Shown here: positions 1 through 64,000 of the stretch, one piece after another | Layout of the letters: the number at the start of each line of letters is the position of its first letter | How positions within the stretch are numbered: position 1 is the stretch's first letter | DNA from: a virus | Length of the DNA: 64,000 bases | Strand: one strand, 5' to 3' | Virus record (IMG/VR): IMGVR_UViG_3300022689_000116 | Coordinates: 16,710 to 80,709 of that record | The notes under the pieces: model-generated | The model's database searches: none | The model's input: only the letters and a program-made list of their open reading frames with translations | Told to the model about the DNA's origin: nothing | Translations under genes and position numbers: made by a program

Positions 1-3000
1 AATGGTTTAATGGAGTTGTTAAATTCACAGGTAGAGTTGGAACATCTTTTCTAGAACCTTTTGTAGATATTGGATATGGTATTCCTTCTATAATGGCTAC
101 TGGTAAATTTTCTGCTTTATATGACAATGATATAACTCAAGCTTTTGATGAGTTTAATAATCATCTTCAAAAACAATTTCCTAATTTTTACACTCATGCT
201 GAAACTGATTCTAAAGCACTTAGTTTAAAGAATCTTACATCTGCTAATTTTTGGGCTGATAAAGTTTTAGGTGGTGCTGCTTTTACAGTTGGTACATTAC
301 TTAATGCTTATGCTACTGCTGGTATTGGAACTGCCCTTAGAGGCGGAGCTGCTTTAAAAGCTTTTAGAGCCGGTTTTAAAGAAATGAGTTTAGCTGCTGA
401 AACAGAAAATGCTTTGAAAGCTATTAGTAGTAAAGCTGCTAGGGTTAGAACTGGAGATGCTATTCAAAATCTTGCCACAACTATTTTATCTGTTGCTGGA
501 GAATCTGGTGTTGAAGCTAGGGATTTAGGTAACACACTTAAAGCTCAAATGGCTGATTATGTTAAACAAGGTCTTATTAGTCAAGAAGAAGCTAGTCGTC
601 AAATTGAAAATGCTATGAATCTTGCTTTTGCAGCTAATGTTGCGATTGTTGGTACTTCTCAATTTATCCAATTTGGTAAACTTTATTCTAGAGGTTTTAA
701 ATCTGACAAACTTAATATATTCAAATTAGTTAAAGAAGGTGGTACATTTAAACCTACTTTACCCGAAACTGGTTTTGGTAAATTTGTAGCTAAATCAGCT
801 GGTGGTAGAGCTATACTCAAAGATATACTTACTGAGAGTAAAGAAGAAGGTTTACAATATCTTACTCAAAAAACTTTAGAATATAAGTATGGTGCTGAAG
901 TTTCTAAAGATATGACTGAATCTATTTCGCATGGTTTTAAAGAACTATTTGGAACTAAAGAAGGTATTGAAAATATGCTTATTGGTGCTATACTTGGTGG
1001 TGGTAGCCATTTAGGTAAAGCTGTAACTGGTAATGCAGAAAATCCTTATACTGCAAAAGTAAATAAAAGTAATGTTGTTGCTGATCTTGCTAATAGATAT
1101 TTTTCAGATGATAATAATAAACTTAGGGATTTAGTTTCTAATGTTGGAGTATATACTGCTGCCAATGAACGTAAAGAATACTATCTTTCTAAAGATGATA
1201 TTTTTAATTATAAAAATGAAGAATCGCAAGAGTTTGCTTCAATGGTTAAGAGTTTTGCTGATCTTGGTGCTATGGATGTTCTTTATGAACAAGTAGATGA
1301 AATAACTTCTATGAATGATGAAGAATATAATAAGATGTTTGGACAAGCCGAAGATGTTAAAGTTACTAAATCTAGAGAAGAACTATCTAGAGAGATTAAA
1401 GAAAAAGCTGAAGCTTTAGATCGTATAAATACTAATATAAATACTGCTTTTAACAATCATATACCAGCATATAAAAATAATTTATTTTATGTTTCAGCTA
1501 TGATTGATGATGGTCGTAGACGTGAAGCTATTCTCAAAAATGAATTATCAGAAGTTACTGGTATTCAATATGAAGATTTTGCTAAGTTGAGAACTCAGAA
1601 TTATAAAGATAGAGAACTAGCTAAAATTGAAAAGTCTAATAAGACTCCCGAAGAAAAACAAAAAGCTATTGATGAATTAGAAAGTCTTAATAAAGAAACT
1701 TTAGATGATGCTTATAGTAAAGCTATCAATAATTGGATAACTGATAATAATCCTGACCTTACCGATACTGAAATAAAAACTCTTACTACTAAGTTAGATG
1801 ATCTTACTAGATTACATGACAGACGACAAAACTTTATTGATACTTATAATTATATGGTATCAGAAAAAGGTATGGAAAATACTACTTTTGAAGGACTTTC
1901 AAAGAGTGCTGATAAAGATGCTCAAGAATCTATTAAAGAACTTCAAGCTTTACAAGAGAAGTTTCAGAAAGATATTAATGAAGGAAAACTCAATAAAAAA
2001 GAGATTGATAAAGCTATTATTGATGCTGAAGCTTTATATAAACTTAATGGTAGGGAATCTTTTAATAAATTAAAGAAAAATCTTACTAAATTAAGAGATA
2101 ACTATTATAATAAAAAGGGGAGTGACAATTCTTCCAATCCTACCGGGAAATCGAACAATACGAAAAATACGAAAGTTGAAGATACTTCTGACATTAATGA
2201 AACTAATGATGATACATCTGTAGCTGAACCTACTCAAGAAGAAGTTGATCTTGAACAAGTTATGGCTGATACCGAGTTAGAAGATATTAATGATGAAGTT
2301 ATAGAAGAAGGTGATGTTAAAAATGTTAGTGAATTAAGAAATTCTAATCTTAGTCAAGATCAAGAAGGATTAATATTAGATGCTTTAGATGAAGCTAATA
2401 AACTTGAAGATACAGAAGGTGTTGATGAAGTTATAAAATCTCCTAAAAAGGTTAGTGGAGATCAAGCTAAGAAAGCTTTTATTCAACTATTTGATAGGCT
2501 TAGTCCTAATAGTATTTTCTCATGGAATCTTTCTAATAATATGCTTTATGATTTTGGAGCTATTATGGAAAAGATAAATGATGTTGCTGTTAAGAATGGT
2601 AAAGAACTTTCTCCTCAGGCTTTTCAAGTACTTCAAGGTTTTTATTTTGCATATGTTTATTCAACAGCTAAAGATCAAGCTAAGTATAAGAATCCTATGT
2701 CTTATAAATATGCTGATTTAGAAAGTGCTGAAATAGCTCATCAAAATAGAGTTGCTGTAACTGTTCATGACGTTAATAAAAAATATACCAAAGATGTTGC
2801 TAAAGAAGATTTAGCAGATATGGAAACAAGACGTGTTGGTCGTGTTACAGAAAATGCTCATAGAACTGTTTCTGCTTTTAATAGAGCTTATGAAAAAGTA
2901 AAAGGTGAGAATAAGTTTAGAGATTTAAACAATACTATTGTAAATCTTGCAGCTTTAGATTTTAATAAAGTTAATGTAGGAAGTACAATTACTTTAAGAA

Positions 3001-6000
3001 TACCTAAAAAGGTTGAACATACTGTTGATGGTATCCCTAAAGGAAAAGCTGAAATACTACAACGTGCTTTAAATAAAGAAAATCTTACTAAAGATGAATT
3101 AAGACAACTTACTATAGAAATGGTAGATGAAGATGGTAATACTATAGGCTATCTTCATACAGAAGAATGGGTTGATAATAAGTTTAAAATGATTAAGGAA
3201 AATCATCCTGATCATTATAGTGATGAAAAGCTTCAAGAAGAAATGGATAATCTTCTTAGTATTAGAGCATCAGTTTATTTAAATGGTTCCGTAAAAACTA
3301 CTGTAACTGGTCGTTCTAATGGTATTTTATTAAACTGGAAAAGTGATAATACAGATGCTGTTACAATTTCTGCTAAAACTGCTTTTCAAGATGATAATCT
3401 TAAGTTCGGAATTGGTGATAGTGGTCGTGTTGAAATAGGTAATAATAGATCATCTAATGATATTGGTGAAGAACTTACTAATCCAGATAAGGTTGTAGAT
3501 GGTATTACTTATGCTGTTTTACCAGTTAATAAAAATACAACTACTAATCAAGTTAAATATATATCTGTACCATTACAATCTATTAAAATTGGTAACCTTA
3601 CGGATGAACAAAAACAAGCTAAGATTAAGAGTAGTATTGTAAATGCTATAAGGATATATATTACTAATGCTAATCCTGATGTAAAAGTAAAACTTAGTGT
3701 TGAAGATCAAAATGTAGTTAAAGATTTAAAGAAGGCTGGTTATGATATTACAACTTCTACTGGATTAAATAATTATTTACAGAACTTTATTTATACTTTT
3801 AAAACTGTAGGTTTTAATTCAGAAGATAAAGCTGGAGAACTTCTTAGAACATTTCTTAAAAGTAAGAGTACTACAGATGTTGCAATTAAAGCCGGAACTA
3901 AGTATATAGAGTTTGGTAGTGGAGATGCTAATGGAGCAGGAGAAAACTATGTTGCAAAAATAACTAAAAAGGGGGTTGAATACTATATAGGTGGAGAACG
4001 TGTGAATCTATCTAAACAAGATAGTATTGATGAAGAAACTTTCTTTAAAGCATTGGGTGGTATAACTAATAAAGCTTATATTGCTAGTGATAGTAAATTG
4101 ATAAATAAGAAAGGTAAATTTAACCTTAATTATATTGTTGATGGGAAAGTTGAAACTAAAGAATATAAACAATATAATGATTATCTTAAAGAAAATTTTC
4201 TTACTGATATTTATGGTCATACAACTAAAGAAGGTAAAACTTATTATTCTATTCATCCTATAATCGAGTTTGATGATAGTTTTATCAAAGGTAAACAAAA
4301 TACTAAACAAGTAGCAGATACTATAAGTGAAACAGAAGGTAAAGCAGAAAAAGAAGTTCGAGCTAAAGCTATGATTGAAAGAGCCATTACAGAAGTTATG
4401 AGTACTGGCGATATTATGGTTGGTGAAGAAACTTATACTCTCGAAGAAATATTACCTATTGGTAAACAAAGTACAGAAGGTGTTACTACTATATATAAAG
4501 ATAGTAAAGGAAAGAAAGTTAAAGTAACTGTTCCTATTACAGATATTGTAGATCAAAAGTATAGTAATAATGATATAGCTGATTTAATTTATGCTAGGGT
4601 ACGTACTGAAAGTAGCCCTGTAGAAAAGGAGATAACCAAAGAAACTCCTAGTGAACAAACAGGAGGTAAATTTAGTACTGATGAACTTGATGATATAGCT
4701 TCTCAATTTGGAGAAACTAATAATACTAATGATGAAGTTATTAATGCTCCTATGCGAGTTGTTGATGATGAAATATTTAATCTTGAAGTTGATTTAGGTA
4801 TTCGTCATAATCCAAATGATACTAAACCTGTTTATAAACGTTGGTTACAAAGACAATATAAAGCGGTTCTTAAAAAAGCTATTGAACTTAATTCTAAACT
4901 TAAAGATACCTCTTATAAGGTAAAGATTATTAAGATTGAGGGAGAGGTTGGAGATAACCGTGTTTATTTTGCTTTAAAAGCTGTTAGGAGAGTTGATGAA
5001 CAAGTCATTAATTCTTTAATTAAAGAAAAAGATCTTTCTACTAATACTCTTAGACAGAATATTGATGGTACTCTATATATTGCAGACCTTAATTTGGCTT
5101 TGCAAAATTCGACCATTGGCGACCTTAAAACAGCTATTATAAGACGTTTAAAAGAAGTTAGGGGTAACAGGTCATTAGAGAAACAGGTGCTTGAAACAAG
5201 CTTAAATGATGCTCTACAAGGCTATATTGACCTTAGAAATCAGTTCATAAGTGCAAAGAATCAAAGTACTGATAAAAACCGTATTGCACAGTATGATAAA
5301 ACTATTACCGGATTAACAGATATTATAAATAATTTTGATACTCTTGCTAAGTTTGCAATTAACGAACTTGCTTCTATTAATTTATTAAGTGTTTCTACTA
5401 AAATTAAATTAGAAGGTGGTAAGATTAAAACTCAAGAGGTTGAAAAAACTATTGATAATAATATTTTAAATGAGAATGATGAAGATGATCCTGATACTGG
5501 TGTAGAAGATATGGATTCAAATGGTGAAGATACTGCTCATTTTGAAACTGAACATAGTATTAAAATAGATCATAAGAAAACTATTTCTAAAGAACTTAAA
5601 CTATTTCTTAGTGATATTACTAATGATAAGATTGGCAGGACTATATTTGGAAAAGCTTTGCCTATGAGATTTGATACTGTTTATAATGATGTTTTAAATG
5701 CTTTATCAAATAAATTATTTACTGGTTATAAAACTTCTTTTGAAGGTATGTTATCTGAATTAGAAAAAGCTTCTGAACAAAAACCTTATTTAATGCAAGT
5801 TGTAGAAAAACTTAAAGAGGAAGCTAAGGATGATAAATCTAAAATTCCTGCACAATTTGAAAGACTTGTATTTAAACATAAATCTGAAATGTTTTATATA
5901 GGTTATTCTTATCGTAAGGATAATTCTAGTAACAATAATAAGAAATACAAAGATAATAAAAAGTATTATTACATTGTTCCAGCTAGAACTAATAATCTAT

Positions 6001-9000
6001 ATAATGAACGTGTTCTTGTAGATAGTTGGATTAGTAATTTTAGAATGGGTCAATATACAACCGTTGATGATAATTATGCTGATTCTATTTTAAGTGCTGA
6101 AAAGTTTGGTAAGTTAAAGAAAGATTATTATAAAATTGCCGATGTTATTGATACTCAAAATACATTATATAAAAATGCTGTTGAAAATGATCAATTTGAG
6201 AAAGCCGAAAGTCATATGCTTAAACTTAAACAAGCTATTAAAGATGCTTTTGGAGTAACTGGTATAATGTTATCTAATGAAACAGTTGATATAATTGCTA
6301 ACAATAAATTTAAGATTGGTAATAATACTGTTACAGTTGCTAATATGTTTAAAGTTGGTAATAAGAATGTTGCTCAAGCTGGTGGTAGATTTACTAGATT
6401 TGTTAAGAATTTAAAGTTTGACAAACCTCTTAGTACATTTAATATATTTTCATCTTCTTTTGTCGAAAGTATTGCAGCTTTAGAATCTAATTATAACAAT
6501 GTTGATTTTAGTAGTAATTACTTAGATCAAGAAGGTAAGTCTATTAGTTCTAATAGTAACTATAAATTCTTAGTTGAAAGAGTTATTACTTTGTTGGATA
6601 ATCCAGTTGTTGATAATAATACTAAAGAAACTATTTGGGAGAAACTTGATAATATTCCTTTCATTCGTAATTCAAGATGGTTTAATGATCTTAAAGAAGG
6701 TAAACTAAATAGAGATAATTTTCATGTAACTTACTCTGACGCTATTGTTCCTTTTAATAAAAGTGATAAAGCAGTTAAAATTAAAAATGCTCCTGAAGCA
6801 GATATTGAAAATTATAAACTAGGTCATTTCTTTAATATGAGAAGTGAACCTGAACAAGAACTTGTTAGGTTTATATATCCTACTCTTTCAGATGGTGGTA
6901 CTGTAATGGAAGTTACAGCTATGGCACAAGATTTTGAACTTGATGACAATAATCAGGTTTCTCAAAATACTATTAGTAGTATAGTAGATCAAATAGTAAT
7001 GCCGGAAGTTGATAGGATTAAAGATGTTAAAGATAAGACTATTGATATTGAAGGTTACAATGAAGGTTCTAAATTATTTTTATTCTTCCCCGAACTTAAT
7101 AAAAAATCTAATGGTTTATTTGATAATGATGGTAATTTAAAACTTGATGTTAAAGGTGAACTCCCATTGGAATCTGTTAAAACTATTAGAAAAGTTGTTA
7201 AAAAATATATTAATAATCTTGTTGATAATAAGATTAACGAATGGATTGATTTTGGTATTCTAAGAGAATCCCCTAAAGGTATTAGAAGTGAAATTCTAAA
7301 CTATGATAAAGATAATCTAATAACTGAAACCCAATTAGAAAACGTTAAAAGGTGGAATACAACTAATGGATTATATGTTGATAGCGAACAAGTTAAATAT
7401 AAAGATAGCACTGGTAAAGAAGTTGAAATAAGACCAGAAGATGTTATATTTGTATATGATACTGATGCTAGTGGAAGTTTACGAAATATAACTTCTGCGG
7501 TAGCTAAAAAACGCTATGGTGCTAAAGATGGTTATGTTAATAGAGTTGTAGGTAATTCATTTGGTATTGTTACACTTGCAGATGAAAATGCCGATATTAA
7601 AGATATGTATCTTTCGAGGAATGAAGTTCGCGAAGCTTTTCAAAAGGTTGTAGATGCTGCCAATAAGAATCCTGATAAATATTTTGTATTACCTACTTTT
7701 AGAAATTCATTTAAACAGTTTGGTTATAATACTTTTGAATATGCTCAAATATTGAGTACTTTAGCTTTACCTGAAAATATAGTTATAAATGAAAAGTTTG
7801 CTAAAACTATAAGTAAAGCTAGAACTAGTTTATTAGAAACTACTCCCGAAGAACTTGAAAGTAGAAAAGAGAAGTCTAAAGCATATATTTATAAAGATCA
7901 TATCTTACATTTTGTTGATAAGAATTATTCTGATAGAATGGAGATTATGCTCGAAGGTACTAATAAGAATAGAATTAAGCAAATGGCTCTCGATTATGTA
8001 CTTAATTATATGGTAGCTAATACTAATATTCATCAACTTATAATTGGCGATCCTGCTTTATACTTTAAAAAGGCTAATGAAAATTTATATTCTCCAGAGA
8101 ATGCAATAGCTACATTTGATAATGTTATAAAACGTCTTGCAGCTGATCGCGCTCCTGGTGAACACATGGCTAATAGTTTTGCTGTAGATGAAGTTTATAA
8201 ACAAGTATTTGTATTAGATAGAAAGAAAAAACTTGCTTCACTAGCTAATACTTATCTTAAATCATTAGGTTTTGATTATAGTGAAATTAATGGTACGGAT
8301 GCTCAAGAAATGACTACTTTTAAAGAGGATATGTATGTTAAATATAGAAATGGTATTATAAGTAAAGCTTTATATAATAGACTATTTAATAAAAATGGTA
8401 TTGTTACTAAAGAGTTAAATCGTAAAGATTCTAATGGCAAACCAAATCCTAACCATTATTATATGGGAGCTATTTATGGAACTCTTAGTAAAGAAGATTC
8501 TGATCTTTATAAAGAATTTAAAGAAAATGTTAATCAACCAGTTAAACCTGTTTATGTTAATAATCTTGCTCAAACTATAGATGGACACAATGTTGATAGA
8601 CGTATGTATATTAAATCTTCATCGTTTGCTTTAACACCTTCTCTGACTATGAATAGAGAACTTGATAAGGTACGTATTTATATGGAATCTAATGGCATTG
8701 ATCGTCTTGCATTTGGTTCTGCTGTTAAAGTTGGTAATTTTGCAACAAATCCACGAATATTTAATAATGATGGTACTATAACTATTCCTGATGATTTTGA
8801 TGACTATACTATGGAACTTCCTAGAAGTGGTTTTAGAATCCAGCAAGATAATCCATTTGATGTTAATAAAAATAAGGTTAAATTTGGAGTTCAAGAATCA
8901 GCCCTTCTATTTAATAATCTTTTACATATTGATAAATTTAAAGATTTAAGCACACGATTTAATGATACTTATTCTAAACTTTATCAATTAGAATTAGGTA

Positions 9001-12000
9001 AGCTTTATACTCAACTTGGTATATTAGAAGAAGGTCAAAAACTTAGTGATCTAAATGAAACTATATTAGATACTACATTTATAAATGATAAAATTAATCT
9101 TGAGAAACTTTCAGCACTTGTTAAAGAAGAAGCTTCTGCTAGAGGTTATAGTCGTAATGATATTGTTGGACTAGGACTTAAAGATGGTGAGTTTTTTATT
9201 CGTCTAGGTTTTCATACTAGAGCTATTAATTTAGAATCTTTATTTAATTCTATAATTAATAATAGAGTTATTTCTCATAAGATTACAGGTAAGAGTTTTA
9301 TACTTGGTACAGAAGAAGGTTTTAAACATCTTGAAGATAAAAAATTAAGAGATAATATTGTCTATACTTCTGATATAGTTGATGATCTTAAACCTATGGG
9401 TTTTACAGATAAAGATGGAAACTATATTGATATAAAAGATGTTGATAAGGATAGTAAGTTTCAACCTGCTCAGATATTTATACCTTCTATACTAAGAGAT
9501 AACAACGGTAAAAAGATAAATCTATTTGAAAAGGATATAGAAACTAAATCATACAAATATTTAATGATTGTTAAACGCAATGGTCAAAATAAACTTGTGC
9601 TTAGAAAGAATATGGTTGATTCTGATCTTTTTAAAGCTTTTGGTTTCCGTATTCCAACACAAGGTCATAATAGTATGACTTCAATAGAAATAGCAGGTTT
9701 TCTTCCAGAAGATGCAGGTGATCTAATCATTGCTCCTAGAGATTTTGTTAAACAAATGGGTTCTGACTTTGATGTTGATAAACTTTACAGTTATATGTAT
9801 AATATGGAAGTTAATGAAGATGGAAAGATTAAGAAAGTTAAATCTGGAAATGATAGTAAAAAGGCTTTACAAAATCAATTATTAGATATTCATTTTGGAG
9901 TTTTAAATGATCCTAATGTAGATGTTCAAAAACAAATATTTGAACCTCTTGAATTTGGTATTCTAAAAATGGAACAAGGTGAATTTATAAGTTCTGATAA
10001 AGATGTTGAGAAAGCTGTTAATAATATGTATAATGGTAAGTTAGCAGACTATATTGATGATCTTAATAGTACAAGGGATAAAATGTTTACTGGAATAGAT
10101 GATATGTTCCAAAGACAAAGCTTTCTTGAAGGTCGTGATGGTGGTGTTGGTATTGGTAAGTTTAGTTTAGATAGTACATTCAATGCTTTATTACAACAAA
10201 CTAAAGTTGAAATTGGTAAAGAAACAGTTAAAGGATTTAAACCAGATTCTGTTACACTTGGTAATAAAGTTTCCAATCACATTTACGATGCTAAATCTAA
10301 TAAAATTGGAGATAAAGAATTTAATAAATCTCAAGTTATTTCTTGGTATCAATCAGCTTCTGTTGATAATGCTAAAGAAAAATTATTATATAAACTTAAT
10401 ATCAATGATGTAACTTATGGTGCTATAACTTATCTAAATCAATTAGGATTTAATGAAGAAATTATATGGTTAATCAATCAACCTATTATTAGAGATTATG
10501 TAAGAGAATTACAAATTGTAAATAGTTCTATAAATTCTGTAGATGATTATATAAATAGAGCTACTTTAAAAGTTTATGAAAAGTATAATCGTGATCGAGT
10601 TTTTAGTAAAGAAGATGGAACTGACAAACTTACAAAAACTTATAATAATCCTGGTAGATATGGTATTGGCGAATTACATAAACTTCTTAAACAAAATAAA
10701 GAAGGTATAAAAGACAATACTGCTGATGAATTTAACAGAAGTCAATTAGGTATATTTAAGATATTTAAAGACTTTAGTAAAAAAGGAGATGCTATTGCTG
10801 ATTTACAATCTGTATTAAATAGTAACAGTAAAGGTATGGGTAAAGATGTAGCTACAGCTTATATCAAAACTAAAGCTATTTTAGAAATAGATGATAATGT
10901 TAGTTTTTACAATCCTTCACAACTTATTGGAACTAAGATAAATGAAATTAAATATCGTAAGTTAGAACCTGAACAACAAAACCAATATTTCAAAATAGAA
11001 GATAATGTTTATATTAAACCTACCACTATTGCAGGTATGGCTTCTATATTTGGTACTATTGCAGGTACTAAATTATGGTCTAGTATCTTCCCTTATAACA
11101 GTCCTATAATAGGTCGTGAAATAGATAAGATACATGAAATTTCTAATTTTAGGTCTAAGCATATTTCTACAGAAGCTAAAGATATTAAACATTTATGGAC
11201 TGAGTTAAAGAAATTTATCAATAGTAAGACTATTTCTAACATAAGTACTGAAAGTCCAAATGAGATTCGTAATCGTCTTATGTTAGATAGATTTGATGGG
11301 GATAATAATCATACTCATTATTCATTAGCTTCTATTATAAAAGCTGGAAAAGAAAATGGTACATTGACAAGTAATGATCTTGTCAATACTTTAATACTTG
11401 AACCTAAAAAGAATAGGAATAGTTTTGCACTTGTTAAGTATAATACTAATGGTAAGAATATAGATGAATCTAATCTTATAAATGGATTTATGCAACTTAT
11501 TCATACTAATAAAAAGATTGGAGATTTCAATGGGGTTGAATATACAACTCGTAATCTTGCTGCTGATCTTTTACTCTATAGTCTTACTGCTGGTGGAGTT
11601 CAACAATTTGGAAGGTTTGCTAAATATGTTCCTATGGAATATCTTGATAAGGTTGGTTATACAGAAGCTATCAATAGTTTAGATTTTACTAACCCTTATA
11701 TAGCTGGTTATACAGAAATGAATGAAGATCATAATAATATATCTGAATTTGTAACTCAATATTTTCAGCATTTTCCAACTAAGACTCAAAAAGTAAATCT
11801 TAGTAATTCATTTATGTTTTATGATAACTCTTTAGATTTAGATGATCTTAAACAAATTCAATTAGATAAACTCAACATTGAAGATTCTGTATTAGTAGAA
11901 GGAGTTCCTGTTAGTAAGGAAATGGAACAAGCAGAAAATAGACGTCTTGCTTTTATTAGAAGAATATATAGAACTTATGATGAAAATGATGATTCTAATA

Positions 12001-13214
12001 ATGAATTAAAAGAGTTCTTCCATGTTCAACATCCTGATACTAATAAAGTTTATCTATTTAGACTTATTAATAAAAAGGATGGTACTTATGCTAAAATTCC
12101 AACTTTAGGTCAGCAAGGTATTTCTGAATATAATTATGATTCTATAAATGACAACAATTATCAGAATAGTGTACTTAACAATAATAATGATAAACTTATT
12201 ACATTCCGTGATCCTACATTACATGATAAGAAAGCTAGTTATTTAAGTCAATCTGATCTTACCGATAACCGTTCCTTAATAGACAATTATAACATAAATA
12301 GTTTAAATGCTAAAACAATATTAAGAAATATCATTAAGCACAAACAAGATAGAATTAATAGGAATAAGCTTCAAACTAATGATATGAATAATCAATTAGT
12401 ATTTAATTCTTTCATAGCTGAAAAGATATTAGATCGTATTGATAACTTCGATATTAAAATTGTTATAGATAATACAATTAAAGCTTCAGGACAAATTACA
12501 AGTACTGATAATTATGCTAATAATATAACTATTAAATTAAACTTACAAGATATAAATTCTTATAAGAATAATCAAGTTGTTGATACTGTTAGTATTGAAG
12601 ATGCTAGTATTAATCCTGAACTTTATACTTTTGAACGTGTTTTCTTACATGAAGGACTTCATGCTATTACGCTTAATTATCTAAAGACAACTGAGGAGAG
12701 CAATCTTTCTATTCTACAGGGAAATTGGGCAAAGGCTAGAACTTATGCTCAAAACAATGGTGTCAATATTAAAGAACTTGATAGACTTGTTAATACACCC
12801 GGAGCTTCTCTTCCCGCTGATATGTATAAATATTATGGACTTGCTCAAACTAAGGATGGTAAGCCTAGACTAGATGAGTTTATAACAGGTGTATTTACTG
12901 ATGCTGAATTTAGGAATTTTTTAAGTGGTATTGATAGTGATACTAAATCAGTATTAGATAAGATACTTGAGTTTATTGTTAATGCTCTAAACGAGATAGG
13001 TTTTAATATTAAAGAAAATACTTTAGCTGAAAGTTCATTGCTTGAAATTATTAATGTTATTGAGGAGTCAGATTTCCCGGTAAAGAAGAAAAATGTGAAT
13101 GTCGAGAATGATAGTATTAATAGTGTTCTTAAAGCATTTGGTGAAGAAAATTTAGATAATATTATAAATGATCTTATTAAAAATAATCAAGTTAGTATTG
13201 CTTGTAAACTTTAA
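1..13214 (+). CDS. Giant virion RNA polymerase polyprotein (crAss-like), 5'-truncated
   Basis: The frame is open from position 3 (WFNGVVKF...), so the true start is upstream of the window. It carries double-psi RNAP motifs RIPTQG (~9648) and GSDFDVDK (DFDVD at 9765-9779), plus QPVKP, IKSS, SAVKVG and VDNAK. The N-terminus has Gly/Ala-rich hydrophobic helices and the C-terminus has a zincin motif HEGLH (12648-12662)...DEF. Confidence 0.93.
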   Translation, partial: WFNGVVKFTGRVGTSFLEPFVDIGYGIPSIMATGKFSALYDNDITQAFDEFNNHLQKQFPNFYTHAETDSKALSLKNLTSANFWADKVLGGAAFTVGTLLNAYATAGIGTALRGGAALKAFRAGFKEMSLAAETENALKAISSKAARVRTGDAIQNLATTILSVAGESGVEARDLGNTLKAQMADYVKQGLISQEEASRQIENAMNLAFAANVAIVGTSQFIQFGKLYSRGFKSDKLNIFKLVKEGGTFKPTLPETGFGKFVAKSAGGRAILKDILTESKEEGLQYLTQKTLEYKYGAEVSKDMTESISHGFKELFGTKEGIENMLIGAILGGGSHLGKAVTGNAENPYTAKVNKSNVVADLANRYFSDDNNKLRDLVSNVGVYTAANERKEYYLSKDDIFNYKNEESQEFASMVKSFADLGAMDVLYEQVDEITSMNDEEYNKMFGQAEDVKVTKSREELSREIKEKAEALDRINTNINTAFNNHIPAYKNNLFYVSAMIDDGRRREAILKNELSEVTGIQYEDFAKLRTQNYKDRELAKIEKSNKTPEEKQKAIDELESLNKETLDDAYSKAINNWITDNNPDLTDTEIKTLTTKLDDLTRLHDRRQNFIDTYNYMVSEKGMENTTFEGLSKSADKDAQESIKELQALQEKFQKDINEGKLNKKEIDKAIIDAEALYKLNGRESFNKLKKNLTKLRDNYYNKKGSDNSSNPTGKSNNTKNTKVEDTSDINETNDDTSVAEPTQEEVDLEQVMADTELEDINDEVIEEGDVKNVSELRNSNLSQDQEGLILDALDEANKLEDTEGVDEVIKSPKKVSGDQAKKAFIQLFDRLSPNSIFSWNLSNNMLYDFGAIMEKINDVAVKNGKELSPQAFQVLQGFYFAYVYSTAKDQAKYKNPMSYKYADLESAEIAHQNRVAVTVHDVNKKYTKDVAKEDLADMETRRVGRVTENAHRTVSAFNRAYEKVKGENKFRDLNNTIVNLAALDFNKVNVGSTITLRIPKKVEHTVDGIPKGKAEILQRALNKENLTKDELRQLTIEMVDEDGNTIGYLHTEEWVDNKFKMIKENHPDHYSDEKLQEEMDNLLSIRASVYLNGSVKTTVTGRSNGILLNWKSDNTDAVTISAKTAFQDDNLKFGIGDSGRVEIGNNRSSNDIGEELTNPDKVVDGITYAVLPVNKNTTTNQVKYISVPLQSIKIGNLTDEQKQAKIKSSIVNAIRIYITNANPDVKVKLSVEDQNVVKDLKKAGYDITTSTGLNNYLQNFIYTFKTVGFNSEDKAGELLRTFLKSKSTTDVAIKAGTKYIEFGSGDANGAGENYVAKITKKGVEYYIGGERVNLSKQDSIDEETFFKALGGITNKAYIASDSKLINKKGKFNLNYIVDGKVETKEYKQYNDYLKENFLTDIYGHTTKEGKTYYSIHPIIEFDDSFIKGKQNTKQVADTISETEGKAEKEVRAKAMIERAITEVMSTGDIMVGEETYTLEEILPIGKQSTEGVTTIYKDSKGKKVKVTVPITDIVDQKYSNNDIADLIYARVRTESSPVEKEITKETPSEQTGGKFSTDELDDIASQFGETNNTNDEVINAPMRVVDDEIFNLEVDLGIRHNPNDTKPVYKRWLQRQYKAVLKKAIELNSKLKDTSYKVKIIKIEGEVGDNRVYFALKAVRRVDEQVINSLIKEKDLSTNTLRQNIDGTLYIADLNLALQNSTIGDLKTAIIRRLKEVRGNRSLEKQVLETSLNDALQGYIDLRNQFISAKNQSTDKNRIAQYDKTITGLTDIINNFDTLAKFAINELASINLLSVSTKIKLEGGKIKTQEVEKTIDNNILNENDEDDPDTGVEDMDSNGEDTAHFETEHSIKIDHKKTISKELKLFLSDITNDKIGRTIFGKALPMRFDTVYNDVLNALSNKLFTGYKTSFEGMLSELEKASEQKPYLMQVVEKLKEEAKDDKSKIPAQFERLVFKHKSEMFYIGYSYRKDNSSNNNKKYKDNKKYYYIVPARTNNLYNERVLVDSWISNFRMGQYTTVDDNYADSILSAEKFGKLKKDYYKIADVIDTQNTLYKNAVENDQFEKAESHMLKLKQAIKDAFGVTGIMLSNETVDIIANNKFKIGNNTVTVANMFKVGNKNVAQAGGRFTRFVKNLKFDKPLSTFNIFSSSFVESIAALESNYNNVDFSSNYLDQEGKSISSNSNYKFLVERVITLLDNPVVDNNTKETIWEKLDNIPFIRNSRWFNDLKEGKLNRDNFHVTYSDAIVPFNKSDKAVKIKNAPEADIENYKLGHFFNMRSEPEQELVRFIYPTLSDGGTVMEVTAMAQDFELDDNNQVSQNTISSIVDQIVMPEVDRIKDVKDKTIDIEGYNEGSKLFLFFPELNKKSNGLFDNDGNLKLDVKGELPLESVKTIRKVVKKYINNLVDNKINEWIDFGILRESPKGIRSEILNYDKDNLITETQLENVKRWNTTNGLYVDSEQVKYKDSTGKEVEIRPEDVIFVYDTDASGSLRNITSAVAKKRYGAKDGYVNRVVGNSFGIVTLADENADIKDMYLSRNEVREAFQKVVDAANKNPDKYFVLPTFRNSFKQFGYNTFEYAQILSTLALPENIVINEKFAKTISKARTSLLETTPEELESRKEKSKAYIYKDHILHFVDKNYSDRMEIMLEGTNKNRIKQMALDYVLNYMVANTNIHQLIIGDPALYFKKANENLYSPENAIATFDNVIKRLAADRAPGEHMANSFAVDEVYKQVFVLDRKKKLASLANTYLKSLGFDYSEINGTDAQEMTTFKEDMYVKYRNGIISKALYNRLFNKNGIVTKELNRKDSNGKPNPNHYYMGAIYGTLSKEDSDLYKEFKENVNQPVKPVYVNNLAQTIDGHNVDRRMYIKSSSFALTPSLTMNRELDKVRIYMESNGIDRLAFGSAVKVGNFATNPRIFNNDGTITIPDDFDDYTMELPRSGFRIQQDNPFDVNKNKVKFGVQESALLFNNLLHIDKFKDLSTRFNDTYSKLYQLELGKLYTQLGILEEGQKLSDLNETILDTTFINDKINLEKLSALVKEEASARGYSRNDIVGLGLKDGEFFIRLGFHTRAINLESLFNSIINNRVISHKITGKSFILGTEEGFKHLEDKKLRDNIVYTSDIVDDLKPMGFTDKDGNYIDIKDVDKDSKFQPAQIFIPSILRDNNGKKINLFEKDIETKSYKYLMIVKRNGQNKLVLRKNMVDSDLFKAFGFRIPTQGHNSMTSIEIAGFLPEDAGDLIIAPRDFVKQMGSDFDVDKLYSYMYNMEVNEDGKIKKVKSGNDSKKALQNQLLDIHFGVLNDPNVDVQKQIFEPLEFGILKMEQGEFISSDKDVEKAVNNMYNGKLADYIDDLNSTRDKMFTGIDDMFQRQSFLEGRDGGVGIGKFSLDSTFNALLQQTKVEIGKETVKGFKPDSVTLGNKVSNHIYDAKSNKIGDKEFNKSQVISWYQSASVDNAKEKLLYKLNINDVTYGAITYLNQLGFNEEIIWLINQPIIRDYVRELQIVNSSINSVDDYINRATLKVYEKYNRDRVFSKEDGTDKLTKTYNNPGRYGIGELHKLLKQNKEGIKDNTADEFNRSQLGIFKIFKDFSKKGDAIADLQSVLNSNSKGMGKDVATAYIKTKAILEIDDNVSFYNPSQLIGTKINEIKYRKLEPEQQNQYFKIEDNVYIKPTTIAGMASIFGTIAGTKLWSSIFPYNSPIIGREIDKIHEISNFRSKHISTEAKDIKHLWTELKKFINSKTISNISTESPNEIRNRLMLDRFDGDNNHTHYSLASIIKAGKENGTLTSNDLVNTLILEPKKNRNSFALVKYNTNGKNIDESNLINGFMQLIHTNKKIGDFNGVEYTTRNLAADLLLYSLTAGGVQQFGRFAKYVPMEYLDKVGYTEAINSLDFTNPYIAGYTEMNEDHNNISEFVTQYFQHFPTKTQKVNLSNSFMFYDNSLDLDDLKQIQLDKLNIEDSVLVEGVPVSKEMEQAENRRLAFIRRIYRTYDENDDSNNELKEFFHVQHPDTNKVYLFRLINKKDGTYAKIPTLGQQGISEYNYDSINDNNYQNSVLNNNNDKLITFRDPTLHDKKASYLSQSDLTDNRSLIDNYNINSLNAKTILRNIIKHKQDRINRNKLQTNDMNNQLVFNSFIAEKILDRIDNFDIKIVIDNTIKASGQITSTDNYANNITIKLNLQDINSYKNNQVVDTVSIEDASINPELYTFERVFLHEGLHAITLNYLKTTEESNLSILQGNWAKARTYAQNNGVNIKELDRLVNTPGASLPADMYKYYGLAQTKDGKPRLDEFITGVFTDAEFRNFLSGIDSDTKSVLDKILEFIVNALNEIGFNIKENTLAESSLLEIINVIEESDFPVKKKNVNVENDSINSVLKAFGEENLDNIINDLIKNNQVSIACKL

Positions 13215-13226
13215 ATAATTAAAGAT

Positions 13227-16200
13227 ATGTCAATTTGTACAAACGGTATAAGCCGTATTCGAGTAAAAGCCGCAAATGGTAAAGATAGTATATTATTCAA
13301 AAATATATTAGATCATTATGAAGGCAATAGAGATGATGCTATAAGACTTTATGCTTATGCTAATTCTCAAGAGTTTTTTGATAACTATGGTAATTATAAA
13401 TCTAATCCTGAATCATTCAGTAATTTAGATATTAATTCTGAACCTAAAATAACAGATGTTTTAAATACTGTTTCTGAAACTGATTATAGACTTGCTCCTA
13501 AAATTGGTAAAGATTTTTCTTTTGCTTTTGATAAAGATAAGTTTACACAGAATACAGAACTTGATGATGAAACTATCAAGAATAATAGAAAACGATCTAG
13601 ACGTATTATTGTTAAAAAGAGAGCCATTTTAGATGATTTATATAAACATTTAACCCCTCTTAAATTTGTTGATAGTAACGATGCAAGACGTGAAGAATAT
13701 AAAATTAATATGCGTATTAGTGCATTAAATGGTGAGATTAATCGTATTGAAGAAGAAATGGATGCTGATGCTCTGGTTAAAATGGCTAATGCTGACCTTA
13801 AACGTGTAAGCTATATTCTTAGTAATAGAAATATTAACATGAGTGATTTCTTTTATGCAAAAAATACACTTAATGTTTGGTATGATGTTATTAATACTTT
13901 CTTTCAAGAATCTAAGACTAGCGATAATACTTTTTATGGTGAAGCAAAAGATGATAGTCTTAGGTTTAAATCACTTAGTGATGTTGAGGCAGAAGCTAAA
14001 CGTTTAATCAATGCTGCAAATGCTAAAGAAGTATTTCTTATTAATCAATATTTGAAATCTGAAACAGGTAGAGATGTTGATATTAAGAAAGTATTTAGAG
14101 AACAACAAGATTATAGTGCTGTTCATGCTAGTACCATGAGTATTGATAGAACTGATAATATATTATTTCAACAAGTTGCTAATACTAATTATAAAATAAT
14201 TGGTAGAGTTAAAGAACAATACCAAACTTTTGAAAAAGAAATTGATGTTCTTATTGATAAGGCTGAAAGAGAATTAAAAAACATTGCTACTTCAAGTGAT
14301 AAATATGATATATTTAGAGAGAAATATAAAGATGGTAGTGCAACTGGCAATATGATTAGACAATTTAATCCTGAATATGATGATGAAAATGCTATCCAAT
14401 TTAGTAAAGCGATTGAGTCTAATAGTGAAACTTCTTTTGCTACTTACTATAAATGGTTTAACGATAACAACTACATACTTGATTTTCGTATTTTATTTCA
14501 AGGTGAGAGAGATAATGATGGACTTCTATTTTGGAATGAAACACAACATACTAAAGCTGAAAAAGATAAACTTATTAATGATCTTAAAGAATTAGTTGGA
14601 GAAAAAGAAACTCAAAGACTATTGGAATTAAGTGAGAAATATCTTGATGATTATGCTTCTGCTAGAGAGGTTGCTATTGAAGAAATAAATTCTAGAGCAG
14701 ATCGTACTACTGATCAAAAAGATGAAGATTTTCGTAGATGGGAAGTAACGTATTCTCCATTCTATTATTCTAATGCAATAGTTAATCAAAAAATATATAC
14801 TATTGGTAATAGTATTGCAAATCATAAAGGTCGTCATTCAGTAATGGCTGTTCCTCGTAAAACCAATCGTGAAACTGGACAAGATACAGGATGGTTTAAT
14901 GAAGATTTTGCTAAGATTAAAAATAGTCCTGCCGTATATGAGTTTTATTTAAAGTTTATTAAGACTAATCATATGCTTAATAATTTATTACCTTATACAG
15001 TATCTAATCACCTTAGAGATAATACTATTCCAACTCTTAGAAAGACTATGTATGATCATATGACAGAAGATGGTATGAAAGGTGTTATGAAAGATGTGTA
15101 TCAAGGAGTTATTAATAGTCTTACTACAAATGATAGTAACGAACTTGTTTATGCTGATATTGACCCTTATACTGGTGAGATTGAAAAAAATCTTACTATT
15201 TCTTTTGTTAAACAAAATCTTAAAGAAATTAATAAAAGATATACTACAAGACTTATACAGTTTGAATCTACAAATAATGCTAAAGCAAGTATTGAAGATA
15301 AACGTAAGATTAAGAAAGAAGTAATGGATTCTATGGCTAAAGAAAAGTCTTTTGATTTAGGTAAAATTCTTAAAGCTTATTACATGAGTGTAATGTTTTA
15401 TACAGCTAAGGCTAGAATAGAAGATTTAGTTCGTGTTAGTGATAGTGTTTTCCAAAGAGAAGCAGAAGTTCTAAGAACAGCTTCTGGAAAGAATAAACGT
15501 CAAGGTAGAATTGGAGAACTTTTAAGAAAGTCCCCTGATCGTAGTTTTAAGAATATTAAAGATCAATGGGATTATTGGGTTGAATACTTCTATGGACATC
15601 GTAGTGATGATGAACATGTATTTGCTACTAAAGTTCTTACCAAAGAAGAGAAAGAAGAAAAGACTAAGATACTTGAACTTATGGCTACAATTAAAAAAGA
15701 TTTTGAGAATGGAGATATTGAAGCTGAGGAATATAATTTAAAACTTACTAAATTAGAAACTATTCTTGAAGAACTTGGTCGTAATTATTCTAGTGCTAAA
15801 ATAGGTAGGACAATACTTAAATATAATCAGCTTAAATCTATGGGTTGGAATGCTTTTAGTGGTGTTACCAACATGACTCAAGGTTATATTAATAACTTCA
15901 TGGAAGCTAATGATGGTAGATTATTTACTAAAAAGAATTTAGGTGTAGCTTATAAAAAGGTTTTCAATTCAGTGCTTAAAAACTATTCTTTTAATACTAT
16001 TGAAAGTAATGAAGCTAAGAAGATTAGATCACTTATGGATAGGATGGATGCTATGAGTGAAACTTCTAATGAACTTTATCAACGTAGTTTTAAGAATAGA
16101 AAGACTGGTGGAATTAATTGGATGAATCCTTATAATATACAGAACAGAAGTGAATATTTTAATCAAGCTCCTTTGCTTGTTGCAACTATGTTAAGTAAAA

Positions 16201-17153
16201 ATAATATGGTTAAAGATTTAAAAGGTAATGATGTTCCTATTTATGAAGCTTTTGATGAAGAAGGTAAATGGAAGACTGATATATTTGGTGCTGAAGATCC
16301 TAATCTAATTGATAATTTAAAACTTAAAATAGCTGCTACAATATCTAAAGTTCATGGTAACTATAATAGTGAAATGCCAATTAGAGCAAACAAAAAAGTT
16401 ATTACTTCTGCTATGAAACAATTTAGAACTTGGATGTTTGAAGGTGTTGCTGATAGATTTCAACGTGAACAATTTAGTGATGCTTTAAAGATTCAATTAA
16501 AAGGTCGTTATCGTAGTGGTGTTATGGGTTTTGTACGGGCAAGTGCTAAGAGTAAGACTAATGAACAAGGAGAACGTATTGATGAAAAAGGTAACATTAT
16601 AAAAGATTATGAAAGAGGTATTGATCTGAAAGAAATTTTAGATAATCAAGTATTTAGTATAAAACAACTTTTGAGAAAGTTAGTATTTATGGATACACAG
16701 TATGATGAAAGATTTAGTGAAGTTGATGCTGCAAATCTTCGTAAAAATCTTAGTGAATTAGTTATACTTGGACAAGTTTCAGGTCTTATACTTTTACTTA
16801 GTATGTTAGGTGGAGATGATGATGATGATAAACTTAAATTTTATGTTAAGAATTATACTTTAAATGCTTTGTTTAGAGGTCAAGCTGATATTACCTTATA
16901 TCTTAGTCCCGATTCTTTAGAACAAGTTTCTCAAAGACCTATTCCTGTTATGAGCCTTATTACTGATATGCACAAACTTATTAATGCAAGTATTTCTTTA
17001 GCTCTGGGTAATGATGAAATAACTAGAGGTATTTATACAGGAGAAAGTAAGTTTAAAAGAGCATTATTTAGAAATCTTCCATTAGTTAGTAAGGTTCAAA
17101 GTAATAAAAGTGCTGCTATACAAGTTTATAACAATATTCAAGGAGCTAAATAA
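13227..17153 (+). CDS. Large virion cargo/ejection protein
   Basis: 1308 aa helical protein directly after the RNAP gene, as in crAss-like phages. It has HGNY...QFRTW and KGRYRS motifs and a hydrophobic segment followed by GGDDDDD near the C-terminus. Confidence 0.75.
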   Translation: MSICTNGISRIRVKAANGKDSILFKNILDHYEGNRDDAIRLYAYANSQEFFDNYGNYKSNPESFSNLDINSEPKITDVLNTVSETDYRLAPKIGKDFSFAFDKDKFTQNTELDDETIKNNRKRSRRIIVKKRAILDDLYKHLTPLKFVDSNDARREEYKINMRISALNGEINRIEEEMDADALVKMANADLKRVSYILSNRNINMSDFFYAKNTLNVWYDVINTFFQESKTSDNTFYGEAKDDSLRFKSLSDVEAEAKRLINAANAKEVFLINQYLKSETGRDVDIKKVFREQQDYSAVHASTMSIDRTDNILFQQVANTNYKIIGRVKEQYQTFEKEIDVLIDKAERELKNIATSSDKYDIFREKYKDGSATGNMIRQFNPEYDDENAIQFSKAIESNSETSFATYYKWFNDNNYILDFRILFQGERDNDGLLFWNETQHTKAEKDKLINDLKELVGEKETQRLLELSEKYLDDYASAREVAIEEINSRADRTTDQKDEDFRRWEVTYSPFYYSNAIVNQKIYTIGNSIANHKGRHSVMAVPRKTNRETGQDTGWFNEDFAKIKNSPAVYEFYLKFIKTNHMLNNLLPYTVSNHLRDNTIPTLRKTMYDHMTEDGMKGVMKDVYQGVINSLTTNDSNELVYADIDPYTGEIEKNLTISFVKQNLKEINKRYTTRLIQFESTNNAKASIEDKRKIKKEVMDSMAKEKSFDLGKILKAYYMSVMFYTAKARIEDLVRVSDSVFQREAEVLRTASGKNKRQGRIGELLRKSPDRSFKNIKDQWDYWVEYFYGHRSDDEHVFATKVLTKEEKEEKTKILELMATIKKDFENGDIEAEEYNLKLTKLETILEELGRNYSSAKIGRTILKYNQLKSMGWNAFSGVTNMTQGYINNFMEANDGRLFTKKNLGVAYKKVFNSVLKNYSFNTIESNEAKKIRSLMDRMDAMSETSNELYQRSFKNRKTGGINWMNPYNIQNRSEYFNQAPLLVATMLSKNNMVKDLKGNDVPIYEAFDEEGKWKTDIFGAEDPNLIDNLKLKIAATISKVHGNYNSEMPIRANKKVITSAMKQFRTWMFEGVADRFQREQFSDALKIQLKGRYRSGVMGFVRASAKSKTNEQGERIDEKGNIIKDYERGIDLKEILDNQVFSIKQLLRKLVFMDTQYDERFSEVDAANLRKNLSELVILGQVSGLILLLSMLGGDDDDDKLKFYVKNYTLNALFRGQADITLYLSPDSLEQVSQRPIPVMSLITDMHKLINASISLALGNDEITRGIYTGESKFKRALFRNLPLVSKVQSNKSAAIQVYNNIQGAK

Positions 17154-17394
17154 ACTATTCATAGTAAAGATAGTGGTAATGATAGTCATACAACATATGA
17201 GGTCGATTTTAGGCGTTCTGACTAACTATCTTGTTTCATTGGTATTACGTGTTCACTTTATAATTTGGATTGAAATTTGCCTATTCTCTGTCAACCTGGA
17301 GGCAAATTTTAATTCATTCTGAAATACACAAATAGGGGTAAATTATTAATATCTTTATCATTAACTTTACTTCTAACTTTATTTGTAAATGCAC

Positions 17395-17424
17395 AAAAAA
17401 AAGGGGTTAAACACCCCTCTTTTT
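17395..17424. terminator. Bidirectional intrinsic terminator between convergent gene blocks
   Basis: A8-GGGG-ttaaaca-CCCC-tcttttt, located at the +/- strand junction. Confidence 0.75.
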
Positions 17425-17427
17425 ATA

Positions 17428-17709
17428 TCAAAGATTTTCATCAATTAGAATATCTCCTACTTTATCCATAGCTTCCAAGAAAGCATTATAGCTTTCTTTT
17501 TTCTTAAATATTAAATTTATAACTGGTTTTTTGTTATGAACATCTTTAAGTTTAAGTTTCGTACCTACTTCTCGTTTATCAACAGCATATAATCTAATAG
17601 CAGGATACTTATTTCCTTTATTATCAACTAAAACTTGTGTTACAATTCCAACATCACCATCTCCAAATTCAATATCTTTTACATTCTCAATAAGATCAAT
17701 ACCAAACAT
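17428..17709 (-). CDS. Hypothetical protein
   Basis: 93 aa ORF in an operon with dUTPase. Confidence 0.7.
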   Translation of the reverse strand: MFGIDLIENVKDIEFGDGDVGIVTQVLVDNKGNKYPAIRLYAVDKREVGTKLKLKDVHNKKPVINLIFKKKESYNAFLEAMDKVGDILIDENL

Positions 17710-17714
17710 AACTA

Positions 17715-18257
17715 TTACTTGTTACCTGTATGACCAAATCCACCTTCACCTCTATCTGTAGAAGTTAAATGATCAAGAGAACTAACTTCTTCAAACTCAA
17801 AAGGAATAACCTTTTCAATTTCTAATTGAGCAATTCTGTCATTATCTCTAATTAAATATTCTTTACTAGAAGTATTAATTAATATAACACCTACATCTCC
17901 ACGATAATCTTCATCAATTAGACCTGGAGTATTAAGTACTGTAATACCATGTTTCAAAGCAAGTCCAGAACGAGGTCTTACATTTGCTTTATAACCTTTA
18001 GGTATTTGCATATGTAAACCTGTAGGAATTAAAACTCTACCACGAGGTTCTATAGAAAGAATTAATTCATCAGTTTCTTCATCAACATGCAATGCAGCAC
18101 CACACATGAATTTATTTTCACATAAATTCAAATTAGCATTGAGATCAACAGCAGCCGCTCCATCACTTCCTTTTACAGGAATTATAGCAAATTCATTACT
18201 TTTATAAACAAGAACTTTAAGTTCAGATTTATTAGTTAACATATCATTTTCATTCAT
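17715..18257 (-). CDS. dut: Trimeric dUTPase
   Basis: Motifs AAAVDL, RPRSGLA, PGLIDEDYRG, RIAQL and RGEGGFGHTG. Confidence 0.97.
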   Translation of the reverse strand: MNENDMLTNKSELKVLVYKSNEFAIIPVKGSDGAAAVDLNANLNLCENKFMCGAALHVDEETDELILSIEPRGRVLIPTGLHMQIPKGYKANVRPRSGLALKHGITVLNTPGLIDEDYRGDVGVILINTSSKEYLIRDNDRIAQLEIEKVIPFEFEEVSSLDHLTSTDRGEGGFGHTGNK

Positions 18258-18268
18258 ATTATTAAGAT

Positions 18269-18442
18269 TTAAAATTTATTATCAAAACTACCACGATTAT
18301 AAGCATCAATAACCCCTGCCATTATAGCAAGGGTTCTGATTTCTTTTTGAGAAGTATGAGTATAAGCTAATTCCATCTTATCAGAAAGTTCTATAACTTT
18401 AGTAGCTATTTCACGAGCTTCTTCTAATTTCATAGCACTCAT
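18269..18442 (-). CDS. Small hypothetical protein (57 aa, not in ORF track)
   Basis: MSAMKLEEAREIATKVIELSDKM...DNKF. Its ATG overlaps the upstream TGA and it fills the gap exactly. Confidence 0.65.
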   Translation of the reverse strand: MSAMKLEEAREIATKVIELSDKMELAYTHTSQKEIRTLAIMAGVIDAYNRGSFDNKF

Positions 18443-19491
18443 CACACTAACATTGAAGGTTGTTTAACAATTTGACTAGCTAAATTATAAGCATTCATAG
18501 TATGATTATAAACACTACCATAAAAAACATTCTTCATTTTAGTTTCACTATCTTTATATATTTTAGCATTTTGAAAATAACCACTAACAGAGTTATAAGC
18601 ACCCCAAAGAGTACCTTTAGCAACATCATATTTCTGACCCGGTCCATCATAGTAATATTTATTAACATCATTAATAAGATTAATCTTTTTACTAGATAGA
18701 ACATCACCAGCTTTTTCACCACTTTCAATTCTAGCTATTTCTTCCGAAGTTAGAAATACAATATTAACAAATGATCTAATATTGTCATCTGTCATTTTAA
18801 TTTTAGACATTTCGTTATACAGAAGTTCAGCTTCAGTAGCCCTCATATTTTCAATCTGTAAAACAGTTTTAGCTTCATCCAAGCGATCATGTAAAGAAAG
18901 AGTGTGACGGATACGAACTTTATTATTAGCTGTACTAAGTGCAAATTGTAATGTATTATTACAAACTACACGTACAGGAGTAAACAATACTTCAATAGAC
19001 CTACTACCATCATGAGAATTAGTAAATAGAAGATACCTATCAATTATATCTTTACCACCAACTTTTATAAACTTAGGAAGTTTAGCAGTAATAAAAATAG
19101 TTTCTCCAAGACCTAATGCTCCAGCAGTTTCAAACATTGCTTCTTTACTTCCAACAATATCATCGAAAAACTTAAATGCTTGATGGTTTTGAATAATTTC
19201 ATATTTATTACCAACTTGTCCGAGAGGTTGATTATTATCAGTACGATAAGTAGCAAAACTACCAGGAACTTGTTTCCAAATACTTCTATCAAAGTTTACA
19301 ACACGACGATCATTAACTTCAATATGACAAGGTTTCTTATCAACTTCAAAATCAAGATTAGCCATTTTGAGAGCTTCTTTAGAAGTAAGAGCAGATTCAA
19401 CTGTTTGACCAAGTTTATGCCAAGCAGGTTTTTGAACACCAAAGTAAGAATATGTACCTTTTTGTTCGTTAAAATTTAAATTGTGAGCCAT
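18442..19491 (-). CDS. DUF932-family protein
   Basis: MAHNL...PAWHKLG, YEIIQN, ETAGAL, NSHDGS, TPVRVVCNNT and GTLWGAYN are typical of DUF932 phage/plasmid proteins. Confidence 0.9.
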   Translation of the reverse strand: MAHNLNFNEQKGTYSYFGVQKPAWHKLGQTVESALTSKEALKMANLDFEVDKKPCHIEVNDRRVVNFDRSIWKQVPGSFATYRTDNNQPLGQVGNKYEIIQNHQAFKFFDDIVGSKEAMFETAGALGLGETIFITAKLPKFIKVGGKDIIDRYLLFTNSHDGSRSIEVLFTPVRVVCNNTLQFALSTANNKVRIRHTLSLHDRLDEAKTVLQIENMRATEAELLYNEMSKIKMTDDNIRSFVNIVFLTSEEIARIESGEKAGDVLSSKKINLINDVNKYYYDGPGQKYDVAKGTLWGAYNSVSGYFQNAKIYKDSETKMKNVFYGSVYNHTMNAYNLASQIVKQPSMLV

Positions 19492-19506
19492 AACTTTATT
19501 TATTAT

Positions 19507-20142
19507 TTATTTTATTACAACATAAGGATTATTCTTAAATCTAGCACCTTTAACAGAAGCTAGTGTTAGACTATCAGTTAATCTTTTCTTATTAATAATA
19601 GATTGAACTTCCGGATTTAATTCTTTGATTCTACCTATATAATCACTACTAATTACTTTAGATATTCTTTTTATAAGCTCTTTATAAGTAGATTCATTAC
19701 CAGGAAGTTTAATAGTAACATACATATAGTCAGGATTGTCAAAATCATCATCAACTTCCACAATATCCTTATTTACACTATATGTTTTAAGAGTATCAAA
19801 GTCAAGCTTTTTATTACCAGACTTACCTTCACAACCAAATTCAAGAGTAGCTTCAAGGATAGTCTTTTTAAGTCTATCTGTAAGATTTTCTTTGGTTGTC
19901 CTTAAACTAGCAAGTCTTTTAGCTTCATCTTTAATGGTTTCAACTTCACCTTTTATAGTGGCTATCTTAGCATAATAAGCTTTAATCTTTTCTTCAAGAT
20001 TATCTTCAGCTATTTTAAGACGTTCTTCTAACTCAGGAGTAAGTTCTCCATCAAGTTCTTCAATTTCATCAAATACTTTATAGTATTCTTCTTTTATTTC
20101 AAAAATATTTGCCATAATTTTAAATAATTTTTTCATTAACAA
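19507..20142 (-). CDS. Siphovirus Gp157-family protein
   Basis: MANIFEI...GELTPE...EEKIKAY, followed by a coiled coil EAKRL...RLKK. The likely start is the internal MANIFEI. Confidence 0.8.
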   Translation of the reverse strand: MLMKKLFKIMANIFEIKEEYYKVFDEIEELDGELTPELEERLKIAEDNLEEKIKAYYAKIATIKGEVETIKDEAKRLASLRTTKENLTDRLKKTILEATLEFGCEGKSGNKKLDFDTLKTYSVNKDIVEVDDDFDNPDYMYVTIKLPGNESTYKELIKRISKVISSDYIGRIKELNPEVQSIINKKRLTDSLTLASVKGARFKNNPYVVIK

Positions 20143-20752
20143 TTATAAATTTTAAATATTCACCTACTTTAGCAGGTGTATCGAATACATTCAAATTAAT
20201 AACATAATCAAATGTATCTAGAGTTATATCCATAGCTTCACTTTCATGATTATAATCTCTGCTATCCATATTTTCATCAACAAACGATTTCCCTGTAAAA
20301 GCAATGATTATGCCATCCTTACTTTTAACAAAGTCAGCTTCATTTTGAAAACGTATATCAGTAAGTAATAAATTAGTAGATAGAACATTTTGTTCTTTAT
20401 TACCAACCCAATAAGTTCTGTATAGTTTATCAATCCACATTTTAGAATTGATTATTCTACCAACATTAGTACCAAAAAGCTGCATAAACTGACCATAAGT
20501 CATAGGTTTAGTATAATCATCTTGTAATCTAAATGGAATTAACTTATTTTTAACCTCCCGATCTTCAAGTTCTTCACGAGTAATACCAAACATATAACTA
20601 GTAATCTGTTTAATAGGGTCAGCGAAAGCATCAACTTTCCAATTTTTATAAGCAGGTCTGGCATATCTATTGATATTGTGCATAAAAGCATTAACAGCAG
20701 TAGATTTGCCTGTACCAATTTTACCTGCAAATCCAATTAATTTATTTGTCAT
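20120..20752 (-). CDS. Deoxynucleoside monophosphate kinase
   Basis: P-loop GKIGTGKS, FADPIK, MQLFGT, TDIRFQNE and HESE. Confidence 0.9.
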   Translation of the reverse strand: MTNKLIGFAGKIGTGKSTAVNAFMHNINRYARPAYKNWKVDAFADPIKQITSYMFGITREELEDREVKNKLIPFRLQDDYTKPMTYGQFMQLFGTNVGRIINSKMWIDKLYRTYWVGNKEQNVLSTNLLLTDIRFQNEADFVKSKDGIIIAFTGKSFVDENMDSRDYNHESEAMDITLDTFDYVINLNVFDTPAKVGEYLKFIIVNEKII

Positions 20753-20757
20753 GTTTA

Positions 20758-21039
20758 CTAAAATTGAGGATAATTAATTTTATCATATTCATATACGACT
20801 TTACCAGATGATTTAAAATCATTATTTTTAAGTCGTTTAGCAGGATATACACCATTAGAAATAAGTACATCAGTAATAAGTCCCGATGTATCAATATATC
20901 TAAGTACAGGATCTTTAATTTGATCCTTTATAGAATCACGAAGTTCGTTCCAATGCAGAACACTCTGTGCAGTACTCATAATAGCTTTAGCTTCTTCGAG
21001 CTGTTCAATAACAGTATCATTTTTAATAACATTTTTCAT
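20758..21039 (-). CDS. Hypothetical protein
   Basis: 93 aa, co-oriented and tightly packed. Confidence 0.7.
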   Translation of the reverse strand: MKNVIKNDTVIEQLEEAKAIMSTAQSVLHWNELRDSIKDQIKDPVLRYIDTSGLITDVLISNGVYPAKRLKNNDFKSSGKVVYEYDKINYPQF

Positions 21040-21047
21040 ATCTTTGA

Positions 21048-21461
21048 TTATTTTACACGTTTATAAATCATTTTTTCTGCATCAGCTAAATACCAATTAG
21101 AACTCATACAAAGATCAAGTTTGAAATCTAAAGCTCCACTTAGATCATTAACAGTAATATCTATATGCGACATTGAACTTGATAGCATTAATATTATATC
21201 TACCATTTCAAATAAAACATCATTTCTAGCTTTATCAACAGTATCCACAAAATGATCATAGGTTTCTTTACTTATCATATCAGGACTAGTTTTTAATTGA
21301 ATAAGCTTATCTTTAGCTATTAAATATTTTTTAATAGATTCTAACAATTCATCAATTTCTTCTCTCTTAATATGTTCAATAGGAGCAGTAATTTGCTGAT
21401 CAAGAGTACGTTCTTTAAATGCACTTAAAGTCCATTTTTTAATAACATCAAAATTATTCAT
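21048..21461 (-). CDS. MazG-like (DUF550-type) dNTP pyrophosphohydrolase
   Basis: W..SAF...PIEHIKREEIDE...EMVD...KL....W pattern with a coiled-coil insertion. Confidence 0.55.
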   Translation of the reverse strand: MNNFDVIKKWTLSAFKERTLDQQITAPIEHIKREEIDELLESIKKYLIAKDKLIQLKTSPDMISKETYDHFVDTVDKARNDVLFEMVDIILMLSSSMSHIDITVNDLSGALDFKLDLCMSSNWYLADAEKMIYKRVK

Positions 21462-21473
21462 TTGTTTATTGTT

Positions 21474-22058
21474 TTAAATTATTTTTAATCGTTTTAATTC
21501 AAAGTAACATTTAACTGTAGTATTAACATCTACAAGAGCATCATGGGCATCTTTAAAACCTTCTCCAAAAAGTTTAATATGAAGTTCATTTAGAGTCGGC
21601 CATTTAAAACCTCCATAATATTTATTACCAGGAATTCCAACATACTGACCAATCATTTGATGCTTCATGGTACAGAGATGAGGTACTTTAGCAATTTCAT
21701 GTTTAATACCAGCTCTAATTGAATTAGAACCTACTATAGAAATATCAAAGTCATAATTATGAGCAATAAGTTTATCACACATACTACCAACAATTTGAAA
21801 TTGTTTTAGAACATAAGCTTCTCTCATACCTTCACTAGCTCTACGCATAGTAACTCTATGAAGTTCTTGAAGCTTTTCGGGAATATCCCAACCGTCAGGT
21901 TTAACAACTTGCATACGTTCTGCAATCTTTTCACCATACTCATTAGTTATAACATAAGCAAGTTGAACCATTCTAGGATAGTTATCTACATCTTTAAGAG
22001 GCGCATTATAGTTCTTTGGAAGACCATTTGTTTCAGTATCAAAAAATAATAATTTCAT
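21474..22058 (-). CDS. DEDDh 3'-5' exonuclease (DnaQ-like)
   Basis: FDTETNG, AHNYDFD and HDALVD. Confidence 0.93.
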   Translation of the reverse strand: MKLLFFDTETNGLPKNYNAPLKDVDNYPRMVQLAYVITNEYGEKIAERMQVVKPDGWDIPEKLQELHRVTMRRASEGMREAYVLKQFQIVGSMCDKLIAHNYDFDISIVGSNSIRAGIKHEIAKVPHLCTMKHQMIGQYVGIPGNKYYGGFKWPTLNELHIKLFGEGFKDAHDALVDVNTTVKCYFELKRLKII

Positions 22059-22195
22059 TTTCTCTCATGTTTTAAATATTTAACAAATTCTTTAATAGTT
22101 TTAGCATCAAAACAATTACATAAATCAATAGTAGTTTGTTCAGATACTCCATATTTTATAAGTTTATCATAAAGATTATTTTTATTTTCATTCAT
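22055..22195 (-). CDS. Small hypothetical protein (46 aa, not in ORF track)
   Basis: MNENKNNLYDKLIKYGV...HERK, with an ATGA overlap onto the exonuclease start. Confidence 0.6.
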   Translation of the reverse strand: MNENKNNLYDKLIKYGVSEQTTIDLCNCFDAKTIKEFVKYLKHERK

Positions 22196-22198
22196 AAT

Positions 22199-23518
22199 TT
22201 AACCTATTATTTCAACAACGTTAGCATGAAAAGGAACTTGTTTAACTCCACTTCTTTCATAGAATTTAACTTTAGCCATCATACCAATATAATGATCTTT
22301 ATTATCAAGATATTCTTTTCTTGATTCATAACTACCTTCAGGATTACAAGTAAATGTTTCATCATTAAGGTCGTTATAGAGTATAAACATACCAGTTTCA
22401 GGTTCTTTATCTTTAGGAACTACATCCTTAATTTTAAACTCTGCGTCTTTATGTTTTTTGAACTTCATCATAGTCTTAGGTCTACCACCAAAAGAATAAT
22501 AAGCTTCGGCATCTCTAATTATAACACCTTCATAACCATATTGAATAAATAAATCTCTAAGTCTTTCAACTTCTTTATCATCATTTACAACATATGTTGT
22601 AACTCTTACCAATTCTGACAATAAAACATTATTATCAAAATCTTTATGAAGATTATCTTCAACACTTAACATACGTGGTATAGATTCATTCTTTCTAGAA
22701 AGAAGTACATAACGTTCTCTTTGAATACCATTAACAGCTAAATCAAAACACCAAAATTGAACTTGTTCTGGATTATTAGAAGGTTTACTTGTAGTACCTT
22801 TAGCATTAACCATAGGTATAGAAGCTTTAATATAACTGAGATGTTTATTGGGAATGTATAATTCTCCATCATAAATTATATCATATTCTTCAGTTTCTTT
22901 ATTATAGAAATCTTCATGTTTGAAACACTTTGAAATATGAGGTAATATATAAAGATGACCTTCTTTACTTCTAATAGTAACTTCATTAACAACTTCTTTA
23001 AACATACCAGTACCTTTTATAACAACCTCTAATTGTATAAAACCACGAATACCATTTATTTTAGGTTGAGCAAAAGCAGGATAGTTAAACTTACCATATT
23101 TAAAAGGCTGTGCTTTCATAGGTTTTAAAAGACCATTGGAATCAGTATTATCATCAGGTAAAGCATCACGAAGGATTTTGTTTAAATGTTCAAAACAAAA
23201 GGTTAGTTTAGTATGATTATAAATTAGATAATCTAGAGAAACAATATTCTCAATTTTAATATCCAAATCATCAAATGATTTATAACCTTTTATTCTTTTT
23301 AATCTAACATTAGATTTAACATCCTCTGTTAAAGATTTAATACCATTTAGAACTTTCTTAACTCTAACAGTTCCACCAGTACTAAATAAAGCAACTAAAG
23401 TCCCACTATAAACATCATAAGTTTTTTCTACAGCATTTAAGTTACCATAAGACCAGAAACGAATACTTCCATTTACATCTTTTATAAAAAGAGCATTTTT
23501 AATTATTTCGTTCATCAT
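22199..23518 (-). CDS. ATP-dependent DNA ligase
   Basis: Motif I QPKINGIR, motif III YDGELY, FDL, motif IV YEGVIIR, motif V MKFK, and a C-terminal OB-like region. Confidence 0.92.
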   Translation of the reverse strand: MMNEIIKNALFIKDVNGSIRFWSYGNLNAVEKTYDVYSGTLVALFSTGGTVRVKKVLNGIKSLTEDVKSNVRLKRIKGYKSFDDLDIKIENIVSLDYLIYNHTKLTFCFEHLNKILRDALPDDNTDSNGLLKPMKAQPFKYGKFNYPAFAQPKINGIRGFIQLEVVIKGTGMFKEVVNEVTIRSKEGHLYILPHISKCFKHEDFYNKETEEYDIIYDGELYIPNKHLSYIKASIPMVNAKGTTSKPSNNPEQVQFWCFDLAVNGIQRERYVLLSRKNESIPRMLSVEDNLHKDFDNNVLLSELVRVTTYVVNDDKEVERLRDLFIQYGYEGVIIRDAEAYYSFGGRPKTMMKFKKHKDAEFKIKDVVPKDKEPETGMFILYNDLNDETFTCNPEGSYESRKEYLDNKDHYIGMMAKVKFYERSGVKQVPFHANVVEIIG

Positions 23519-23984
23519 TGTACCATTTTAAATTTGACAAATTCTTTAAATATAACGTTCTTACTAATTTTACTACAACTGCATATTTTGGATTACCAAT
23601 TAAAGCAAGTTTATAATAAAAGTAGTCTTTAAGTTCAAACACTTCACGCATCATCATAGCCCTACTGCCATCAGTTCTAATATCATAAGTTAAATCATGA
23701 TGATTAAAATTTAATGGTATGAACATAGTTTGATTATTATTAAGTCTAACTAGATCATTATTATCTACCTGATCAGTTTCTCCTAACAAATGTACATCTT
23801 TTGTACTAAAGTTTATACCACTAGCTTCATATTTATTTTCTAAACTCTTTTCTTTATCGTTATATAGAGCTTCTACCATTTCTTTTTCTACAGGGAGAAC
23901 TACATAAATATAACTATTATTATCAGTATTTAAAGTAGCAACTGGTCTAACTTTAAATGGAGTATCACATCTTTGTATATTCAT
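23499..23984 (-). CDS. Hypothetical protein
   Basis: 161 aa ORF between primase and ligase. Confidence 0.75.
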   Translation of the reverse strand: MNIQRCDTPFKVRPVATLNTDNNSYIYVVLPVEKEMVEALYNDKEKSLENKYEASGINFSTKDVHLLGETDQVDNNDLVRLNNNQTMFIPLNFNHHDLTYDIRTDGSRAMMMREVFELKDYFYYKLALIGNPKYAVVVKLVRTLYLKNLSNLKWYNDERNN

Positions 23985-23995
23985 AAGTTTAATTA

Positions 23996-25144
23996 TTAAA
24001 TTATTATTCTGTTTATATTATTTATAGATACGGAAATTAAATTATCTATTTGATCTTTATTATAAGTATCCGTAAGATCAGTAAAATCTTTTTCATTATA
24101 ATCAACAGTTCCAAAACGACCATTGGTAATGAAAAAAGGATAAGTATTAAATTCTTTTCTAAGTCGATTAGACATTCTAATTCCAGTTAGATCAAAATCT
24201 AAAAGAGTAAACACAGCTTTATGATCTGTATTCTTTATTTTCTTAGTTACAAAACTAGAAAGCCAATCAAATTGTTCTTTATTTAAAGGAGTACTTTCAC
24301 TAGATAGAGAAACAATACCTATTTTTGGATTATATTTGTTAGTGTATGAATAAAGAGAAACAACATCTTTTGTAGATTTAGTTATAATAAGAAAGTCAAT
24401 AGTTTTCAAATTTACTAAATGGTGAATACCAAATATAAAAGATGCATTTGTTATAAATTTAGGATATGGATTAGGTTTCTTTCTATTTGGAAAATAAAGC
24501 TTGATATTATCAATACCATCACTATCTGTAAGACCATAATAAGCATAACAAGGATCATTATAATTATAATCATATTTGTGTACAGGATTAATATGTCTAT
24601 CTATCCAATAAGTTTTAACCATATAAATATTGAAATATTTAAGATATTTTATAGTAAAATTTTCATCATAAATATACTTGTTCCAGTATTCTAAATCAAG
24701 TTTATTAATTCGTCTATCACTAATTTCAATTATCTTCTTTTCTTTCTTTATTTCTATAAGCCTACTTGAAACCTTTCTTTTCTCTATAGCTTTAGCTCTA
24801 CCATCATCATCAATGACACCAAGTTGTATAGCTATATGAGTAAGTATTTCTACAAAATCATATCCATTCTTAACATTCTTATTTAAAACATAACCAACTA
24901 AATCAAAACAATCTCCCCAAAAATAACCTGCAAAATCTCTCATTCTAAGAATACCAGCACTAGTATATTTAAATCCAACAGTAGCACTATCTGTATTTCT
25001 TAAAGGACTAACCATTAAAATATTATACTTAATACAAGCTATAATATCTCTTTCATCAACCTCTAAATAATGAGAAAATATATCAACCTGATCAAGCTTT
25101 TCTAAAATATATTGTTTAGTTATATCTCTATTAATTGATTTCAT
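23996..25144 (-). CDS. DNA primase (DnaG/TOPRIM-like, crAss type)
   Basis: SPLR..., RDFAG..GDCFDLV, KLYFP, ITKSTKDV, SES, DFDLTG and KDFTD. Confidence 0.87.
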   Translation of the reverse strand: MKSINRDITKQYILEKLDQVDIFSHYLEVDERDIIACIKYNILMVSPLRNTDSATVGFKYTSAGILRMRDFAGYFWGDCFDLVGYVLNKNVKNGYDFVEILTHIAIQLGVIDDDGRAKAIEKRKVSSRLIEIKKEKKIIEISDRRINKLDLEYWNKYIYDENFTIKYLKYFNIYMVKTYWIDRHINPVHKYDYNYNDPCYAYYGLTDSDGIDNIKLYFPNRKKPNPYPKFITNASFIFGIHHLVNLKTIDFLIITKSTKDVVSLYSYTNKYNPKIGIVSLSSESTPLNKEQFDWLSSFVTKKIKNTDHKAVFTLLDFDLTGIRMSNRLRKEFNTYPFFITNGRFGTVDYNEKDFTDLTDTYNKDQIDNLISVSINNINRIII

Positions 25145-25160
25145 GTAATAAATAAGATAT

Positions 25161-25194
25161 AAAAAAAGGGTTACTATAATTAATAACCCTTTTT
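25161..25194 (-). terminator. Intrinsic terminator
   Basis: AAAAGGGTTA...TAACCCTTTT stem with a T7 tail on the minus strand. Confidence 0.75.
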
Positions 25195-25214
25195 ATAACA
25201 TAATTTAAAAATTC

Positions 25215-25955
25215 TTAACCTTTCATAAAAGCAGGTACATCGCCAGAAGCTGCATTATTATTATTTTCATTCAAGTCTTTAGCAGATTTATAAGGAGTTG
25301 CTACAATACCCTCGCCTTTGGTAACATTAACTCTAAGACTAGGCTTAACACCTTCCTTATAAAGTTCAACAATACCATCTCCAGGATACTGAGGAAATCC
25401 AAAATCTCCATTATTAACAACTTTACCTTTGAAAGTAAGTAATAATTTAAGCCAAGCTTTTTTACCAACAAGTGCAGGTAATTTCTTACCATCACCTTTG
25501 AAAACTGTAGCAACACCATTCATAAATTTAGTCCATTCTTCAAGCTGACCTTCAAAATCAGTTTTGGTATCATCCAAAGCCAATAATTCAGCATATTCAT
25601 CTTTGAAATCATCTTCACTAAATACATCAATAAGATGTTTAAGTGTTTGAGCAATTTGATTCCACTGCCAATTTTCCCTTTCAGGAATGTTTGCATCCAT
25701 AGGATAAGCAGTATAACTATGAATATGACGACAAGGTTCTAAATCTTTATCGTGATCAAACTCTTCAAAAATAAAAGATAATCTAGGAACTTTTTTACCC
25801 CTAAATAATTCCCAAGAACTATCTTGTTTAATTTCGGCTTCACCAATTGTTACATCAGTTAAAACAGCTTTAACAAGACCATTATTAATTTCTGGATTTG
25901 GTACAAATTTCTTTAATGATACACTTCTGGTATCTTTAGTTATTCCTTTTGCCAT
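25215..25955 (-). CDS. Conserved replication-module protein, putative ssDNA-binding protein
   Basis: Sits next to the primase, is beta-rich and ends in a flexible tail (GDVPAFMKG). The SSB function is inferred. Confidence 0.5.
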   Translation of the reverse strand: MAKGITKDTRSVSLKKFVPNPEINNGLVKAVLTDVTIGEAEIKQDSSWELFRGKKVPRLSFIFEEFDHDKDLEPCRHIHSYTAYPMDANIPERENWQWNQIAQTLKHLIDVFSEDDFKDEYAELLALDDTKTDFEGQLEEWTKFMNGVATVFKGDGKKLPALVGKKAWLKLLLTFKGKVVNNGDFGFPQYPGDGIVELYKEGVKPSLRVNVTKGEGIVATPYKSAKDLNENNNNAASGDVPAFMKG

Positions 25956-26015
25956 AACGTTATGATTTTAATGATTAAAAAATATTAGATAATTAAATAC
26001 GTATTTAATAGTGAT

Positions 26016-26045
26016 AAAAAAAGGAGAAGGCTTTATACCTCCTCC
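26016..26045 (-). terminator. Intrinsic terminator
   Basis: GGAGAAGG/CCTCCTCC stem with a T7 tail on the minus strand. Confidence 0.65.
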
Positions 26046-26066
26046 ATTAATTATGAGAGGATTTAC

Positions 26067-26678
26067 TTACCTCTTAGCTTCTGACCTGTCAAGTGAGATT
26101 ACAAACAAATCAACAGCCTCAGGACTTTCAGTTCCATTAGGTGCTTCAACTTGAACAGGCTCTTTACTTACAGAATAAACTTGAATTTCGTCATTATTTC
26201 CACCAAGTTCAACCCAGTTAACAGCATCGCTACCTTCAAGAATAGAACCAATACCGACATTACCGGAAACAGAAGCAAGTTTAAAACCAGCAAGTTTATC
26301 GGTATATTGAGTCAAAGGATTACCTTCTTCATCAACTTCACCAGCTTCAATTAAAGCTTCTTTTTCAGCTTTAGAAAGCCTTTTAATAACTTGCTCAACT
26401 TTACCATCTTTACCATAAATAAGATTACCTTTAGCAATACCCCAAGTTACAGGAGTATCTTCATCAGTTTCTCCTGCAAGAATAGCTTTACTAACAGCGT
26501 CAGCATTATTCATAAACATAAGATGATCACCAGGAGCAACACCAAGAAGTCTTGAAGTAGCTTCATTGATCTTAACTTTACCGTTAGTAGTTGTTAAATA
26601 CAACTCAGGTTCAGTAGTTTTAGCAGCTTTTTTTCCAGTTGATTGAACACTAAATGCAAATTTTACAAAATTTTCCAT
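26067..26678 (-). CDS. Hypothetical protein, paralog of 40553..41110 (possible AbrB-like DNA binder)
   Basis: FSVQSTGKK...GKVKINEATSRLLGVAPGDHL resembles a swapped-hairpin motif. Confidence 0.6.
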   Translation of the reverse strand: MENFVKFAFSVQSTGKKAAKTTEPELYLTTTNGKVKINEATSRLLGVAPGDHLMFMNNADAVSKAILAGETDEDTPVTWGIAKGNLIYGKDGKVEQVIKRLSKAEKEALIEAGEVDEEGNPLTQYTDKLAGFKLASVSGNVGIGSILEGSDAVNWVELGGNNDEIQVYSVSKEPVQVEAPNGTESPEAVDLFVISLDRSEAKR

Positions 26679-26742
26679 AATTTAATTAATTAATTTTAAA
26701 TGAAACAATAGGTTATTTATTATAGGATTAATTATCCCCAAA

Positions 26743-27741
26743 TTAGACATCTTCATAATTAATAATATCACCTTCAGAATTAATAAGATAACTTTTCTTA
26801 TTTTCATCTAAAAGTTCTTTACTATCATAAAGACCAAAAAGAATATCGGCACCAATTGATCTAGCACCATTAGTAAAAGCTCTATGATCACACATAAGCT
26901 TAGGTCGTTTAACCCAATTACTATCTTTATTTAAAGCACCAGATTTATCCAATGGAAGTCCAGCTGTAATAGCTTCATCCCAACTAAAAGAGCTAACTTC
27001 TGTAAGAGTTTTTAATTCATCAGTAAGTTCAATCTTTTTGATACGATAAAATATATAAGTAGTACGCCAATCGACAGGTTTAAAATTATTACTTTTATAA
27101 ACAGGAACTTTCTTAGCATCTTTAGCGGCTTTAACAGATACTTCGTCATAAGTATATTGATACTCTCTAGGAAGTAAGTCATTAAGTTCGGCTTCAGAAC
27201 AAATAAGTTGAAAACCAGTACCATCAACATATTTATAAAGAGGAACATAATCTTCTGTTTTTTCCCACCAAATATTATTACCAGCTTTAAGAAGTTTAGC
27301 TTTAAGAATATGAACATCAACTCCGGCTTTACCATTGATAATGTGCATATGATCAGAAGCAGTCATAAAAGGTAAACCAAGTTCTTTAGATTTAATATAA
27401 AGAACCATAGCTTCTTCAGGAGATTTACCAGTAAGTTGTTTAGATTTAACTAGAACACTAAAAAGTTCTAAAGCTTTCTCTCTATCATTAACGATATCAA
27501 TATCAAGAAAACTATTAAGTCCAAAATTTGCAGAAACATTGTTAGCATTAACTAATTTCATTTCAGCTTTTTTATTCTGAACCTCTTTATTCTGATGATC
27601 AGGAGAATCATTCATTTGTTCTTTATTTTCTTCTTTAATCAATTCTTTATTATCCTTTTGAACAAGATCATTATTTTCCTGTTCCTTATTAATTATTTGA
27701 TTTTTCATGTGTAAAGTTATATTAATTATTTGACATTTCAA
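26743..27741 (-). CDS. RecT/Bet-like single-strand annealing protein
   Basis: ELGLP...HIINGK...KA, and NW...PKLM..HRA....R...D.LFGLY..EL. Confidence 0.75.
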   Translation of the reverse strand: MKCQIINITLHMKNQIINKEQENNDLVQKDNKELIKEENKEQMNDSPDHQNKEVQNKKAEMKLVNANNVSANFGLNSFLDIDIVNDREKALELFSVLVKSKQLTGKSPEEAMVLYIKSKELGLPFMTASDHMHIINGKAGVDVHILKAKLLKAGNNIWWEKTEDYVPLYKYVDGTGFQLICSEAELNDLLPREYQYTYDEVSVKAAKDAKKVPVYKSNNFKPVDWRTTYIFYRIKKIELTDELKTLTEVSSFSWDEAITAGLPLDKSGALNKDSNWVKRPKLMCDHRAFTNGARSIGADILFGLYDSKELLDENKKSYLINSEGDIINYEDV

Positions 27742-27781
27742 AGTAATTCAATCAATAATTTTAAATTATTTTTATACTCTT

Positions 27782-29068
27782 TTAATAAATCTTTAATTTA
27801 TCAATATCATCTTTATCGAACTTCTTAACAAATGTATTATAAGCTTTGTAACGATCATTATAGTTATCATCATCCTTTGTATTAAGTAATGATAGATTAA
27901 TGATATTTACGTTACTGTTAAATATTAGTTTACTTCTTTTATTAAGTTCTAAATAAGATAAACATTTTGGAGATGTATATATTAATCCATCAATATCTTC
28001 AATAGAAGTATCTTTAACAAGACTATTAGTAATACAAATACATCTAATATCGTGATTATTAAAAGCTCTTATATAAGTAGAGTTTACAGTTTTTGAACCA
28101 TGACCTTTAGGCTGACCCTTTTTAGCACCAGATTTATAAAGTATAAGATTTCCATCATCATCAGAAAGATAAACGTTCTTATGATCATTGTGGATAGCGT
28201 TACAAATATCACCTTTCTTATTTAAAAAGTTAGAAATATCATCAGCCATCTTACTATTCTTACAAACAATAACAAATCTTCTAGTTTTAAGATAAGAAAC
28301 AATACTATTAACGGTTAGAATTTTAACAAAATGTTCATCAAGGTAATGATTACGCATAGCAATGAGATCATGATACATCTTAGCTTTCTCATAAATAGCA
28401 TTAGGATTAAAACCCTCTGATAAATCTTTATAATATTGAATACTAACATCTAAATTTTCATTCCAACCTGAAGCTTTAGCAAATTCTCTACGAAAATTGT
28501 CCGCAGTAATACCACTTTGCATATCACCCCTGTAACATTTAACAATAGTATCAAAATCACCATTAAACATTTCAAAAATATCTTTCATTTTATTAGTAAT
28601 TTCTTCATACTTTGCAAATTCATTATTTGAAAGTTCAATAGATAAATGTATTTCATTATGTTTACTATCTATAGATCGTTTACTTTTAATAGCATCCGAT
28701 GTAAGACGTGGAAACTTATCCAAATCATTATCATAGTTAAACTTAGAAACTGTAGCAAACATATATTTGAATACAATCCTCATTAAAACCAGATTTATAA
28801 CATTATCTGCAATATCTCCAGCATCAATTATGATTAAAACATCAACTATACGTTTGTCCATAGTAACTTGATCAGCGGAATGTACAGGATATGAAAACTT
28901 TTTAGAATAATATTCTACCATTTTAGTCTTTGCTACAACTATTATCTTTAAGTTTGCACTTAATAGACCTGAAATAAGCCTAGATAAAATAGCATCATTA
29001 TCTTCACGATCTTCATATTTATATACACCTTTTCCACCGACATATTTCCAATTTTTTAATATGTCCAT
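27782..29068 (-). CDS. SF2 helicase-like protein with degenerate motifs
   Basis: Two RecA-like halves (VLIIIDAGD, AIHND, CITNSLVKDTSIEDIDGLI). It has no intact GKT or DExH motif. Confidence 0.6.
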   Translation of the reverse strand: MDILKNWKYVGGKGVYKYEDREDNDAILSRLISGLLSANLKIIVVAKTKMVEYYSKKFSYPVHSADQVTMDKRIVDVLIIIDAGDIADNVINLVLMRIVFKYMFATVSKFNYDNDLDKFPRLTSDAIKSKRSIDSKHNEIHLSIELSNNEFAKYEEITNKMKDIFEMFNGDFDTIVKCYRGDMQSGITADNFRREFAKASGWNENLDVSIQYYKDLSEGFNPNAIYEKAKMYHDLIAMRNHYLDEHFVKILTVNSIVSYLKTRRFVIVCKNSKMADDISNFLNKKGDICNAIHNDHKNVYLSDDDGNLILYKSGAKKGQPKGHGSKTVNSTYIRAFNNHDIRCICITNSLVKDTSIEDIDGLIYTSPKCLSYLELNKRSKLIFNSNVNIINLSLLNTKDDDNYNDRYKAYNTFVKKFDKDDIDKLKIY

Positions 29069-29124
29069 AATTATTAATTTTAATATTTAAATGATTATTA
29101 GTAATAATATTACTCATTGTAAGG

Positions 29125-29189
29125 TTTCCCGGTAGGATTAGAAAGTGATGTACGCTGACTGTCGCATACTTTCTATCTCTACAGGGAAA
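29125..29189. repeat. Imperfect inverted repeat made of two copies of the dispersed 22-bp motif
   Basis: TTTCCCGGTAGGATTAGAAAGT-N21-ACTTTCTATCTCTACAGGGAAA, 18/22 complementary. Confidence 0.85.
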
Positions 29190-29195
29190 TTGATC

Positions 29196-31292
29196 TTAAT
29201 CAAACAGGGAAGGTTGATTCAATTCATTACGAATACGTTTCTTAGAACCAGCCTTACGCTTAACATTAGTTTCTATTTGATTTATGATTTTATTAGCTTC
29301 TCTTTGATAATATAGGTAATCAATATTATAATCTTCCATATTGTCTTTATGAAAATATCTATTAAATATTGTAACCTTTTGACCAGCACACATATTAGCA
29401 CCATTACCATTAAGATTATTCTTTTTAATTTTAATCAATGAACCACCATTAGTACTGATATAAAACCTAACATTACGTTGAGGATATTCTGTAATAACCT
29501 GACCATTTATAACTCTTATATATTTAAGTGCAAATTCTCTACCAATATTATTAGTAGTACAAAAATCATAAATATCAGTATGTTTACGTAGAGTTTCAGA
29601 TACAGAAATACCATCTTTAAAATAATTTATAATGGCTCTAGCTACAATAGGTTTATCAAAACCTTTTTGTAAATCTTCATAATAAAGCTTATCATGCAAA
29701 GCACTTTTTCGTTTAAGATGTTTTTCTTCATTGTATTCACCTTCATGTTCTTTAACAGCAAAATAAGCATTTACATCTCTACGAACATATAAAGAATAAT
29801 TATTAAATTCAAGATTTAAACTAACATCTTTTTGCCATTGCTCACAAGTCTTATTATAAATCTCTTGTTTATCATTAGGAACCAAACATAATATACCATC
29901 TGTATTAGCAGATATAGTTTTAATACCAATCAATGACAATCTTTCTACCAACATCATTAAAGCAAGTTGTCCATTAATAGTAGTTTGAAAAGTACATTGA
30001 AGGTCATAATAAGGACCGAATTCAAAAGCAAATTTACCATATATAATATTAATTGTATATTTAAGAGTTAAAGCTTTTACATAATCTCCTTCCTGTTTAC
30101 CAGTAATTCTATCATCTGTTATAAATTCAAACAATGTTAAAAAGTATGGGTGCATATGTTTTGGTTTAACCTTATTAGTAATTATAAGACTAGGATAATA
30201 ACTACTAACATCAGCATCAATTATTTTAACATTGTTGGAACTTCTATAGACACCGGGTAAATCAACAGAATGAATCCCTCCAGATTTAATATTATATTCT
30301 GTACCATCAAACACAAAATTAATACTAAGTTCTTTAGTTGTTTTAACAGTTGTATGATATACTTTATCTCTAAGGTCTTTTAATTCTTTAGTTTTAAACT
30401 GAATTTTATCTGATATACAATCTGAAAGTTTAACATGGTTTCTATAAGTTTTAGAACCATAAAAATCTTTGTGACTTATACCAGTTTTATCAAGATAAAA
30501 TTTCTGAAAAATACGATCTCCAATTTTAGCCTGAGAAGCACTATCAACATTAATACCATATTTAGCACCAATCTTAAATCTTAGTTCAATATCATCATGT
30601 AGATAATAAAACAATTCTCCAACACCCAAAACATCATTACGATTATAGATTTTAAGATCAGGAATATATTCTTTAACTAAATATCTATCCCAATCATCTA
30701 TATTAGAAATAAATCTTTCATCATAAAAATGTTTATCAAGGTCGCTTATGGGAGGTAATTCAAAGGTTATAATATCATACCATTTAAGATTAATAAGAGT
30801 CTGCTTTAAAGATTTTCTAACTTTATCCAAAGAAGGTATTTTTTGAACATCTATACTTTTATAGTTAGCATTAAATCTTCTAACATACTTAAACTTGTCT
30901 AAATTCCGAAGTATTTCTTTATCAGTTTCAATGAGTTCTTTACTAAAGTTATATATCTCCATATTAAACTTTTTAATGCTATAATCTTTAGTATAATTCA
31001 TAGCAATAAAATTAAGGAGCATATTATCATAGTCATTATTATTAAAACCAGCAAGATAATTACCGGAAAATGTAAAAGATAAAATCTTAGCAGTATCATC
31101 TTTTTCATAACCTTCTACAGAACTTATTTCAAATATTATATAAGGAATACTTTCAATCAATTTAATAGCTTCAAGTCTGCTAATTTTTTCTACATCTATT
31201 TTTTTACGAATAGCGTGGTAATCTTCATAATCTATAAAGACAGCAGAAAAATAATTTTTAAAAACTTCGCAATCATAAAGATAACATTTCAT
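29196..31292 (-). CDS. polB: Family B DNA polymerase
   Basis: Exonuclease motifs YDCE, GFNNNDYD and YNRNDV. Polymerase motifs DADVSSYYPS, K...NIIYG and NTDG. No intein. Confidence 0.95.
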   Translation of the reverse strand: MKCYLYDCEVFKNYFSAVFIDYEDYHAIRKKIDVEKISRLEAIKLIESIPYIIFEISSVEGYEKDDTAKILSFTFSGNYLAGFNNNDYDNMLLNFIAMNYTKDYSIKKFNMEIYNFSKELIETDKEILRNLDKFKYVRRFNANYKSIDVQKIPSLDKVRKSLKQTLINLKWYDIITFELPPISDLDKHFYDERFISNIDDWDRYLVKEYIPDLKIYNRNDVLGVGELFYYLHDDIELRFKIGAKYGINVDSASQAKIGDRIFQKFYLDKTGISHKDFYGSKTYRNHVKLSDCISDKIQFKTKELKDLRDKVYHTTVKTTKELSINFVFDGTEYNIKSGGIHSVDLPGVYRSSNNVKIIDADVSSYYPSLIITNKVKPKHMHPYFLTLFEFITDDRITGKQEGDYVKALTLKYTINIIYGKFAFEFGPYYDLQCTFQTTINGQLALMMLVERLSLIGIKTISANTDGILCLVPNDKQEIYNKTCEQWQKDVSLNLEFNNYSLYVRRDVNAYFAVKEHEGEYNEEKHLKRKSALHDKLYYEDLQKGFDKPIVARAIINYFKDGISVSETLRKHTDIYDFCTTNNIGREFALKYIRVINGQVITEYPQRNVRFYISTNGGSLIKIKKNNLNGNGANMCAGQKVTIFNRYFHKDNMEDYNIDYLYYQREANKIINQIETNVKRKAGSKKRIRNELNQPSLFD

Positions 31293-31818
31293 AATCTTTT
31301 CTTTTAATATATTTTTTATAAGTTACTTTATTATACATTAAAGAATACAGCTTATAATCTTCTATCTTTATGATCGCCCTTACTAAATCTAAAGTACATA
31401 CATCTTTTATCGGAGTATCTTTATCAATATTTAATTCTTTACATACAAGATTTACATAATTTTTAGAATTGTTTTCAAAAGGAGGAGCATAAACATAGAT
31501 TAGTTCTCTAACTGTACTTTCAGGTTTCAAATAACTTGATCTTCCAGTTTGTTTATAAGTTATATCTTTAACTAAAGCATAATATCCATCTTCAAGTGTT
31601 TTGAAATATCTAAATCCAGACTTTCCAACAGGTCTTAGATTACCAGGATTATTACGTTTTGAGGCTATAGTTTTAAGATCACTTTTATCAACATCGAAAT
31701 TAATTTCAAATCTTTCTTTATCAATAGTTATAATATAATCTTTATCGTAATTCTCATTACAATGTAATTTAGATATAGTACAACTAGAAATCAATAAGAT
31801 AAACATTAATTTTTTCAT
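31273..31818 (-). CDS. Lysozyme-fold (NNPGN-type) protein with N-terminal signal/lipobox
   Basis: RNNPGNLR...F...EDG..A, YAPPFENN...Y, and an N-terminus MKKLMFILLISSC. Confidence 0.7.
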   Translation of the reverse strand: MKKLMFILLISSCTISKLHCNENYDKDYIITIDKERFEINFDVDKSDLKTIASKRNNPGNLRPVGKSGFRYFKTLEDGYYALVKDITYKQTGRSSYLKPESTVRELIYVYAPPFENNSKNYVNLVCKELNIDKDTPIKDVCTLDLVRAIIKIEDYKLYSLMYNKVTYKKYIKRKDYEMLSL

Positions 31819-31832
31819 AATTAGTATTTTGG

Positions 31833-32345
31833 TTAAACATAATTTGCTATTACTTTTTGAATAGCATTAAAATCTATCTTGTTAACCATATTGTTTTTAA
31901 CAAAATAGATAGGATGATGAAAAGGTATTAAAATAAAATTTTTAAAATTATACTTATCATAAAAGCTATAAGTATAAGGAGTAAGATACAAATTAGTAAC
32001 ATCAACACCTAAAGTAAAAATAACTTTAATATTAGATGCTATAGATAAGAACTCTTTATTCTGACTAAGACAAAACTTAGCACTTCGATCAAAATCTGGA
32101 AGATTATTGGTTTTACATCTTATAGCATGACCTTTAATATAATCGTTTTTATAGAGGTTTAAATTAGTTTCAATAATCTTAAAAAATTCAATATATTCAA
32201 TAGTGTTAAAAGGACTATTTAATTTATCTTCTCTATATCTAGTTCTATCAGATAAAAAAAGTATTTTATTGTTCTTATTAACAATATTAAATTTAGCTTG
32301 ATTATTGGTTGTAATACATAGATCACATTTAGTGCATTCTTTCAT
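31833..32345 (-). CDS. Uracil-DNA glycosylase family 4-like protein (degenerate)
   Basis: CTKCDLC, AIRC, FC, IFTLG and FHHP. The usual GEAP motif is replaced by SDRT. Confidence 0.65.
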   Translation of the reverse strand: MKECTKCDLCITTNNQAKFNIVNKNNKILFLSDRTRYREDKLNSPFNTIEYIEFFKIIETNLNLYKNDYIKGHAIRCKTNNLPDFDRSAKFCLSQNKEFLSIASNIKVIFTLGVDVTNLYLTPYTYSFYDKYNFKNFILIPFHHPIYFVKNNMVNKIDFNAIQKVIANYV

Positions 32346-32752
32346 ACTAACAAGTTTATGTTGGTTATATCAAAATCTAATTTCATTATTAAAAATAAAA
32401 TTGTAGAATGATTATCAATAAGTAAATCTTTAGAATCATTTTTCTTAATACGTAAAAATAAATTTACTTTTTTAAGTTTAATTTTTTGAACTTCTTTTAT
32501 AATATTAGTTTTACTCAAAGTCATTATTTTAACATTTTTATCACTAAATTTATAATAACGATTATCTAAAGTTTTTAAAATTAAACAAAGTTCATTAGTT
32601 TCTGAATTTAAACTTATATCGCCATGATTAATATCACCATAGCTATTGTAATCACCTGCAATAGAATAACAAAAATCATATTCTTCTGCACCCATATATC
32701 TAAATGAATCTAAATTATTTATAAATTTACAATCTGTTATTTTAGTTATCAT
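32342..32752 (-). CDS. Hypothetical protein
   Basis: 136 aa, overlapping the next gene by 4 bp. Confidence 0.7.
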   Translation of the reverse strand: MITKITDCKFINNLDSFRYMGAEEYDFCYSIAGDYNSYGDINHGDISLNSETNELCLILKTLDNRYYKFSDKNVKIMTLSKTNIIKEVQKIKLKKVNLFLRIKKNDSKDLLIDNHSTILFLIMKLDFDITNINLLV

Positions 32753-32848
32753 AATTATTAATATTTAGTTTATAATTAGTTCCTCCATCTCTTTCGAAGA
32801 CAGTTTCTTTATCATTTTCATAATAATAAACAATGGAGGATTCTCCAC

Positions 32849-33238
32849 TTATCTGAGCTTATTTCTCAAAGTATCAAGATTAGGAGATTGACTAGTTTTT
32901 ACGCCATTTATAAAAATAGCAAACATATTTTTATTTCTAAGTTTAGCAATCTTTCCATTTTTATTAATAAAAACATACTTTTCAACAACATCTTTATACA
33001 TGAGATCAATGAACTCTTTAAGATATATAATATCTTTTGATTTTTCAACTTCTTTTTTACCAGCTAGAATAGCATATTCACCAGAATAACCTTTACTGAT
33101 TGTCTTAGCTGTTCTTGTTACAAATCCGGTATTACCAACTTTAGATTTTTCACTAACGTTAGTTTTTAGAATTGGAACAATTTTATAACCTGCATGATTA
33201 TAAACAGGTTTACCATACTTTTTATTTTCTACTGCCAT
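32849..33238 (-). CDS. Hypothetical basic protein
   Basis: 129 aa, co-oriented. Confidence 0.7.
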   Translation of the reverse strand: MAVENKKYGKPVYNHAGYKIVPILKTNVSEKSKVGNTGFVTRTAKTISKGYSGEYAILAGKKEVEKSKDIIYLKEFIDLMYKDVVEKYVFINKNGKIAKLRNKNMFAIFINGVKTSQSPNLDTLRNKLR

Positions 33239-33242
33239 AATA

Positions 33243-34664
33243 TTATTTATTTAAAATTATACAACTTTTACTAGCTCTACTAATAGCTACATATATAAGC
33301 TTACTTCTAAGCAAAGGATCATTCATAACTTTTCCACGTTTGTTATAAATAATATCGTTAAGATTAACAAATACATTATTGTAAGTGCTACCTTGAGTTT
33401 TATGAATAGTCAAACCATATCCATAATCTAAATCTTTAGTCAGAATAGGTTTGCCTTGATCATCAAATATAGTACTTGTAAGAAGATTACTATTCTTAAA
33501 CTTATAAAAAGCTTCCCATCTAGCTCGTTTCATATTTCTTGTAGCATTTTTTGCAGCAAGTACAAGATTATTAGCTATAGATAGAAATCTCATTTTATTA
33601 TCTTCATCTGCAATATTGACAATAAACATATAAGGAGTACTTTCACCACCAAAGACTTTTGTAAGTCTAACTATATATCCTTTAATGCCACTTTCATTAA
33701 TATAATATTGCATATCATTGAGAATATAATCTTCAGAGTTTACAATAATAGGACTATTAAATTCATCAAGAATAGTATTATAAGATGTTAAAAGATCATC
33801 CATAATAAGAAAATTATTATCATGACCTTTAAAGATTTTACTACGTATAAATTTATTCCAATGTAAAACGGTATCGTTCTTATACGCAGCAAGTTTAAAA
33901 GCATCTATGTCTTTCTCATAATCTTTGTGGTTAAAACCACGTTCAATCATAAATTTAAACATCTTATCATTGACACTCATATAACCTTTACCATCTTTAA
34001 CTTTATTAGGATTACGAGTTATCAATTTCATAACATTAAAAGTATTATTAATAACATCATCTCTTGCAACTTCAAGTAAATCAGTTAAAGGATTATCTTC
34101 TTCTTGACGCATAATCTGTTTAAGAGTTACTTTATCAGTTGTTTTAAATACATTACTAATATTTTCATTTATAGGAGGTAATTGACAACTATCTCCAACA
34201 AACAGTACTTTAACATTAAATTGATTAGCTTCATTTACAATGTGTTTATGCAAACTAGCATTAATCATAGAGGCTTCATCTATTATGATAAGTTTATATG
34301 CTCCAATAGTAGGTCTGCCAAGTCTAGCAAAACCAATATTATTAACATTAAAATTTTCCATTAGATAATTAGGTCTAAGACCTAGAAGTTTCTGAATAGT
34401 AACACCTTTCTGACCAGTCAAAGTACTTATTACTCTAACAGCTTTGTGTGTAGGTGCAGTTACAGCTATTCCACTACGATAATTACAAGTCTTGATAAAC
34501 TCCTTCATAATAGTTGTTTTACCAGTTCCAGCACTACCTTCTAAGGTAAATACATTAGGTTTTAAACTATTACTCCAATTAAGAAGTTTTTCAAGAGCAA
34601 GTAATTGTTCGTTATTATAATTAAATGTACTAACAGGCTTAAAATCACTCATTATCAAACACAA
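33243..34664 (-). CDS. SF1B helicase (RecD/Dda-like)
   Basis: GSAGTGKT, APTHKA, IDEASM, GDSCQLPP, TIHKTQGSTY and YVAISRA. Confidence 0.95.
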   Translation of the reverse strand: MCLIMSDFKPVSTFNYNNEQLLALEKLLNWSNSLKPNVFTLEGSAGTGKTTIMKEFIKTCNYRSGIAVTAPTHKAVRVISTLTGQKGVTIQKLLGLRPNYLMENFNVNNIGFARLGRPTIGAYKLIIIDEASMINASLHKHIVNEANQFNVKVLFVGDSCQLPPINENISNVFKTTDKVTLKQIMRQEEDNPLTDLLEVARDDVINNTFNVMKLITRNPNKVKDGKGYMSVNDKMFKFMIERGFNHKDYEKDIDAFKLAAYKNDTVLHWNKFIRSKIFKGHDNNFLIMDDLLTSYNTILDEFNSPIIVNSEDYILNDMQYYINESGIKGYIVRLTKVFGGESTPYMFIVNIADEDNKMRFLSIANNLVLAAKNATRNMKRARWEAFYKFKNSNLLTSTIFDDQGKPILTKDLDYGYGLTIHKTQGSTYNNVFVNLNDIIYNKRGKVMNDPLLRSKLIYVAISRASKSCIILNK

Positions 34665-34869
34665 TATTTATTCTACAAAGATATTCTGGCTTTACAAAAA
34701 AACCATCTTCTGTAGCCCATAAAGACATATCTTTATAAGTCAAATTTATATGATTACAAAGCATTGGTTCTTCATCTACTACAGATGTTTTTACAATATA
34801 CTTTCCATCAGGATAAGTTTTAGTACTATCAAACTTTTTTAATATTATTTTTTTATTTTTCATTTTCAA
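34645..34869 (-). CDS. Hypothetical protein
   Basis: 74 aa ORF in a packed operon. Confidence 0.6.
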   Translation of the reverse strand: MKMKNKKIILKKFDSTKTYPDGKYIVKTSVVDEEPMLCNHINLTYKDMSLWATEDGFFVKPEYLCRINIVFDNE

Positions 34870-35212
34870 TAGTTTTTATAAGTTTTTCAATATGGTTAGC
34901 TCTATCTCTAAAAGCCTTTTTAAGTTCTTTAGGAGTTGTAGCTTCTTCTATATTAAAATATGTATGTATATTATCACCTTTGGTACAATAAAAGACATTG
35001 TTCTTTTCAGAAATATTTATACTATATAAACATTTTTCACATTTCACATTTATAGGAATACAAAGAGAACAAGTAGCAACATTACCATAACCAGTAAGAT
35101 TATGTGCTACACTAAATGTACCATCTTCAAACGATTTACATTTAATATCAGCAACTTTAAAATTTCTATAAAGTTTAACTAATTTTTTAGCTTCTTCTAA
35201 ATTTTCAACCAT
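34853..35212 (-). CDS. Cys-rich putative metal-binding protein, paralog of 37775..38192
   Basis: LTGYG...CSLC.....CEKC...C...TY..I..A.TPK.L..A...RA. Confidence 0.7.
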   Translation of the reverse strand: MVENLEEAKKLVKLYRNFKVADIKCKSFEDGTFSVAHNLTGYGNVATCSLCIPINVKCEKCLYSINISEKNNVFYCTKGDNIHTYFNIEEATTPKELKKAFRDRANHIEKLIKTIENEK

Positions 35213-35214
35213 GA

Positions 35215-35580
35215 TTAAAAAGGATTATTAATTTTAATAATAAGTTTAGAAATAACAGTTTCAAACATATGTATAGGACTAATAATAGTCTTATCATCTG
35301 CTACAATAATATCACCATTTTTATCAGCGATATTAGAATAAGCACTATTGATATTATTATTTTTATTAATACATGCAAAACCAGCCCCATAAACACAAGC
35401 TATACTAACATTATGACTGTTAAAGAATTCAAGCCAAATAGGTAATTGATAACTAAAATGAGTATCAAAAAAATTATTTATATCTGGCTTAGGAAAACCA
35501 TCAAATTCTTTATAGAACTTGATGAAATTTTCCATTACTTTGGGATTAGCTTTTAATAGCTCTTTATTAAGATGTAACAT
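35215..35580 (-). CDS. Hypothetical protein
   Basis: 121 aa ORF in a packed operon. Confidence 0.7.
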   Translation of the reverse strand: MLHLNKELLKANPKVMENFIKFYKEFDGFPKPDINNFFDTHFSYQLPIWLEFFNSHNVSIACVYGAGFACINKNNNINSAYSNIADKNGDIIVADDKTIISPIHMFETVISKLIIKINNPF

Positions 35581-35947
35581 AAGCTATATTATTTTTAATA
35601 ATTGCACTCAAAGCTTTACCGGGTTTATATTTCAAATGAGTAGGATAATGACGATCAAAAGGTTTACCTTGTATATATTTAATAAAAGGTTTCTTTTTAC
35701 GATCTTTCACAATGTCATTTTGAATATAACATTCAGTACATCCAACGGTACTAGCTGATTCACTATCAATTTTATAGTCTTTGTTATCAACTGTAAGATA
35801 AGGATAATAATAGTTATTTTCCATGATATATTTTACAATACCACATACCTCAGTTTCATTATTTTTAATAACTAATTCCTTCGTAGATTTTTCTCTAAAT
35901 CTACTAGGAGCTTCTTTACTTTGAGAAATACCAAATTCATTTTTCAT
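35567..35947 (-). CDS. Hypothetical protein
   Basis: 126 aa ORF in a packed operon. Confidence 0.7.
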   Translation of the reverse strand: MKNEFGISQSKEAPSRFREKSTKELVIKNNETEVCGIVKYIMENNYYYPYLTVDNKDYKIDSESASTVGCTECYIQNDIVKDRKKKPFIKYIQGKPFDRHYPTHLKYKPGKALSAIIKNNIAYVTS

Positions 35948-35954
35948 AATATTA

Positions 35955-36215
35955 TTATTTTATATTTTTAAGCATATCATCAAAACTATCTTCTGTTATA
36001 GGTTCTCTTATTATTTCAGATTTATGAATTAGAACGCTATATTTATCATCGCGATAATGATTAATAAATGAAATAATTTTTATACGATGATCTTTATTTA
36101 TTTCATTAAGTTGATTAACAACTTCATCTTTTACTCCAACAACTATCTCAAACATAATTTTAAATTTTAAGTTTATTATACACAAAAGGATTCTTTTTAT
36201 AACTTTTAAATTCAC
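35955..36215 (-). CDS. Hypothetical protein (start probably at internal MFEIV)
   Basis: The internal ATG lies just after the upstream stop. Confidence 0.6.
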   Translation of the reverse strand: MNLKVIKRILLCIINLKFKIMFEIVVGVKDEVVNQLNEINKDHRIKIISFINHYRDDKYSVLIHKSEIIREPITEDSFDDMLKNIK

Positions 36216-36927
36216 TTAAACTCATTGAAGAAATATCATTCATTTTTTCAATCAATTCATTATAACTAAGCTTTAATTTATTATGACCATTTATAGTTAA
36301 CTCAAGGTTACTATCCATAATTTCTAATTCTTCTCTAAGACCTGTTATTAGATCAACTTGAACTTTACGAATTTTATCAATATTTTCTATTTCAGCATCT
36401 TTAGCTTTAATGGTATGCTCAAGTTTATCAATTATAACTTGTTGATCATATCCATCTTTAACTACTAATTGAGCAGTTTCATTACTAATTTTTAATTCTT
36501 TTCTAAGACTAGTTATTAAATTAACTAGAACTTTATATCTTTGATCAATGATTTTTATTTCTTCTTGAAGTTTATAATTATCTTCCATATAAGTATTAAT
36601 TATAGCACACTTATCATCAATAATACGTCTAAGATTATCAATAATAGCATCTTTATCATCTTCGGGATTCTCTTTTTTACCGGGAGGTTGAACATGGATT
36701 ATATCTTCATTTTTACAAGGAGTCTGAGCTTTTAGTTCCTTTAGTTTACTACGAGCTTCTTTAAGTTGTTCTTTAAACTTAAATTGTGTATCTATAATAG
36801 TCTTTTGAGTATAAGGATTATCACCAGTAATTAAATCTCTTTCAGTTATTTTAATACACCTTTTAAGATGTGCTATTTTACTTTCAATATCATGAATAGT
36901 AGTGTTATTTTTATTGTTTTCCATCAC
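36160..36927 (-). CDS. Coiled-coil protein with internal duplication
   Basis: Heptad pattern. KVLVNLITSLRKELKI recurs as KVQVDLITGLREELEI. Confidence 0.7.
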   Translation of the reverse strand: MMENNKNNTTIHDIESKIAHLKRCIKITERDLITGDNPYTQKTIIDTQFKFKEQLKEARSKLKELKAQTPCKNEDIIHVQPPGKKENPEDDKDAIIDNLRRIIDDKCAIINTYMEDNYKLQEEIKIIDQRYKVLVNLITSLRKELKISNETAQLVVKDGYDQQVIIDKLEHTIKAKDAEIENIDKIRKVQVDLITGLREELEIMDSNLELTINGHNKLKLSYNELIEKMNDISSMSLSEFKSYKKNPFVYNKLKI

Positions 36928-37430
36928 TTCGTTTTTAAGTTGTTAATAATAGATTCTTTAATACTGTTAAATCCAGGTTTAACATTTTCAGTAGGATTAA
37001 ATACTTTATCTTTAATACCTTGTTTAACAATATCAACAAATTGTTCTAAAGTTATTGTTTTAAGATAATCAGATTGATCACCAATACTAAAAGTCTCAAC
37101 TTCACCTTCTTTATTGTCAACTACCATAGCATAAATAAGATTAGCTTTAACACCTTTATCAACTACAAAAATATACTGTTCAAGAGTTTTACCCTTAGAG
37201 TAAATGATAATATGATCATAACGAGTATTACCATCAAGACCATCTTCTTCTTGATAATATTCTTCACTGTCCAAACTATCTATTTCACCAAGTTGTAATC
37301 TACACACACTATTGAGTGGTATTTTAACTTGTTTACAAATATTTGTAGCAAGATTACCAGGACTAAAAGGTATAATTAATTTATTAGCTTCTTTGTCAAT
37401 AGTAGTAATATTAATAATTTTTGCTTTCAT
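36924..37430 (-). CDS. Hypothetical protein
   Basis: 168 aa with a 4-bp overlap. Confidence 0.7.
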   Translation of the reverse strand: MKAKIINITTIDKEANKLIIPFSPGNLATNICKQVKIPLNSVCRLQLGEIDSLDSEEYYQEEDGLDGNTRYDHIIIYSKGKTLEQYIFVVDKGVKANLIYAMVVDNKEGEVETFSIGDQSDYLKTITLEQFVDIVKQGIKDKVFNPTENVKPGFNSIKESIINNLKTK

Positions 37431-37473
37431 AATATTATTTGATTAATTGTTATTATTATTTTCAAAAAGTTCA

Positions 37474-37734
37474 TTACATATAAGCTTTTAAATGTTCATT
37501 ATTAGTATCAACTTCTTTAGCTAATCTAAGAAGCTCATCTTTGGCTATAAATAGATTACCAGCAGCATGGACAGCATTACTCATTACATCTGACCACTTA
37601 TAAACTGAAATAAATACACTACCATAACTATTTACTTCTATGGCAACATAATATTTATTAGATGTCATAGCTCGATCTATATCTTCCTTTTGAAGATTAT
37701 CGAGAACTTCTTTTAAATTATTTTCTGTTATCAT
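37474..37734 (-). CDS. Hypothetical protein
   Basis: 86 aa with an AT-rich leader. Confidence 0.65.
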   Translation of the reverse strand: MITENNLKEVLDNLQKEDIDRAMTSNKYYVAIEVNSYGSVFISVYKWSDVMSNAVHAAGNLFIAKDELLRLAKEVDTNNEHLKAYM

Positions 37735-37774
37735 AATATTATTTATTATTTAGTTCATAATTATTAATAATAGT

Positions 37775-38192
37775 TTAAATATAATTAGCTTTATCTTTAT
37801 AAGTTTTAAGTAATTCTTCATAATCATTAATAATAGTTTCAATATAATTAGCTCTAGCCTCATAAGCTTTAAGTAATTTTTTAGGAGTTTTAGCATCACG
37901 TATGTCATCGTATGTATGATGAAACAAGCAGTAATTATCATCAATGTAATCATAATCACTATTATTAAAATGATTATGAATACAACTATCACAATTTACA
38001 TTAACAGCTATACACAATTTACAATTACGAGAATTACCAAATCCTGTTAGATCATCAAGGACATAATTGGTTATTTTTTTATCAAAAACTAACATATTCA
38101 TATCATAAATTGACATAATTATATCACTATGTGTTACTTCACGATATCTTTCAACCAAACTTTTCGCTTCTTTAAGATTTTTTTATTTCCAT
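37775..38192 (-). pseudogene. Cys-rich protein paralog, frameshifted in an A7 tract near the start
   Basis: The ATG at 38192 reads MEIKKS*. Removing one base from the tract at 38178-38184 gives MEIKNLKEAKSLVERY, matching the paralog start MVENLEEAKKLVKLY. Confidence 0.65.
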
Positions 38193-38307
38193 AATATTAA
38201 TTTTTATTGTTTGAGAATCGTTAAGACCTAAACCTTCATTACGAAGATCAACTAAACTAAGAGTTTAATTTGCACAATAAAAAAAAAGATATAATACTGT
38301 TGGATAT

Positions 38308-38354
38308 AAGAGGGCAAACTATAGTATTAATACAACTATCAGATTTGCCCTCTT
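38308..38354. other. Strong intergenic hairpin
   Basis: AAGAGGGCAAA-CT-ATAGT...ACTAT-c-AG-a-TTTGCCCTCTT. Confidence 0.75.
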
Positions 38355-38410
38355 TTCTATTTAAATCATTCTATTTAAATTATTCTAGTATATTGATTAG
38401 TTATACTATT

Positions 38411-38722
38411 TTAAGGTGGATGTCTACTACTATCCGAATTAAAAGACTTAACAATAGCTACCCTAATTTGTAGAGTAACTTGTTCTGGATGATCGTCATC
38501 ATCCTCATCATCAAGAAAATCTTCATCACATTTATAATCATAAAAATTATCATAATTATTAATGTAACTATCGAAACTAGTATCATATTCTTCTTGAACG
38601 GTATCATCAATAACCATCAAATCTTTTTCAACTATTTCATTAATAGGTTTATCAATAGCTTTCATAAGACTAAGAAAAACAAAACCTCCACCAACATATT
38701 CGAGATAATTAAAGTTATCCAT
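38411..38722 (-). CDS. Highly acidic small protein
   Basis: Core EEYDTSFD...DEDFLDDEDDDD. Confidence 0.55.
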   Translation of the reverse strand: MDNFNYLEYVGGGFVFLSLMKAIDKPINEIVEKDLMVIDDTVQEEYDTSFDSYINNYDNFYDYKCDEDFLDDEDDDDHPEQVTLQIRVAIVKSFNSDSSRHPP

Positions 38723-38742
38723 AATTGTTGGTTTAAATTAGT

Positions 38743-38991
38743 TTAGTTAATTATTTTAACATCTTTAAGATAAATACCCCATTCAATACTAATTTTATGC
38801 CACACCATACTATCCCAGTAAAAAGGTGCATAAACATATTTAGAAGGATCTTTTTCTTTAAGAAATTTATTAAGAGAAAGCCTGTTATAATGACCATTGT
38901 AATAATTAATCACGTATTTACCAGCGACACCATGTTTTCTAAGAAGATCAAAGAAATCACGTTTAACTTGAAGTTTAGTTTTAACTTGCAT
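38743..38991 (-). CDS. Hypothetical protein, paralog of 38995..39255
   Basis: F..LL...V...Y...FL....P..Y....F.W....W.....EW. Confidence 0.7.
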   Translation of the reverse strand: MQVKTKLQVKRDFFDLLRKHGVAGKYVINYYNGHYNRLSLNKFLKEKDPSKYVYAPFYWDSMVWHKISIEWGIYLKDVKIIN

Positions 38992-38994
38992 AAC

Positions 38995-39255
38995 TTAACT
39001 ATTAGATTTAATATTATTTAACGTATGTATTCTTTTAACCCATTCATTATGTAAATTCACCCATATACGAGCATCATATTGCCAAGCGAAACCATCAGTA
39101 ATATATCTATCAGGTGCAACCTTGTTAAGAAAACGATCAAAAGACTCAATAGTAGTATTAATACTACCTTTAGATGAATTATCTCTTGCAAATGTTAAAA
39201 TGTATAACATTAAAACATCTTGTTCAATAAGGAAATTTAAAAATTGTTTTTTCAT
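38995..39255 (-). CDS. Hypothetical protein, paralog of 38743..38991
   Basis: Same Trp-rich pattern as its neighbour. Confidence 0.7.
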   Translation of the reverse strand: MKKQFLNFLIEQDVLMLYILTFARDNSSKGSINTTIESFDRFLNKVAPDRYITDGFAWQYDARIWVNLHNEWVKRIHTLNNIKSNS

Positions 39256-39294
39256 TGGTTGTTTATTTTAATTAATAATAGTAATTCTATTTAA

Positions 39295-39402
39295 AACAAT
39301 CCTGCCTAAAGCATTAATTATAATATCTCCAATACAGGTATGTTTTATAAGGACTGCTTACGTCAAACATACTATACTATAATTATTTCCAGCAGGATTG
39401 TT
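39295..39402 (-). ncRNA. Candidate structured leader/ncRNA (nested stems)
   Basis: Nested perfect inverted repeats of 11, 8 and 8 bp, downstream of the promoter at 39543. Confidence 0.45.
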
Positions 39403-39542
39403 AAAATTATGATTTATCATACAGTAATATTTCATCTTATAAAAGACTACTTTACAGGTTTCAAAATCATAATTAATATTGTTTTTATCATTATCATTTC
39501 TATTGTTCTAATCATTTGTATAATTAGAATGTATTGTGAAAT

Positions 39543-39574
39543 CAAATATAAATAACTTATCGGAATAAACCAAA
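39543..39574 (-). promoter_or_regulatory. Bacteroidota primary-sigma promoter (-33/-7)
   Basis: Minus strand TTTG-N20-TATATTTG matches the TTTG-N19-21-TAnnTTTG consensus and faces the leftward gene cluster. Confidence 0.7.
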
Positions 39575-39748
39575 CCTTAATGCTATTAATGATGTAAACG
39601 GGTGTCAATAGCGGTAAAAAAAGGGAGTTGTAAGGTTAATAATGGACTATTTTAATGAGTTTGGATATGATTATTGTTGGAGAATGTTTATGATGAAGGT
39701 TATTTACTTTATAAGTATGAGGATAACGAGAGATGTTGGGATTAATGA

Positions 39749-39789
39749 TAGTAGAGAGAGCGAGGGAATCACCCGCTCGTTCTCTACTA
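39749..39789. other. GC-rich hairpin at a G-rich to C-rich strand-composition switch
   Basis: TAGTAGAGA-GAGCG-a-GG...CC-CGCTC-gt-TCTCTACTA. Confidence 0.65.
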
Positions 39790-39890
39790 CTAACACCAAT
39801 TCACAACCAACAAAACTAACATTAATCTAAGACTAACATCATTACGTCTTATAGCATTAATCTAAGAGTACAACCCTAAGACTTATACTA

Positions 39891-40097
39891 TTAAGACTTT
39901 CGTTTTTTATACTTTTTTTCTCCAACATGAAATTCATTGTTAATCATATTAAGAGAATAAGTTGTAATAACAATTACATCATTCTCATAATTCTCAACAA
40001 AAGCAATATTACATGTATTAACACCTTTCCAACATTTAACTGGATTAGTCTTACCATCTAACATAGCAATCTCACATAAAACATTAAAATCATCCAT
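39891..40097 (-). CDS. Hypothetical protein
   Basis: 68 aa ORF with a basic C-terminus. Confidence 0.5.
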   Translation of the reverse strand: MDDFNVLCEIAMLDGKTNPVKCWKGVNTCNIAFVENYENDVIVITTYSLNMINNEFHVGEKKYKKRKS

Positions 40098-40158
40098 TTC
40101 ATTATTATTTATATTAATACTCGAATAACTTCTGAACTAAAACTATAATCAATATTAT

Positions 40159-40200
40159 AAAAAAAGCAATAGCTCCAGATTTAACTCCAGAACTATTGCT
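40159..40200 (-). terminator. Probable terminator
   Basis: AGCAATAG/CTATTGCT stem with a T7 tail on the minus strand. Confidence 0.55.
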
Positions 40201-40212
40201 AATGTTATCCAA

Positions 40213-40413
40213 TCAAGATTTAATCTTATTGACCACCATAACGAAAAACGCTATTGCTGTTAAGCAAACTACTAATAGTACACTTACTATTTGTAACTGA
40301 TGTAAAACTAAACCACTTGAAACCCCTTTCACCAGGATAACATTTATTATTATGAACGTAAACGTTATTATTAACGTTAATACTAATTTCAAAATACTTC
40401 TAAACTCTTTCAT
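40213..40413 (-). CDS. Small membrane protein (2 TM)
   Basis: Two hydrophobic stretches, followed by a terminator. Confidence 0.55.
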   Translation of the reverse strand: MKEFRSILKLVLTLIITFTFIIINVILVKGVSSGLVLHQLQIVSVLLVVCLTAIAFFVMVVNKIKS

Positions 40414-40514
40414 AATATTAATTATTGGTTAACCTAAATCATTATGATTTAACGCACGACTTTCACGCCTTAATAACCTATAATTATTTGAACTAAGAAC
40501 ATTATTAAACATAT

Positions 40515-40547
40515 AAAAAAGGTAGCACCATTACTGATACTACCTTT
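40515..40547 (-). terminator. Intrinsic terminator
   Basis: AAAGGTAG...CTACCTTT stem with a T tail, right after the stop at 40553. Confidence 0.65.
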
Positions 40548-40552
40548 ATTAT

Positions 40553-41110
40553 TTATTCTTTTTCTCCTGTGTTACGCTGTTTATCTTCAGTTTCTTCAAA
40601 TCCCAAAATATAAACAGTAACTTCACTGCCAAAAACTTCTTTCTTAAAACTAGCAATCTCTCCAGCTTCATTTTTAGCAGGTAAAAAAACAAGATGTTTA
40701 TCATCTATTTCAATACCCATTTCTTCAACCAATTTACGAGTAGTAGTACAGATATTACCATCTGTAAATTCATTAGTTTTAGAAATTTTTGAGCTTTTTG
40801 GATATTCAATTTCACCTTCTTCATTTTCAACAGCAACAGAAGCAAAAATACCAATAAAAACATTTTCTTCCTCTTCGTCATAAACAGGTGCAACCCCATA
40901 AGAAATATGCTCATTAGCACCTAACAATTTCTTTAAATTGTCGCTAATTTTCATTCGATTATTTGCACTTAAAAAACGCAAACTTTCACGAGTATCAACA
41001 TTACTCGTTTTCTTTCCAGTACTTTGTACAGCAAACATTTTTGAATAATCTTTCATAACTTTAATCATTTTAATTAATATTAGTAATAAAATTGTAAATT
41101 CCACGCACAA
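40553..41110 (-). CDS. Hypothetical protein, paralog of 26067..26678 (start probably 41056 or 41068)
   Basis: FAVQSTGKK...NRMKISDNLKKLLGA. Confidence 0.7.
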   Translation of the reverse strand: MCVEFTILLLILIKMIKVMKDYSKMFAVQSTGKKTSNVDTRESLRFLSANNRMKISDNLKKLLGANEHISYGVAPVYDEEEENVFIGIFASVAVENEEGEIEYPKSSKISKTNEFTDGNICTTTRKLVEEMGIEIDDKHLVFLPAKNEAGEIASFKKEVFGSEVTVYILGFEETEDKQRNTGEKE

Positions 41111-41582
41111 AAATATCTATTTGAATAGTACTATTTTTTGTATGGGGATACTTAATACTTATAACTAAGCAGTTGTTTTTTGATCAGGTGGTTCACTCCC
41201 GCACTCATATACATCATTTTTCCCGTTTGCCCTATCTCGTCTACTCCCATCTACTCTACCTCTCGCTCTCCTTCACACTCTATCTCCAGTCCTATTACAA
41301 AAACTATAATACTTCCAAATCATTATTAAAATGAAATCCTTTAACAAAACTATCAACACGTATATAATAAAAAAAGGGTACGGGGTTATTAAAATCACTA
41401 TAAGAAGCCCGGGTATAAATATGGAAACTATTAGAGAAAAGAAACCCCTAATAACATTTCTATCATTAGGGGAATCTCATGGAAAACAAACACCAAGTAA
41501 TCAACCAGAAAAAGAAGCAGGAAAAGAAGCAGAAAAAGTAATACGAGTTACAGTAATATGAGTAATAAAATCCTCGCCAGTA

Positions 41583-41945
41583 TTATTTTTTTAAATCGCC
41601 CATTACACCACGTTTGACACGATCATAAACTCTATCTTCACAAGCATTTATAAATTCATTCAAACCATTTATCATACGTTCATTAAATTCAGAAGGGAAA
41701 ATGGTAGGAAAATCCCAACATAAATCTTTATTAATATCACTCTTTCTAGGAATACTTGTTTTCCACATATCACCATGTCCATCAAGCATCACTTTAAGAT
41801 TAACACAAGCATCTTCAGTATCTCTCCACACATTAACAATTACAGCAGGTAATTCATCAACTACATTACAATGATTAATTCTCATATAATTTTTATCATC
41901 ATCTGTAGTAGTGTAAATAACAATTCTTCCAATAGTAGGTTTCAT
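41583..41945 (-). CDS. Conserved phage protein of unknown function
   Basis: MKPTIGRIV.Y...PAVIVNV...VNLKV.LDG...W.FP is a pattern common in phages. Confidence 0.65.
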   Translation of the reverse strand: MKPTIGRIVIYTTTDDDKNYMRINHCNVVDELPAVIVNVWRDTEDACVNLKVMLDGHGDMWKTSIPRKSDINKDLCWDFPTIFPSEFNERMINGLNEFINACEDRVYDRVKRGVMGDLKK

Positions 41946-42050
41946 AATTTTAAATTTTAATTTGTTTATAATTGATTTTATAACTTGTTTAAGTATTGTA
42001 ACTAATTGTACGATTTCCCTGTAGATTAGAAGGATATGAAACGGTTTTGA

Positions 42051-42287
42051 TTAACTGTTATTAACACTAACTAAATCACCAACTTTCACATATTTATAAT
42101 CATGTTGTATAATAGTTCCATCTTCTTTTAAAATAACAGCATTAAGATTATCATTAAAATTAACAAAACTATGAAGGTAGCCATTATTAGCTTCACCTTG
42201 TTTATAATAAATTACTTTAAGCATTTTCATATTAATAAATAATAGAAGTTTTAGAAGATTGATAATGTGTAGTATAAGTATTATCAA
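42051..42287 (-). CDS. Hypothetical protein (start probably at internal MKMLK)
   Basis: G.LHSF...AVILKEDG.I, a short beta protein. Confidence 0.5.
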   Translation of the reverse strand: MIILILHIINLLKLLLFINMKMLKVIYYKQGEANNGYLHSFVNFNDNLNAVILKEDGTIIQHDYKYVKVGDLVSVNNS

Positions 42288-42414
42288 GAATATCTATAAA
42301 ACTATCCATGAGTGGTTTGGAATCTCCTTTTTTACAGGGAAATTGAACAATACGTTCAACACGTTTATTAGTAGTATTACGTTTTGATTTAATAATATTA
42401 AAAGAACCTTTCAT
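42232..42414 (-). CDS. Hypothetical protein
   Basis: 60 aa, packed with its neighbours. Confidence 0.4.
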   Translation of the reverse strand: MKGSFNIIKSKRNTTNKRVERIVQFPCKKGDSKPLMDSFIDILDNTYTTHYQSSKTSIIY

Positions 42415-42418
42415 ATTG

Positions 42419-42604
42419 TTATATTGTTATATTATTTATCAATATATAGTCTTTGGAAAAATTATCAGGATGTATAGGATAAAGATCATTTGGAGAAAAC
42501 TTATAATGATTATTTATAAATTTATTATTTTCACTAGGTTTATCACTAAGTTTAAAACTATTGATACTTTTGTTAAACATTGTGTTAAATATTGATAAAA
42601 TCAT
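42419..42604 (-). CDS. Hypothetical protein
   Basis: 61 aa, first ORF of the leftward block. Confidence 0.35.
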   Translation of the reverse strand: MILSIFNTMFNKSINSFKLSDKPSENNKFINNHYKFSPNDLYPIHPDNFSKDYILINNITI

Positions 42605-43009
42605 TATGATCTTTATTTTGTGCGTCCGTCACTCCTTAATAGTTGTTATAAGAGAGTACAATATACGGCAATTTTTTAAATTTCCAAATTTTTTATCACT
42701 TTTTTATCACTTTTTTTTTATGAATTATATAATTATTAATTTTAATATTTTAATCATCAATTTTACACTATTTATACTCTTTGACTATGAGGATTTTTTC
42801 GTTTTGTACTAGTAGAATAATTAATGGTTGAAACATTTGTTTAAGTAACTCTACGAGCCACTCCCAAATTTTTGGTTTATCATTATCGTTATAATTATTA
42901 AAAGGTTTTATAGTAACAATGTGTCAATTAACGTTTTTAACACTATTGTTTATTATATAGTTTAAAAATATTACAACTTTAAATTATTTTTACTAATAAT
43001 TGCATTTTA

Positions 43010-43750
43010 TTGACTAATTATTTGGATAAGTTAAACTATCACTATATATTTATTCCATCGAAACCAAACAAGTGTTTAACAAATAATGTAAATAAAGTTG
43101 ATGTTATGGAAAACAAGAAAATTGAAGTTGATTTAACCAAAGTTAGAGATCATAATCCAGCAGGTGATAATCTTTATCAAGAATTATTTAAAGTATTGGA
43201 TGTTGATAAAGCAGTAAGTAACCTTAATACTAAAGGTAAAGAAATTTTTGATAAAACAAAAGATGGTAATAGACCTGCTAAAACAACCATTAATTATTTA
43301 CCTTCTGCTTTCGCTGTTATACTTGAAGGTGTTGGTTATTGTAAGATACTTGATCTTATCCATCAGGACCCAAAACAAGTTTTTAAGAATGTACAGTTTA
43401 TATTTAGAATTGCTGCTTATGGTAGTAGTACTAATCCTATTTATAATATTGGAGATTTAATTGATATTCGTAGTACTGATGCTGTTTCTTATAGACCTAT
43501 GTTTTATAATAAGAATAGTATTTTAAAATGGCAAAACTATTTTAGAAATAATAAAGAATTAGTTAGAGCTAGTGCTATTAGTGATAAAAATAGGTTTCAT
43601 GGTAAAGTTATTCTTCCTGGTGATATTGAACCAAAAGGTGATATTGGAGCAAAAGGTGATAAAAAGTTATTTACTGGTCAAGAAACTGTTGAAGTTACAG
43701 AATATTTTCTAACCGAAGATCATAACATATTTGGAGTATATGGAATATAA
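43010..43750 (+). CDS. Hypothetical protein (start probably ATG 43106)
   Basis: First gene of the rightward block. MENKKIEV follows an AT-rich leader. Confidence 0.7.
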   Translation: MTNYLDKLNYHYIFIPSKPNKCLTNNVNKVDVMENKKIEVDLTKVRDHNPAGDNLYQELFKVLDVDKAVSNLNTKGKEIFDKTKDGNRPAKTTINYLPSAFAVILEGVGYCKILDLIHQDPKQVFKNVQFIFRIAAYGSSTNPIYNIGDLIDIRSTDAVSYRPMFYNKNSILKWQNYFRNNKELVRASAISDKNRFHGKVILPGDIEPKGDIGAKGDKKLFTGQETVEVTEYFLTEDHNIFGVYGI

Positions 43751-44039
43751 GTTTACAGATGCTAAATGTAAGGATGATTTAAATCATATTACTAAAGTTG
43801 AACTTCAGAAGATTAATGTAAAGGTTTCTTCCGATGTTATTAAAAGAGTAATATCCAGTAGAAGTAAAAGTCTTATAAAGGCTATTGAAACTAAACGTAA
43901 ATTCATGCTTACGGGTATTGGTAGATTTCAAATTAAGAAGTATAGAGAAATGTATCTTCATAAAGATAATAAAGTAAATACTACAGAATATACTAAGGAT
44001 GTTTTTTTAAATAATTTTAAAGTTAAAGATAATGTTTAA
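43731..44039 (+). CDS. IHF/HU-like DNA-binding protein
   Basis: Helical N-terminus followed by LTGIGRFQIKKYR. crAss-like phages carry an IHF-like gene near the capsid module. Confidence 0.65.
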   Translation: MEYMEYKFTDAKCKDDLNHITKVELQKINVKVSSDVIKRVISSRSKSLIKAIETKRKFMLTGIGRFQIKKYREMYLHKDNKVNTTEYTKDVFLNNFKVKDNV

Positions 44040-44652
44040 TTTTATAAAGTTAGTAGAAGGAGAAATAGAGATTATAAGAGATGAGTTTTTACTTATACCA
44101 GAAGGTCTTGAAGTTATTAAAAAAGATAAAGGTGGTGTGTTTTTTGGAGATAGTGAAGGTCGTAATAAATTATATGCTAAAAAGCAATTTGCTCTAGCAT
44201 GGTGGATTGTTGATGTTAATAGTCCTGCTAATCTTGCCGGACTTACAGAAGTTGAAGCTATGCGTGATGGTATAACTAATCTTGGCTTTCCTGATGATTG
44301 GACTCCTGATGGTACATTTACTATATTTCTAAAAGCTTATAAAAGAGAGTATGATAAGTATATTGTTACCAATGTTGTAAAAGAACTTCTACGATCTTTT
44401 AAAACTACCAGTTTAAGTATTAAGAAAATACGTAAGAATATTGATAGACTTTTAGCTCTATCTGAACTTACAGCCGAAGATACTAAAACGCTATTAGCTT
44501 CTAATAAAGAATTACAGTCACTTGCCGGGGAACTTCCTAAACATATACGTAATCTTAAAGAAGCTAGTGAAGAATCTAGAATAGAACAGAAATCTGGTCG
44601 TATTGCTAGAGGTGGAGTTCAAATTACTAAAAGTATGCAACCTGAAAATTAA
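44032..44652 (+). CDS. Conserved crAss-like protein (possible terminase small subunit)
   Basis: DK...D.EG..K..A.K..., D.NSP, W.PD, a coiled coil and an RGG tail. The function is inferred from context. Confidence 0.5.
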   Translation: MFNFIKLVEGEIEIIRDEFLLIPEGLEVIKKDKGGVFFGDSEGRNKLYAKKQFALAWWIVDVNSPANLAGLTEVEAMRDGITNLGFPDDWTPDGTFTIFLKAYKREYDKYIVTNVVKELLRSFKTTSLSIKKIRKNIDRLLALSELTAEDTKTLLASNKELQSLAGELPKHIRNLKEASEESRIEQKSGRIARGGVQITKSMQPEN

Positions 44653-44656
44653 TATA

Positions 44657-44797
44657 ATGGAAGAAATAGGAACAATGTTAGCAGGATTTTTATTAGTAAT
44701 CGTGCTAGGAATATTAAGCTATCTGTTTATAGAACATATATTAATTTTTATAATAATTGCAATAATCTTAATTATAATATTAGTAAATAAAAAATAA
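44657..44797 (+). CDS. Small two-TM membrane protein (holin candidate)
   Basis: MEEIGTMLAGFLLVIVLGILSYLFIEHILIFIIIAIILIIILVNKK. Confidence 0.5.
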   Translation: MEEIGTMLAGFLLVIVLGILSYLFIEHILIFIIIAIILIIILVNKK

Positions 44798-45790
44798 ATG
44801 GAAAAGAGAATATTATATTTTTATCCTGATAATCATAGATATACAGATGATGCTAACAGAGATTATATTTCTGTTACTACTTTGATTGATGAATATGTTC
44901 CTAAGTTTGATAAAAAGAAAATGGCTAGAGAAATGGCTCGTAGAGGTAAAGGAATATATAAAGGTAAAAGTACTGGTGAGATTATTAATATGTGGAATGA
45001 TATTACAGAAAACGCTCTAGATAAAGGTAATAGAAAACATAATCGACTTGAAGAGAATGTTAAAGATACTAATAACTTTAATAAAGCAATAAAGACACTT
45101 ATATATCGTGATACAACTAGTAATCGTTTATACACTATTGATGATATTATGGTAGATCATAGTTATGGTTCTGTTGATCTTCCTAGATTTAAGGAACTTA
45201 TATACGAAGATTATCCTAAAATTTATGATGCTATTAAATATTATGTAGATCGTGGATATAAAGCTTATCCTGAACTTGGTATATATAATAGTGATTTTAA
45301 TATAACTGGACTTATTGACTTACCTCTTGTTAATTTTGATCTTGGTAAGTTTGTTGTACTTGATTGGAAAACTAATAAACATGATATGAAATTCGAGTCT
45401 GGTTATTATAAAAAAGATAACGATCTTCAATATACTGATAAATGGGTTAAATCTTATAAGCATTTTCTTGCTCCTTTAGATGGTTTAGAGTATTGTACTG
45501 GAAATAAATATTCAATGCAATTAAGTACTTATTCCAGACTTCTTGAATATTTTGGTTTTACTTGTGAAGGTATTATTTTAGTTCATATAAGGGATGCTTA
45601 TGTTTTAAATAAATATGGTATGCCTTTTAGAGATGAAACTGGAGATTTTATTGTTGATACTACTAAGAAAGAAAGAGTTGAACTTCACTGGATTAATTAT
45701 ATGCGTCAAAATGTAAACAATATGATTAATCATTATTATAATAAAACAGTTGGTGCATATAATAAAGATAATTACAGAATTAATTTTTAA
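44798..45790 (+). CDS. PD-(D/E)xK exonuclease
   Basis: SVTT, G..KH, PE, GLIDL, LDWKT and QLSTY. Confidence 0.85.
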   Translation: MEKRILYFYPDNHRYTDDANRDYISVTTLIDEYVPKFDKKKMAREMARRGKGIYKGKSTGEIINMWNDITENALDKGNRKHNRLEENVKDTNNFNKAIKTLIYRDTTSNRLYTIDDIMVDHSYGSVDLPRFKELIYEDYPKIYDAIKYYVDRGYKAYPELGIYNSDFNITGLIDLPLVNFDLGKFVVLDWKTNKHDMKFESGYYKKDNDLQYTDKWVKSYKHFLAPLDGLEYCTGNKYSMQLSTYSRLLEYFGFTCEGIILVHIRDAYVLNKYGMPFRDETGDFIVDTTKKERVELHWINYMRQNVNNMINHYYNKTVGAYNKDNYRINF

Positions 45791-45793
45791 GCT

Positions 45794-46336
45794 ATGAATA
45801 AAGCAGTATTTTGTGATTTAGATGATACTTTGATTAAAGTTAAGTCTAATAATAAGTTTCCTAAAACAATTGATGATTGGGAGCTTAGGACAGAAGTTCT
45901 TGATTCGTTATATACTTATATGTCTAATAATCTTATAGGACTTATTTGTATTGTTACTAATCAAGGTGGTGTACAAGCGGGATTTTGGAAGAAAGAACAA
46001 ATTGATAGTAAGCTTGAAGCCGTTCGTAATGCTGTTCATAAATATTTTATTGAAAAATATAATTATAGAATAGATACAGATTATGGTGTTTCATATACTA
46101 CTAATCCGAATGATTTTATGCGTAAACCTAATCCTGGACTTGGCTATCAATTAGCTACTAGGAATAGAGTTTTTTTAAGTCGTTGTATAATGATTGGAGA
46201 TGCCGATGGTGGTGAAGATAGTCATTCTTCTGATGATGTAGATTTTGCTAATAATTGTGTTATGAATTTTTGGTCTGTTGATAACTTTGTTAATATATAT
46301 TCTAATGATCTATATATAACACCAACACTTTTTTAA
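45794..46336 (+). CDS. HAD-IIIA phosphatase (polynucleotide 3'-phosphatase-like)
   Basis: DLDDTL, VTNQGG, RKPNPG and IGDA...DD..FA. Confidence 0.9.
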   Translation: MNKAVFCDLDDTLIKVKSNNKFPKTIDDWELRTEVLDSLYTYMSNNLIGLICIVTNQGGVQAGFWKKEQIDSKLEAVRNAVHKYFIEKYNYRIDTDYGVSYTTNPNDFMRKPNPGLGYQLATRNRVFLSRCIMIGDADGGEDSHSSDDVDFANNCVMNFWSVDNFVNIYSNDLYITPTLF

Positions 46337-46337
46337 A

Positions 46338-46502
46338 ATGAAATTAATAATAAACTTTAAGGATAACGTTAGTGAGAAAGATATTCAACTTATAAAGAGT
46401 TTTATTTGTAATGAAATATATCTTAATAAGAGGGTTTCTAGTATTCATAAATTTAGAGATCAAATTGAAAGTTTTGAATTTATTAAAATTGCAAAGAAAT
46501 GA
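46338..46502 (+). CDS. Small hypothetical protein (54 aa, not in ORF track)
   Basis: MKLIINFKDNVSEKD...IAKK, with an ATGA overlap onto the next gene. Confidence 0.6.
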   Translation: MKLIINFKDNVSEKDIQLIKSFICNEIYLNKRVSSIHKFRDQIESFEFIKIAKK

Positions 46503-47200
46503 ATAATTTATACAGGAAGATTACAAGTATTGAAGCTTTAATAGATTATATGAATTTTAAAAAATATAATGTTGATGATGATATTAATATTGTCAATATT
46601 CGTTCTAATATAACAAAAGCTGGTGATTTTGATGATCTTCAAATACTTTTTTATAAAGATAAAGATAAGTGGTATTTCATCAAGTTTGAAGTAACTACTG
46701 ACCCAGGGATTTATTATCTTATTAATCCAATGCGTAAATCTGGTGCTGCAATTGTTCTTGAAGGTCAATATTGGAGAGTTTGGAAAATAGGTTTACATAG
46801 AGGTAAATATGAAGCCCTTGTTCAATCTAAACCAATAATTGTTGTACGAGATAATAATAAAGATGCTGTGTTAGATATGCCTGGCGATGATGTGTGGTCT
46901 GTAAAAAATAATATGGATAATAATGATTTAAAACAACTTGTTTATAATGATATAACTACGGGTAAAGATGTTGTGTTAGAAAGAGGTATGTTTGGTATTA
47001 ATTGTCATCGTGCTTCATCTTATAGGATACTTGATAAAATAGGTCGTTATAGTGCTGGTTGTTGTGTTCATAAAGATCCTGTTTTATTTAAACGATTTAT
47101 AGATCATGTTAAAGTTATTGCTGGTAATAGTTCATTTGATGCTACTTGGATTGATGAACGTTCTTTAGATAAATTTTTAATTGATACTTATAAAAAATAA
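46499..47200 (+). CDS. Putative endolysin (YkuD/L,D-peptidase-like His-Cys)
   Basis: TTDPG, G.H.G.Y.AL.Q and GINCHRA...YSAGC. Confidence 0.7.
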   Translation: MNNLYRKITSIEALIDYMNFKKYNVDDDINIVNIRSNITKAGDFDDLQILFYKDKDKWYFIKFEVTTDPGIYYLINPMRKSGAAIVLEGQYWRVWKIGLHRGKYEALVQSKPIIVVRDNNKDAVLDMPGDDVWSVKNNMDNNDLKQLVYNDITTGKDVVLERGMFGINCHRASSYRILDKIGRYSAGCCVHKDPVLFKRFIDHVKVIAGNSSFDATWIDERSLDKFLIDTYKK

Positions 47201-47206
47201 AAAAAA

Positions 47207-47953
47207 ATGAAAAAACTTAATTCTGTTGAAACTGCTTTTGAAAATTTAAAACTTAGTACTGGTAAAGGTGCTAGTGAACATACTGATAAGTATATAAAAG
47301 TAATAAATAATGATAAACGTAAATCAAAAGTATTTCTTGGTGGTACTTGTAATGGTTCTACTTGGAGAGAAGAATTGATTCCTTATCTAGAAGAAGCTAA
47401 GATTAAATACTTTAATCCTGTTCTTGAAGATTGGAATGATAAAGCTAAAGGTGTCGAAGATAAAGAAAAACTTAAATGTGGTATTCATCTTTATGTTATC
47501 ACTCCTGAAATGAAAGGTCTTTATTCTATTGCCGAAGCTGTTGATTCTGCTTATAAAAATCCTAAAGGTACATTTCTTGTTGTAATTGGTGAAACAAATG
47601 ATAAGATTTTCAATAAAGATCAAGTTAACTCTTTAGAGTCTATTTTAAAATTAGTTCGTACTATTTATAATAGATCAGATAGAACCATGTATTTTGATAG
47701 TTTAAATGATGAAAGTTTAAAACTTATTACTGATAGTATTAAAAGTGTTAAAAGAGGTTTTGCTAACAGAGTTATATTTGATGTACAATCTCATCCTATT
47801 TCTTATAGTGGTATTAATGGTATTCAAGATTATGATATTATTAATTTTGGTAAACAAGTTCTCAAAGCTAATAATAAGCTTAAATCTTGTGTTGAGAATG
47901 CAAATGCTATTCGTAAGATTAGTGGTGCTTTATCTGAATTAGATAAGAAATAA
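47207..47953 (+). CDS. Nucleoside 2-deoxyribosyltransferase-like protein
   Basis: VFLGGTCNGSTWRE, YFNPV..DW and G.YSIAEAVDS. Confidence 0.75.
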   Translation: MKKLNSVETAFENLKLSTGKGASEHTDKYIKVINNDKRKSKVFLGGTCNGSTWREELIPYLEEAKIKYFNPVLEDWNDKAKGVEDKEKLKCGIHLYVITPEMKGLYSIAEAVDSAYKNPKGTFLVVIGETNDKIFNKDQVNSLESILKLVRTIYNRSDRTMYFDSLNDESLKLITDSIKSVKRGFANRVIFDVQSHPISYSGINGIQDYDIINFGKQVLKANNKLKSCVENANAIRKISGALSELDKK

Positions 47954-48273
47954 TGGCTAAATCTGGTAAAGTATTTTATACTGTTAAGGATTTTAAGAAT
48001 CCTGAAACACATCCTTTGTATATAGAAAATTATGATAGAAAGGGTGTTAATAGTCCGGCTGTTTGGAATTTTTTAATCAATAAACATGGTATTGACAAAG
48101 TTGCTTTTATGGAGAATGTTAGCCCTAAGATTTTACGTAAACTTATTTATGGTAGTCATGCTAAGTTTATAGAAGTTATGGCTAGGATTAAAAATTTAGA
48201 TAGAATTAGAACTAAACAACAGGAACAAAATGAAAGTAAAAAACAAAATAAACAAAATGAAGCTACAGAGTAA
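47953..48273 (+). CDS. Hypothetical protein
   Basis: 106 aa, translationally coupled. Confidence 0.7.
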   Translation: MAKSGKVFYTVKDFKNPETHPLYIENYDRKGVNSPAVWNFLINKHGIDKVAFMENVSPKILRKLIYGSHAKFIEVMARIKNLDRIRTKQQEQNESKKQNKQNEATE

Positions 48274-49222
48274 AAATAATTTTCATTATCAAAAGATTGA
48301 TGATAATACTACATATAATAAAAGATTACCTTTAAATTATATTGATATTAATGGTATGGTATTAGTTAGAAATCGTGATTGGAATATCAATGGTAATCAT
48401 GGTAAACGTGATTGTTTATCTAGAACTATTTTGGCATATTTAACTTATAATGATGAAAGACTTTTAACAAGTGCTTTGAATTGTGTAAAACCTGTTCGTT
48501 ATAATAATATTATGACTAATGATATAACACATTATCAATTACATCGCTATCCTGTTTCTAAGCAAGATGAAGATTGGCAATGGAATTTTAGTAGAGATCA
48601 TGCTATAATTTTATTATGTGTTTTGGTATTAACTGGTCATGAAGCTGATGCTAAACGAATAGGTAAAAATCTTCGTTCTAGACTTAGTATTAGATTTAAA
48701 AAACTTCCAGTTATTAGTATATGGGTTAAAGGGTTTAATAAAAAACTTCCTATATTATATTTTATTTATATGAGTCCTGGACTTATTTATAGTGCTTTAT
48801 TAAATAAGTTTTTAAGATTTGTCGGTAATATTAAATCTAGTAAAAGTGTTGAAGATTTTCTTGAAAATAGACGTAAACCTAATAAATTCCAAAAGATTTT
48901 GAGTAAAATTATTCAACCTGTTTACGCTAGAGAACTTGTTGCTTGGCAAGTTTATACTTTACGTAAATCTTTTATAAAAAGAATAATGCAGAAGTTAGTT
49001 ATGTTAGATGTTGAAAAGTCTAATTATCTTATTAGGGCATTGTGTGAAGATAAAAACCTTACTGATGATGAAGTAAACTCTTATAAACCAACTACTACTT
49101 ATCGTTGGAGTATGCCTCTTGATTGTACTTGTGATAGAGATTTTCATTTGTTTGATGAAATTAATGATAAAAGTAATGGAATATTAGAACATGATTTATT
49201 GCACAAAATATACTTTAAATAA
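48230..49222 (+). CDS. Hypothetical protein
   Basis: 330 aa with R.P and SRDH motifs. Function unknown. Confidence 0.65.
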   Translation: MKVKNKINKMKLQSKNNFHYQKIDDNTTYNKRLPLNYIDINGMVLVRNRDWNINGNHGKRDCLSRTILAYLTYNDERLLTSALNCVKPVRYNNIMTNDITHYQLHRYPVSKQDEDWQWNFSRDHAIILLCVLVLTGHEADAKRIGKNLRSRLSIRFKKLPVISIWVKGFNKKLPILYFIYMSPGLIYSALLNKFLRFVGNIKSSKSVEDFLENRRKPNKFQKILSKIIQPVYARELVAWQVYTLRKSFIKRIMQKLVMLDVEKSNYLIRALCEDKNLTDDEVNSYKPTTTYRWSMPLDCTCDRDFHLFDEINDKSNGILEHDLLHKIYFK

Positions 49223-49227
49223 ATGTT

Positions 49228-49800
49228 ATGAAAAATATAGTTATACTTATTGTATTACTGGGTTTGATGAATTCTTGTGGAGTTATAAATTGTATATTTA
49301 ATGATTATGAACCTATTACTGAAATAGATTCTGTATTAGTTGAAGTACCTATTTATGTACCTATACCTTCCGGCAGTGATAGTACTTCTACTGATAGTTT
49401 GAAAATGTACGTTCAGAATTTCTCTATTCTACAGGGAATCGTTGATAGTCTTAAAAAACTTAAACCTGATAATAATGCTGTCGTTTATATTCCTAGTAAA
49501 ATAAAAGATGATAGTGTTTATGTTGAAACTGAAATAGCTTATGCCAATGCTTATATTAAAAATAATAAATTAAGCATTGATCTAAATAATAAAAAAGATT
49601 CATTGTTGTATTATTATAATTATTATACTTTTGATTATTTACCATTGTTAAAAAAGTATAATGAACTTGCTGTTAGTTATAATGCTATAAAGAATAAGAA
49701 AGTTACCTTTTGGGATAAAACAAAAGGCTCGTTGATGTGGATGGTTATAGGTTGCGGAATAGGGTTTTTTCTTACACATCGTATCGTAACTAAACAATAG
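49228..49800 (+). CDS. Lipoprotein with C-terminal TM helix (unimolecular spanin candidate)
   Basis: Signal with lipobox ...LLGLMNS-C and C-terminal LMWMVIGCGIGFFL. Confidence 0.65.
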   Translation: MKNIVILIVLLGLMNSCGVINCIFNDYEPITEIDSVLVEVPIYVPIPSGSDSTSTDSLKMYVQNFSILQGIVDSLKKLKPDNNAVVYIPSKIKDDSVYVETEIAYANAYIKNNKLSIDLNNKKDSLLYYYNYYTFDYLPLLKKYNELAVSYNAIKNKKVTFWDKTKGSLMWMVIGCGIGFFLTHRIVTKQ

Positions 49801-49827
49801 TAATACTTTCATACCGTTTGAAAATTT

Positions 49828-49860
49828 AAGTCCGAATAATTCGTTATTTGGACTTTTTTT
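49828..49860 (+). terminator. Intrinsic terminator
   Basis: AAGTCCGAATAA-ttcg-TTATTTGGACTT followed by a T run. Confidence 0.8.
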
Positions 49861-49889
49861 AATACATTTACAAACTAATATATAAAGTT

Positions 49890-50111
49890 ATGATTGTTAA
49901 TAGAATTATAGTATATAAAGATCAACTTAATAAAGAAGTTATTGTTCGTAAAGATATTGATCCTTATGAAATTGTTTCTTTTGAAGAGTTTACAACTGCT
50001 GTAGAAAATCGTAAGGCATTATATGTTTATGCTAAAACACACGAGTTTGTTATTGATAGTGATTTTGATACTTTTAGTAAGGATTTAAAAATGGCTAAAC
50101 TTGTACAATGA
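49890..50111 (+). CDS. Hypothetical protein
   Basis: 73 aa, overlapping the terL start. Confidence 0.7.
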   Translation: MIVNRIIVYKDQLNKEVIVRKDIDPYEIVSFEEFTTAVENRKALYVYAKTHEFVIDSDFDTFSKDLKMAKLVQ

Positions 50112-52318
50112 TGGAAACATTTAAGTTTGAAAAGAATGATACTTTTCATAAATATATACTAGAAGATAAATCTGATTATAAAACTGCTACTGAGGCTGGT
50201 TTTATTGATAAGGATAATATGTTTCTTGTTGGTAAAAGTGGTGGTTTTTTAATGAATATAGATTTTACTTTTATTAATACACATCTTTTTAGCGAAGCTG
50301 CTAGAGATTTTGTTACATTAGGTCGTAAATATATTGATCAAGATGTAGATACTCCTGCTTATACTAAATTTCGTAGACAAGAAGAACATAGAAGAAGATA
50401 TGGTTTAACTAGAAAATGTAAACTTACTAAGGATGGTAAAATTGAAGATTTACATATTACTGGTGAGCATTATAATTTTCTTAATTATGTTGAGATTTAT
50501 AGACTTGATTATGAAAGTATAGAAGGCAGTACTGGTAAAAAGAAATTTGGATTTCCTAGATTATTTGATAGTCAGTTTTGGTATTATAAGTGTAAAGCAT
50601 TTTCTGAAATTAATGGTATGCATATGATTGTAAATAAAACTAGACGTGCTGGTTTTACTTATATGGAAGGTAAAGGTTGTGCTAATGATGTTAATTTAAA
50701 TCCTCGTTCTGTTAGTTTATTGGTTGCATGGGATAAAAAGTATATTACTACTGGTAACACTATTGCTCCTATGGCATTAGATCAGCTTTCTTTTTATGAA
50801 AATTATACTCCTTTTAAACGTGGTATTCTTAGTAGAAATATTGAAGATGTAGAATTAGGTTATAAAAATAAAAATGGTGATAAAGAAGGTTTTCGTAGTC
50901 GTATAGTTTCCGTAAGTACTTTTAATAATCCTGATGCTGCCATTGGTAAAGATGCTCAAAAGATCAAAGTTGAGGAACTTGGTAATATGCCTAATTTTGA
51001 TGCTTTTATGCGACAGACTGAACCTACTACTAGAACTGGTTCTTTTACTACTGGACATATAACTGCTTTTGGAACTGTTAATTCAAATAATGAAACTAAT
51101 GATATATTTGAAAAAAACTTTTATAATCCTAGAGCTTGGAATTTTATGCCTTTTGAGAATGTTTGGGATGTTGATAGTAGAGATAATGTTTGTGGTTTTT
51201 TTAAACCTTTTTGGTGGGGATTAGAAGGTACTGATGAATTTGGTAATTTTGCTATGGATAAAGATGGTAATACTAATTATGAAGTTGCTATGAGAGTTGT
51301 AGAAGATGAAAGAAAGTTTCAATGGGATAATAAGAAAACTTTAAAAGATTACATTGATTATTGTGGTCAATACGCTAACGATCCTTCTGAAGCTTTTAAT
51401 CATGGTAGTTCTAATATGTTTGCATCTAAAGAACTTGACGATCATATATTAGCTGTAAAGAGTCAAGAAGCTTTTAAATTTTACAGGGATGGTTCTATTA
51501 TAAATGAAGATGGAGATTTTAATTTTGTAAGTAATGATAGACTTTATCAACAAGGTAAAGAATTTCATCCGTTTGTAGAAGAATCTAGACTTGATCCTGA
51601 CAAAGATGTTCATGGTTGTTTTAGACAGTTTTATGCTCCTATTAAACCTAGTAAGCAATTACCTGATAATTTATACAGAGTATGGGTTGATTCATTTGCT
51701 GTTGATAAAGATGAGTTTGATGTTAAAAATTCATTTGGTGCAATATATGTTTATCTTAGACTAAACTCTCTTGGTATTCAAGCTGGAGATATGCTTGTTG
51801 GAGTTTATGTTGGTCGTACTAATAAACAAGAAGAATTTGATAAAATAGCTTATAATATAACTAGATATTATAATGCTAAGGTAATGTTTGAAAATGATAG
51901 AGGACAAATACTTCAGGACTTTAGGGCTTGGAAGTGTTTAAACCTTCTTGAAACCGAACCTACTTTCGCATGGGATAAAAATGTTAAGAGTACTGGTTCC
52001 GGTAGAGTGTATGGGGTTAGTATGGGTAGTGGTGGAAGAAAACTTACAGCTCTTTTATTATTTAAAGAATGGCTTTATACTAAGCGTGGTGTTCGTGAAG
52101 ATGGAACCCCTGTTTATAATTTACATTATATATATGACTTGCCTACACTTTTAGAAATAAAAAGATGGAAACCTAAAGGTAACTTTGATAGGCTTTCAGC
52201 TTTGTTAGTAGGTATGTTTGATCTTAAAGAATTATCAATACTTAATAAACCTGCTGGAACTACTAAAACTCGTAATAGAGATTCCGTATTTTCTAGAGAA
52301 TGGTTTACAAATAATTAA
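50108..52318 (+). CDS. terL: Terminase large subunit
   Basis: ITGEHYNFLNY, Walker A KTRRAGFTY, Walker B KVEELG, coupling FGT, and nuclease motifs VDSF, END and NFDR. Confidence 0.93.
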   Translation: MMETFKFEKNDTFHKYILEDKSDYKTATEAGFIDKDNMFLVGKSGGFLMNIDFTFINTHLFSEAARDFVTLGRKYIDQDVDTPAYTKFRRQEEHRRRYGLTRKCKLTKDGKIEDLHITGEHYNFLNYVEIYRLDYESIEGSTGKKKFGFPRLFDSQFWYYKCKAFSEINGMHMIVNKTRRAGFTYMEGKGCANDVNLNPRSVSLLVAWDKKYITTGNTIAPMALDQLSFYENYTPFKRGILSRNIEDVELGYKNKNGDKEGFRSRIVSVSTFNNPDAAIGKDAQKIKVEELGNMPNFDAFMRQTEPTTRTGSFTTGHITAFGTVNSNNETNDIFEKNFYNPRAWNFMPFENVWDVDSRDNVCGFFKPFWWGLEGTDEFGNFAMDKDGNTNYEVAMRVVEDERKFQWDNKKTLKDYIDYCGQYANDPSEAFNHGSSNMFASKELDDHILAVKSQEAFKFYRDGSIINEDGDFNFVSNDRLYQQGKEFHPFVEESRLDPDKDVHGCFRQFYAPIKPSKQLPDNLYRVWVDSFAVDKDEFDVKNSFGAIYVYLRLNSLGIQAGDMLVGVYVGRTNKQEEFDKIAYNITRYYNAKVMFENDRGQILQDFRAWKCLNLLETEPTFAWDKNVKSTGSGRVYGVSMGSGGRKLTALLLFKEWLYTKRGVREDGTPVYNLHYIYDLPTLLEIKRWKPKGNFDRLSALLVGMFDLKELSILNKPAGTTKTRNRDSVFSREWFTNN

Positions 52319-52329
52319 TTAAATAAAAT

Positions 52330-54633
52330 ATGGCTTCTAAATATAGCTTACCTAATCATTTTGAAAGTGATGCTCAAAAGAATAAACCTGATTGGTATAT
52401 TAACGCTTTTGAATATTATTTTGATATAGCTTTATCATCTACTGATTTAAGTTATCTTGAAACTATTAAAAATGCTTTTCATGGAGAACTTAGAAGAGAA
52501 GATTATAATTATGTTCTTAATCCTTTCAATTTTAAAGAAGATCGTTTTAAGAATCTTCCCGGTCGTATTAGAAATTTTGATATAATTAGTCCTGTATGGC
52601 GTAGGTTCATGGGGGAATATACTCAATCACCTAATCAATTTCAAGTTGTCGCAGTTAATCCTGAAAATGAGAATCAGATGTTAGCTGAATTAAATAATAT
52701 GGTTAATACTCAGTTAAGACAAATGGCAGTTAATGCTCTTAATAAAGATGATATTAAAACTGGCATTGATAGTCAAGAGGTTCCAAATCTTAAAGAGAGA
52801 GTTGAAAATTTTAAATCTACTTGGAGAGATAAACGTGCCGCTGTTGATCAAGAAATTTTAGATATCATTAAGTATATGACAAATGATGAAATATTTCGTT
52901 ATAGAACTATTTCTGATTGGATTGTTTATGGTAGATGTTTTAGTTATCGTACAATCCTCAATAATGATATACTTAAAGAGTATGTTCCTGCAGAAGAATA
53001 TTATCCTATAGATAATGGTGAAGAATTTGTTGAAGATCATGATGCTGGAATTCGTGTTAGAAAGATGACTCTTTTTCAAATACTTGAACGTCTTGGTGAT
53101 CGTATGGGTGAAAAAGAAAAGAAAAGACTTAAAGAACTTATTAGTTTATTTAATGATGGTAATACTGCTGTAGATTCTAAAATGCTTTCTTCATTAAATA
53201 ATATTGAATCTTTGTTTAATACTGATTTATTTAGTGAAGGTAAAAGGTATGCTTTTTGTGATACTCAAGGTTTTGCTAATGTTTATCATTTAGTATATAA
53301 AACTTATAAAAAAGTTGGTATTCTTACTTATATAGATGAACTTGGTGTTGAACGTGAGATGGAAGTTTCTCCAGATTATAAACTTAATTATGAACTTGGT
53401 GATATAGAAATGACTAAAGAACATATCCCTGTAGTAAAGGATATGTATCGTATCGGAGATGATGTTTTTGAACTTTATCTTAAACCTGAAGAACTAATTG
53501 TTCAACGTGAAGATTTAAACAATAGACATGAATGTAAATTACCTTATAATGGTAAGATTGGTCTATTTCCTGGATTTCCTAATCATAGCCTTGTTGATGC
53601 TTTACTTCCTTATCAAGTGTTTATAAATATTTTACATTTAGTTAGAGAAAGGGCTATTGCAAAGAATCATGGTAAAATTGCTGTAATCCCTAAAGGTTTA
53701 CTTGGTGCTGATGATATTTCTCAAGAAGAACAAATATATTATATGTTAGCTGATAATAAATTATATGCAGATGATACCGCTGGTAATTTTAGTTTAGCTA
53801 TTCAAGCTGTTAAATCTATTGATCTTTCAGATTATGAATTTATACGATCTTTGAATGATCTTATTAAGGAAACTAAGGAAGCTGCTTATGAAGATGTAGA
53901 TATGAATCGTCAACGTCTTGGACAAACTCAAGCTAGTGATGGTAAATATACTACTCAACAAGCTCTTTTAAGAAGTGCTATGGGTTCTGCTATTATAACT
54001 GAAATGTATAATAAATTTTTAGAAACAGATTATAATTCAGACATTGATCATAGTAAGGTTGCTTTTATTGAAGGAAAGAAAGGTGAATATATTACTTCTG
54101 ACAAACACGTAGCTATGTTTGAAATTGATGGTATATATCATTCTGAAACTAATTATGGTATCTTTGCTAAACATGATCAACTTGAAAAAGAAAAGTTAGA
54201 ACAACTTAAATCTTTTGCTTTTAGTGCTGGACAGAATGGTCAATTAACTCTTGCTGCTGAAGCTGTAGAAGCTAATAATTCTTCTAAGGTTAGAGATATT
54301 ATAAAACGTTTTGAAGATATTATGAAAACTCGTGAAGAAAATATGCAGAAAGCAGAACAAGAAAATAATCTTGCAATAGCTAAAGAAGAAAATGATACGG
54401 AACAAGCTAAATTAAAAAATGCTATGCAGATATCTACTATGAAAGAACAAACCGCAATGGACATTGCTCAACTTGAAGCTCTTGTTGAGGAATTAAAGAT
54501 TGCTTCTAAAGATAAAGCTGTGGCTATTCAAGCTGAAATTGAAAGACGTAGAATAGCTATGGATGATCGTAACAACAGAATGAAGTCTGTTATGAATAGT
54601 AATGTAAATAGTGTAAGTACTCCTACTATATAA
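52330..54633 (+). CDS. Portal protein
   Basis: Follows terL. P.RIRNFDII.P, KLPYNG, PYQ..INI and RQRLG are crAss-type portal motifs. Confidence 0.9.
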   Translation: MASKYSLPNHFESDAQKNKPDWYINAFEYYFDIALSSTDLSYLETIKNAFHGELRREDYNYVLNPFNFKEDRFKNLPGRIRNFDIISPVWRRFMGEYTQSPNQFQVVAVNPENENQMLAELNNMVNTQLRQMAVNALNKDDIKTGIDSQEVPNLKERVENFKSTWRDKRAAVDQEILDIIKYMTNDEIFRYRTISDWIVYGRCFSYRTILNNDILKEYVPAEEYYPIDNGEEFVEDHDAGIRVRKMTLFQILERLGDRMGEKEKKRLKELISLFNDGNTAVDSKMLSSLNNIESLFNTDLFSEGKRYAFCDTQGFANVYHLVYKTYKKVGILTYIDELGVEREMEVSPDYKLNYELGDIEMTKEHIPVVKDMYRIGDDVFELYLKPEELIVQREDLNNRHECKLPYNGKIGLFPGFPNHSLVDALLPYQVFINILHLVRERAIAKNHGKIAVIPKGLLGADDISQEEQIYYMLADNKLYADDTAGNFSLAIQAVKSIDLSDYEFIRSLNDLIKETKEAAYEDVDMNRQRLGQTQASDGKYTTQQALLRSAMGSAIITEMYNKFLETDYNSDIDHSKVAFIEGKKGEYITSDKHVAMFEIDGIYHSETNYGIFAKHDQLEKEKLEQLKSFAFSAGQNGQLTLAAEAVEANNSSKVRDIIKRFEDIMKTREENMQKAEQENNLAIAKEENDTEQAKLKNAMQISTMKEQTAMDIAQLEALVEELKIASKDKAVAIQAEIERRRIAMDDRNNRMKSVMNSNVNSVSTPTI

Positions 54634-54726
54634 AACTTTATATTTATTCATACCTTTATATATGCTATAAATATTTAGAAATAATTATCTAATTTTTGTA
54701 TAATAAATTTTAAAAACTTTAAAGAA

Positions 54727-56079
54727 ATGGTAACCGAAGGAAAAACTAATGCTGATATCTTAGATAATCAAGCTGTAATAGATAATCCTACCGAAGTTGT
54801 AAATGCAGGTGGTGATGAAACACAATTAATACCTTTATTAGAAGGTGTTGAAAATGAAACTTTATCTGAATTAGATGAAGACTCTTTAAAGAGTATTCTC
54901 TCAACTAAAAATGGAGCTTCTTTTGATAAGTCTGGAAATGTTATTGATACTGATGGAAATATTGTAGCTAGTTTTGAAGATTACAAGACTGAGTTAAACG
55001 ATGGTTCCGATGGTTCCGATGGTAGTGTTAATCTTGACGATATTGAAAGTATTGATATTGATGGTACTGAATATTCCATTAATGAAAATGGTGAGGCTGT
55101 AGATGATACTGGTAAGGTTATAAAAACTAGAGATGAAGTTGTAGCTTTACTTGAAGAATTGAACAATGAAGGTGAAGGTGGAGAAACTCCATTAATTGAA
55201 GATATTGCAAAGCTTTCTGGATTTAGTCCTGTTGATGAAGATGGTAAACCCCTAGTATTTGAAGATACTCCTGATGGTATGGCTAAGAGGGAAGTTGCTA
55301 TTGTTAATCAATTTGGTGCAGAACTTGCTCGACAAGAACTTGATACTTTTTTTGAAAATAATCCTGACATTGTTGAGATGTATAATTATAAAAAAATTAA
55401 AGGTTCTTTAGATGGCTTTAAAGATCGTGTTGATTATAATAAGATTACCGTTGAAGCAGATGATGATAATCAGCAAACACAACTTATAGTTAATGCTGAA
55501 ATTCTAAAAGGTAATTCTAAAGAACGTGCAGAGCAAATTGCAAAGTATCTTATTGAAGATGGTAAAGGAAAAGATGAAGCCATTCTTGCTTTAAAGTATT
55601 TAAAAGAAACTCAAGCCAGTAGAGATAGAGATGCTATTGCTGCTAAAGAAGCTAAAGAAAATGAAGAAAGAGCGGCTATTGCTGCAAAACATGAAGAAAT
55701 TGCAAAAACTGTAAAATCTGGAAAACTAAATGGTATAGTTATTCCTGAATATATTAAGTACAAACGTTCTGATGGTTCTATTATGAATGTTACTCGTGAT
55801 TTTATTTACCAATATATGACTAAACCTGTTAAAGATGGTAAGTCACTTTATGATATTGATAAAGAAAAATCAAATACTGAAAGTGAAGTTTTAGATGCTT
55901 ATTTAAAAATCACTGGAAATGATTATTCCTCTATTATTAAAGGAATGGAACGACAATCTAAAGTTGATAAACTTAAAGATATTAAAAATCGTTCAAAACT
56001 TAGCAATAGAATTGTTGTTAAGAAACGTACAACTTCTGGTACACAAGGTGGTGCTAGTAATGAAGAAATTGTTGGTTAA
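54727..56079 (+). CDS. Acidic putative scaffolding protein
   Basis: Very acidic N-terminal half plus a coiled coil, located between portal and capsid genes. Confidence 0.7.
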   Translation: MVTEGKTNADILDNQAVIDNPTEVVNAGGDETQLIPLLEGVENETLSELDEDSLKSILSTKNGASFDKSGNVIDTDGNIVASFEDYKTELNDGSDGSDGSVNLDDIESIDIDGTEYSINENGEAVDDTGKVIKTRDEVVALLEELNNEGEGGETPLIEDIAKLSGFSPVDEDGKPLVFEDTPDGMAKREVAIVNQFGAELARQELDTFFENNPDIVEMYNYKKIKGSLDGFKDRVDYNKITVEADDDNQQTQLIVNAEILKGNSKERAEQIAKYLIEDGKGKDEAILALKYLKETQASRDRDAIAAKEAKENEERAAIAAKHEEIAKTVKSGKLNGIVIPEYIKYKRSDGSIMNVTRDFIYQYMTKPVKDGKSLYDIDKEKSNTESEVLDAYLKITGNDYSSIIKGMERQSKVDKLKDIKNRSKLSNRIVVKKRTTSGTQGGASNEEIVG

Positions 56080-56106
56080 TTTTAAACTTTTAAAAATATA
56101 TTAAAA

Positions 56107-57579
56107 ATGATACGTACTGTTAATGAAGGCAAATTTGATGCACAAGCTTATACTAATGAAAATTCATTATATAAACTCATGCTTACTAAACCTGATATGG
56201 TTAGTAAAAAATTGACTTACCATTTGGGTAATGATTCCTCTAAATTTCCGCTTACTTTTATGACACAAGCTCAGGGTAAAACAGCTATGCACGAAACTAA
56301 TGATGTTGAATATACTTTACCTGTTATGGGTAGGTTAGTATTTACTGAATCTGTTAGTTATAATCAATATACTGCCGGAACTGAAAAACCTGGTCTTGGT
56401 CATGCTCCTTTTGAAATTTATTTTAAAACTAATCGTATTCCTGTAACTTATGGTGTTACTTTTAGAGATGGTAGTAGAGCTAGGATTATGACAAAAGGTG
56501 AATTTGTTGAAGGTCGTGGATATAAGTATCTTGCTCAAATGAAGACTACAGACCCTACTGCTTATTGTGCCCTTACTAACCTTGCTGCTGGAACGGTTGT
56601 TGCTATGACTGCTCCTACTACTTCTGAATCTCTTTCTAGAGGTAATAAGAGTGTTGTTCAAGGACCTGGTAAATTAGCTAATCAGATTAGTTTTAACAGA
56701 TATACTAAAGCTATTGCTGGTAACCTTGCTAATAAAGTTACTGAAATTGAATTTGAAACTAAAAGTGGTGGTACTACTACTCGTTGGATAAACGAAGAAA
56801 TGCGTCAGTTCGAGATTACCATGCGACAACTTAATGAAGAACATCATTGGGAAAGTGAATATAACAGACGTGCTGATGGTTCGCTTGTTATGAGAGATTA
56901 TGATTCTGATGAACTCGTTCCTGAAGGTGCCGGTGTTATTCAACAAGTAAAAGAGTCTAATTATGATACTTATGGGTATAACCTTACTTACGGTAAGATT
57001 AAAAATACTATCGGTGATGTAACTGATGGTGACCCTGATACTGGTAACATGGAGATTGTTCTTTATGGTGGTCGTGGTTTCTTGGATGATTTTGATATTG
57101 CTATGAAACAAGATGCTTCCGACAATGGTTGGGCATTAGCCGTTGGTGATCAAATCGTTGATTCTAAGAATGGTGGTTTAGCTTATGGTAAGTATTTTAC
57201 TCAGTATAGAGATATTACTGGAAATACTATTACTGCTAAACTTGTGAATTTATTTGATCATGGTTCTATTGCAGAAGCTCAACGTGCAAATGGTGATCTT
57301 CATCCTAGAACTGGCAGACCTATTTATTCTCATACTGGTTTGTTCCTTGATCAATCACTTTATGGTGGAGAAAGAAATGTTCTTTATGTTAATCAAAAAG
57401 GACAAAAAGAAATAACTGGTGTTTATAAAGGTATGGCTCCTATACCTGAATCATGGGCTTCTGCTGTTGGTAATTTCATTTCTACTGACGAAGATAAATC
57501 CACTTATGAAAAGAAATATTCTAGTGGTATTGGAATCCGTGTTATCAAACATTGTTTCATGTTACAAGCTTCTCTATAA
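56107..57579 (+). CDS. Major capsid protein
   Basis: 490 aa in the crAss gene order. FPLTF, GAGV and YGGRGF...FD..M motifs. Confidence 0.9.
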   Translation: MIRTVNEGKFDAQAYTNENSLYKLMLTKPDMVSKKLTYHLGNDSSKFPLTFMTQAQGKTAMHETNDVEYTLPVMGRLVFTESVSYNQYTAGTEKPGLGHAPFEIYFKTNRIPVTYGVTFRDGSRARIMTKGEFVEGRGYKYLAQMKTTDPTAYCALTNLAAGTVVAMTAPTTSESLSRGNKSVVQGPGKLANQISFNRYTKAIAGNLANKVTEIEFETKSGGTTTRWINEEMRQFEITMRQLNEEHHWESEYNRRADGSLVMRDYDSDELVPEGAGVIQQVKESNYDTYGYNLTYGKIKNTIGDVTDGDPDTGNMEIVLYGGRGFLDDFDIAMKQDASDNGWALAVGDQIVDSKNGGLAYGKYFTQYRDITGNTITAKLVNLFDHGSIAEAQRANGDLHPRTGRPIYSHTGLFLDQSLYGGERNVLYVNQKGQKEITGVYKGMAPIPESWASAVGNFISTDEDKSTYEKKYSSGIGIRVIKHCFMLQASL

Positions 57580-57645
57580 TTAGTGAAGTTTATAATAATT
57601 AAAAAAGTAAAGTATAAAAGAATTAAACTTATAAACTAAATAATC

Positions 57646-58626
57646 ATGTCATACGAAATAAAAAAGCCGTTAAAGATTTTTCTTAAAGATAATCTTAGTG
57701 AATTTGGAGTTAAGAACTATGCTGTTCTTGGCGATGGTAGAAACAAAATTGGAAGTTCTATAAATGCTGTTAGGGTTATTACTTCTTCTGCTGAGGAACA
57801 AAAAGCACTTATGCCTTATGTTATAGGTATTAGTGCTTCCTCTCCAGATTGGAATAAAAGAATAACTGATTATTGGAATGGCATTTCAGTTTTTGTTCCT
57901 AGTAAAGGATTAGAATTAGAGGTAGGTTATGTTTATGATCTTGCTAATTCTGATTGTAAGAAGTACATTGATACTCTTAAAGGTGTTGATGGAAAACTTA
58001 AGGAATTTAAGACTGATGAAGCACTTGCTGAATATGTTGAAGCTAATATTCCTGAGAATGAAAAATGGAAATACGGCAGACCTATTAATACTGCTGATTA
58101 TATGTTGTGGAGGTATTGTCTTAACTACAGGGATGTAGCTAATGATTCTACTGTTGCTAATAAATCACCTAAGATCAGATTTTATATATTTGATGAAACT
58201 ACTGTTAAACAGCAAAAAGATAAACAATTTAAAGATCGTCTTGCTGCTGGTTCTCTATATTACAAAATTGTTGAGAATATTGATAAAGTTGTTGAATATA
58301 TTTATTACTGTGATAGGGGTCATGAAATTCAACTTATGGACAAAAATGGTAAAGTTCAAGTCCTTGAGAATATTTGGCAATCGAATCCTAATGCTCTTCT
58401 TGAAGCTAGTAAAGATACACAACGTAAAGATAAAGCTTTTATTAAAGAATGTATTGTTAAAGGAATACTTCGTAAACTGCCTCATACTAGTATAATTGTT
58501 GATTCAGAAGATAATAAAGAAATTGGTGGTAGCATCGAGGATGCAATAGCCTTTTTAAACTCTGAAACTAATAAGATGGTTAGGAATAGTATTGAGGGTA
58601 GATTAAGAGGACTTTCCGTAAAATAA
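57646..58626 (+). CDS. Conserved crAss-like capsid-module protein
   Basis: Immediately after the MCP. KIGSS, PIN..DY..W.YC...DVA and IRFY. Confidence 0.7.
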   Translation: MSYEIKKPLKIFLKDNLSEFGVKNYAVLGDGRNKIGSSINAVRVITSSAEEQKALMPYVIGISASSPDWNKRITDYWNGISVFVPSKGLELEVGYVYDLANSDCKKYIDTLKGVDGKLKEFKTDEALAEYVEANIPENEKWKYGRPINTADYMLWRYCLNYRDVANDSTVANKSPKIRFYIFDETTVKQQKDKQFKDRLAAGSLYYKIVENIDKVVEYIYYCDRGHEIQLMDKNGKVQVLENIWQSNPNALLEASKDTQRKDKAFIKECIVKGILRKLPHTSIIVDSEDNKEIGGSIEDAIAFLNSETNKMVRNSIEGRLRGLSVK

Positions 58627-58632
58627 GAAACC

Positions 58633-59889
58633 ATGTATAATACTGCTAAAGAATTACATATTGCTTTAGATATTGGATTTCAAAATCTAAATTCTAATAG
58701 AAAGCTTCAACTCAAACCTCATGAAAAGGATTGGGTACTTAATGAAACTATGCTTGAACTTATTAGTAATAAAATCAACCCAAACAAAAGGATTTCTAAT
58801 GTTGGTTTTGAGGATACTTTTAAGAGAATTGATGAACTTGAAAGTCTAAAGGTTAATTATGATGGAGCTAACTATTTAAAAGCCATACGTAATAACCTTA
58901 CTGGTGATAAATTCATTAGTAGTATTTTACCACATGATTATTTTAGGATGATTAGTTGTAGATCACTACTTAATTATTACAATGGTGTTTCTACTAAAAA
59001 AGTTATTAAATATACCACTAATGATAGATATAAAATCTTCATTATTCATTTTCCGCACCTTACTGATTCTTTTTATGATAAGTTAAAAATTTATTTTAGT
59101 GATGGTGCAGGTTCTGAAAAAGTAGTATTTGACAGTACTGCATCTGGTGTTGCTGACTTATTTGATGAACGTCAAACATTTGATGCTACTTATGATCATA
59201 AATATTATGATTATGGAACTTTGAAAAGTGATGAAGCTAGATTTGTAATTATCAAATCTATATTGGATAGTTTTAATTCTATTGTTATTAATGGTGTTAA
59301 TGTAACTCCTGCTAAGTGGGAACATTATGCTAGATATTCTAGAAAAGATCATTTTGTTGTGATTGTTGATGAAACTAAATATGAGGAACTTTATTCTGAA
59401 TTACCTGTTGAATTAATTATTGATTCTGATACTGATGAAGCTGGTGATTATAAAGTAACTTGTACTAGAGAAACCGGATTGTTTGAATTTTTTAATGAAG
59501 ATGATATTAACGATAACTATTCTTTAACGGAGAAAGCATTGTATAATGCTACAACTTTCAACTCTGTTAAAAATAGAATTGTTAAATCTAGTGAAGTTGA
59601 TGATTTACTTGATCATTCTTTTGGTAAAACTAAATACAATTCTCCGTTATCTGTTATAAGAAATGGAGAAATAGTTACTTATTTTGATGATACATTTGAA
59701 ATTAAAGGAACACTTATAGAGTACTATAGAAAACCTAAGCTTATTGATCACATGATTAATTTTGGTTGTGAGATTGATAGTGATGATTTTAAGTTAGAAC
59801 TTGTAAGTAAAGCTATTCAAAAAATATCATCCCGTATTGATGATAATAACTATCAAAAGATAGTTAATGAAAACTTGTTATTAACATAA
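58633..59889 (+). CDS. Tail/neck ring (tubular) protein with central insertion
   Basis: E.D..LN, GFE...KRIDEL..L, LP.DY, Y.RKP and ELV..A. Confidence 0.65.
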   Translation: MYNTAKELHIALDIGFQNLNSNRKLQLKPHEKDWVLNETMLELISNKINPNKRISNVGFEDTFKRIDELESLKVNYDGANYLKAIRNNLTGDKFISSILPHDYFRMISCRSLLNYYNGVSTKKVIKYTTNDRYKIFIIHFPHLTDSFYDKLKIYFSDGAGSEKVVFDSTASGVADLFDERQTFDATYDHKYYDYGTLKSDEARFVIIKSILDSFNSIVINGVNVTPAKWEHYARYSRKDHFVVIVDETKYEELYSELPVELIIDSDTDEAGDYKVTCTRETGLFEFFNEDDINDNYSLTEKALYNATTFNSVKNRIVKSSEVDDLLDHSFGKTKYNSPLSVIRNGEIVTYFDDTFEIKGTLIEYYRKPKLIDHMINFGCEIDSDDFKLELVSKAIQKISSRIDDNNYQKIVNENLLLT

Positions 59890-59918
59890 TTTATTAATTT
59901 TTTAAAATCTTATATAAA

Positions 59919-60869
59919 ATGTATAATCTTATTATAAATAAAAATGATGCCAATTATGGCGAAGATGCTTCTGGTGATCTTATTGCAACTATTGCCGCTG
60001 TAGATGATTTGGCTGAAGGTGCTTTTCTTGCTGCTTTTCCTAATGGGGTAATAATTGATAGAGATGGGGCAGTTCCAGATTTGGATGATGTTGCTGATCA
60101 AAAAGAAGTTGTAGTTTACACAAAAGAGAATGGTCTTTTACGTAGTGTAACTATTCCTACTGGAACAGCTAAAAGAACTGCTAAATTTAGTAATGCTGCT
60201 GTTACTAACGTTGTAACCATTACTGCTACACTTCCTACTTCTCATGATGATGTTCTTCATTCAGGTCTTATTGTAATTGATGCTGATAAAATGTATGTTG
60301 ATCCTTCTGCTAAGAAACGTTATGAAGTTCTTGTTGATGGTGATACTCTTTCTACTCATGCTGCAAGTGAAACTGCTGCAAGTCTTTTAGCAACTGAATT
60401 AGGTAAACATCCAAAGATTGCTACAGCTACTGCTGTTAAAACTACAGGTGTAATAACTATTACAATGGTTGCTGGTGCTAATCTTAATTTTGTAGGAACT
60501 GGTTATTTTGAAGGTAAAACTATTACTACTAGTGCAGCTCTTGAGTTTGCTAATACTTTGAGTGCTGCTGAAATGGTTGCTTTTGAGAAAGAAGGACAGA
60601 TTAGGGAAGGTAATACTCAAAAGGCTATGTTTGGTGGAGATGAAGATATGTTTACTAAGACTTCTATGATTGAAAGTGGGGAAACTTATACCATTTATGG
60701 TATTAAGTATGATTCTAATCTTCAATCTAGCCTTGGAGCAAATAAACCAAATGAACAATTACTACTTATTGCAAGTTGTAATGCAACACCTGCTGATGAT
60801 GAAGGTGATACTGGTACTTGGGCTGACTTGATAGATGCTATTTGCGGGGATGTATCCGAAGCTGCTTAA
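59919..60869 (+). CDS. Structural protein (auxiliary capsid/decoration-like)
   Basis: Ala/Thr-rich and acidic, followed by a terminator. Confidence 0.55.
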   Translation: MYNLIINKNDANYGEDASGDLIATIAAVDDLAEGAFLAAFPNGVIIDRDGAVPDLDDVADQKEVVVYTKENGLLRSVTIPTGTAKRTAKFSNAAVTNVVTITATLPTSHDDVLHSGLIVIDADKMYVDPSAKKRYEVLVDGDTLSTHAASETAASLLATELGKHPKIATATAVKTTGVITITMVAGANLNFVGTGYFEGKTITTSAALEFANTLSAAEMVAFEKEGQIREGNTQKAMFGGDEDMFTKTSMIESGETYTIYGIKYDSNLQSSLGANKPNEQLLLIASCNATPADDEGDTGTWADLIDAICGDVSEAA

Positions 60870-60887
60870 TATAGTTCTCCAAATAAT

Positions 60888-60916
60888 AAACCCCTTCACA
60901 ATGGAGGGGTTTTTTT
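60888..60916 (+). terminator. Intrinsic terminator
   Basis: AAACCCCTTCA-caa-TGGAGGGGTTT followed by a T run. Confidence 0.85.
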
Positions 60917-60930
60917 AAACCTTTCTATCA

Positions 60931-61569
60931 ATGATATTATTACAACTTATTTCCGGTGATATTAAAGAACTTTTACAAGAACTTCCTTTATTAAAGTTTA
61001 TAATAGTATTAATTGTTCTATTTGTCATTCCTTCTTTTATTTATCTTATTACAGTTATAATTAAAAATAAAAATATTAAAGAACTTACTTCTTCTATAAA
61101 AGATATGATGGTTGAGTTCAAAGATTATAATAAAGACTTATTAGAAAAACTTGATTATCTTTATAAGGGTGTTTATGATGAATCTACTATTGATCAAGTA
61201 TTTATTGTTTTTGATTCTAGTCTTATTGTTAATTTACATGTACTAATAAAACTTACTAAAAGAACTATAATTTATAATAACTTACACGATAAAGAACTCA
61301 CACTTAAAAATATAGAGGGTAGAGTTAATGGTGTATTTAATGATACTATTTTAAAACTAAATTCTTTTAAATATAAGAATAGACCTATTTCTTCATTTTT
61401 TGAAAATAATTGGACTAATACTGTAATAACTGCAATTTATAACTATGTTTATGATGATAGTTTAAAAGTTGATGATACTACCTATAACTATGATATTCTT
61501 TATATCAAATTAAATGATATATTTAAGAATATAAAATATGAATTTTATAATAACGTAAATAAAGCTTAA
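60931..61569 (+). CDS. Single-TM membrane protein (holin/antiholin-like)
   Basis: N-terminal TM FIIVLIVLFVIPSFIYLITVII followed by a helical soluble domain. Confidence 0.55.
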   Translation: MILLQLISGDIKELLQELPLLKFIIVLIVLFVIPSFIYLITVIIKNKNIKELTSSIKDMMVEFKDYNKDLLEKLDYLYKGVYDESTIDQVFIVFDSSLIVNLHVLIKLTKRTIIYNNLHDKELTLKNIEGRVNGVFNDTILKLNSFKYKNRPISSFFENNWTNTVITAIYNYVYDDSLKVDDTTYNYDILYIKLNDIFKNIKYEFYNNVNKA

Positions 61570-61573
61570 AGAT

Positions 61574-62245
61574 ATGATATATTTATCATTAAATAAATTT
61601 CCAATAGGAAATAATAAGGGTTATGTTTTTACAGATGCTACACTTCAATTCGATGATGAAGGACTACTTTCTGGTTGGGGAGGTGCTGTTCTTGATTTTG
61701 ATAATTTTACATATGACGGTGATCGCATACAGTACGATGTTCTATTTGAAGGTACTTTTAAAACTCCTACAGAAACTAAAGAATTTAGTTTTAGTTTACC
61801 TGATAATTATATTTTTGGTACTACTGCAGTCCCAATAGTTTCTCAGTCTGAAATTACCTTTTGCTTAGTAATGGATAGTACTGGTGAATTAAGTATTATA
61901 AAAACTGAAGATTATGATGCTAGTAATTATGTAGAATTTCCAGATGGAATACTCGATTATACTTATAAAGTATTAAATGGAGGTTCTTATGATGATTCCG
62001 AAGCTTTTACAGAACGATTAGCTATACTTGATAAAGTTAATTCTATAATTAATAGCAAGGTTATTAATTTAGATCTTAAATTCTTTTCGGATAACTATGA
62101 TATCAATAGTCTTTTAGATTTACTTATAATGGATGGTTTAAATATTGCCATAACTAAATCTGCTGAAAATGCTTCTAATGATACGGCAACTCTTAAAATG
62201 ATTGAAGCTATTACTAATACAGCAAATGAATACTATGTTGATTAA
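61574..62245 (+). CDS. Putative tail structural protein
   Basis: Acidic beta-rich N-terminus containing FPDG..Y.Y, in the tail region. Confidence 0.55.
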   Translation: MIYLSLNKFPIGNNKGYVFTDATLQFDDEGLLSGWGGAVLDFDNFTYDGDRIQYDVLFEGTFKTPTETKEFSFSLPDNYIFGTTAVPIVSQSEITFCLVMDSTGELSIIKTEDYDASNYVEFPDGILDYTYKVLNGGSYDDSEAFTERLAILDKVNSIINSKVINLDLKFFSDNYDINSLLDLLIMDGLNIAITKSAENASNDTATLKMIEAITNTANEYYVD

Positions 62246-62326
62246 TGACTGTTGTAATCCTTCTATTCTACAGGGAAACTGAAAATGATTAAAAAAAACT
62301 TTTGAAATTGATCATTTAATTTACTT

Positions 62327-62358
62327 TATATTTGTATAAATTCGTATATTTGATTTCA
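62327..62358 (+). promoter_or_regulatory. Tandem TATATTTG (-7 element) promoter candidates
   Basis: TATATTTG at 62327 and 62345. The second extends to TATATTTGATTTCA, identical to the promoter at 39537-39550 (-). The -33 spacing is imperfect. Confidence 0.45.
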
Positions 62359-62403
62359 GTATTTAATTAATAATATTGTATCTTATATTATAAATAAAAC
62401 AAC

Positions 62404-62856
62404 ATGGATTATTTACTGTATGAACTGCATAATTTTAGAAGTAATATTGACACTGCTTATTTAAGTTATTGTGAAAAATATATTTCTAAGTCTAATTTTG
62501 GTTTAGTAAATCTTTATGATAAGGTTAATTTTTTATTATTAAAGAAATTAGTAAATTATTTTGATACTCTTATTTTGTATGATAATACTCGTAATAACTA
62601 TTATCCTGATTATGGTAGTTATGATCCTATTTTAGAAAGGTACATTCCAGATTATTTTAAATATGAACTTGGAGAGTTTTTTAAGGCTGGAGAAAATGGT
62701 TATGTTATGTTAGGTAATGAAGTTGATTATAGTAGTGTTGGTGATGTTCCGTATATCGCCCTTGCTGTTCCTACATATAATGAAACTGAAATAAAACTTG
62801 CTATTGATAGAATTAATTATATTTTAAAAACGAATTATAATATTAGTTTTAATTAA
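62404..62856 (+). CDS. Hypothetical (tail region) protein
   Basis: 150 aa, co-oriented. Confidence 0.65.
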   Translation: MDYLLYELHNFRSNIDTAYLSYCEKYISKSNFGLVNLYDKVNFLLLKKLVNYFDTLILYDNTRNNYYPDYGSYDPILERYIPDYFKYELGEFFKAGENGYVMLGNEVDYSSVGDVPYIALAVPTYNETEIKLAIDRINYILKTNYNISFN

Positions 62857-62870
62857 TTAAAAGATAAAAA

Positions 62871-63179
62871 ATGGATAAATTTAATAGACTTTTAGAAGCA
62901 CTTTATACAATGTATGGTGGTTCAGGTAGAACTAAAATTGTAGATTCTGCCGTTGCTAGTGGTACTTTAGAAGGTGCTATTGCAAGTATTGAAATACGTG
63001 AAGATGGTGCTATTATTAGTCATCTTTATGAACCGGATAATACTGAAAATTTAGTTACTGATATGGGCATTGATGGTGTTGAATTAGTAAAAGGTATTGA
63101 TACTCTTACCAATGGTAAAAAAGGATTTAGTAAAGTAATATGTACCGCAGGAACTCTTAAAGTAAACATGAAATCTTAA
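62871..63179 (+). CDS. Small putative structural protein
   Basis: 102 aa, beta-rich. Confidence 0.6.
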   Translation: MDKFNRLLEALYTMYGGSGRTKIVDSAVASGTLEGAIASIEIREDGAIISHLYEPDNTENLVTDMGIDGVELVKGIDTLTNGKKGFSKVICTAGTLKVNMKS

Positions 63180-63183
63180 AGTT

Positions 63184-64000
63184 ATGGGTTTAGTACAAGG
63201 TGTTGGAAGTGCTATGGTTTTTAAGAAATACTCAGGTTATTCATTACCTCAAAGTATTCTTGACAAAGCACTTTTTTTATGGACTGGAAAGCAAGGTGTA
63301 GATACTCTTATTAGTGATCTTGATGAAAGTGATGTTATCACAGTTGTCAATAGAGATTTTACTACTAGGAGTATTCCTGATACATCTACTGCTTTTTTTA
63401 ATGCACCTGATACTACAGAGTTTAATGATTCTGATGATGATAAGCTATGGTTTGATTTTGGCTCTGTTATAAATGTTCAAGTTGATGATCTTATCAATTT
63501 TGATTATGAAAGAACTATAATTAAATATAGTAATATAGCACCTTATCGTATATATTGGATAATGATTCTTAAAGATGGTGAAGTATTAACTGAAGATGAA
63601 CTTGCTATAATCCATAGAGAATTTAAACTTTGGATGTATTGGAGTGGACTTGATAATCCTATGAATGATAATGGTTATCTCAAGGATAATCGTTATATAG
63701 ATGGCTCTCCTTATTTACCTTCTTCTATTCTTAGAAGATTAACTGGTTTATGGTATAATGAAGATAATACTGAAACTGAAGCTGTCAATAAAATAGGTGA
63801 TCAGGATAGGGTTGCTGCTGGTGGTGAAGTATTTCCTGGAAGGGCTCATGTTTATAACGGTGTTGATCAACATGCTCAACAAACTACTTATACTGGCGAT
63901 TTGAATGTTTCTTCTGCTACTATTGATTTTTGTTTAGGTGCTCATATTAAAACAGGTAGTGATATTTCTTCATCCCAACTACTAATGGGTAAACAAAGTG
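63184..64000 (+). CDS. Putative tail fibre/receptor-binding protein, 3'-truncated (not in ORF track)
   Basis: The ATG at 63184 (MGLVQGVGSAMVFKKY...) is open to the window end. It ends in a LamG/ConA-like start (YNGVDQH...IDFCLGAHIKT). Confidence 0.65.
   Translation, partial: MGLVQGVGSAMVFKKYSGYSLPQSILDKALFLWTGKQGVDTLISDLDESDVITVVNRDFTTRSIPDTSTAFFNAPDTTEFNDSDDDKLWFDFGSVINVQVDDLINFDYERTIIKYSNIAPYRIYWIMILKDGEVLTEDELAIIHREFKLWMYWSGLDNPMNDNGYLKDNRYIDGSPYLPSSILRRLTGLWYNEDNTETEAVNKIGDQDRVAAGGEVFPGRAHVYNGVDQHAQQTTYTGDLNVSSATIDFCLGAHIKTGSDISSSQLLMGKQS

Follow-up and report, generated by a model that had tools for sequence, protein, structure and literature searches.

Copies of the word and their genomic setting

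The window analysed in this study is a 64,000-nt stretch (positions 16,710 to 80,709) of the viral record IMGVR_UViG_3300022689_000116, an 80.7-kb contig that is 85% complete and belongs to a gut-type crAss-like phage. An oriented word of 20-30 bases recurs in this contig approximately 17 times, in genes and in spacers and on both strands, and the copies lying in the window are listed in Table 1 with the genes that they touch. The word takes approximately the form AATC-YTTCTAWTC-TAC-M-GGGAAAYYG-NACAA, is asymmetric, includes AATC-like submotifs and extends up to about 35 bp in the present phage; the motif of the preliminary description is real, but longer than the 22 bp or so given there.

Table 1. 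Copies of the word in the window (window coordinates; G001 is a related phage).
Feature	Position	Strand	Setting
Copy	2131-2153	+	Sense, in the 4,496-aa virion-RNAP polyprotein gene (giant gene); encodes NPTGKS, low-complexity linker
Copy	4611-4636	-	Antisense in the giant gene, peptide SSPVEKE; ortholog of the G001:20288(-) copy
Copy	12705-12727	+	Exact consensus; sense, 0.5 kb before the giant-gene stop, peptide SILQGN
Copy	13071-13096	-	Antisense, 132 nt before the giant-gene stop; convergent with 12705; syntenic with G001:28946(-)
Probable weak copy	20285-20311	-	Overlaps the P-loop (Walker-A, AFTGKS) of a dNMP kinase
Copy	23875-23900	+	Antisense in a 161-aa gene, peptide LPVEKE
Copy	29125-29146	-	Intergenic; left arm of a back-to-back divergent pair, family-B DNA polymerase / SNF2-like ATPase genes
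Copy	29168-29192	+	Intergenic; right arm of the pair in the family-B DNA polymerase / SNF2-like ATPase spacer
Copy	36664-36689	+	Antisense in a 254-aa gene
Weak copy (TTTTTACAAGGAG)	36700-36725	+	36 nt from the 36664-36689 copy
Copy	42011-42033	-	Exact consensus; intergenic, at the divergence point of leftward and rightward gene blocks
Copy	42323-42345	+	Partner of the 42011 copy, 310 bp off, opposite direction
Copy	49419-49441	+	Sense, in a 190-aa gene, 0.7 kb upstream of the large terminase gene, peptide SILQGI
Copy	53422-53447	-	Antisense in the portal gene, on the conserved P-x-V of the protein; no insertion
Copy	62259-62281	+	Intergenic, 14 nt past the stop of the gene at 61574-62245

With up to three mismatches allowed, the 23-mer consensus had 5 matches against 0 in 100 dinucleotide shuffles, and the core TCTACMGGGAAA with at most one mismatch had 11 against a shuffle mean of 0.31; among the GC-containing 14-mers of the contig, CTATTCTACAGGGA is repeated most often. 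A PWM refined on the genome recovered 16 copies in the contig and 0 in its reversed sequence, and overall 10 copies lie on the plus strand and 6-7 on the minus strand. All seven copies that the preliminary description had called strong were recovered in place by the PWM, as were six of its seven shorter core copies. The seventh, 20285-20302(-), scored lower, but it is probably a member because it writes GKS with the rare codons GGG (3%) and TCG (2% of the codon family). The term genome-wide applies across the window, whereas the first 16.7 kb of the contig, which lie outside it, hold just two weak copies. The copies occupy three reading frames, both strands and spacers; the majority lie within genes, and many are far inside long ones. 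The Rfam 15 search of the window returned no match at the gathering score, and no published description of the word was found in the literature.

The copy at 42011 lies 78 nt upstream of a gene starting at 41945. Downstream of the copy at 62259 come a promoter-like site of host type (TTTG-N22-TATATTTG) and then a gene starting at 62404. As to the copy at 49419, relatives retain one shortly before the terminase gene.

Selection on the DNA

Where the word lies in genes, it is written with codons that are rare in this genome, as had been claimed from the first inspection: GGG makes up 3% of Gly codons, ACC 5% of Thr, TCG 2% of Ser, CAG 17% of Gln and CTA 7% of Leu. A codon-preserving shuffle gave an expectation of 5.3 +/- 0.9 copies against 15 observed, a count in which 4 of the 15 are intergenic and were left unshuffled; among coding copies, 11 were observed against approximately 1.3 in such shuffles. 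Furthermore, in four orthologous site clusters, identity was 0.89-0.95 within the word and 0.55-0.7 in the flanks, antisense-in-gene copies included, so that orthologous copies have been kept in relatives while their surroundings diverged. The preliminary description had argued that selection acts on the DNA rather than on the protein, and the rare codons, the excess over the codon shuffle, the copies on either strand and the orthologs that outlast their flanks agree in support of the DNA itself, and not the encoded protein, as the object of selection at the word.

The histories of two copies could be followed in alignments. The portal copy arose in place at the conserved P-x-V, with no insertion relative to homologues, and the giant-gene copy arose in place in a linker, with SPVEK found in both phages. 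These observations bear on the reading that the pattern is an artefact of chance, of protein-sequence convergence or of a spread MITE/REP-like mobile element, for which it can be said that two weak copies fall on TGKS peptides, in one case on a P-loop, and that a few generic matches in relatives are a conserved terminase peptide. The zero matches in shuffle and reversed-sequence controls, the spread over three frames, both strands and spacers, and the origin in place without insertion refute this reading, which we regard as hardly credible. In particular, a REP/MITE-like repeat was rejected since most copies are intragenic, no insertion is seen where the portal and giant-gene copies are aligned with homologues, and single copies are non-palindromic.

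Distribution across phages and hosts

In its generic form, the word consists of a pyrimidine-rich tract followed by an invariant TAC, a single variable base and a run of G (TAC-N-GGG), framed by lineage-specific flanks. This form was found in every examined genome of the Intestiviridae, the family to which the most abundant phage of the human gut belongs, including the prototype crAssphage, crAss002 and 30 near-complete relatives (30 of 30, with zero control matches). Across 80 related loci there were 178 matches against 10 in the control; separately, a few generic matches in relatives were seen to be the conserved terminase peptide (clusters 0 and 5). The strict pattern occurred in 7 of 8 further named Intestiviridae, and the eighth, ctbg_1, has its own CTTTACGGGCCAGCT; distinct dialects were thus seen in the present phage, G001, crAss002, crAssphage ZA and ctbg_1. 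Copy number is 12-13 in G001, 11-31 in crAss002 and 16-31 in crAssphage ZA, and differs two-fold among relatives of similar genome size. The word was missing from the three Steigviridae genomes examined. The initial impression of a motif special to the present phage was therefore mistaken, and the proposed search of other Crassvirales did yield analogous motifs throughout the Intestiviridae examined; the comparison of these genomes showed the word to be the phage's own dialect of a signal common to all Intestiviridae.

Among cellular genomes, the present dialect had 15 single matches in 185,579 species genomes, and the generic word had 1 match in 151 Bacteroidales genomes against 5 control matches, both at chance level. 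Both the lineage-specific versions and the lack of the word in host-order genomes suggest that its reader is encoded by the phage, in line with the earlier suggestion that a phage protein binds these sites.

Strand layout, gene direction and folding

The two strands carry the word in similar numbers in the relatives as well, with 14 plus and 17 minus copies in crAssphage ZA and 17 plus and 14 minus in crAss002. On each strand taken separately, spacing was more even than random in the present phage (CV 0.21, p = 0.004 for minus; p = 0.03 for plus), in crAssphage ZA (p = 0.007 for plus, < 0.0001 for minus) and in crAss002 (p = 0.0002 for plus, 0.006 for minus), and it was much less regular when both strands were pooled. 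The per-strand interval is roughly 7-16 kb in the present phage, and 5-7 kb in crAssphage and crAss002, with an overall density of one word per 3-6 kb. Moreover, the strands tend to alternate, and close inverted pairs numbered 7 against approximately 0.9 expected. With respect to genes, 9 words are co-oriented and 8 anti-oriented in the present phage, and 16 and 15 in crAss002. Both the 7-16 kb spacing and the independence from gene starts that had been noted at the outset were borne out. In relatives, the intergenic copies comprised 45 co-oriented with the next gene and 19 anti-oriented, counts that are not phylogenetically independent, and often lay 9-30 nt before a start codon; this bias and placement hint at some tie to expression.

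When 18 single copies from three dialects were folded, they did no better than shuffles (z -1.2 to +1.35), and no covariation beyond base composition was detected in the copies. Back-to-back pairs are the only copies that fold, and the 29125/29168 pair as a single strand reached -13.5 kcal/mol (z = -4.1). An intrinsic terminator was rejected because single copies have neither a hairpin nor a T run; canonical hairpin-plus-T-run terminators are present elsewhere in the contig. A signal of the G4/ssi type and an N4 virion-RNAP hairpin promoter were likewise rejected, as the stable single-strand hairpin is absent from single copies. Taken together, the strand balance, the lack of a tie to gene direction, the even per-strand spacing, the in-place origin and the lack of folding weaken the promoter, terminator, mobile-element and hairpin readings.

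The promoter reading deserves a fuller account. The copies could be promoters or start sites of a phage RNA polymerase, for transcripts or RNA primers, resembling the 23-bp T7 group with initiation at the G run. The T7 promoter consensus from -5 to +6 is CTATAGGGAGA, which the core CTAC(A/G)GGG(G/A)(A/G) resembles, and the word shares with T7-group promoters a length of approximately 20-25 bp, asymmetry, an occasional position inside upstream genes and a constant core with lineage-specific flanks, which is the T7/T3/SP6 pattern. The 45 to 19 bias and the placement 9-30 nt before ATG fit as well, small GC-rich hairpins follow some crAssphage and crAss002 copies as on T7 transcripts, and the virion RNAP of phi14:2 prefers single-stranded templates. 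However, T7 promoters all point with the genes and half of the present copies point against them; many copies lie kilobases deep in long genes with nothing downstream to express, and even spacing per strand, as found here, is not expected of promoters. No T7-like polymerase gene was found in the contig; the search with PF00940 gave no match in the 85%-complete contig, and this is a weak negative because the model also matched 0 of 14 control genomes. In addition, phi14:2, whose virion RNAP is the only one studied among crAss-like phages and for which no promoter motif was shown, lacks the word, no motif is shared by its early transcripts, the host RNAP transcribes its middle and late genes, and a separate host-type promoter-like site follows the 62259 copy. 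We thus consider a promoter function unlikely, and the more specific proposal of the preliminary description, that the virion RNAP uses the copies as promoters or is loaded there while the genome enters in stages, is not supported in view of the gene orientations, the deep intragenic copies and the motif-less phi14:2.

Discussion

In the present study, the motif was found to be, very probably, an oriented and strand-specific DNA word that is under selection, is read by the phage and is common to the family. Of the functions first proposed for it, an orientation signal comes closest, and the copies may also be packaging or genome-organisation sites.

The copies could be duplex binding sites for an architectural or regulatory phage protein, for example an IHF/HU-like one, that organises, condenses or silences the genome. 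The length and asymmetry of the word, its AATC-like submotifs, its dispersal, which suits genome-wide organisation, and the homologues of the crAss 'IHF-like' gene in the contig are consistent with such sites. However, a duplex binder leaves the separate per-strand evenness, with an irregular pooled set, unexplained, and the two-fold copy-number difference between relatives of similar genome size speaks against it, as do the crAss 'IHF-like' proteins themselves, which we take to have been assigned to the tail. This reading is accordingly given little weight.

Alternatively, the copies could be sites of a phage nickase that would leave localized single-strand interruptions in virion or replicating DNA, as in T5, phiKMV-like phages and tf. 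The nick sites of these phages are likewise asymmetric consensus words dispersed in the genome at conserved positions and with variants in relatives, the words being short (TACT/RTGMC in tf and CGACxxxxxCCTA/CTCCGG in phiKMV) (PMC3517423). The present phage encodes an ATP-dependent ligase and a polynucleotide kinase 3'-phosphatase, and nicks would supply 3'-OH starts for strand-displacement synthesis. In every described nick system, however, the sites are confined to a single strand and placed unevenly (PMC3517423), whereas the present copies are even on both strands; moreover, nicking of opposite-strand pairs 46 bp apart would weaken the duplex, and no nickase candidate was identified. Nick sites therefore appear improbable, if slightly less so than architectural ones.

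The USS of Pasteurellaceae, the DUS of Neisseriaceae and Chi mark 'own' DNA, and they resemble the present word in being oriented, strand-balanced, evenly spaced, present in coding sequence and paired in inverted order in spacers. The copies could accordingly be a self-tag read from either direction by a translocating phage helicase-nuclease, recombination or packaging machine. The near-absence from host-order genomes could allow self to be discriminated from host, and the phage encodes a PD-(D/E)XK-type exonuclease, a RecD/Dda-like helicase and a Sipho_Gp157-family protein, whose homologues in crAssphage and crAss002 are annotated as Gam-like nuclease inhibitors. In contrast, the known tags are bacterial words of 5-12 nt, found approximately once per kb or more densely and read by uptake receptors or RecBCD/AddAB, whereas the present word is phage-family-specific, has fast-changing dialects, measures 16-30 nt and occurs once per 3-6 kb; a short, dense, host-abundant word of the USS/DUS/Chi kind is not what was found. 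Furthermore, unidirectional packaging would need one orientation only, and no candidate reading machine was identified. The probability assigned to a self-tag is low, comparable to that of the promoters.

The explanation that we tentatively prefer, from the arrangement of the copies and the gene content, is that the word may provide fixed sites at which the phage's own replication proteins start, or are loaded for, DNA-strand synthesis. A phage-encoded protein would read the word in one orientation while tracking along one strand; a primase without a DnaB carrier would need addressed sites on each exposed strand, and the back-to-back pairs would serve as two-way start zones. The replication proteins of word-bearing phages include a family-B polymerase, a DnaG-like primase homologue and SF1B and SNF2 helicases, and a DnaB-type helicase was not detected among them, 0 of the word-bearing genomes searched having a PolA or DnaB_C match. 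The primase-like homologue, with 36-42% identity to the protein of the present phage, occurs in 31 of 33 searched genomes and in 30 of the 32 that bear the word; it matches only the PHROG 'DNA primase' family, has no sequence match in Pfam, NCBIfam or PDB, and shows no evident Cys4 zinc finger. In the three word-less Steigviridae, DnaB-like matches are present but weak or a replicative helicase is annotated, and crAss001 carries PolA. This link to the replication module is weak, because Intestiviridae versus Steigviridae amounts to only one phylogenetic comparison.

Signals that are specific to one strand and are recognised in single-stranded form include T7 primase sites, the G4 origin, plasmid G-sites and RSF1010 ssiA/ssiB, and RSF1010 uses a site pair on opposite strands. 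The primase-alone signals of G4 and the plasmid ssi sites are stable hairpins, which counts against replication start sites since single copies of the word fold like shuffles. A precedent is T7 primase, which prefers approximately 26 sites and recognises an extended sequence of 15 nt (PMC12839067); these sites are weakly conserved, whereas the present word is almost invariant within a genome. Also counting against replication start, a density of one site per 6-12 kb on each strand is well below that of ordinary lagging-strand priming, and the lean of intergenic copies in relatives toward the direction of the next gene hints at a tie to expression.

Going one step further, and with somewhat greater reserve, the Intestiviridae replisome might be DnaB-less and sequence-addressed, with the word, regularly spaced on each strand and running through essential genes, marking for the phage primase or helicase the points of starting or reloading, and with the pairs acting as two-way origins. 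If this is true, the word and its reader would co-evolve into lineage dialects, which would isolate co-infecting phages from each other. Among the pairs, 42011/42323 is syntenic with G001:63860(-)/63971(+) and with 96492(-)/96609(+) of crAssphage ZA.

Copies of the word and selection on DNA

The source contig, of which the window covers bases 16,710-80,709, is linear (80,709 bp, IMG/VR; completeness 85% by CheckV) and comes from a crAss-like phage that encodes a 4,496-aa virion-RNAP-type polyprotein, with large terminase, portal and major capsid genes related to those of the Intestiviridae. Its closest relatives, at 59-57% terminase identity, lie outside IMG/VR; scans with single-protein patterns retrieved relatives only at 40-41% terminase identity. 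The most repeated GC-containing 14-mer in the contig was an oriented motif, hereafter the word, composed of a pyrimidine tract, TAC, one variable base and a G run. Its 23-mer consensus, with at most 3 mismatches allowed, matched 5 times and never in 100 shuffles, and the 12-mer core gave 11 matches with at most 1 mismatch, against a shuffle mean of 0.31. Moreover, a PWM refined on the genome detected 16 copies in the contig and 0 in the reversed sequence. This PWM recovered all the strong copies of the preliminary description and 6 of its 7 shorter core copies. The word is thus present as described, but its length had been set too short, the full form being approximately AATC-YTTCTAWTC-TAC-M-GGGAAAYYG-NACAA.

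The core copy that was not recovered overlaps a P-loop, AFTGKS, spelled ACA GGG AAA TCG. Because the rare codons GGG (3% of Gly codons) and TCG (2% of Ser codons) spell GKS, this site was counted as a probable further member of the set. With this site included, a minus-strand gap of 16 kb is cut in half.

In all the crAssphage-family genomes examined, the word was strongly selected, to the point of overriding codon choice in essential genes, and this selection acts on DNA. In a codon shuffle that kept every protein and the codon usage of each gene, 15 generic cores were observed against 5.3 +/- 0.9 expected, 4 of the 15 observed cores being intergenic and left unshuffled. The codons used are indeed rare, as had been claimed (GGG 3%, ACC 5%, TCG 2%, CTA 7% and CAG 17% of their codon families). 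Conservation in relatives was also borne out, since in four orthologous site clusters, one of them lying antisense within a small gene, the word was 0.89-0.95 identical versus 0.55-0.7 in the surrounding 100 nt. The coding copies occupy different reading frames, both sense and antisense, and the antisense copies encode (S/L/I)PV(E/K)(K/E) in low-complexity linkers. A shared peptide was considered, as the copies at 12715 and 49430 both read SILQG, but was rejected because the intergenic copies are noncoding.

The portal-gene copy is built on a conserved P-x-V and shows no insertion relative to three homologues. In the gene of the giant polyprotein, the copy at 4622(-) has an ortholog in G001, a relative of this phage; the two proteins are only 31% identical, yet SPVEK is encoded at the site in both. 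These aligned copies therefore evolved in place, and a mobile element or insertion was dropped as their origin.

Distribution in the crAssphage family

The word had been taken as special to this phage, which proved incorrect: its generic form (TACNGGG preceded by 12 bases of which 9 or more are pyrimidines) was found throughout the Intestiviridae genomes examined, each lineage with its own version, or dialect. The PWM of this phage gave nothing above 16 bits in relatives, and scanning IMG/VR for the exact dialect turned up one match, attributed to chance. Approximately half of the sites of this phage are syntenic with G001 sites.

Occurrence of the word in related phages and in bacterial genomes
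Sequences	Word or pattern	Copies or matches	Control
80 terminase-related IMG/VR loci (1.33 Mb)	generic form	178	10
G001 (88.6 kb; terminase 53% identical)	GATCnTYCCCTCTTTWC-TAC-R-GGGGAATCT	12-13	0
crAss002	AATCnCTCCTT-TAC-GGGGGAA	11 generic, 31 by PWM	2, 0
Prototype crAssphage strain ZA	TCCATCCTC-TAC-GGGGRGTMTA	16 generic, 31 by PWM	0, 0
30 near-complete relatives	strict pattern	30/30	0
8 further named Intestiviridae	strict pattern	7/8	0
ctbg_1, the eighth of these	own dialect, CTTTACGGGCCAGCT
Steigviridae crAss001, phi14:2, DAC15		0 each	0
151 Bacteroidales genomes	generic word	1	5
185,579 species genomes	dialect of this phage	15 isolated single matches

None of the 15 matches in species genomes lay in a phage context, and they gave no host clue. 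In the 151 Bacteroidales genomes, a 15-nt pattern of the word revealed no inverted-repeat unit with the word at its ends. In crAssphage ctbg_1 (MH616963.1, first 50 kb), whose terminase/portal DNA gave the best match among named relatives, the strict pattern was found 0 times, and its own string is repeated with GGGCC replacing the G run. Literature searches, including the strings CTACGGGG with crAss and CCTCTACGGGG, returned no description of the word, and none of the described families of DNA signals that were compared with it matched it in full.

Arrangement along the genome

Both strands carry the word in similar numbers, with plus/minus counts of 10/6-7 in this phage, 14/17 in crAssphage ZA and 17/14 in crAss002. 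Spacing on each strand was more even than that of random points, and the pooled set was much less regular. On the minus strand of this phage the gaps were 14.9, 8.5, 16.1, 12.9 and 11.4 kb (CV 0.21; p = 0.004, where p is the chance of spacing as even among random points), and on its plus strand p was 0.03. The corresponding values were 0.009 for the plus strand of G001, 0.007 (plus) and <0.0001 (minus) for crAssphage ZA, and 0.0002 (plus) and 0.006 (minus) for crAss002. Furthermore, the strands tend to alternate: 12 of 15 possible switches were counted in this phage (p = 0.03), and crAss002 showed 26 of 31 (p = 0.0002). Spacers are enriched approximately three-fold in copies, and seven inverted pairs less than 120 bp apart were found in four genomes, versus about 0.9 expected. 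A rule that close pairs are always divergent holds for these seven pairs but was rejected, as convergent close pairs exist in relatives.

Coordinates of the features discussed (window positions unless marked otherwise)
Feature	Position	Strand	Remarks
Weak copy	20285-20302	-	in gene 20120-20752; overlaps dNMP-kinase Walker-A loop
Inverted pair	29134/29180	-/+	just downstream of polymerase gene
Inverted pair	42023/42333	-/+	where two gene blocks diverge; syntenic in G001 and crAssphage ZA
Convergent weak pair	contig 4932/6476	+/-	like G001 4673(+)/6277(-)
Primase-like protein	23996-25144	-	PHROG 12622 'DNA primase', E = 2e-33
Canonical intrinsic terminators (GC-rich hairpin plus T run)	25145-25214, 25956-26066, 40098-40212, 49801-49889, 60870-60930		following several genes
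Canonical intrinsic terminator	contig 13837-13909		73 nt before gene starting 2,799 bases before window
Bacteroidetes sigma-A promoter pattern	62301-62334	+	TTTG-N22-TATATTTG; 70 nt before gene at 62404
Copies with GC-rich element	5965, 28214, 28308, 45090, 58618		in crAssphage ZA (L109/L110)
Copies with GC-rich element	4214, 86218		in crAss002 (L107/L108)
Polynucleotide kinase 3'-phosphatase	45794-46336	+	accessory; PF08645
Nucleoside 2-deoxyribosyltransferase-like protein	47207-47953	+	accessory; PF15891
DUF932 protein	18442-19491	-	accessory; conserved across Intestiviridae

The convergent pair comprises the only two copies, both weak, in contig bases 1-16709, which hold the tail and receptor-binding gene block.

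The orientation of the word, its separate and regular supply on each strand, the absence of a tie to transcription, its absence from hosts and the fast change of dialect point to a phage-encoded machine that would track along one strand and need a site within a limited distance. A Chi/USS-like self tag read by a translocating enzyme is one such possibility, which we regard as unlikely. Nick sites are somewhat less probable still, since described phage nick systems keep all their sites on one strand, unlike the word here.

Folding and transcription signals

Single copies of three dialects folded no better than shuffles, and no pairing covariation was found; a UACG tetraloop or a hairpin was dropped on these grounds. 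The word thus has no match to signals of the hairpin type, for example N4 promoters, G4 sites and ssi sites. Only back-to-back pairs folded (-13.5 kcal/mol, z = -4.1). Architectural sites bound as duplex were also weighed and appear very unlikely. The dialect of this phage has no hairpin potential; it has lost the G5 run (GGGAAA instead) and its pyrimidine tract is interrupted by A/T, which restricts the possible essential core to TAC-N-GGG and a pyrimidine-rich segment upstream. Small GC-rich elements, for example GGAGCGAAGCGGAGCG and GCGTAGC, follow some copies in crAssphage ZA and crAss002 within approximately 10 nt, even inside genes, and none follow copies in this phage. GCGAAGC is an unusually stable DNA mini-hairpin. 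An Rfam search of the window gave no match.

A terminator function was dropped, as canonical hairpin-plus-T-run terminators sit elsewhere in the contig; their position after several genes indicates that transcripts end at ordinary signals unrelated to the word. The word could also mark RNA-polymerase start sites, but coupling to gene direction was absent in the full sets (co- versus anti-oriented, 9 to 8 in this phage and 16 to 15 in crAss002). In phi14:2, which itself lacks the word, early transcripts of the virion RNAP share no common motif and later genes depend on the host polymerase. Such start sites are given a small probability. A T7-like polymerase was dropped, PF00940 not being found in the 85% complete contig, and the host-type Bacteroides promoter consensus was not enriched (9 versus 9 in the reversed control). 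The sigma-A pattern in the table is the only intergenic match ahead of a same-direction gene and lies approximately 30 nt past a word copy.

Replication module and proposed function

The word-bearing genomes have in common a family-B polymerase, a primase-like protein (30 of 32 searched) and SF1B and SNF2 helicases, with no DnaB_C or PolA match, whereas the three Steigviridae without the word have DnaB-like helicases (weak matches or an annotated replicative helicase) and, in crAss001, PolA; this family comparison amounts to one phylogenetic contrast. Across the family the primase-like protein keeps 36-42% identity, a level of conservation similar to that of the terminase. Its sequence matched nothing in Pfam, NCBIfam or PDB, and a Cys4 zinc-finger pattern was absent. 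We tentatively favor the reading that the word may provide fixed start or loading sites for DNA-strand synthesis. A precedent is T7, in which approximately 26 preferred priming sites have extended recognition sequences (PMC12839067). The sites here are, however, very sparse for priming, and the single family contrast and a zinc finger not visible in the primase homologue also weigh against a replication start. RepL or another initiator beside the divergent pair was rejected, the flanking genes having no family match, and gene co-occurrence failed to name the reader because too many genes are common to all word-bearing genomes.

Whatever its reader, the word marks a core step in DNA handling by very abundant gut phages. 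It offers a testable handle for studies of replication, transcription and DNA processing in the cultured, word-bearing crAss002, which grows on B. xylanisolvens, and Rudgehvirus jaberico, which grows on B. cellulosilyticus WH2, a sequence marker that spots Intestiviridae contigs and sorts lineages by dialect, and a constraint on the recoding or engineering of these phages. New from this window are a divergent dialect without hairpin potential, direct evidence of copies originating in place, a P-loop able to double as a copy, and the contrast in replication modules that separates word-bearing families from those lacking the word. In addition, three accessory genes were annotated in the window, as tabulated.

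Follow-up and report, generated by a model that had tools for sequence, protein, structure and literature searches.

Paired terminal cysteines at gene breaks of the virion RNA polymerase module in crassviruses

Related modules in described phages

The virion RNA polymerase (RNAP) modules of the cultured crassviruses phi14:2 (gp67-gp66-gp65) and crAss001 (gp47-gp50-gp49) belong to the same family as the proteins described here and share with them the DFDxD motif, the zincin-like domain and the gp65-family fold. The structure of phi14:2 gp66 is available as PDB entry 6VR4. RNAP-module proteins of this type were found in virions (PMC10172136), and packing into the virion and ejection of the module are known only for cultured relatives (PMC10172136; annotation notes). 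The structural papers leave open in what way crassviruses pack several megadaltons of cargo protein and deliver a working RNAP via a narrow tail (PMC10172136; PMC13434306). Reports on the RNAP modules of cultured crassviruses (PMC10172136; the gp66 preprint) mention neither Cys residues nor a link between the proteins, and no description of a terminal Cys pair in crassviruses was found in the literature. In crAss001 virions, tail hub and ring proteins are joined by disulfides (PMC10172136).

In case of cyanopodophage A4 (Anabaena phage A-4L), a Cys1715-Cys5 disulfide between gp27 and gp26 was resolved by cryo-EM in the packed particle, with the C-terminal helix of gp27 sitting in a cleft of gp26 (PDB 9k3a_A) (PNAS 2025, PMC12002296). 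Inspection of the A-4L sequences revealed adjacent genes and one Cys per protein, i.e., residue 1715 of 1717 in gp27 and residue 5 in gp26. This arrangement (-3/+5) is of the identical signature type as that of the present phage (-3/+4). The A4 study treats the single bond as a structural detail and addresses no general rule, gene fission or RNAP (PMC12002296). A4 is a small T7-like podovirus, and its gp27 lacks the DFDxD motif. Homology with A4 gp26 or gp27 was rejected on the level of sequence, profile and fold: hhalign yielded a probability of 0.1 %, hmmsearch nothing significant, and 9k3a was absent among the best 50 Foldseek PDB matches, none of those listed reaching E 0.001. With no homology to the A4 proteins detected, this precedent represents an analogy.

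Suppression of Cys in ejected proteins of N4-like phages is already known: the Schitoviridae ejection proteins (N4 gp50 vRNAP; DEV gp71-gp73) display a Cys frequency of 0.00075 % versus 0.865 %, which was explained by passage through the periplasm (PMC11445570). A giant virion RNAP with strong Cys suppression is common to Schitoviridae and the phage studied here, where it would likewise be ejected. However, the N4-type enzyme is one chain with zero Cys, whereas the present module is encoded in pieces with one Cys per cut end. Moreover, the N4-type virion RNAP is a T7-like single-subunit polymerase, unlike the DFDxD-type polymerase of this phage.

Gene organisation and cysteine content of the locus

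The analysed stretch of DNA (64,000 nucleotides; the window) contains the following features of the RNAP module:

3..13214, + strand: upstream ORF, C-terminal part of the virion RNA polymerase polyprotein (ORF list; 4403 codons in the window)
9765..9779, + strand: DFDVD, corresponding to the DFDxD catalytic motif of crAss-like virion RNAPs (motif scan)
12276..13013, + strand: zincin-like domain, C-terminal in the upstream protein (HEGLH at 12648-12662)
13203..13205, + strand: TGT codon of the upstream protein's only Cys, followed by AAA CTT TAA
13212..13226, + strand: TAA stop and 12-base intergenic spacer (read from the sequence)
13227..17153, + strand: downstream 1308-aa ORF (ORF list; single Cys at residue 4)
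13227..13475, + strand: N-terminal module that follows the Cys and comprises about 80 aa, with the motif ...NGKDSILFKNIL...R..A..YAYA.S.EF...
13236..13238, + strand: TGT codon of the downstream protein's only Cys (MSIC...), after ATG at 13227, TCA and ATT
14547..17135, + strand: conserved C-terminal domain of the family (profile match, residues 441-1303)
16749-16826, + strand: hydrophobic helix followed by DDDDD, within the C-terminal domain (hydropathy scan)

The complete giant gene (contig positions 16433-29923) starts 277 bases 5' of the window and encodes 4496 aa, 4373 aa of which follow the first ATG within the window. Its product is the fused counterpart of phi14:2 gp67 + gp66, or crAss001 gp47 + gp50; the first two pieces are separate in these phages but fused here, and the corresponding junction is devoid of Cys. 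The giant ORF matches PHROG 16227 (giant "virion structural protein"; E 1e-51 and 2e-29), and the DFDxD motif is found at a comparable place in phi14:2 g066, crAss001 gp50 and cr4_1 gp26. This motif was defined by Drobysheva et al. in a preprint (10.1101/2020.03.07.982082). A phmmer search of the 4403-aa giant ORF against PDB sequences, including the solved gp66, retrieved no match at E 0.01; it is the motif, together with the neighbouring protein and the PHROG profile, that suggests kinship with the RNAPs.

For the last 350 aa, a profile built from this and seven related upstream proteins matches residues 156-373 of phi14:2 g065 (E 1e-14) and residues 266-480 of cr4_1 gp27 (E 2e-12). The HExxH zincin-like domain, which Drobysheva et al. 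attributed to gp65 (10.1101/2020.03.07.982082), precedes the remaining break in the present phage and follows the break in phi14:2 and cr4_1, i.e., break positions differ among relatives. Modelling of these 350 aa with AF2 gave a poor result (pLDDT 49 from 8 sequences), which was discounted as evidence of disorder, and a homologue search with the final 454 aa of the giant ORF matched only the query itself.

The downstream 1308-aa protein is a member of the phi14:2 gp65/crAss001 gp49 family ("RNA polymerase-associated" virion protein). Its AF2 model (pLDDT 80) retrieved the cr111_1 "RNA-polymerase subunit" (1e-22) and phi14:2 S0A048 (7e-19) from BFVD by Foldseek, tblastn and phmmer also matched cr4_1 gp27, and 7144 relatives were found with HMMER. 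Among 59 diverse homologues sharing just 20-30 % identity, the only invariant columns are M1, C4, R1077 and G1093. The model places Cys4 in disordered residues 1-10 and a low-confidence linker (residues 83-113) after the N-terminal module. The profile of this module matches only N-termini of proteins after a break, including the phi14:2 RNAP g066, and has no significant match inside fused ORFs or in the upstream protein of this phage. A Pfam search of both proteins gave nothing beyond one sub-threshold match, the 1308-aa family profile matched no PDB sequence, and Foldseek of the 1308-aa model against PDB returned only generic helical-repeat matches (E above 0.04). Likewise, blastn of the gene junction against the phage collection yielded no match, and a related-locus search with the 1308-aa protein alone found none; two alignments, one of them of the eight upstream C-termini, contained no sufficiently conserved stretch for such a search.

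As stated in the original prediction, both proteins possess a single Cys at their facing ends. That of the RNAP protein is residue 4494, third from the C-terminus (...VSIACKL), and forms an invariant column in an alignment of eight upstream C-termini; together with Cys4 of the downstream protein it delimits the interval 13203-13238, which spans exactly from one Cys codon to the other. The two ORFs preceding the RNAP gene (583 and 838 aa, cargo-like) contain zero Cys each. Overall, the block of four ORFs has 2 Cys in 7225 aa, compared with about 62 expected from the 58 other ORFs of the genome (0.028 % versus 0.856 % Cys; Poisson P about 3e-24). Base composition was rejected as source of the depletion, since TGT/TGC is plentiful out of frame in the giant ORF (278 in frame +2). 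The point that other proteins contain Cys normally requires a small correction, as five small ordinary ORFs of the window are also devoid of it (203-212 aa in four cases, 450 aa in the fifth).

The original prediction further called for inspection of the RNAP N-terminus, which lies outside the window (MANKNTIQ...), and of the upstream cargo for the same pattern; no Cys is present in either. Thus, a Cys-based link would join only two proteins here, and of the proposed single chain of cargo proteins the paired Cys at the break holds, while its extension to all cargo does not. In relatives, such a chain would comprise no more than three or four RNAP-module pieces.

Cysteine pairs at gene breaks of relatives

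Considering only breaks visible from both sides (n = 31), all 31 display Cys on either side, at -1 to -9 relative to the upstream C-terminus and at residue 3-6 of the downstream protein. These include crAss001, phi14:2, DAC15, cr4_1, cyanophage Lbo-JY46 and phi17:2, as well as crAss002, which fits only with a re-read start codon. The downstream piece is gp65-like in 24 cases and the RNAP in 7. Ordinary ORFs carry Cys at the corresponding positions in 6.4 % and 8.2 % of cases, respectively. Stand-alone representatives of the downstream protein (1100-1500 aa) have a Cys at residue 2-8 in 57 of 62 cases, one of the five exceptions being a contig-edge fragment.

The paired terminal Cys are usually the only ones of the respective proteins. 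First pieces have a Cys only at the C-terminus, middle pieces at both ends, and last pieces only at the N-terminus. The modules of phi14:2 and crAss001 share with the present phage the sole or near-sole Cys at facing ends: phi14:2 is a clean fit (one Cys in g067, two in g066, one in g065), and crAss001 gp47/gp50/gp49 obey the rule except for one additional internal Cys in gp50. Internal Cys are also present in DAC15 gp63 (3), cr4_1 gp26 (6) and crAss002 gp33 (6). Besides the module proteins, gp45-like cargo proteins of some gut relatives end in Cys and have no obvious partner.

The pairing persists where gp47 is encoded on the strand opposite to gp50-gp49 (crAss001, DAC15) and where other genes are inserted between the pieces, indicating that it acts at the protein level. 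Spacing at the break ranges from -23 to +106 bases (-7 to +6 for 18 of 22 listed loci), the extremes belonging to loci with a small ORF beside the downstream gene, and relative frame and stop codon also differ among relatives. This variation argues against read-through or frameshifting at the junction, which was rejected also because the partners can be located on opposite strands.

In fused homologues, the junction is free of Cys. Eight fused loci contain zero Cys, as do 44 of 65 fused representatives (>=3000 aa), all 65 together having 0.016 % Cys. One fused relative carries an intein-like insert. On a tree of 127 representatives, the fused and the split state replaced one another at least 11 times with good support; since its split rows were picked for having an N-terminal Cys, the tree counts fissions and fusions rather than independent gains of Cys. 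Taken together, the predicted conservation of the terminal Cys in orthologues was borne out, and the comparison shows the Cys pair to be a conserved feature tied to the gene break.

Proposed linkage and alternative explanations

Cys positions in split and fused forms, together with the A4 analogy, suggest that a head-to-tail disulfide probably takes the place of the peptide bond of fused forms. In the virion, the RNAP polyprotein would be connected via its C-terminal tail, by an interchain disulfide, with the N-terminal tail of the gp65-family protein. Both tails look free, in agreement with the disorder of residues 1-10 in the model of the downstream protein. Because both Cys are within a few residues of the chain ends, the linked product would be nearly linear; at about 5,800 residues, it would be equivalent to the single polyprotein of fused relatives and could pass the narrow tail channel unfolded or partly unfolded. 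During assembly in the reducing cytoplasm, the N-terminal module of about 80 aa may dock the upstream tail. The disulfide might then close once the virion is released into an oxidising medium, hold the pieces at a 1:1 ratio and in order during ejection, and be reduced in the cytoplasm of the next host. The anoxic, reducing habitat of gut crassviruses makes spontaneous oxidation less certain. Removal of Cys elsewhere, also foreseen in the original prediction, is in line with the observed depletion and with the avoidance accepted for N4-like phages (PMC11445570); stray thiols in dense, ejected, periplasm-crossing proteins would risk wrong cross-links.

One may further speculate, with the chances evenly balanced, that fissions of the ejected RNAP polyprotein in crass-like and neighbouring phages are repeatedly mended at the protein level: each break would gain a near-terminal Cys pair, the downstream piece would gain one of few portable N-terminal docking modules, and disulfides would rejoin the pieces into a thread of 5,000-7,000 residues that is ejected as a unit and parted by reduction in the host cytoplasm. 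A covalent, reversible head-to-tail link would explain equal numbers of separately encoded pieces in the particle, a fixed exit order and the evolutionary interchange of fused and split layouts. If true, some of the most abundant phages of the human gut would generally possess a redox-switched "pseudo-polyprotein". As an annotation aid, the Cys rule flags wrong start codons (e.g., crAss002 gp33) and, in metagenomic assemblies, distinguishes real gene breaks from frameshift errors.

Two alternatives appear unlikely to a similar extent. The terminal Cys may meet but coordinate a common metal ion, or be linked in some other non-disulfide way, since the pairing rule shows only that the residues belong together and not how. 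The zincin-like HExxH domain about 190 aa before the C-terminal Cys would provide a metal-binding setting, and thiol-metal bridges would form in the reducing gut too. However, one Cys per chain supplies only two ligands, and the alignments reveal no conserved His, Asp or Cys beside either terminal Cys. Furthermore, the gp67|gp66-type break, which is remote from the zincin-like domain, has the pair as well, and the only solved case with the same signature is a disulfide.

Equally improbable is that each terminal Cys acts alone, by attachment to portal, scaffold or capsid interior, by acylation, or by capping the zincin zinc like the "cysteine switch" of metalloproteases. The presence of the zincin-like domain, the predicted accessibility of the terminal tails and the partnerless C-terminal Cys of the gp45-like proteins would agree with such roles. 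They leave unexplained, however, the counting rule for first, middle and last pieces as well as the absence of Cys at fused junctions, and the first N-terminus and last C-terminus of the chain never bear Cys.

Compared with the disulfide, a joining reaction by which the pieces become a single polypeptide again (trans-splicing of the intein type, ligation by an enzyme or translational recoding across the stop) is very improbable, even though fused and split forms interchange in evolution, an N-terminal Cys is the nucleophile of native chemical ligation and intein chemistry, and an intein-like insert does exist in the one fused relative. With 0-8 residues after the upstream Cys and 2-5 before the downstream one, relatives offer too few residues for split-intein halves, and Pfam detected no Hint or intein domain. 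A split intein in the present phage was rejected, since the halves need about 100 and 35 aa and only 2 residues follow the upstream and 3 precede the downstream Cys. The varying spacing, relative frame and stop codon speak against a joining reaction as well, the varying Cys positions are a poor fit to precise chemistry, and the opposite strands of the crAss001 and DAC15 partners exclude recoding. Separate, gene-sized module proteins after reduction were already reported for phi14:2 and crAss001 virions (PMC10172136; annotation notes).

That the terminal Cys are functionless, reflecting chance or shared ancestry alone, is hardly credible: apart from the fact that related sequences share residues, nothing favours it, whereas C4 is invariant in the 59 homologues despite their low identity, the pair is found again at break points that differ and following the at least 11 state changes, and the expectation of about 6-8 % per end in Cys-normal proteins is far lower in Cys-poor ones.

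Cysteine content of the two putative cargo genes

The window derives from a divergent crAss-like phage and also encodes a terminase, a portal, a major head protein and a DNA polymerase; ARAGORN found no tRNA genes in positions 1-64000. The giant ORF, already open at the first bases (4496-aa gene in the whole 80.7-kb contig), contains DFDVD, i.e., the DFDxD motif of crAss-like virion RNA polymerases (RNAP), and matches PHROG 16227, a giant 'virion structural protein'. Residues 1-1200 of the 1308-aa protein encoded downstream gave a good AlphaFold model (pLDDT 80), matching the predicted structures of phi14:2 gp65 (7e-19) and a cr111_1 'RNA-polymerase subunit' (1e-22) as well as cr4_1 gp27 and phi17:2 structural proteins. 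Mass spectrometry of crAss001 virions detected the counterparts gp47, gp50 and gp49, which are regarded as cargo (PMC10172136). Towards its C-terminal end, the 1308-aa protein has a hydrophobic helix (LSELVILGQVSGLILLLSMLGG) followed by DDDDD (16749-16826, + strand); this feature is retained in the family consensus and could represent a membrane-inserting segment.

The two genes are separated by 12 bases from stop to ATG, and the interval 13203-13238 extends exactly from cysteine codon to cysteine codon, as read from the sequence:

13203-13205, + strand: TGT, cysteine codon of the upstream gene, followed by AAA CTT TAA
13236-13238, + strand: TGT, cysteine codon of the downstream gene, preceded by ATG (13227) and TCA ATT

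As originally predicted, these are the only cysteines of the two proteins (residue 4494 of 4496 and residue 4 of 1308) and face each other across the junction. A check for the same pattern further upstream had been proposed; it holds there for the absence of cysteine but not for a terminal one: none is present in the giant-ORF N-terminus beyond the window (MANKNTIQ...) or in the pair of ORFs ahead of it (583 and 838 aa). The next ORF further upstream (1492 aa) has eleven. The 583-, 838-, 4496- and 1308-aa ORFs therefore form a block of four genes that together encode 7225 aa and 2 cysteines, as compared to ~62 predicted from the remaining 58 ORFs of the genome (0.856 % Cys; Poisson P ~3e-24). 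Base composition was ruled out as the cause, since TGT/TGC are abundant in other reading frames. Cysteine suppression in ejected proteins has been described for N4 gp50 and DEV gp71-73 and ascribed to passage through the periplasm (PMC11445570). A 450-aa ORF (54727-56079, + strand) between portal (52330-54633) and major head protein (56107-57579) likewise lacks cysteine, has no PHROG match and may encode a scaffold or another protein of the particle interior.

Cysteine pairs at gene breaks, and cysteine-poor fused homologues

Homologues of the downstream protein sharing 23-47 % identity begin with MAIC, MNC, MAC or MSC, and the alignment of 59 stand-alone homologues has just four invariant columns, M1, C4, R1077 and G1093. 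In a survey of 40 IMG/VR loci and eight reference genomes, all 31 breaks visible from both sides (including crAss002, whose start had to be shifted to an internal Met giving MSC) display one cysteine at a distance of 1-9 residues from the end of the upstream protein and another at residue 3-6 of the downstream one, bearing out the conservation in orthologues on which the original prediction depended. Very often, the terminal cysteine is the only one of its protein. Ordinary ORFs of the same loci, analyzed as control, carry cysteine within residues 2-6 in 6.4 % and within the last nine residues in 8.2 % of cases.

Protein ends at breaks in individual phages (a slash marks the break)
cr4_1: ...MLNCKGK / MIC
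phi14:2: gp67 ...NTIC / gp66 MAC...QECK / gp65 MSC
crAss001: gp47 ...LRCNS / gp50 MSKRC...ICGANTLYEL / gp49 MAKKC
DAC15: layout as in crAss001
Cyanophage Lbo-JY46: ...EVNC / MSNC
phi17:2 (outside Crassvirales): gp39 ...GFMC / gp38 MASC...LKCN / gp36 MSC

The annotated start of crAss002 gp33 (MN917146, 9270-9375; MVLDYS...) places the first cysteine at residue 35 and is probably 32 codons too early, because the internal Met at residue 33 yields MSCTPSNPK, the usual start of a post-break protein. A conserved RNAP stretch (..FFFVPELN..) of IMGVR_UViG_3300033143_000932 (4664-4701) contains a 37-base overlap between two large ORFs that both lack a terminal cysteine; a frameshift or an error of assembly, rather than a true gene break, seems to be the cause here. 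A gp45-like cargo protein of three gut relatives (L027 18320-20413, L028 19170-21263 and L033 19170-21263, all - strand) ends with ..RRRR[LH]C; no obvious partner was seen for this last cysteine, which is absent from crAss001 gp45.

To judge from the sequences, the pairing rule is one of proteins and not of gene layout. In crAss001 and DAC15, the ends match even though gp47 is encoded on one strand and gp50 and gp49 on the other; in phi17:2 and three IMG/VR loci (L008, L035 and L039), the partners are separated by other small genes; and the loci differ in spacing, in relative frame and in stop codon. A small conserved ORF ending ..LYKLKNL[HRK] is located between the two large pieces in L008 (8737-9153), L035 (7155-7376) and L039 (2791-3213), with the cysteine pair retained around it. 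The cysteine counts fit a chain, i.e., the first piece carries cysteine at the C-terminus only, the middle piece at both ends and the last piece at the N-terminus only.

In many relatives, the corresponding modules occur in unchanged order as a single ORF, and eight such fused loci contain no cysteine across 2830-4455 aa. With HMMER, 7144 relatives were retrieved from 1.8 billion representatives, and the best 150 of them were counted. These include 65 fusions with a length of 3000 aa or more (44 without cysteine; 0.016 % Cys overall) and 62 proteins that stand alone at 1100-1500 aa, with cysteine at residue 2-8 in 57 cases; one of the five exceptions is a contig-edge fragment. Fusions of 3300-4600 aa frequently have an MxxC-like start and look like RNAP and gp65-like parts joined downstream of a break. 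Internal cysteines of fused proteins are few and scattered, three of them within an intein-like insert.

Behind the N-terminal cysteine, many downstream pieces, both gp65-like proteins and the phi14:2 RNAP gp66, share a module of ~80 aa (...NGKxSxLFxDLL...R..A..YA..S.EF..GDW), which was not detected inside fused ORFs. Two further N-terminal types recur (CxYxYxGxxY[ST]xxEL and CPNKNxxEWKxLV). The three types are exchanged between proteins of a single family (13227-13475 and homologue N-termini), and cr4_1 gp27 carries two in tandem.

A probable disulfide between the two putative cargo proteins

The facing cysteines, by their sequence pattern and by analogy, probably form a head-to-tail interchain disulfide, which would join the two gene products into a single, almost linear thread corresponding to the fused polyprotein found in relatives. 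The N-terminal module may dock the upstream piece, the bond would close once the particle is released from the cell, the linked pieces would be ejected in order, and reduction in the next host would release them. The original prediction of a chain of cargo proteins was thus right in kind but too wide, with two members here rather than all cargo. A metal bridge between the same residues, an independent role for each cysteine, ligation or recoding at the junction, and chance fit the counting rule and the fused forms less well than a disulfide or not at all.

A disulfide of this kind was resolved by cryo-EM in cyanopodophage A4, connecting gp27 Cys1715 to gp26 Cys5, with the C-terminal helix of gp27 occupying a cleft of gp26 (PNAS 2025, PMC12002296). 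In the A-4L genome, Cys1715 is the sole cysteine of gp27 (1717 aa) and residue 5 that of gp26. Since no relationship of these proteins to the present family was detectable, the A4 bond is an experimental analogy and not a homologue. In the AlphaFold model of the 1308-aa protein, the first ten residues (including Cys4) and the linker after the module are of low confidence; for the C-terminal region of the upstream protein, model quality was insufficient for any use. Disulfides linking hub and ring proteins of the tail are described in the crAss001 atlas, which is silent on cargo cysteines (PMC10172136), the phi14:2 gp66 preprint (10.1101/2020.03.07.982082) does not mention cysteine and assumes cleavage of fused polyproteins, and no paper describing such a rule for crassviruses was found in the literature searched.

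Repeated fission and fusion, and position of the break

A tree of 127 representatives, based on their conserved C-terminal domain, requires at least 13 switches between fused and split forms, 11 of them forced by well-supported branches. Because the stand-alone rows were restricted to those with an N-terminal cysteine, what the tree measures is fission and fusion rather than gain of cysteine. The 1308-aa protein and protein P0004 are nested within a group of fused forms. A fused representative of 6187 aa (P0073) has its only three cysteines in an inserted intein-like element (residues about 4273-4500) that begins with Cys-Leu-Gly-Tyr-Gly-Thr and contains a LAGLIDADG-type motif (LAGYLSGDG); this would be an intein within an otherwise cysteine-free ejected polyprotein.

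The break is not always at the same site. Upstream proteins resembling that of the window carry a zincin-like HExxH domain, and a profile of it, made with their last 350 aa, matches phi14:2 gp65 (residues 156-373, 1e-14) and cr4_1 gp27 (residues 266-480, 2e-12); the cut is therefore after the domain in the phage studied here and before it in phi14:2 and cr4_1.
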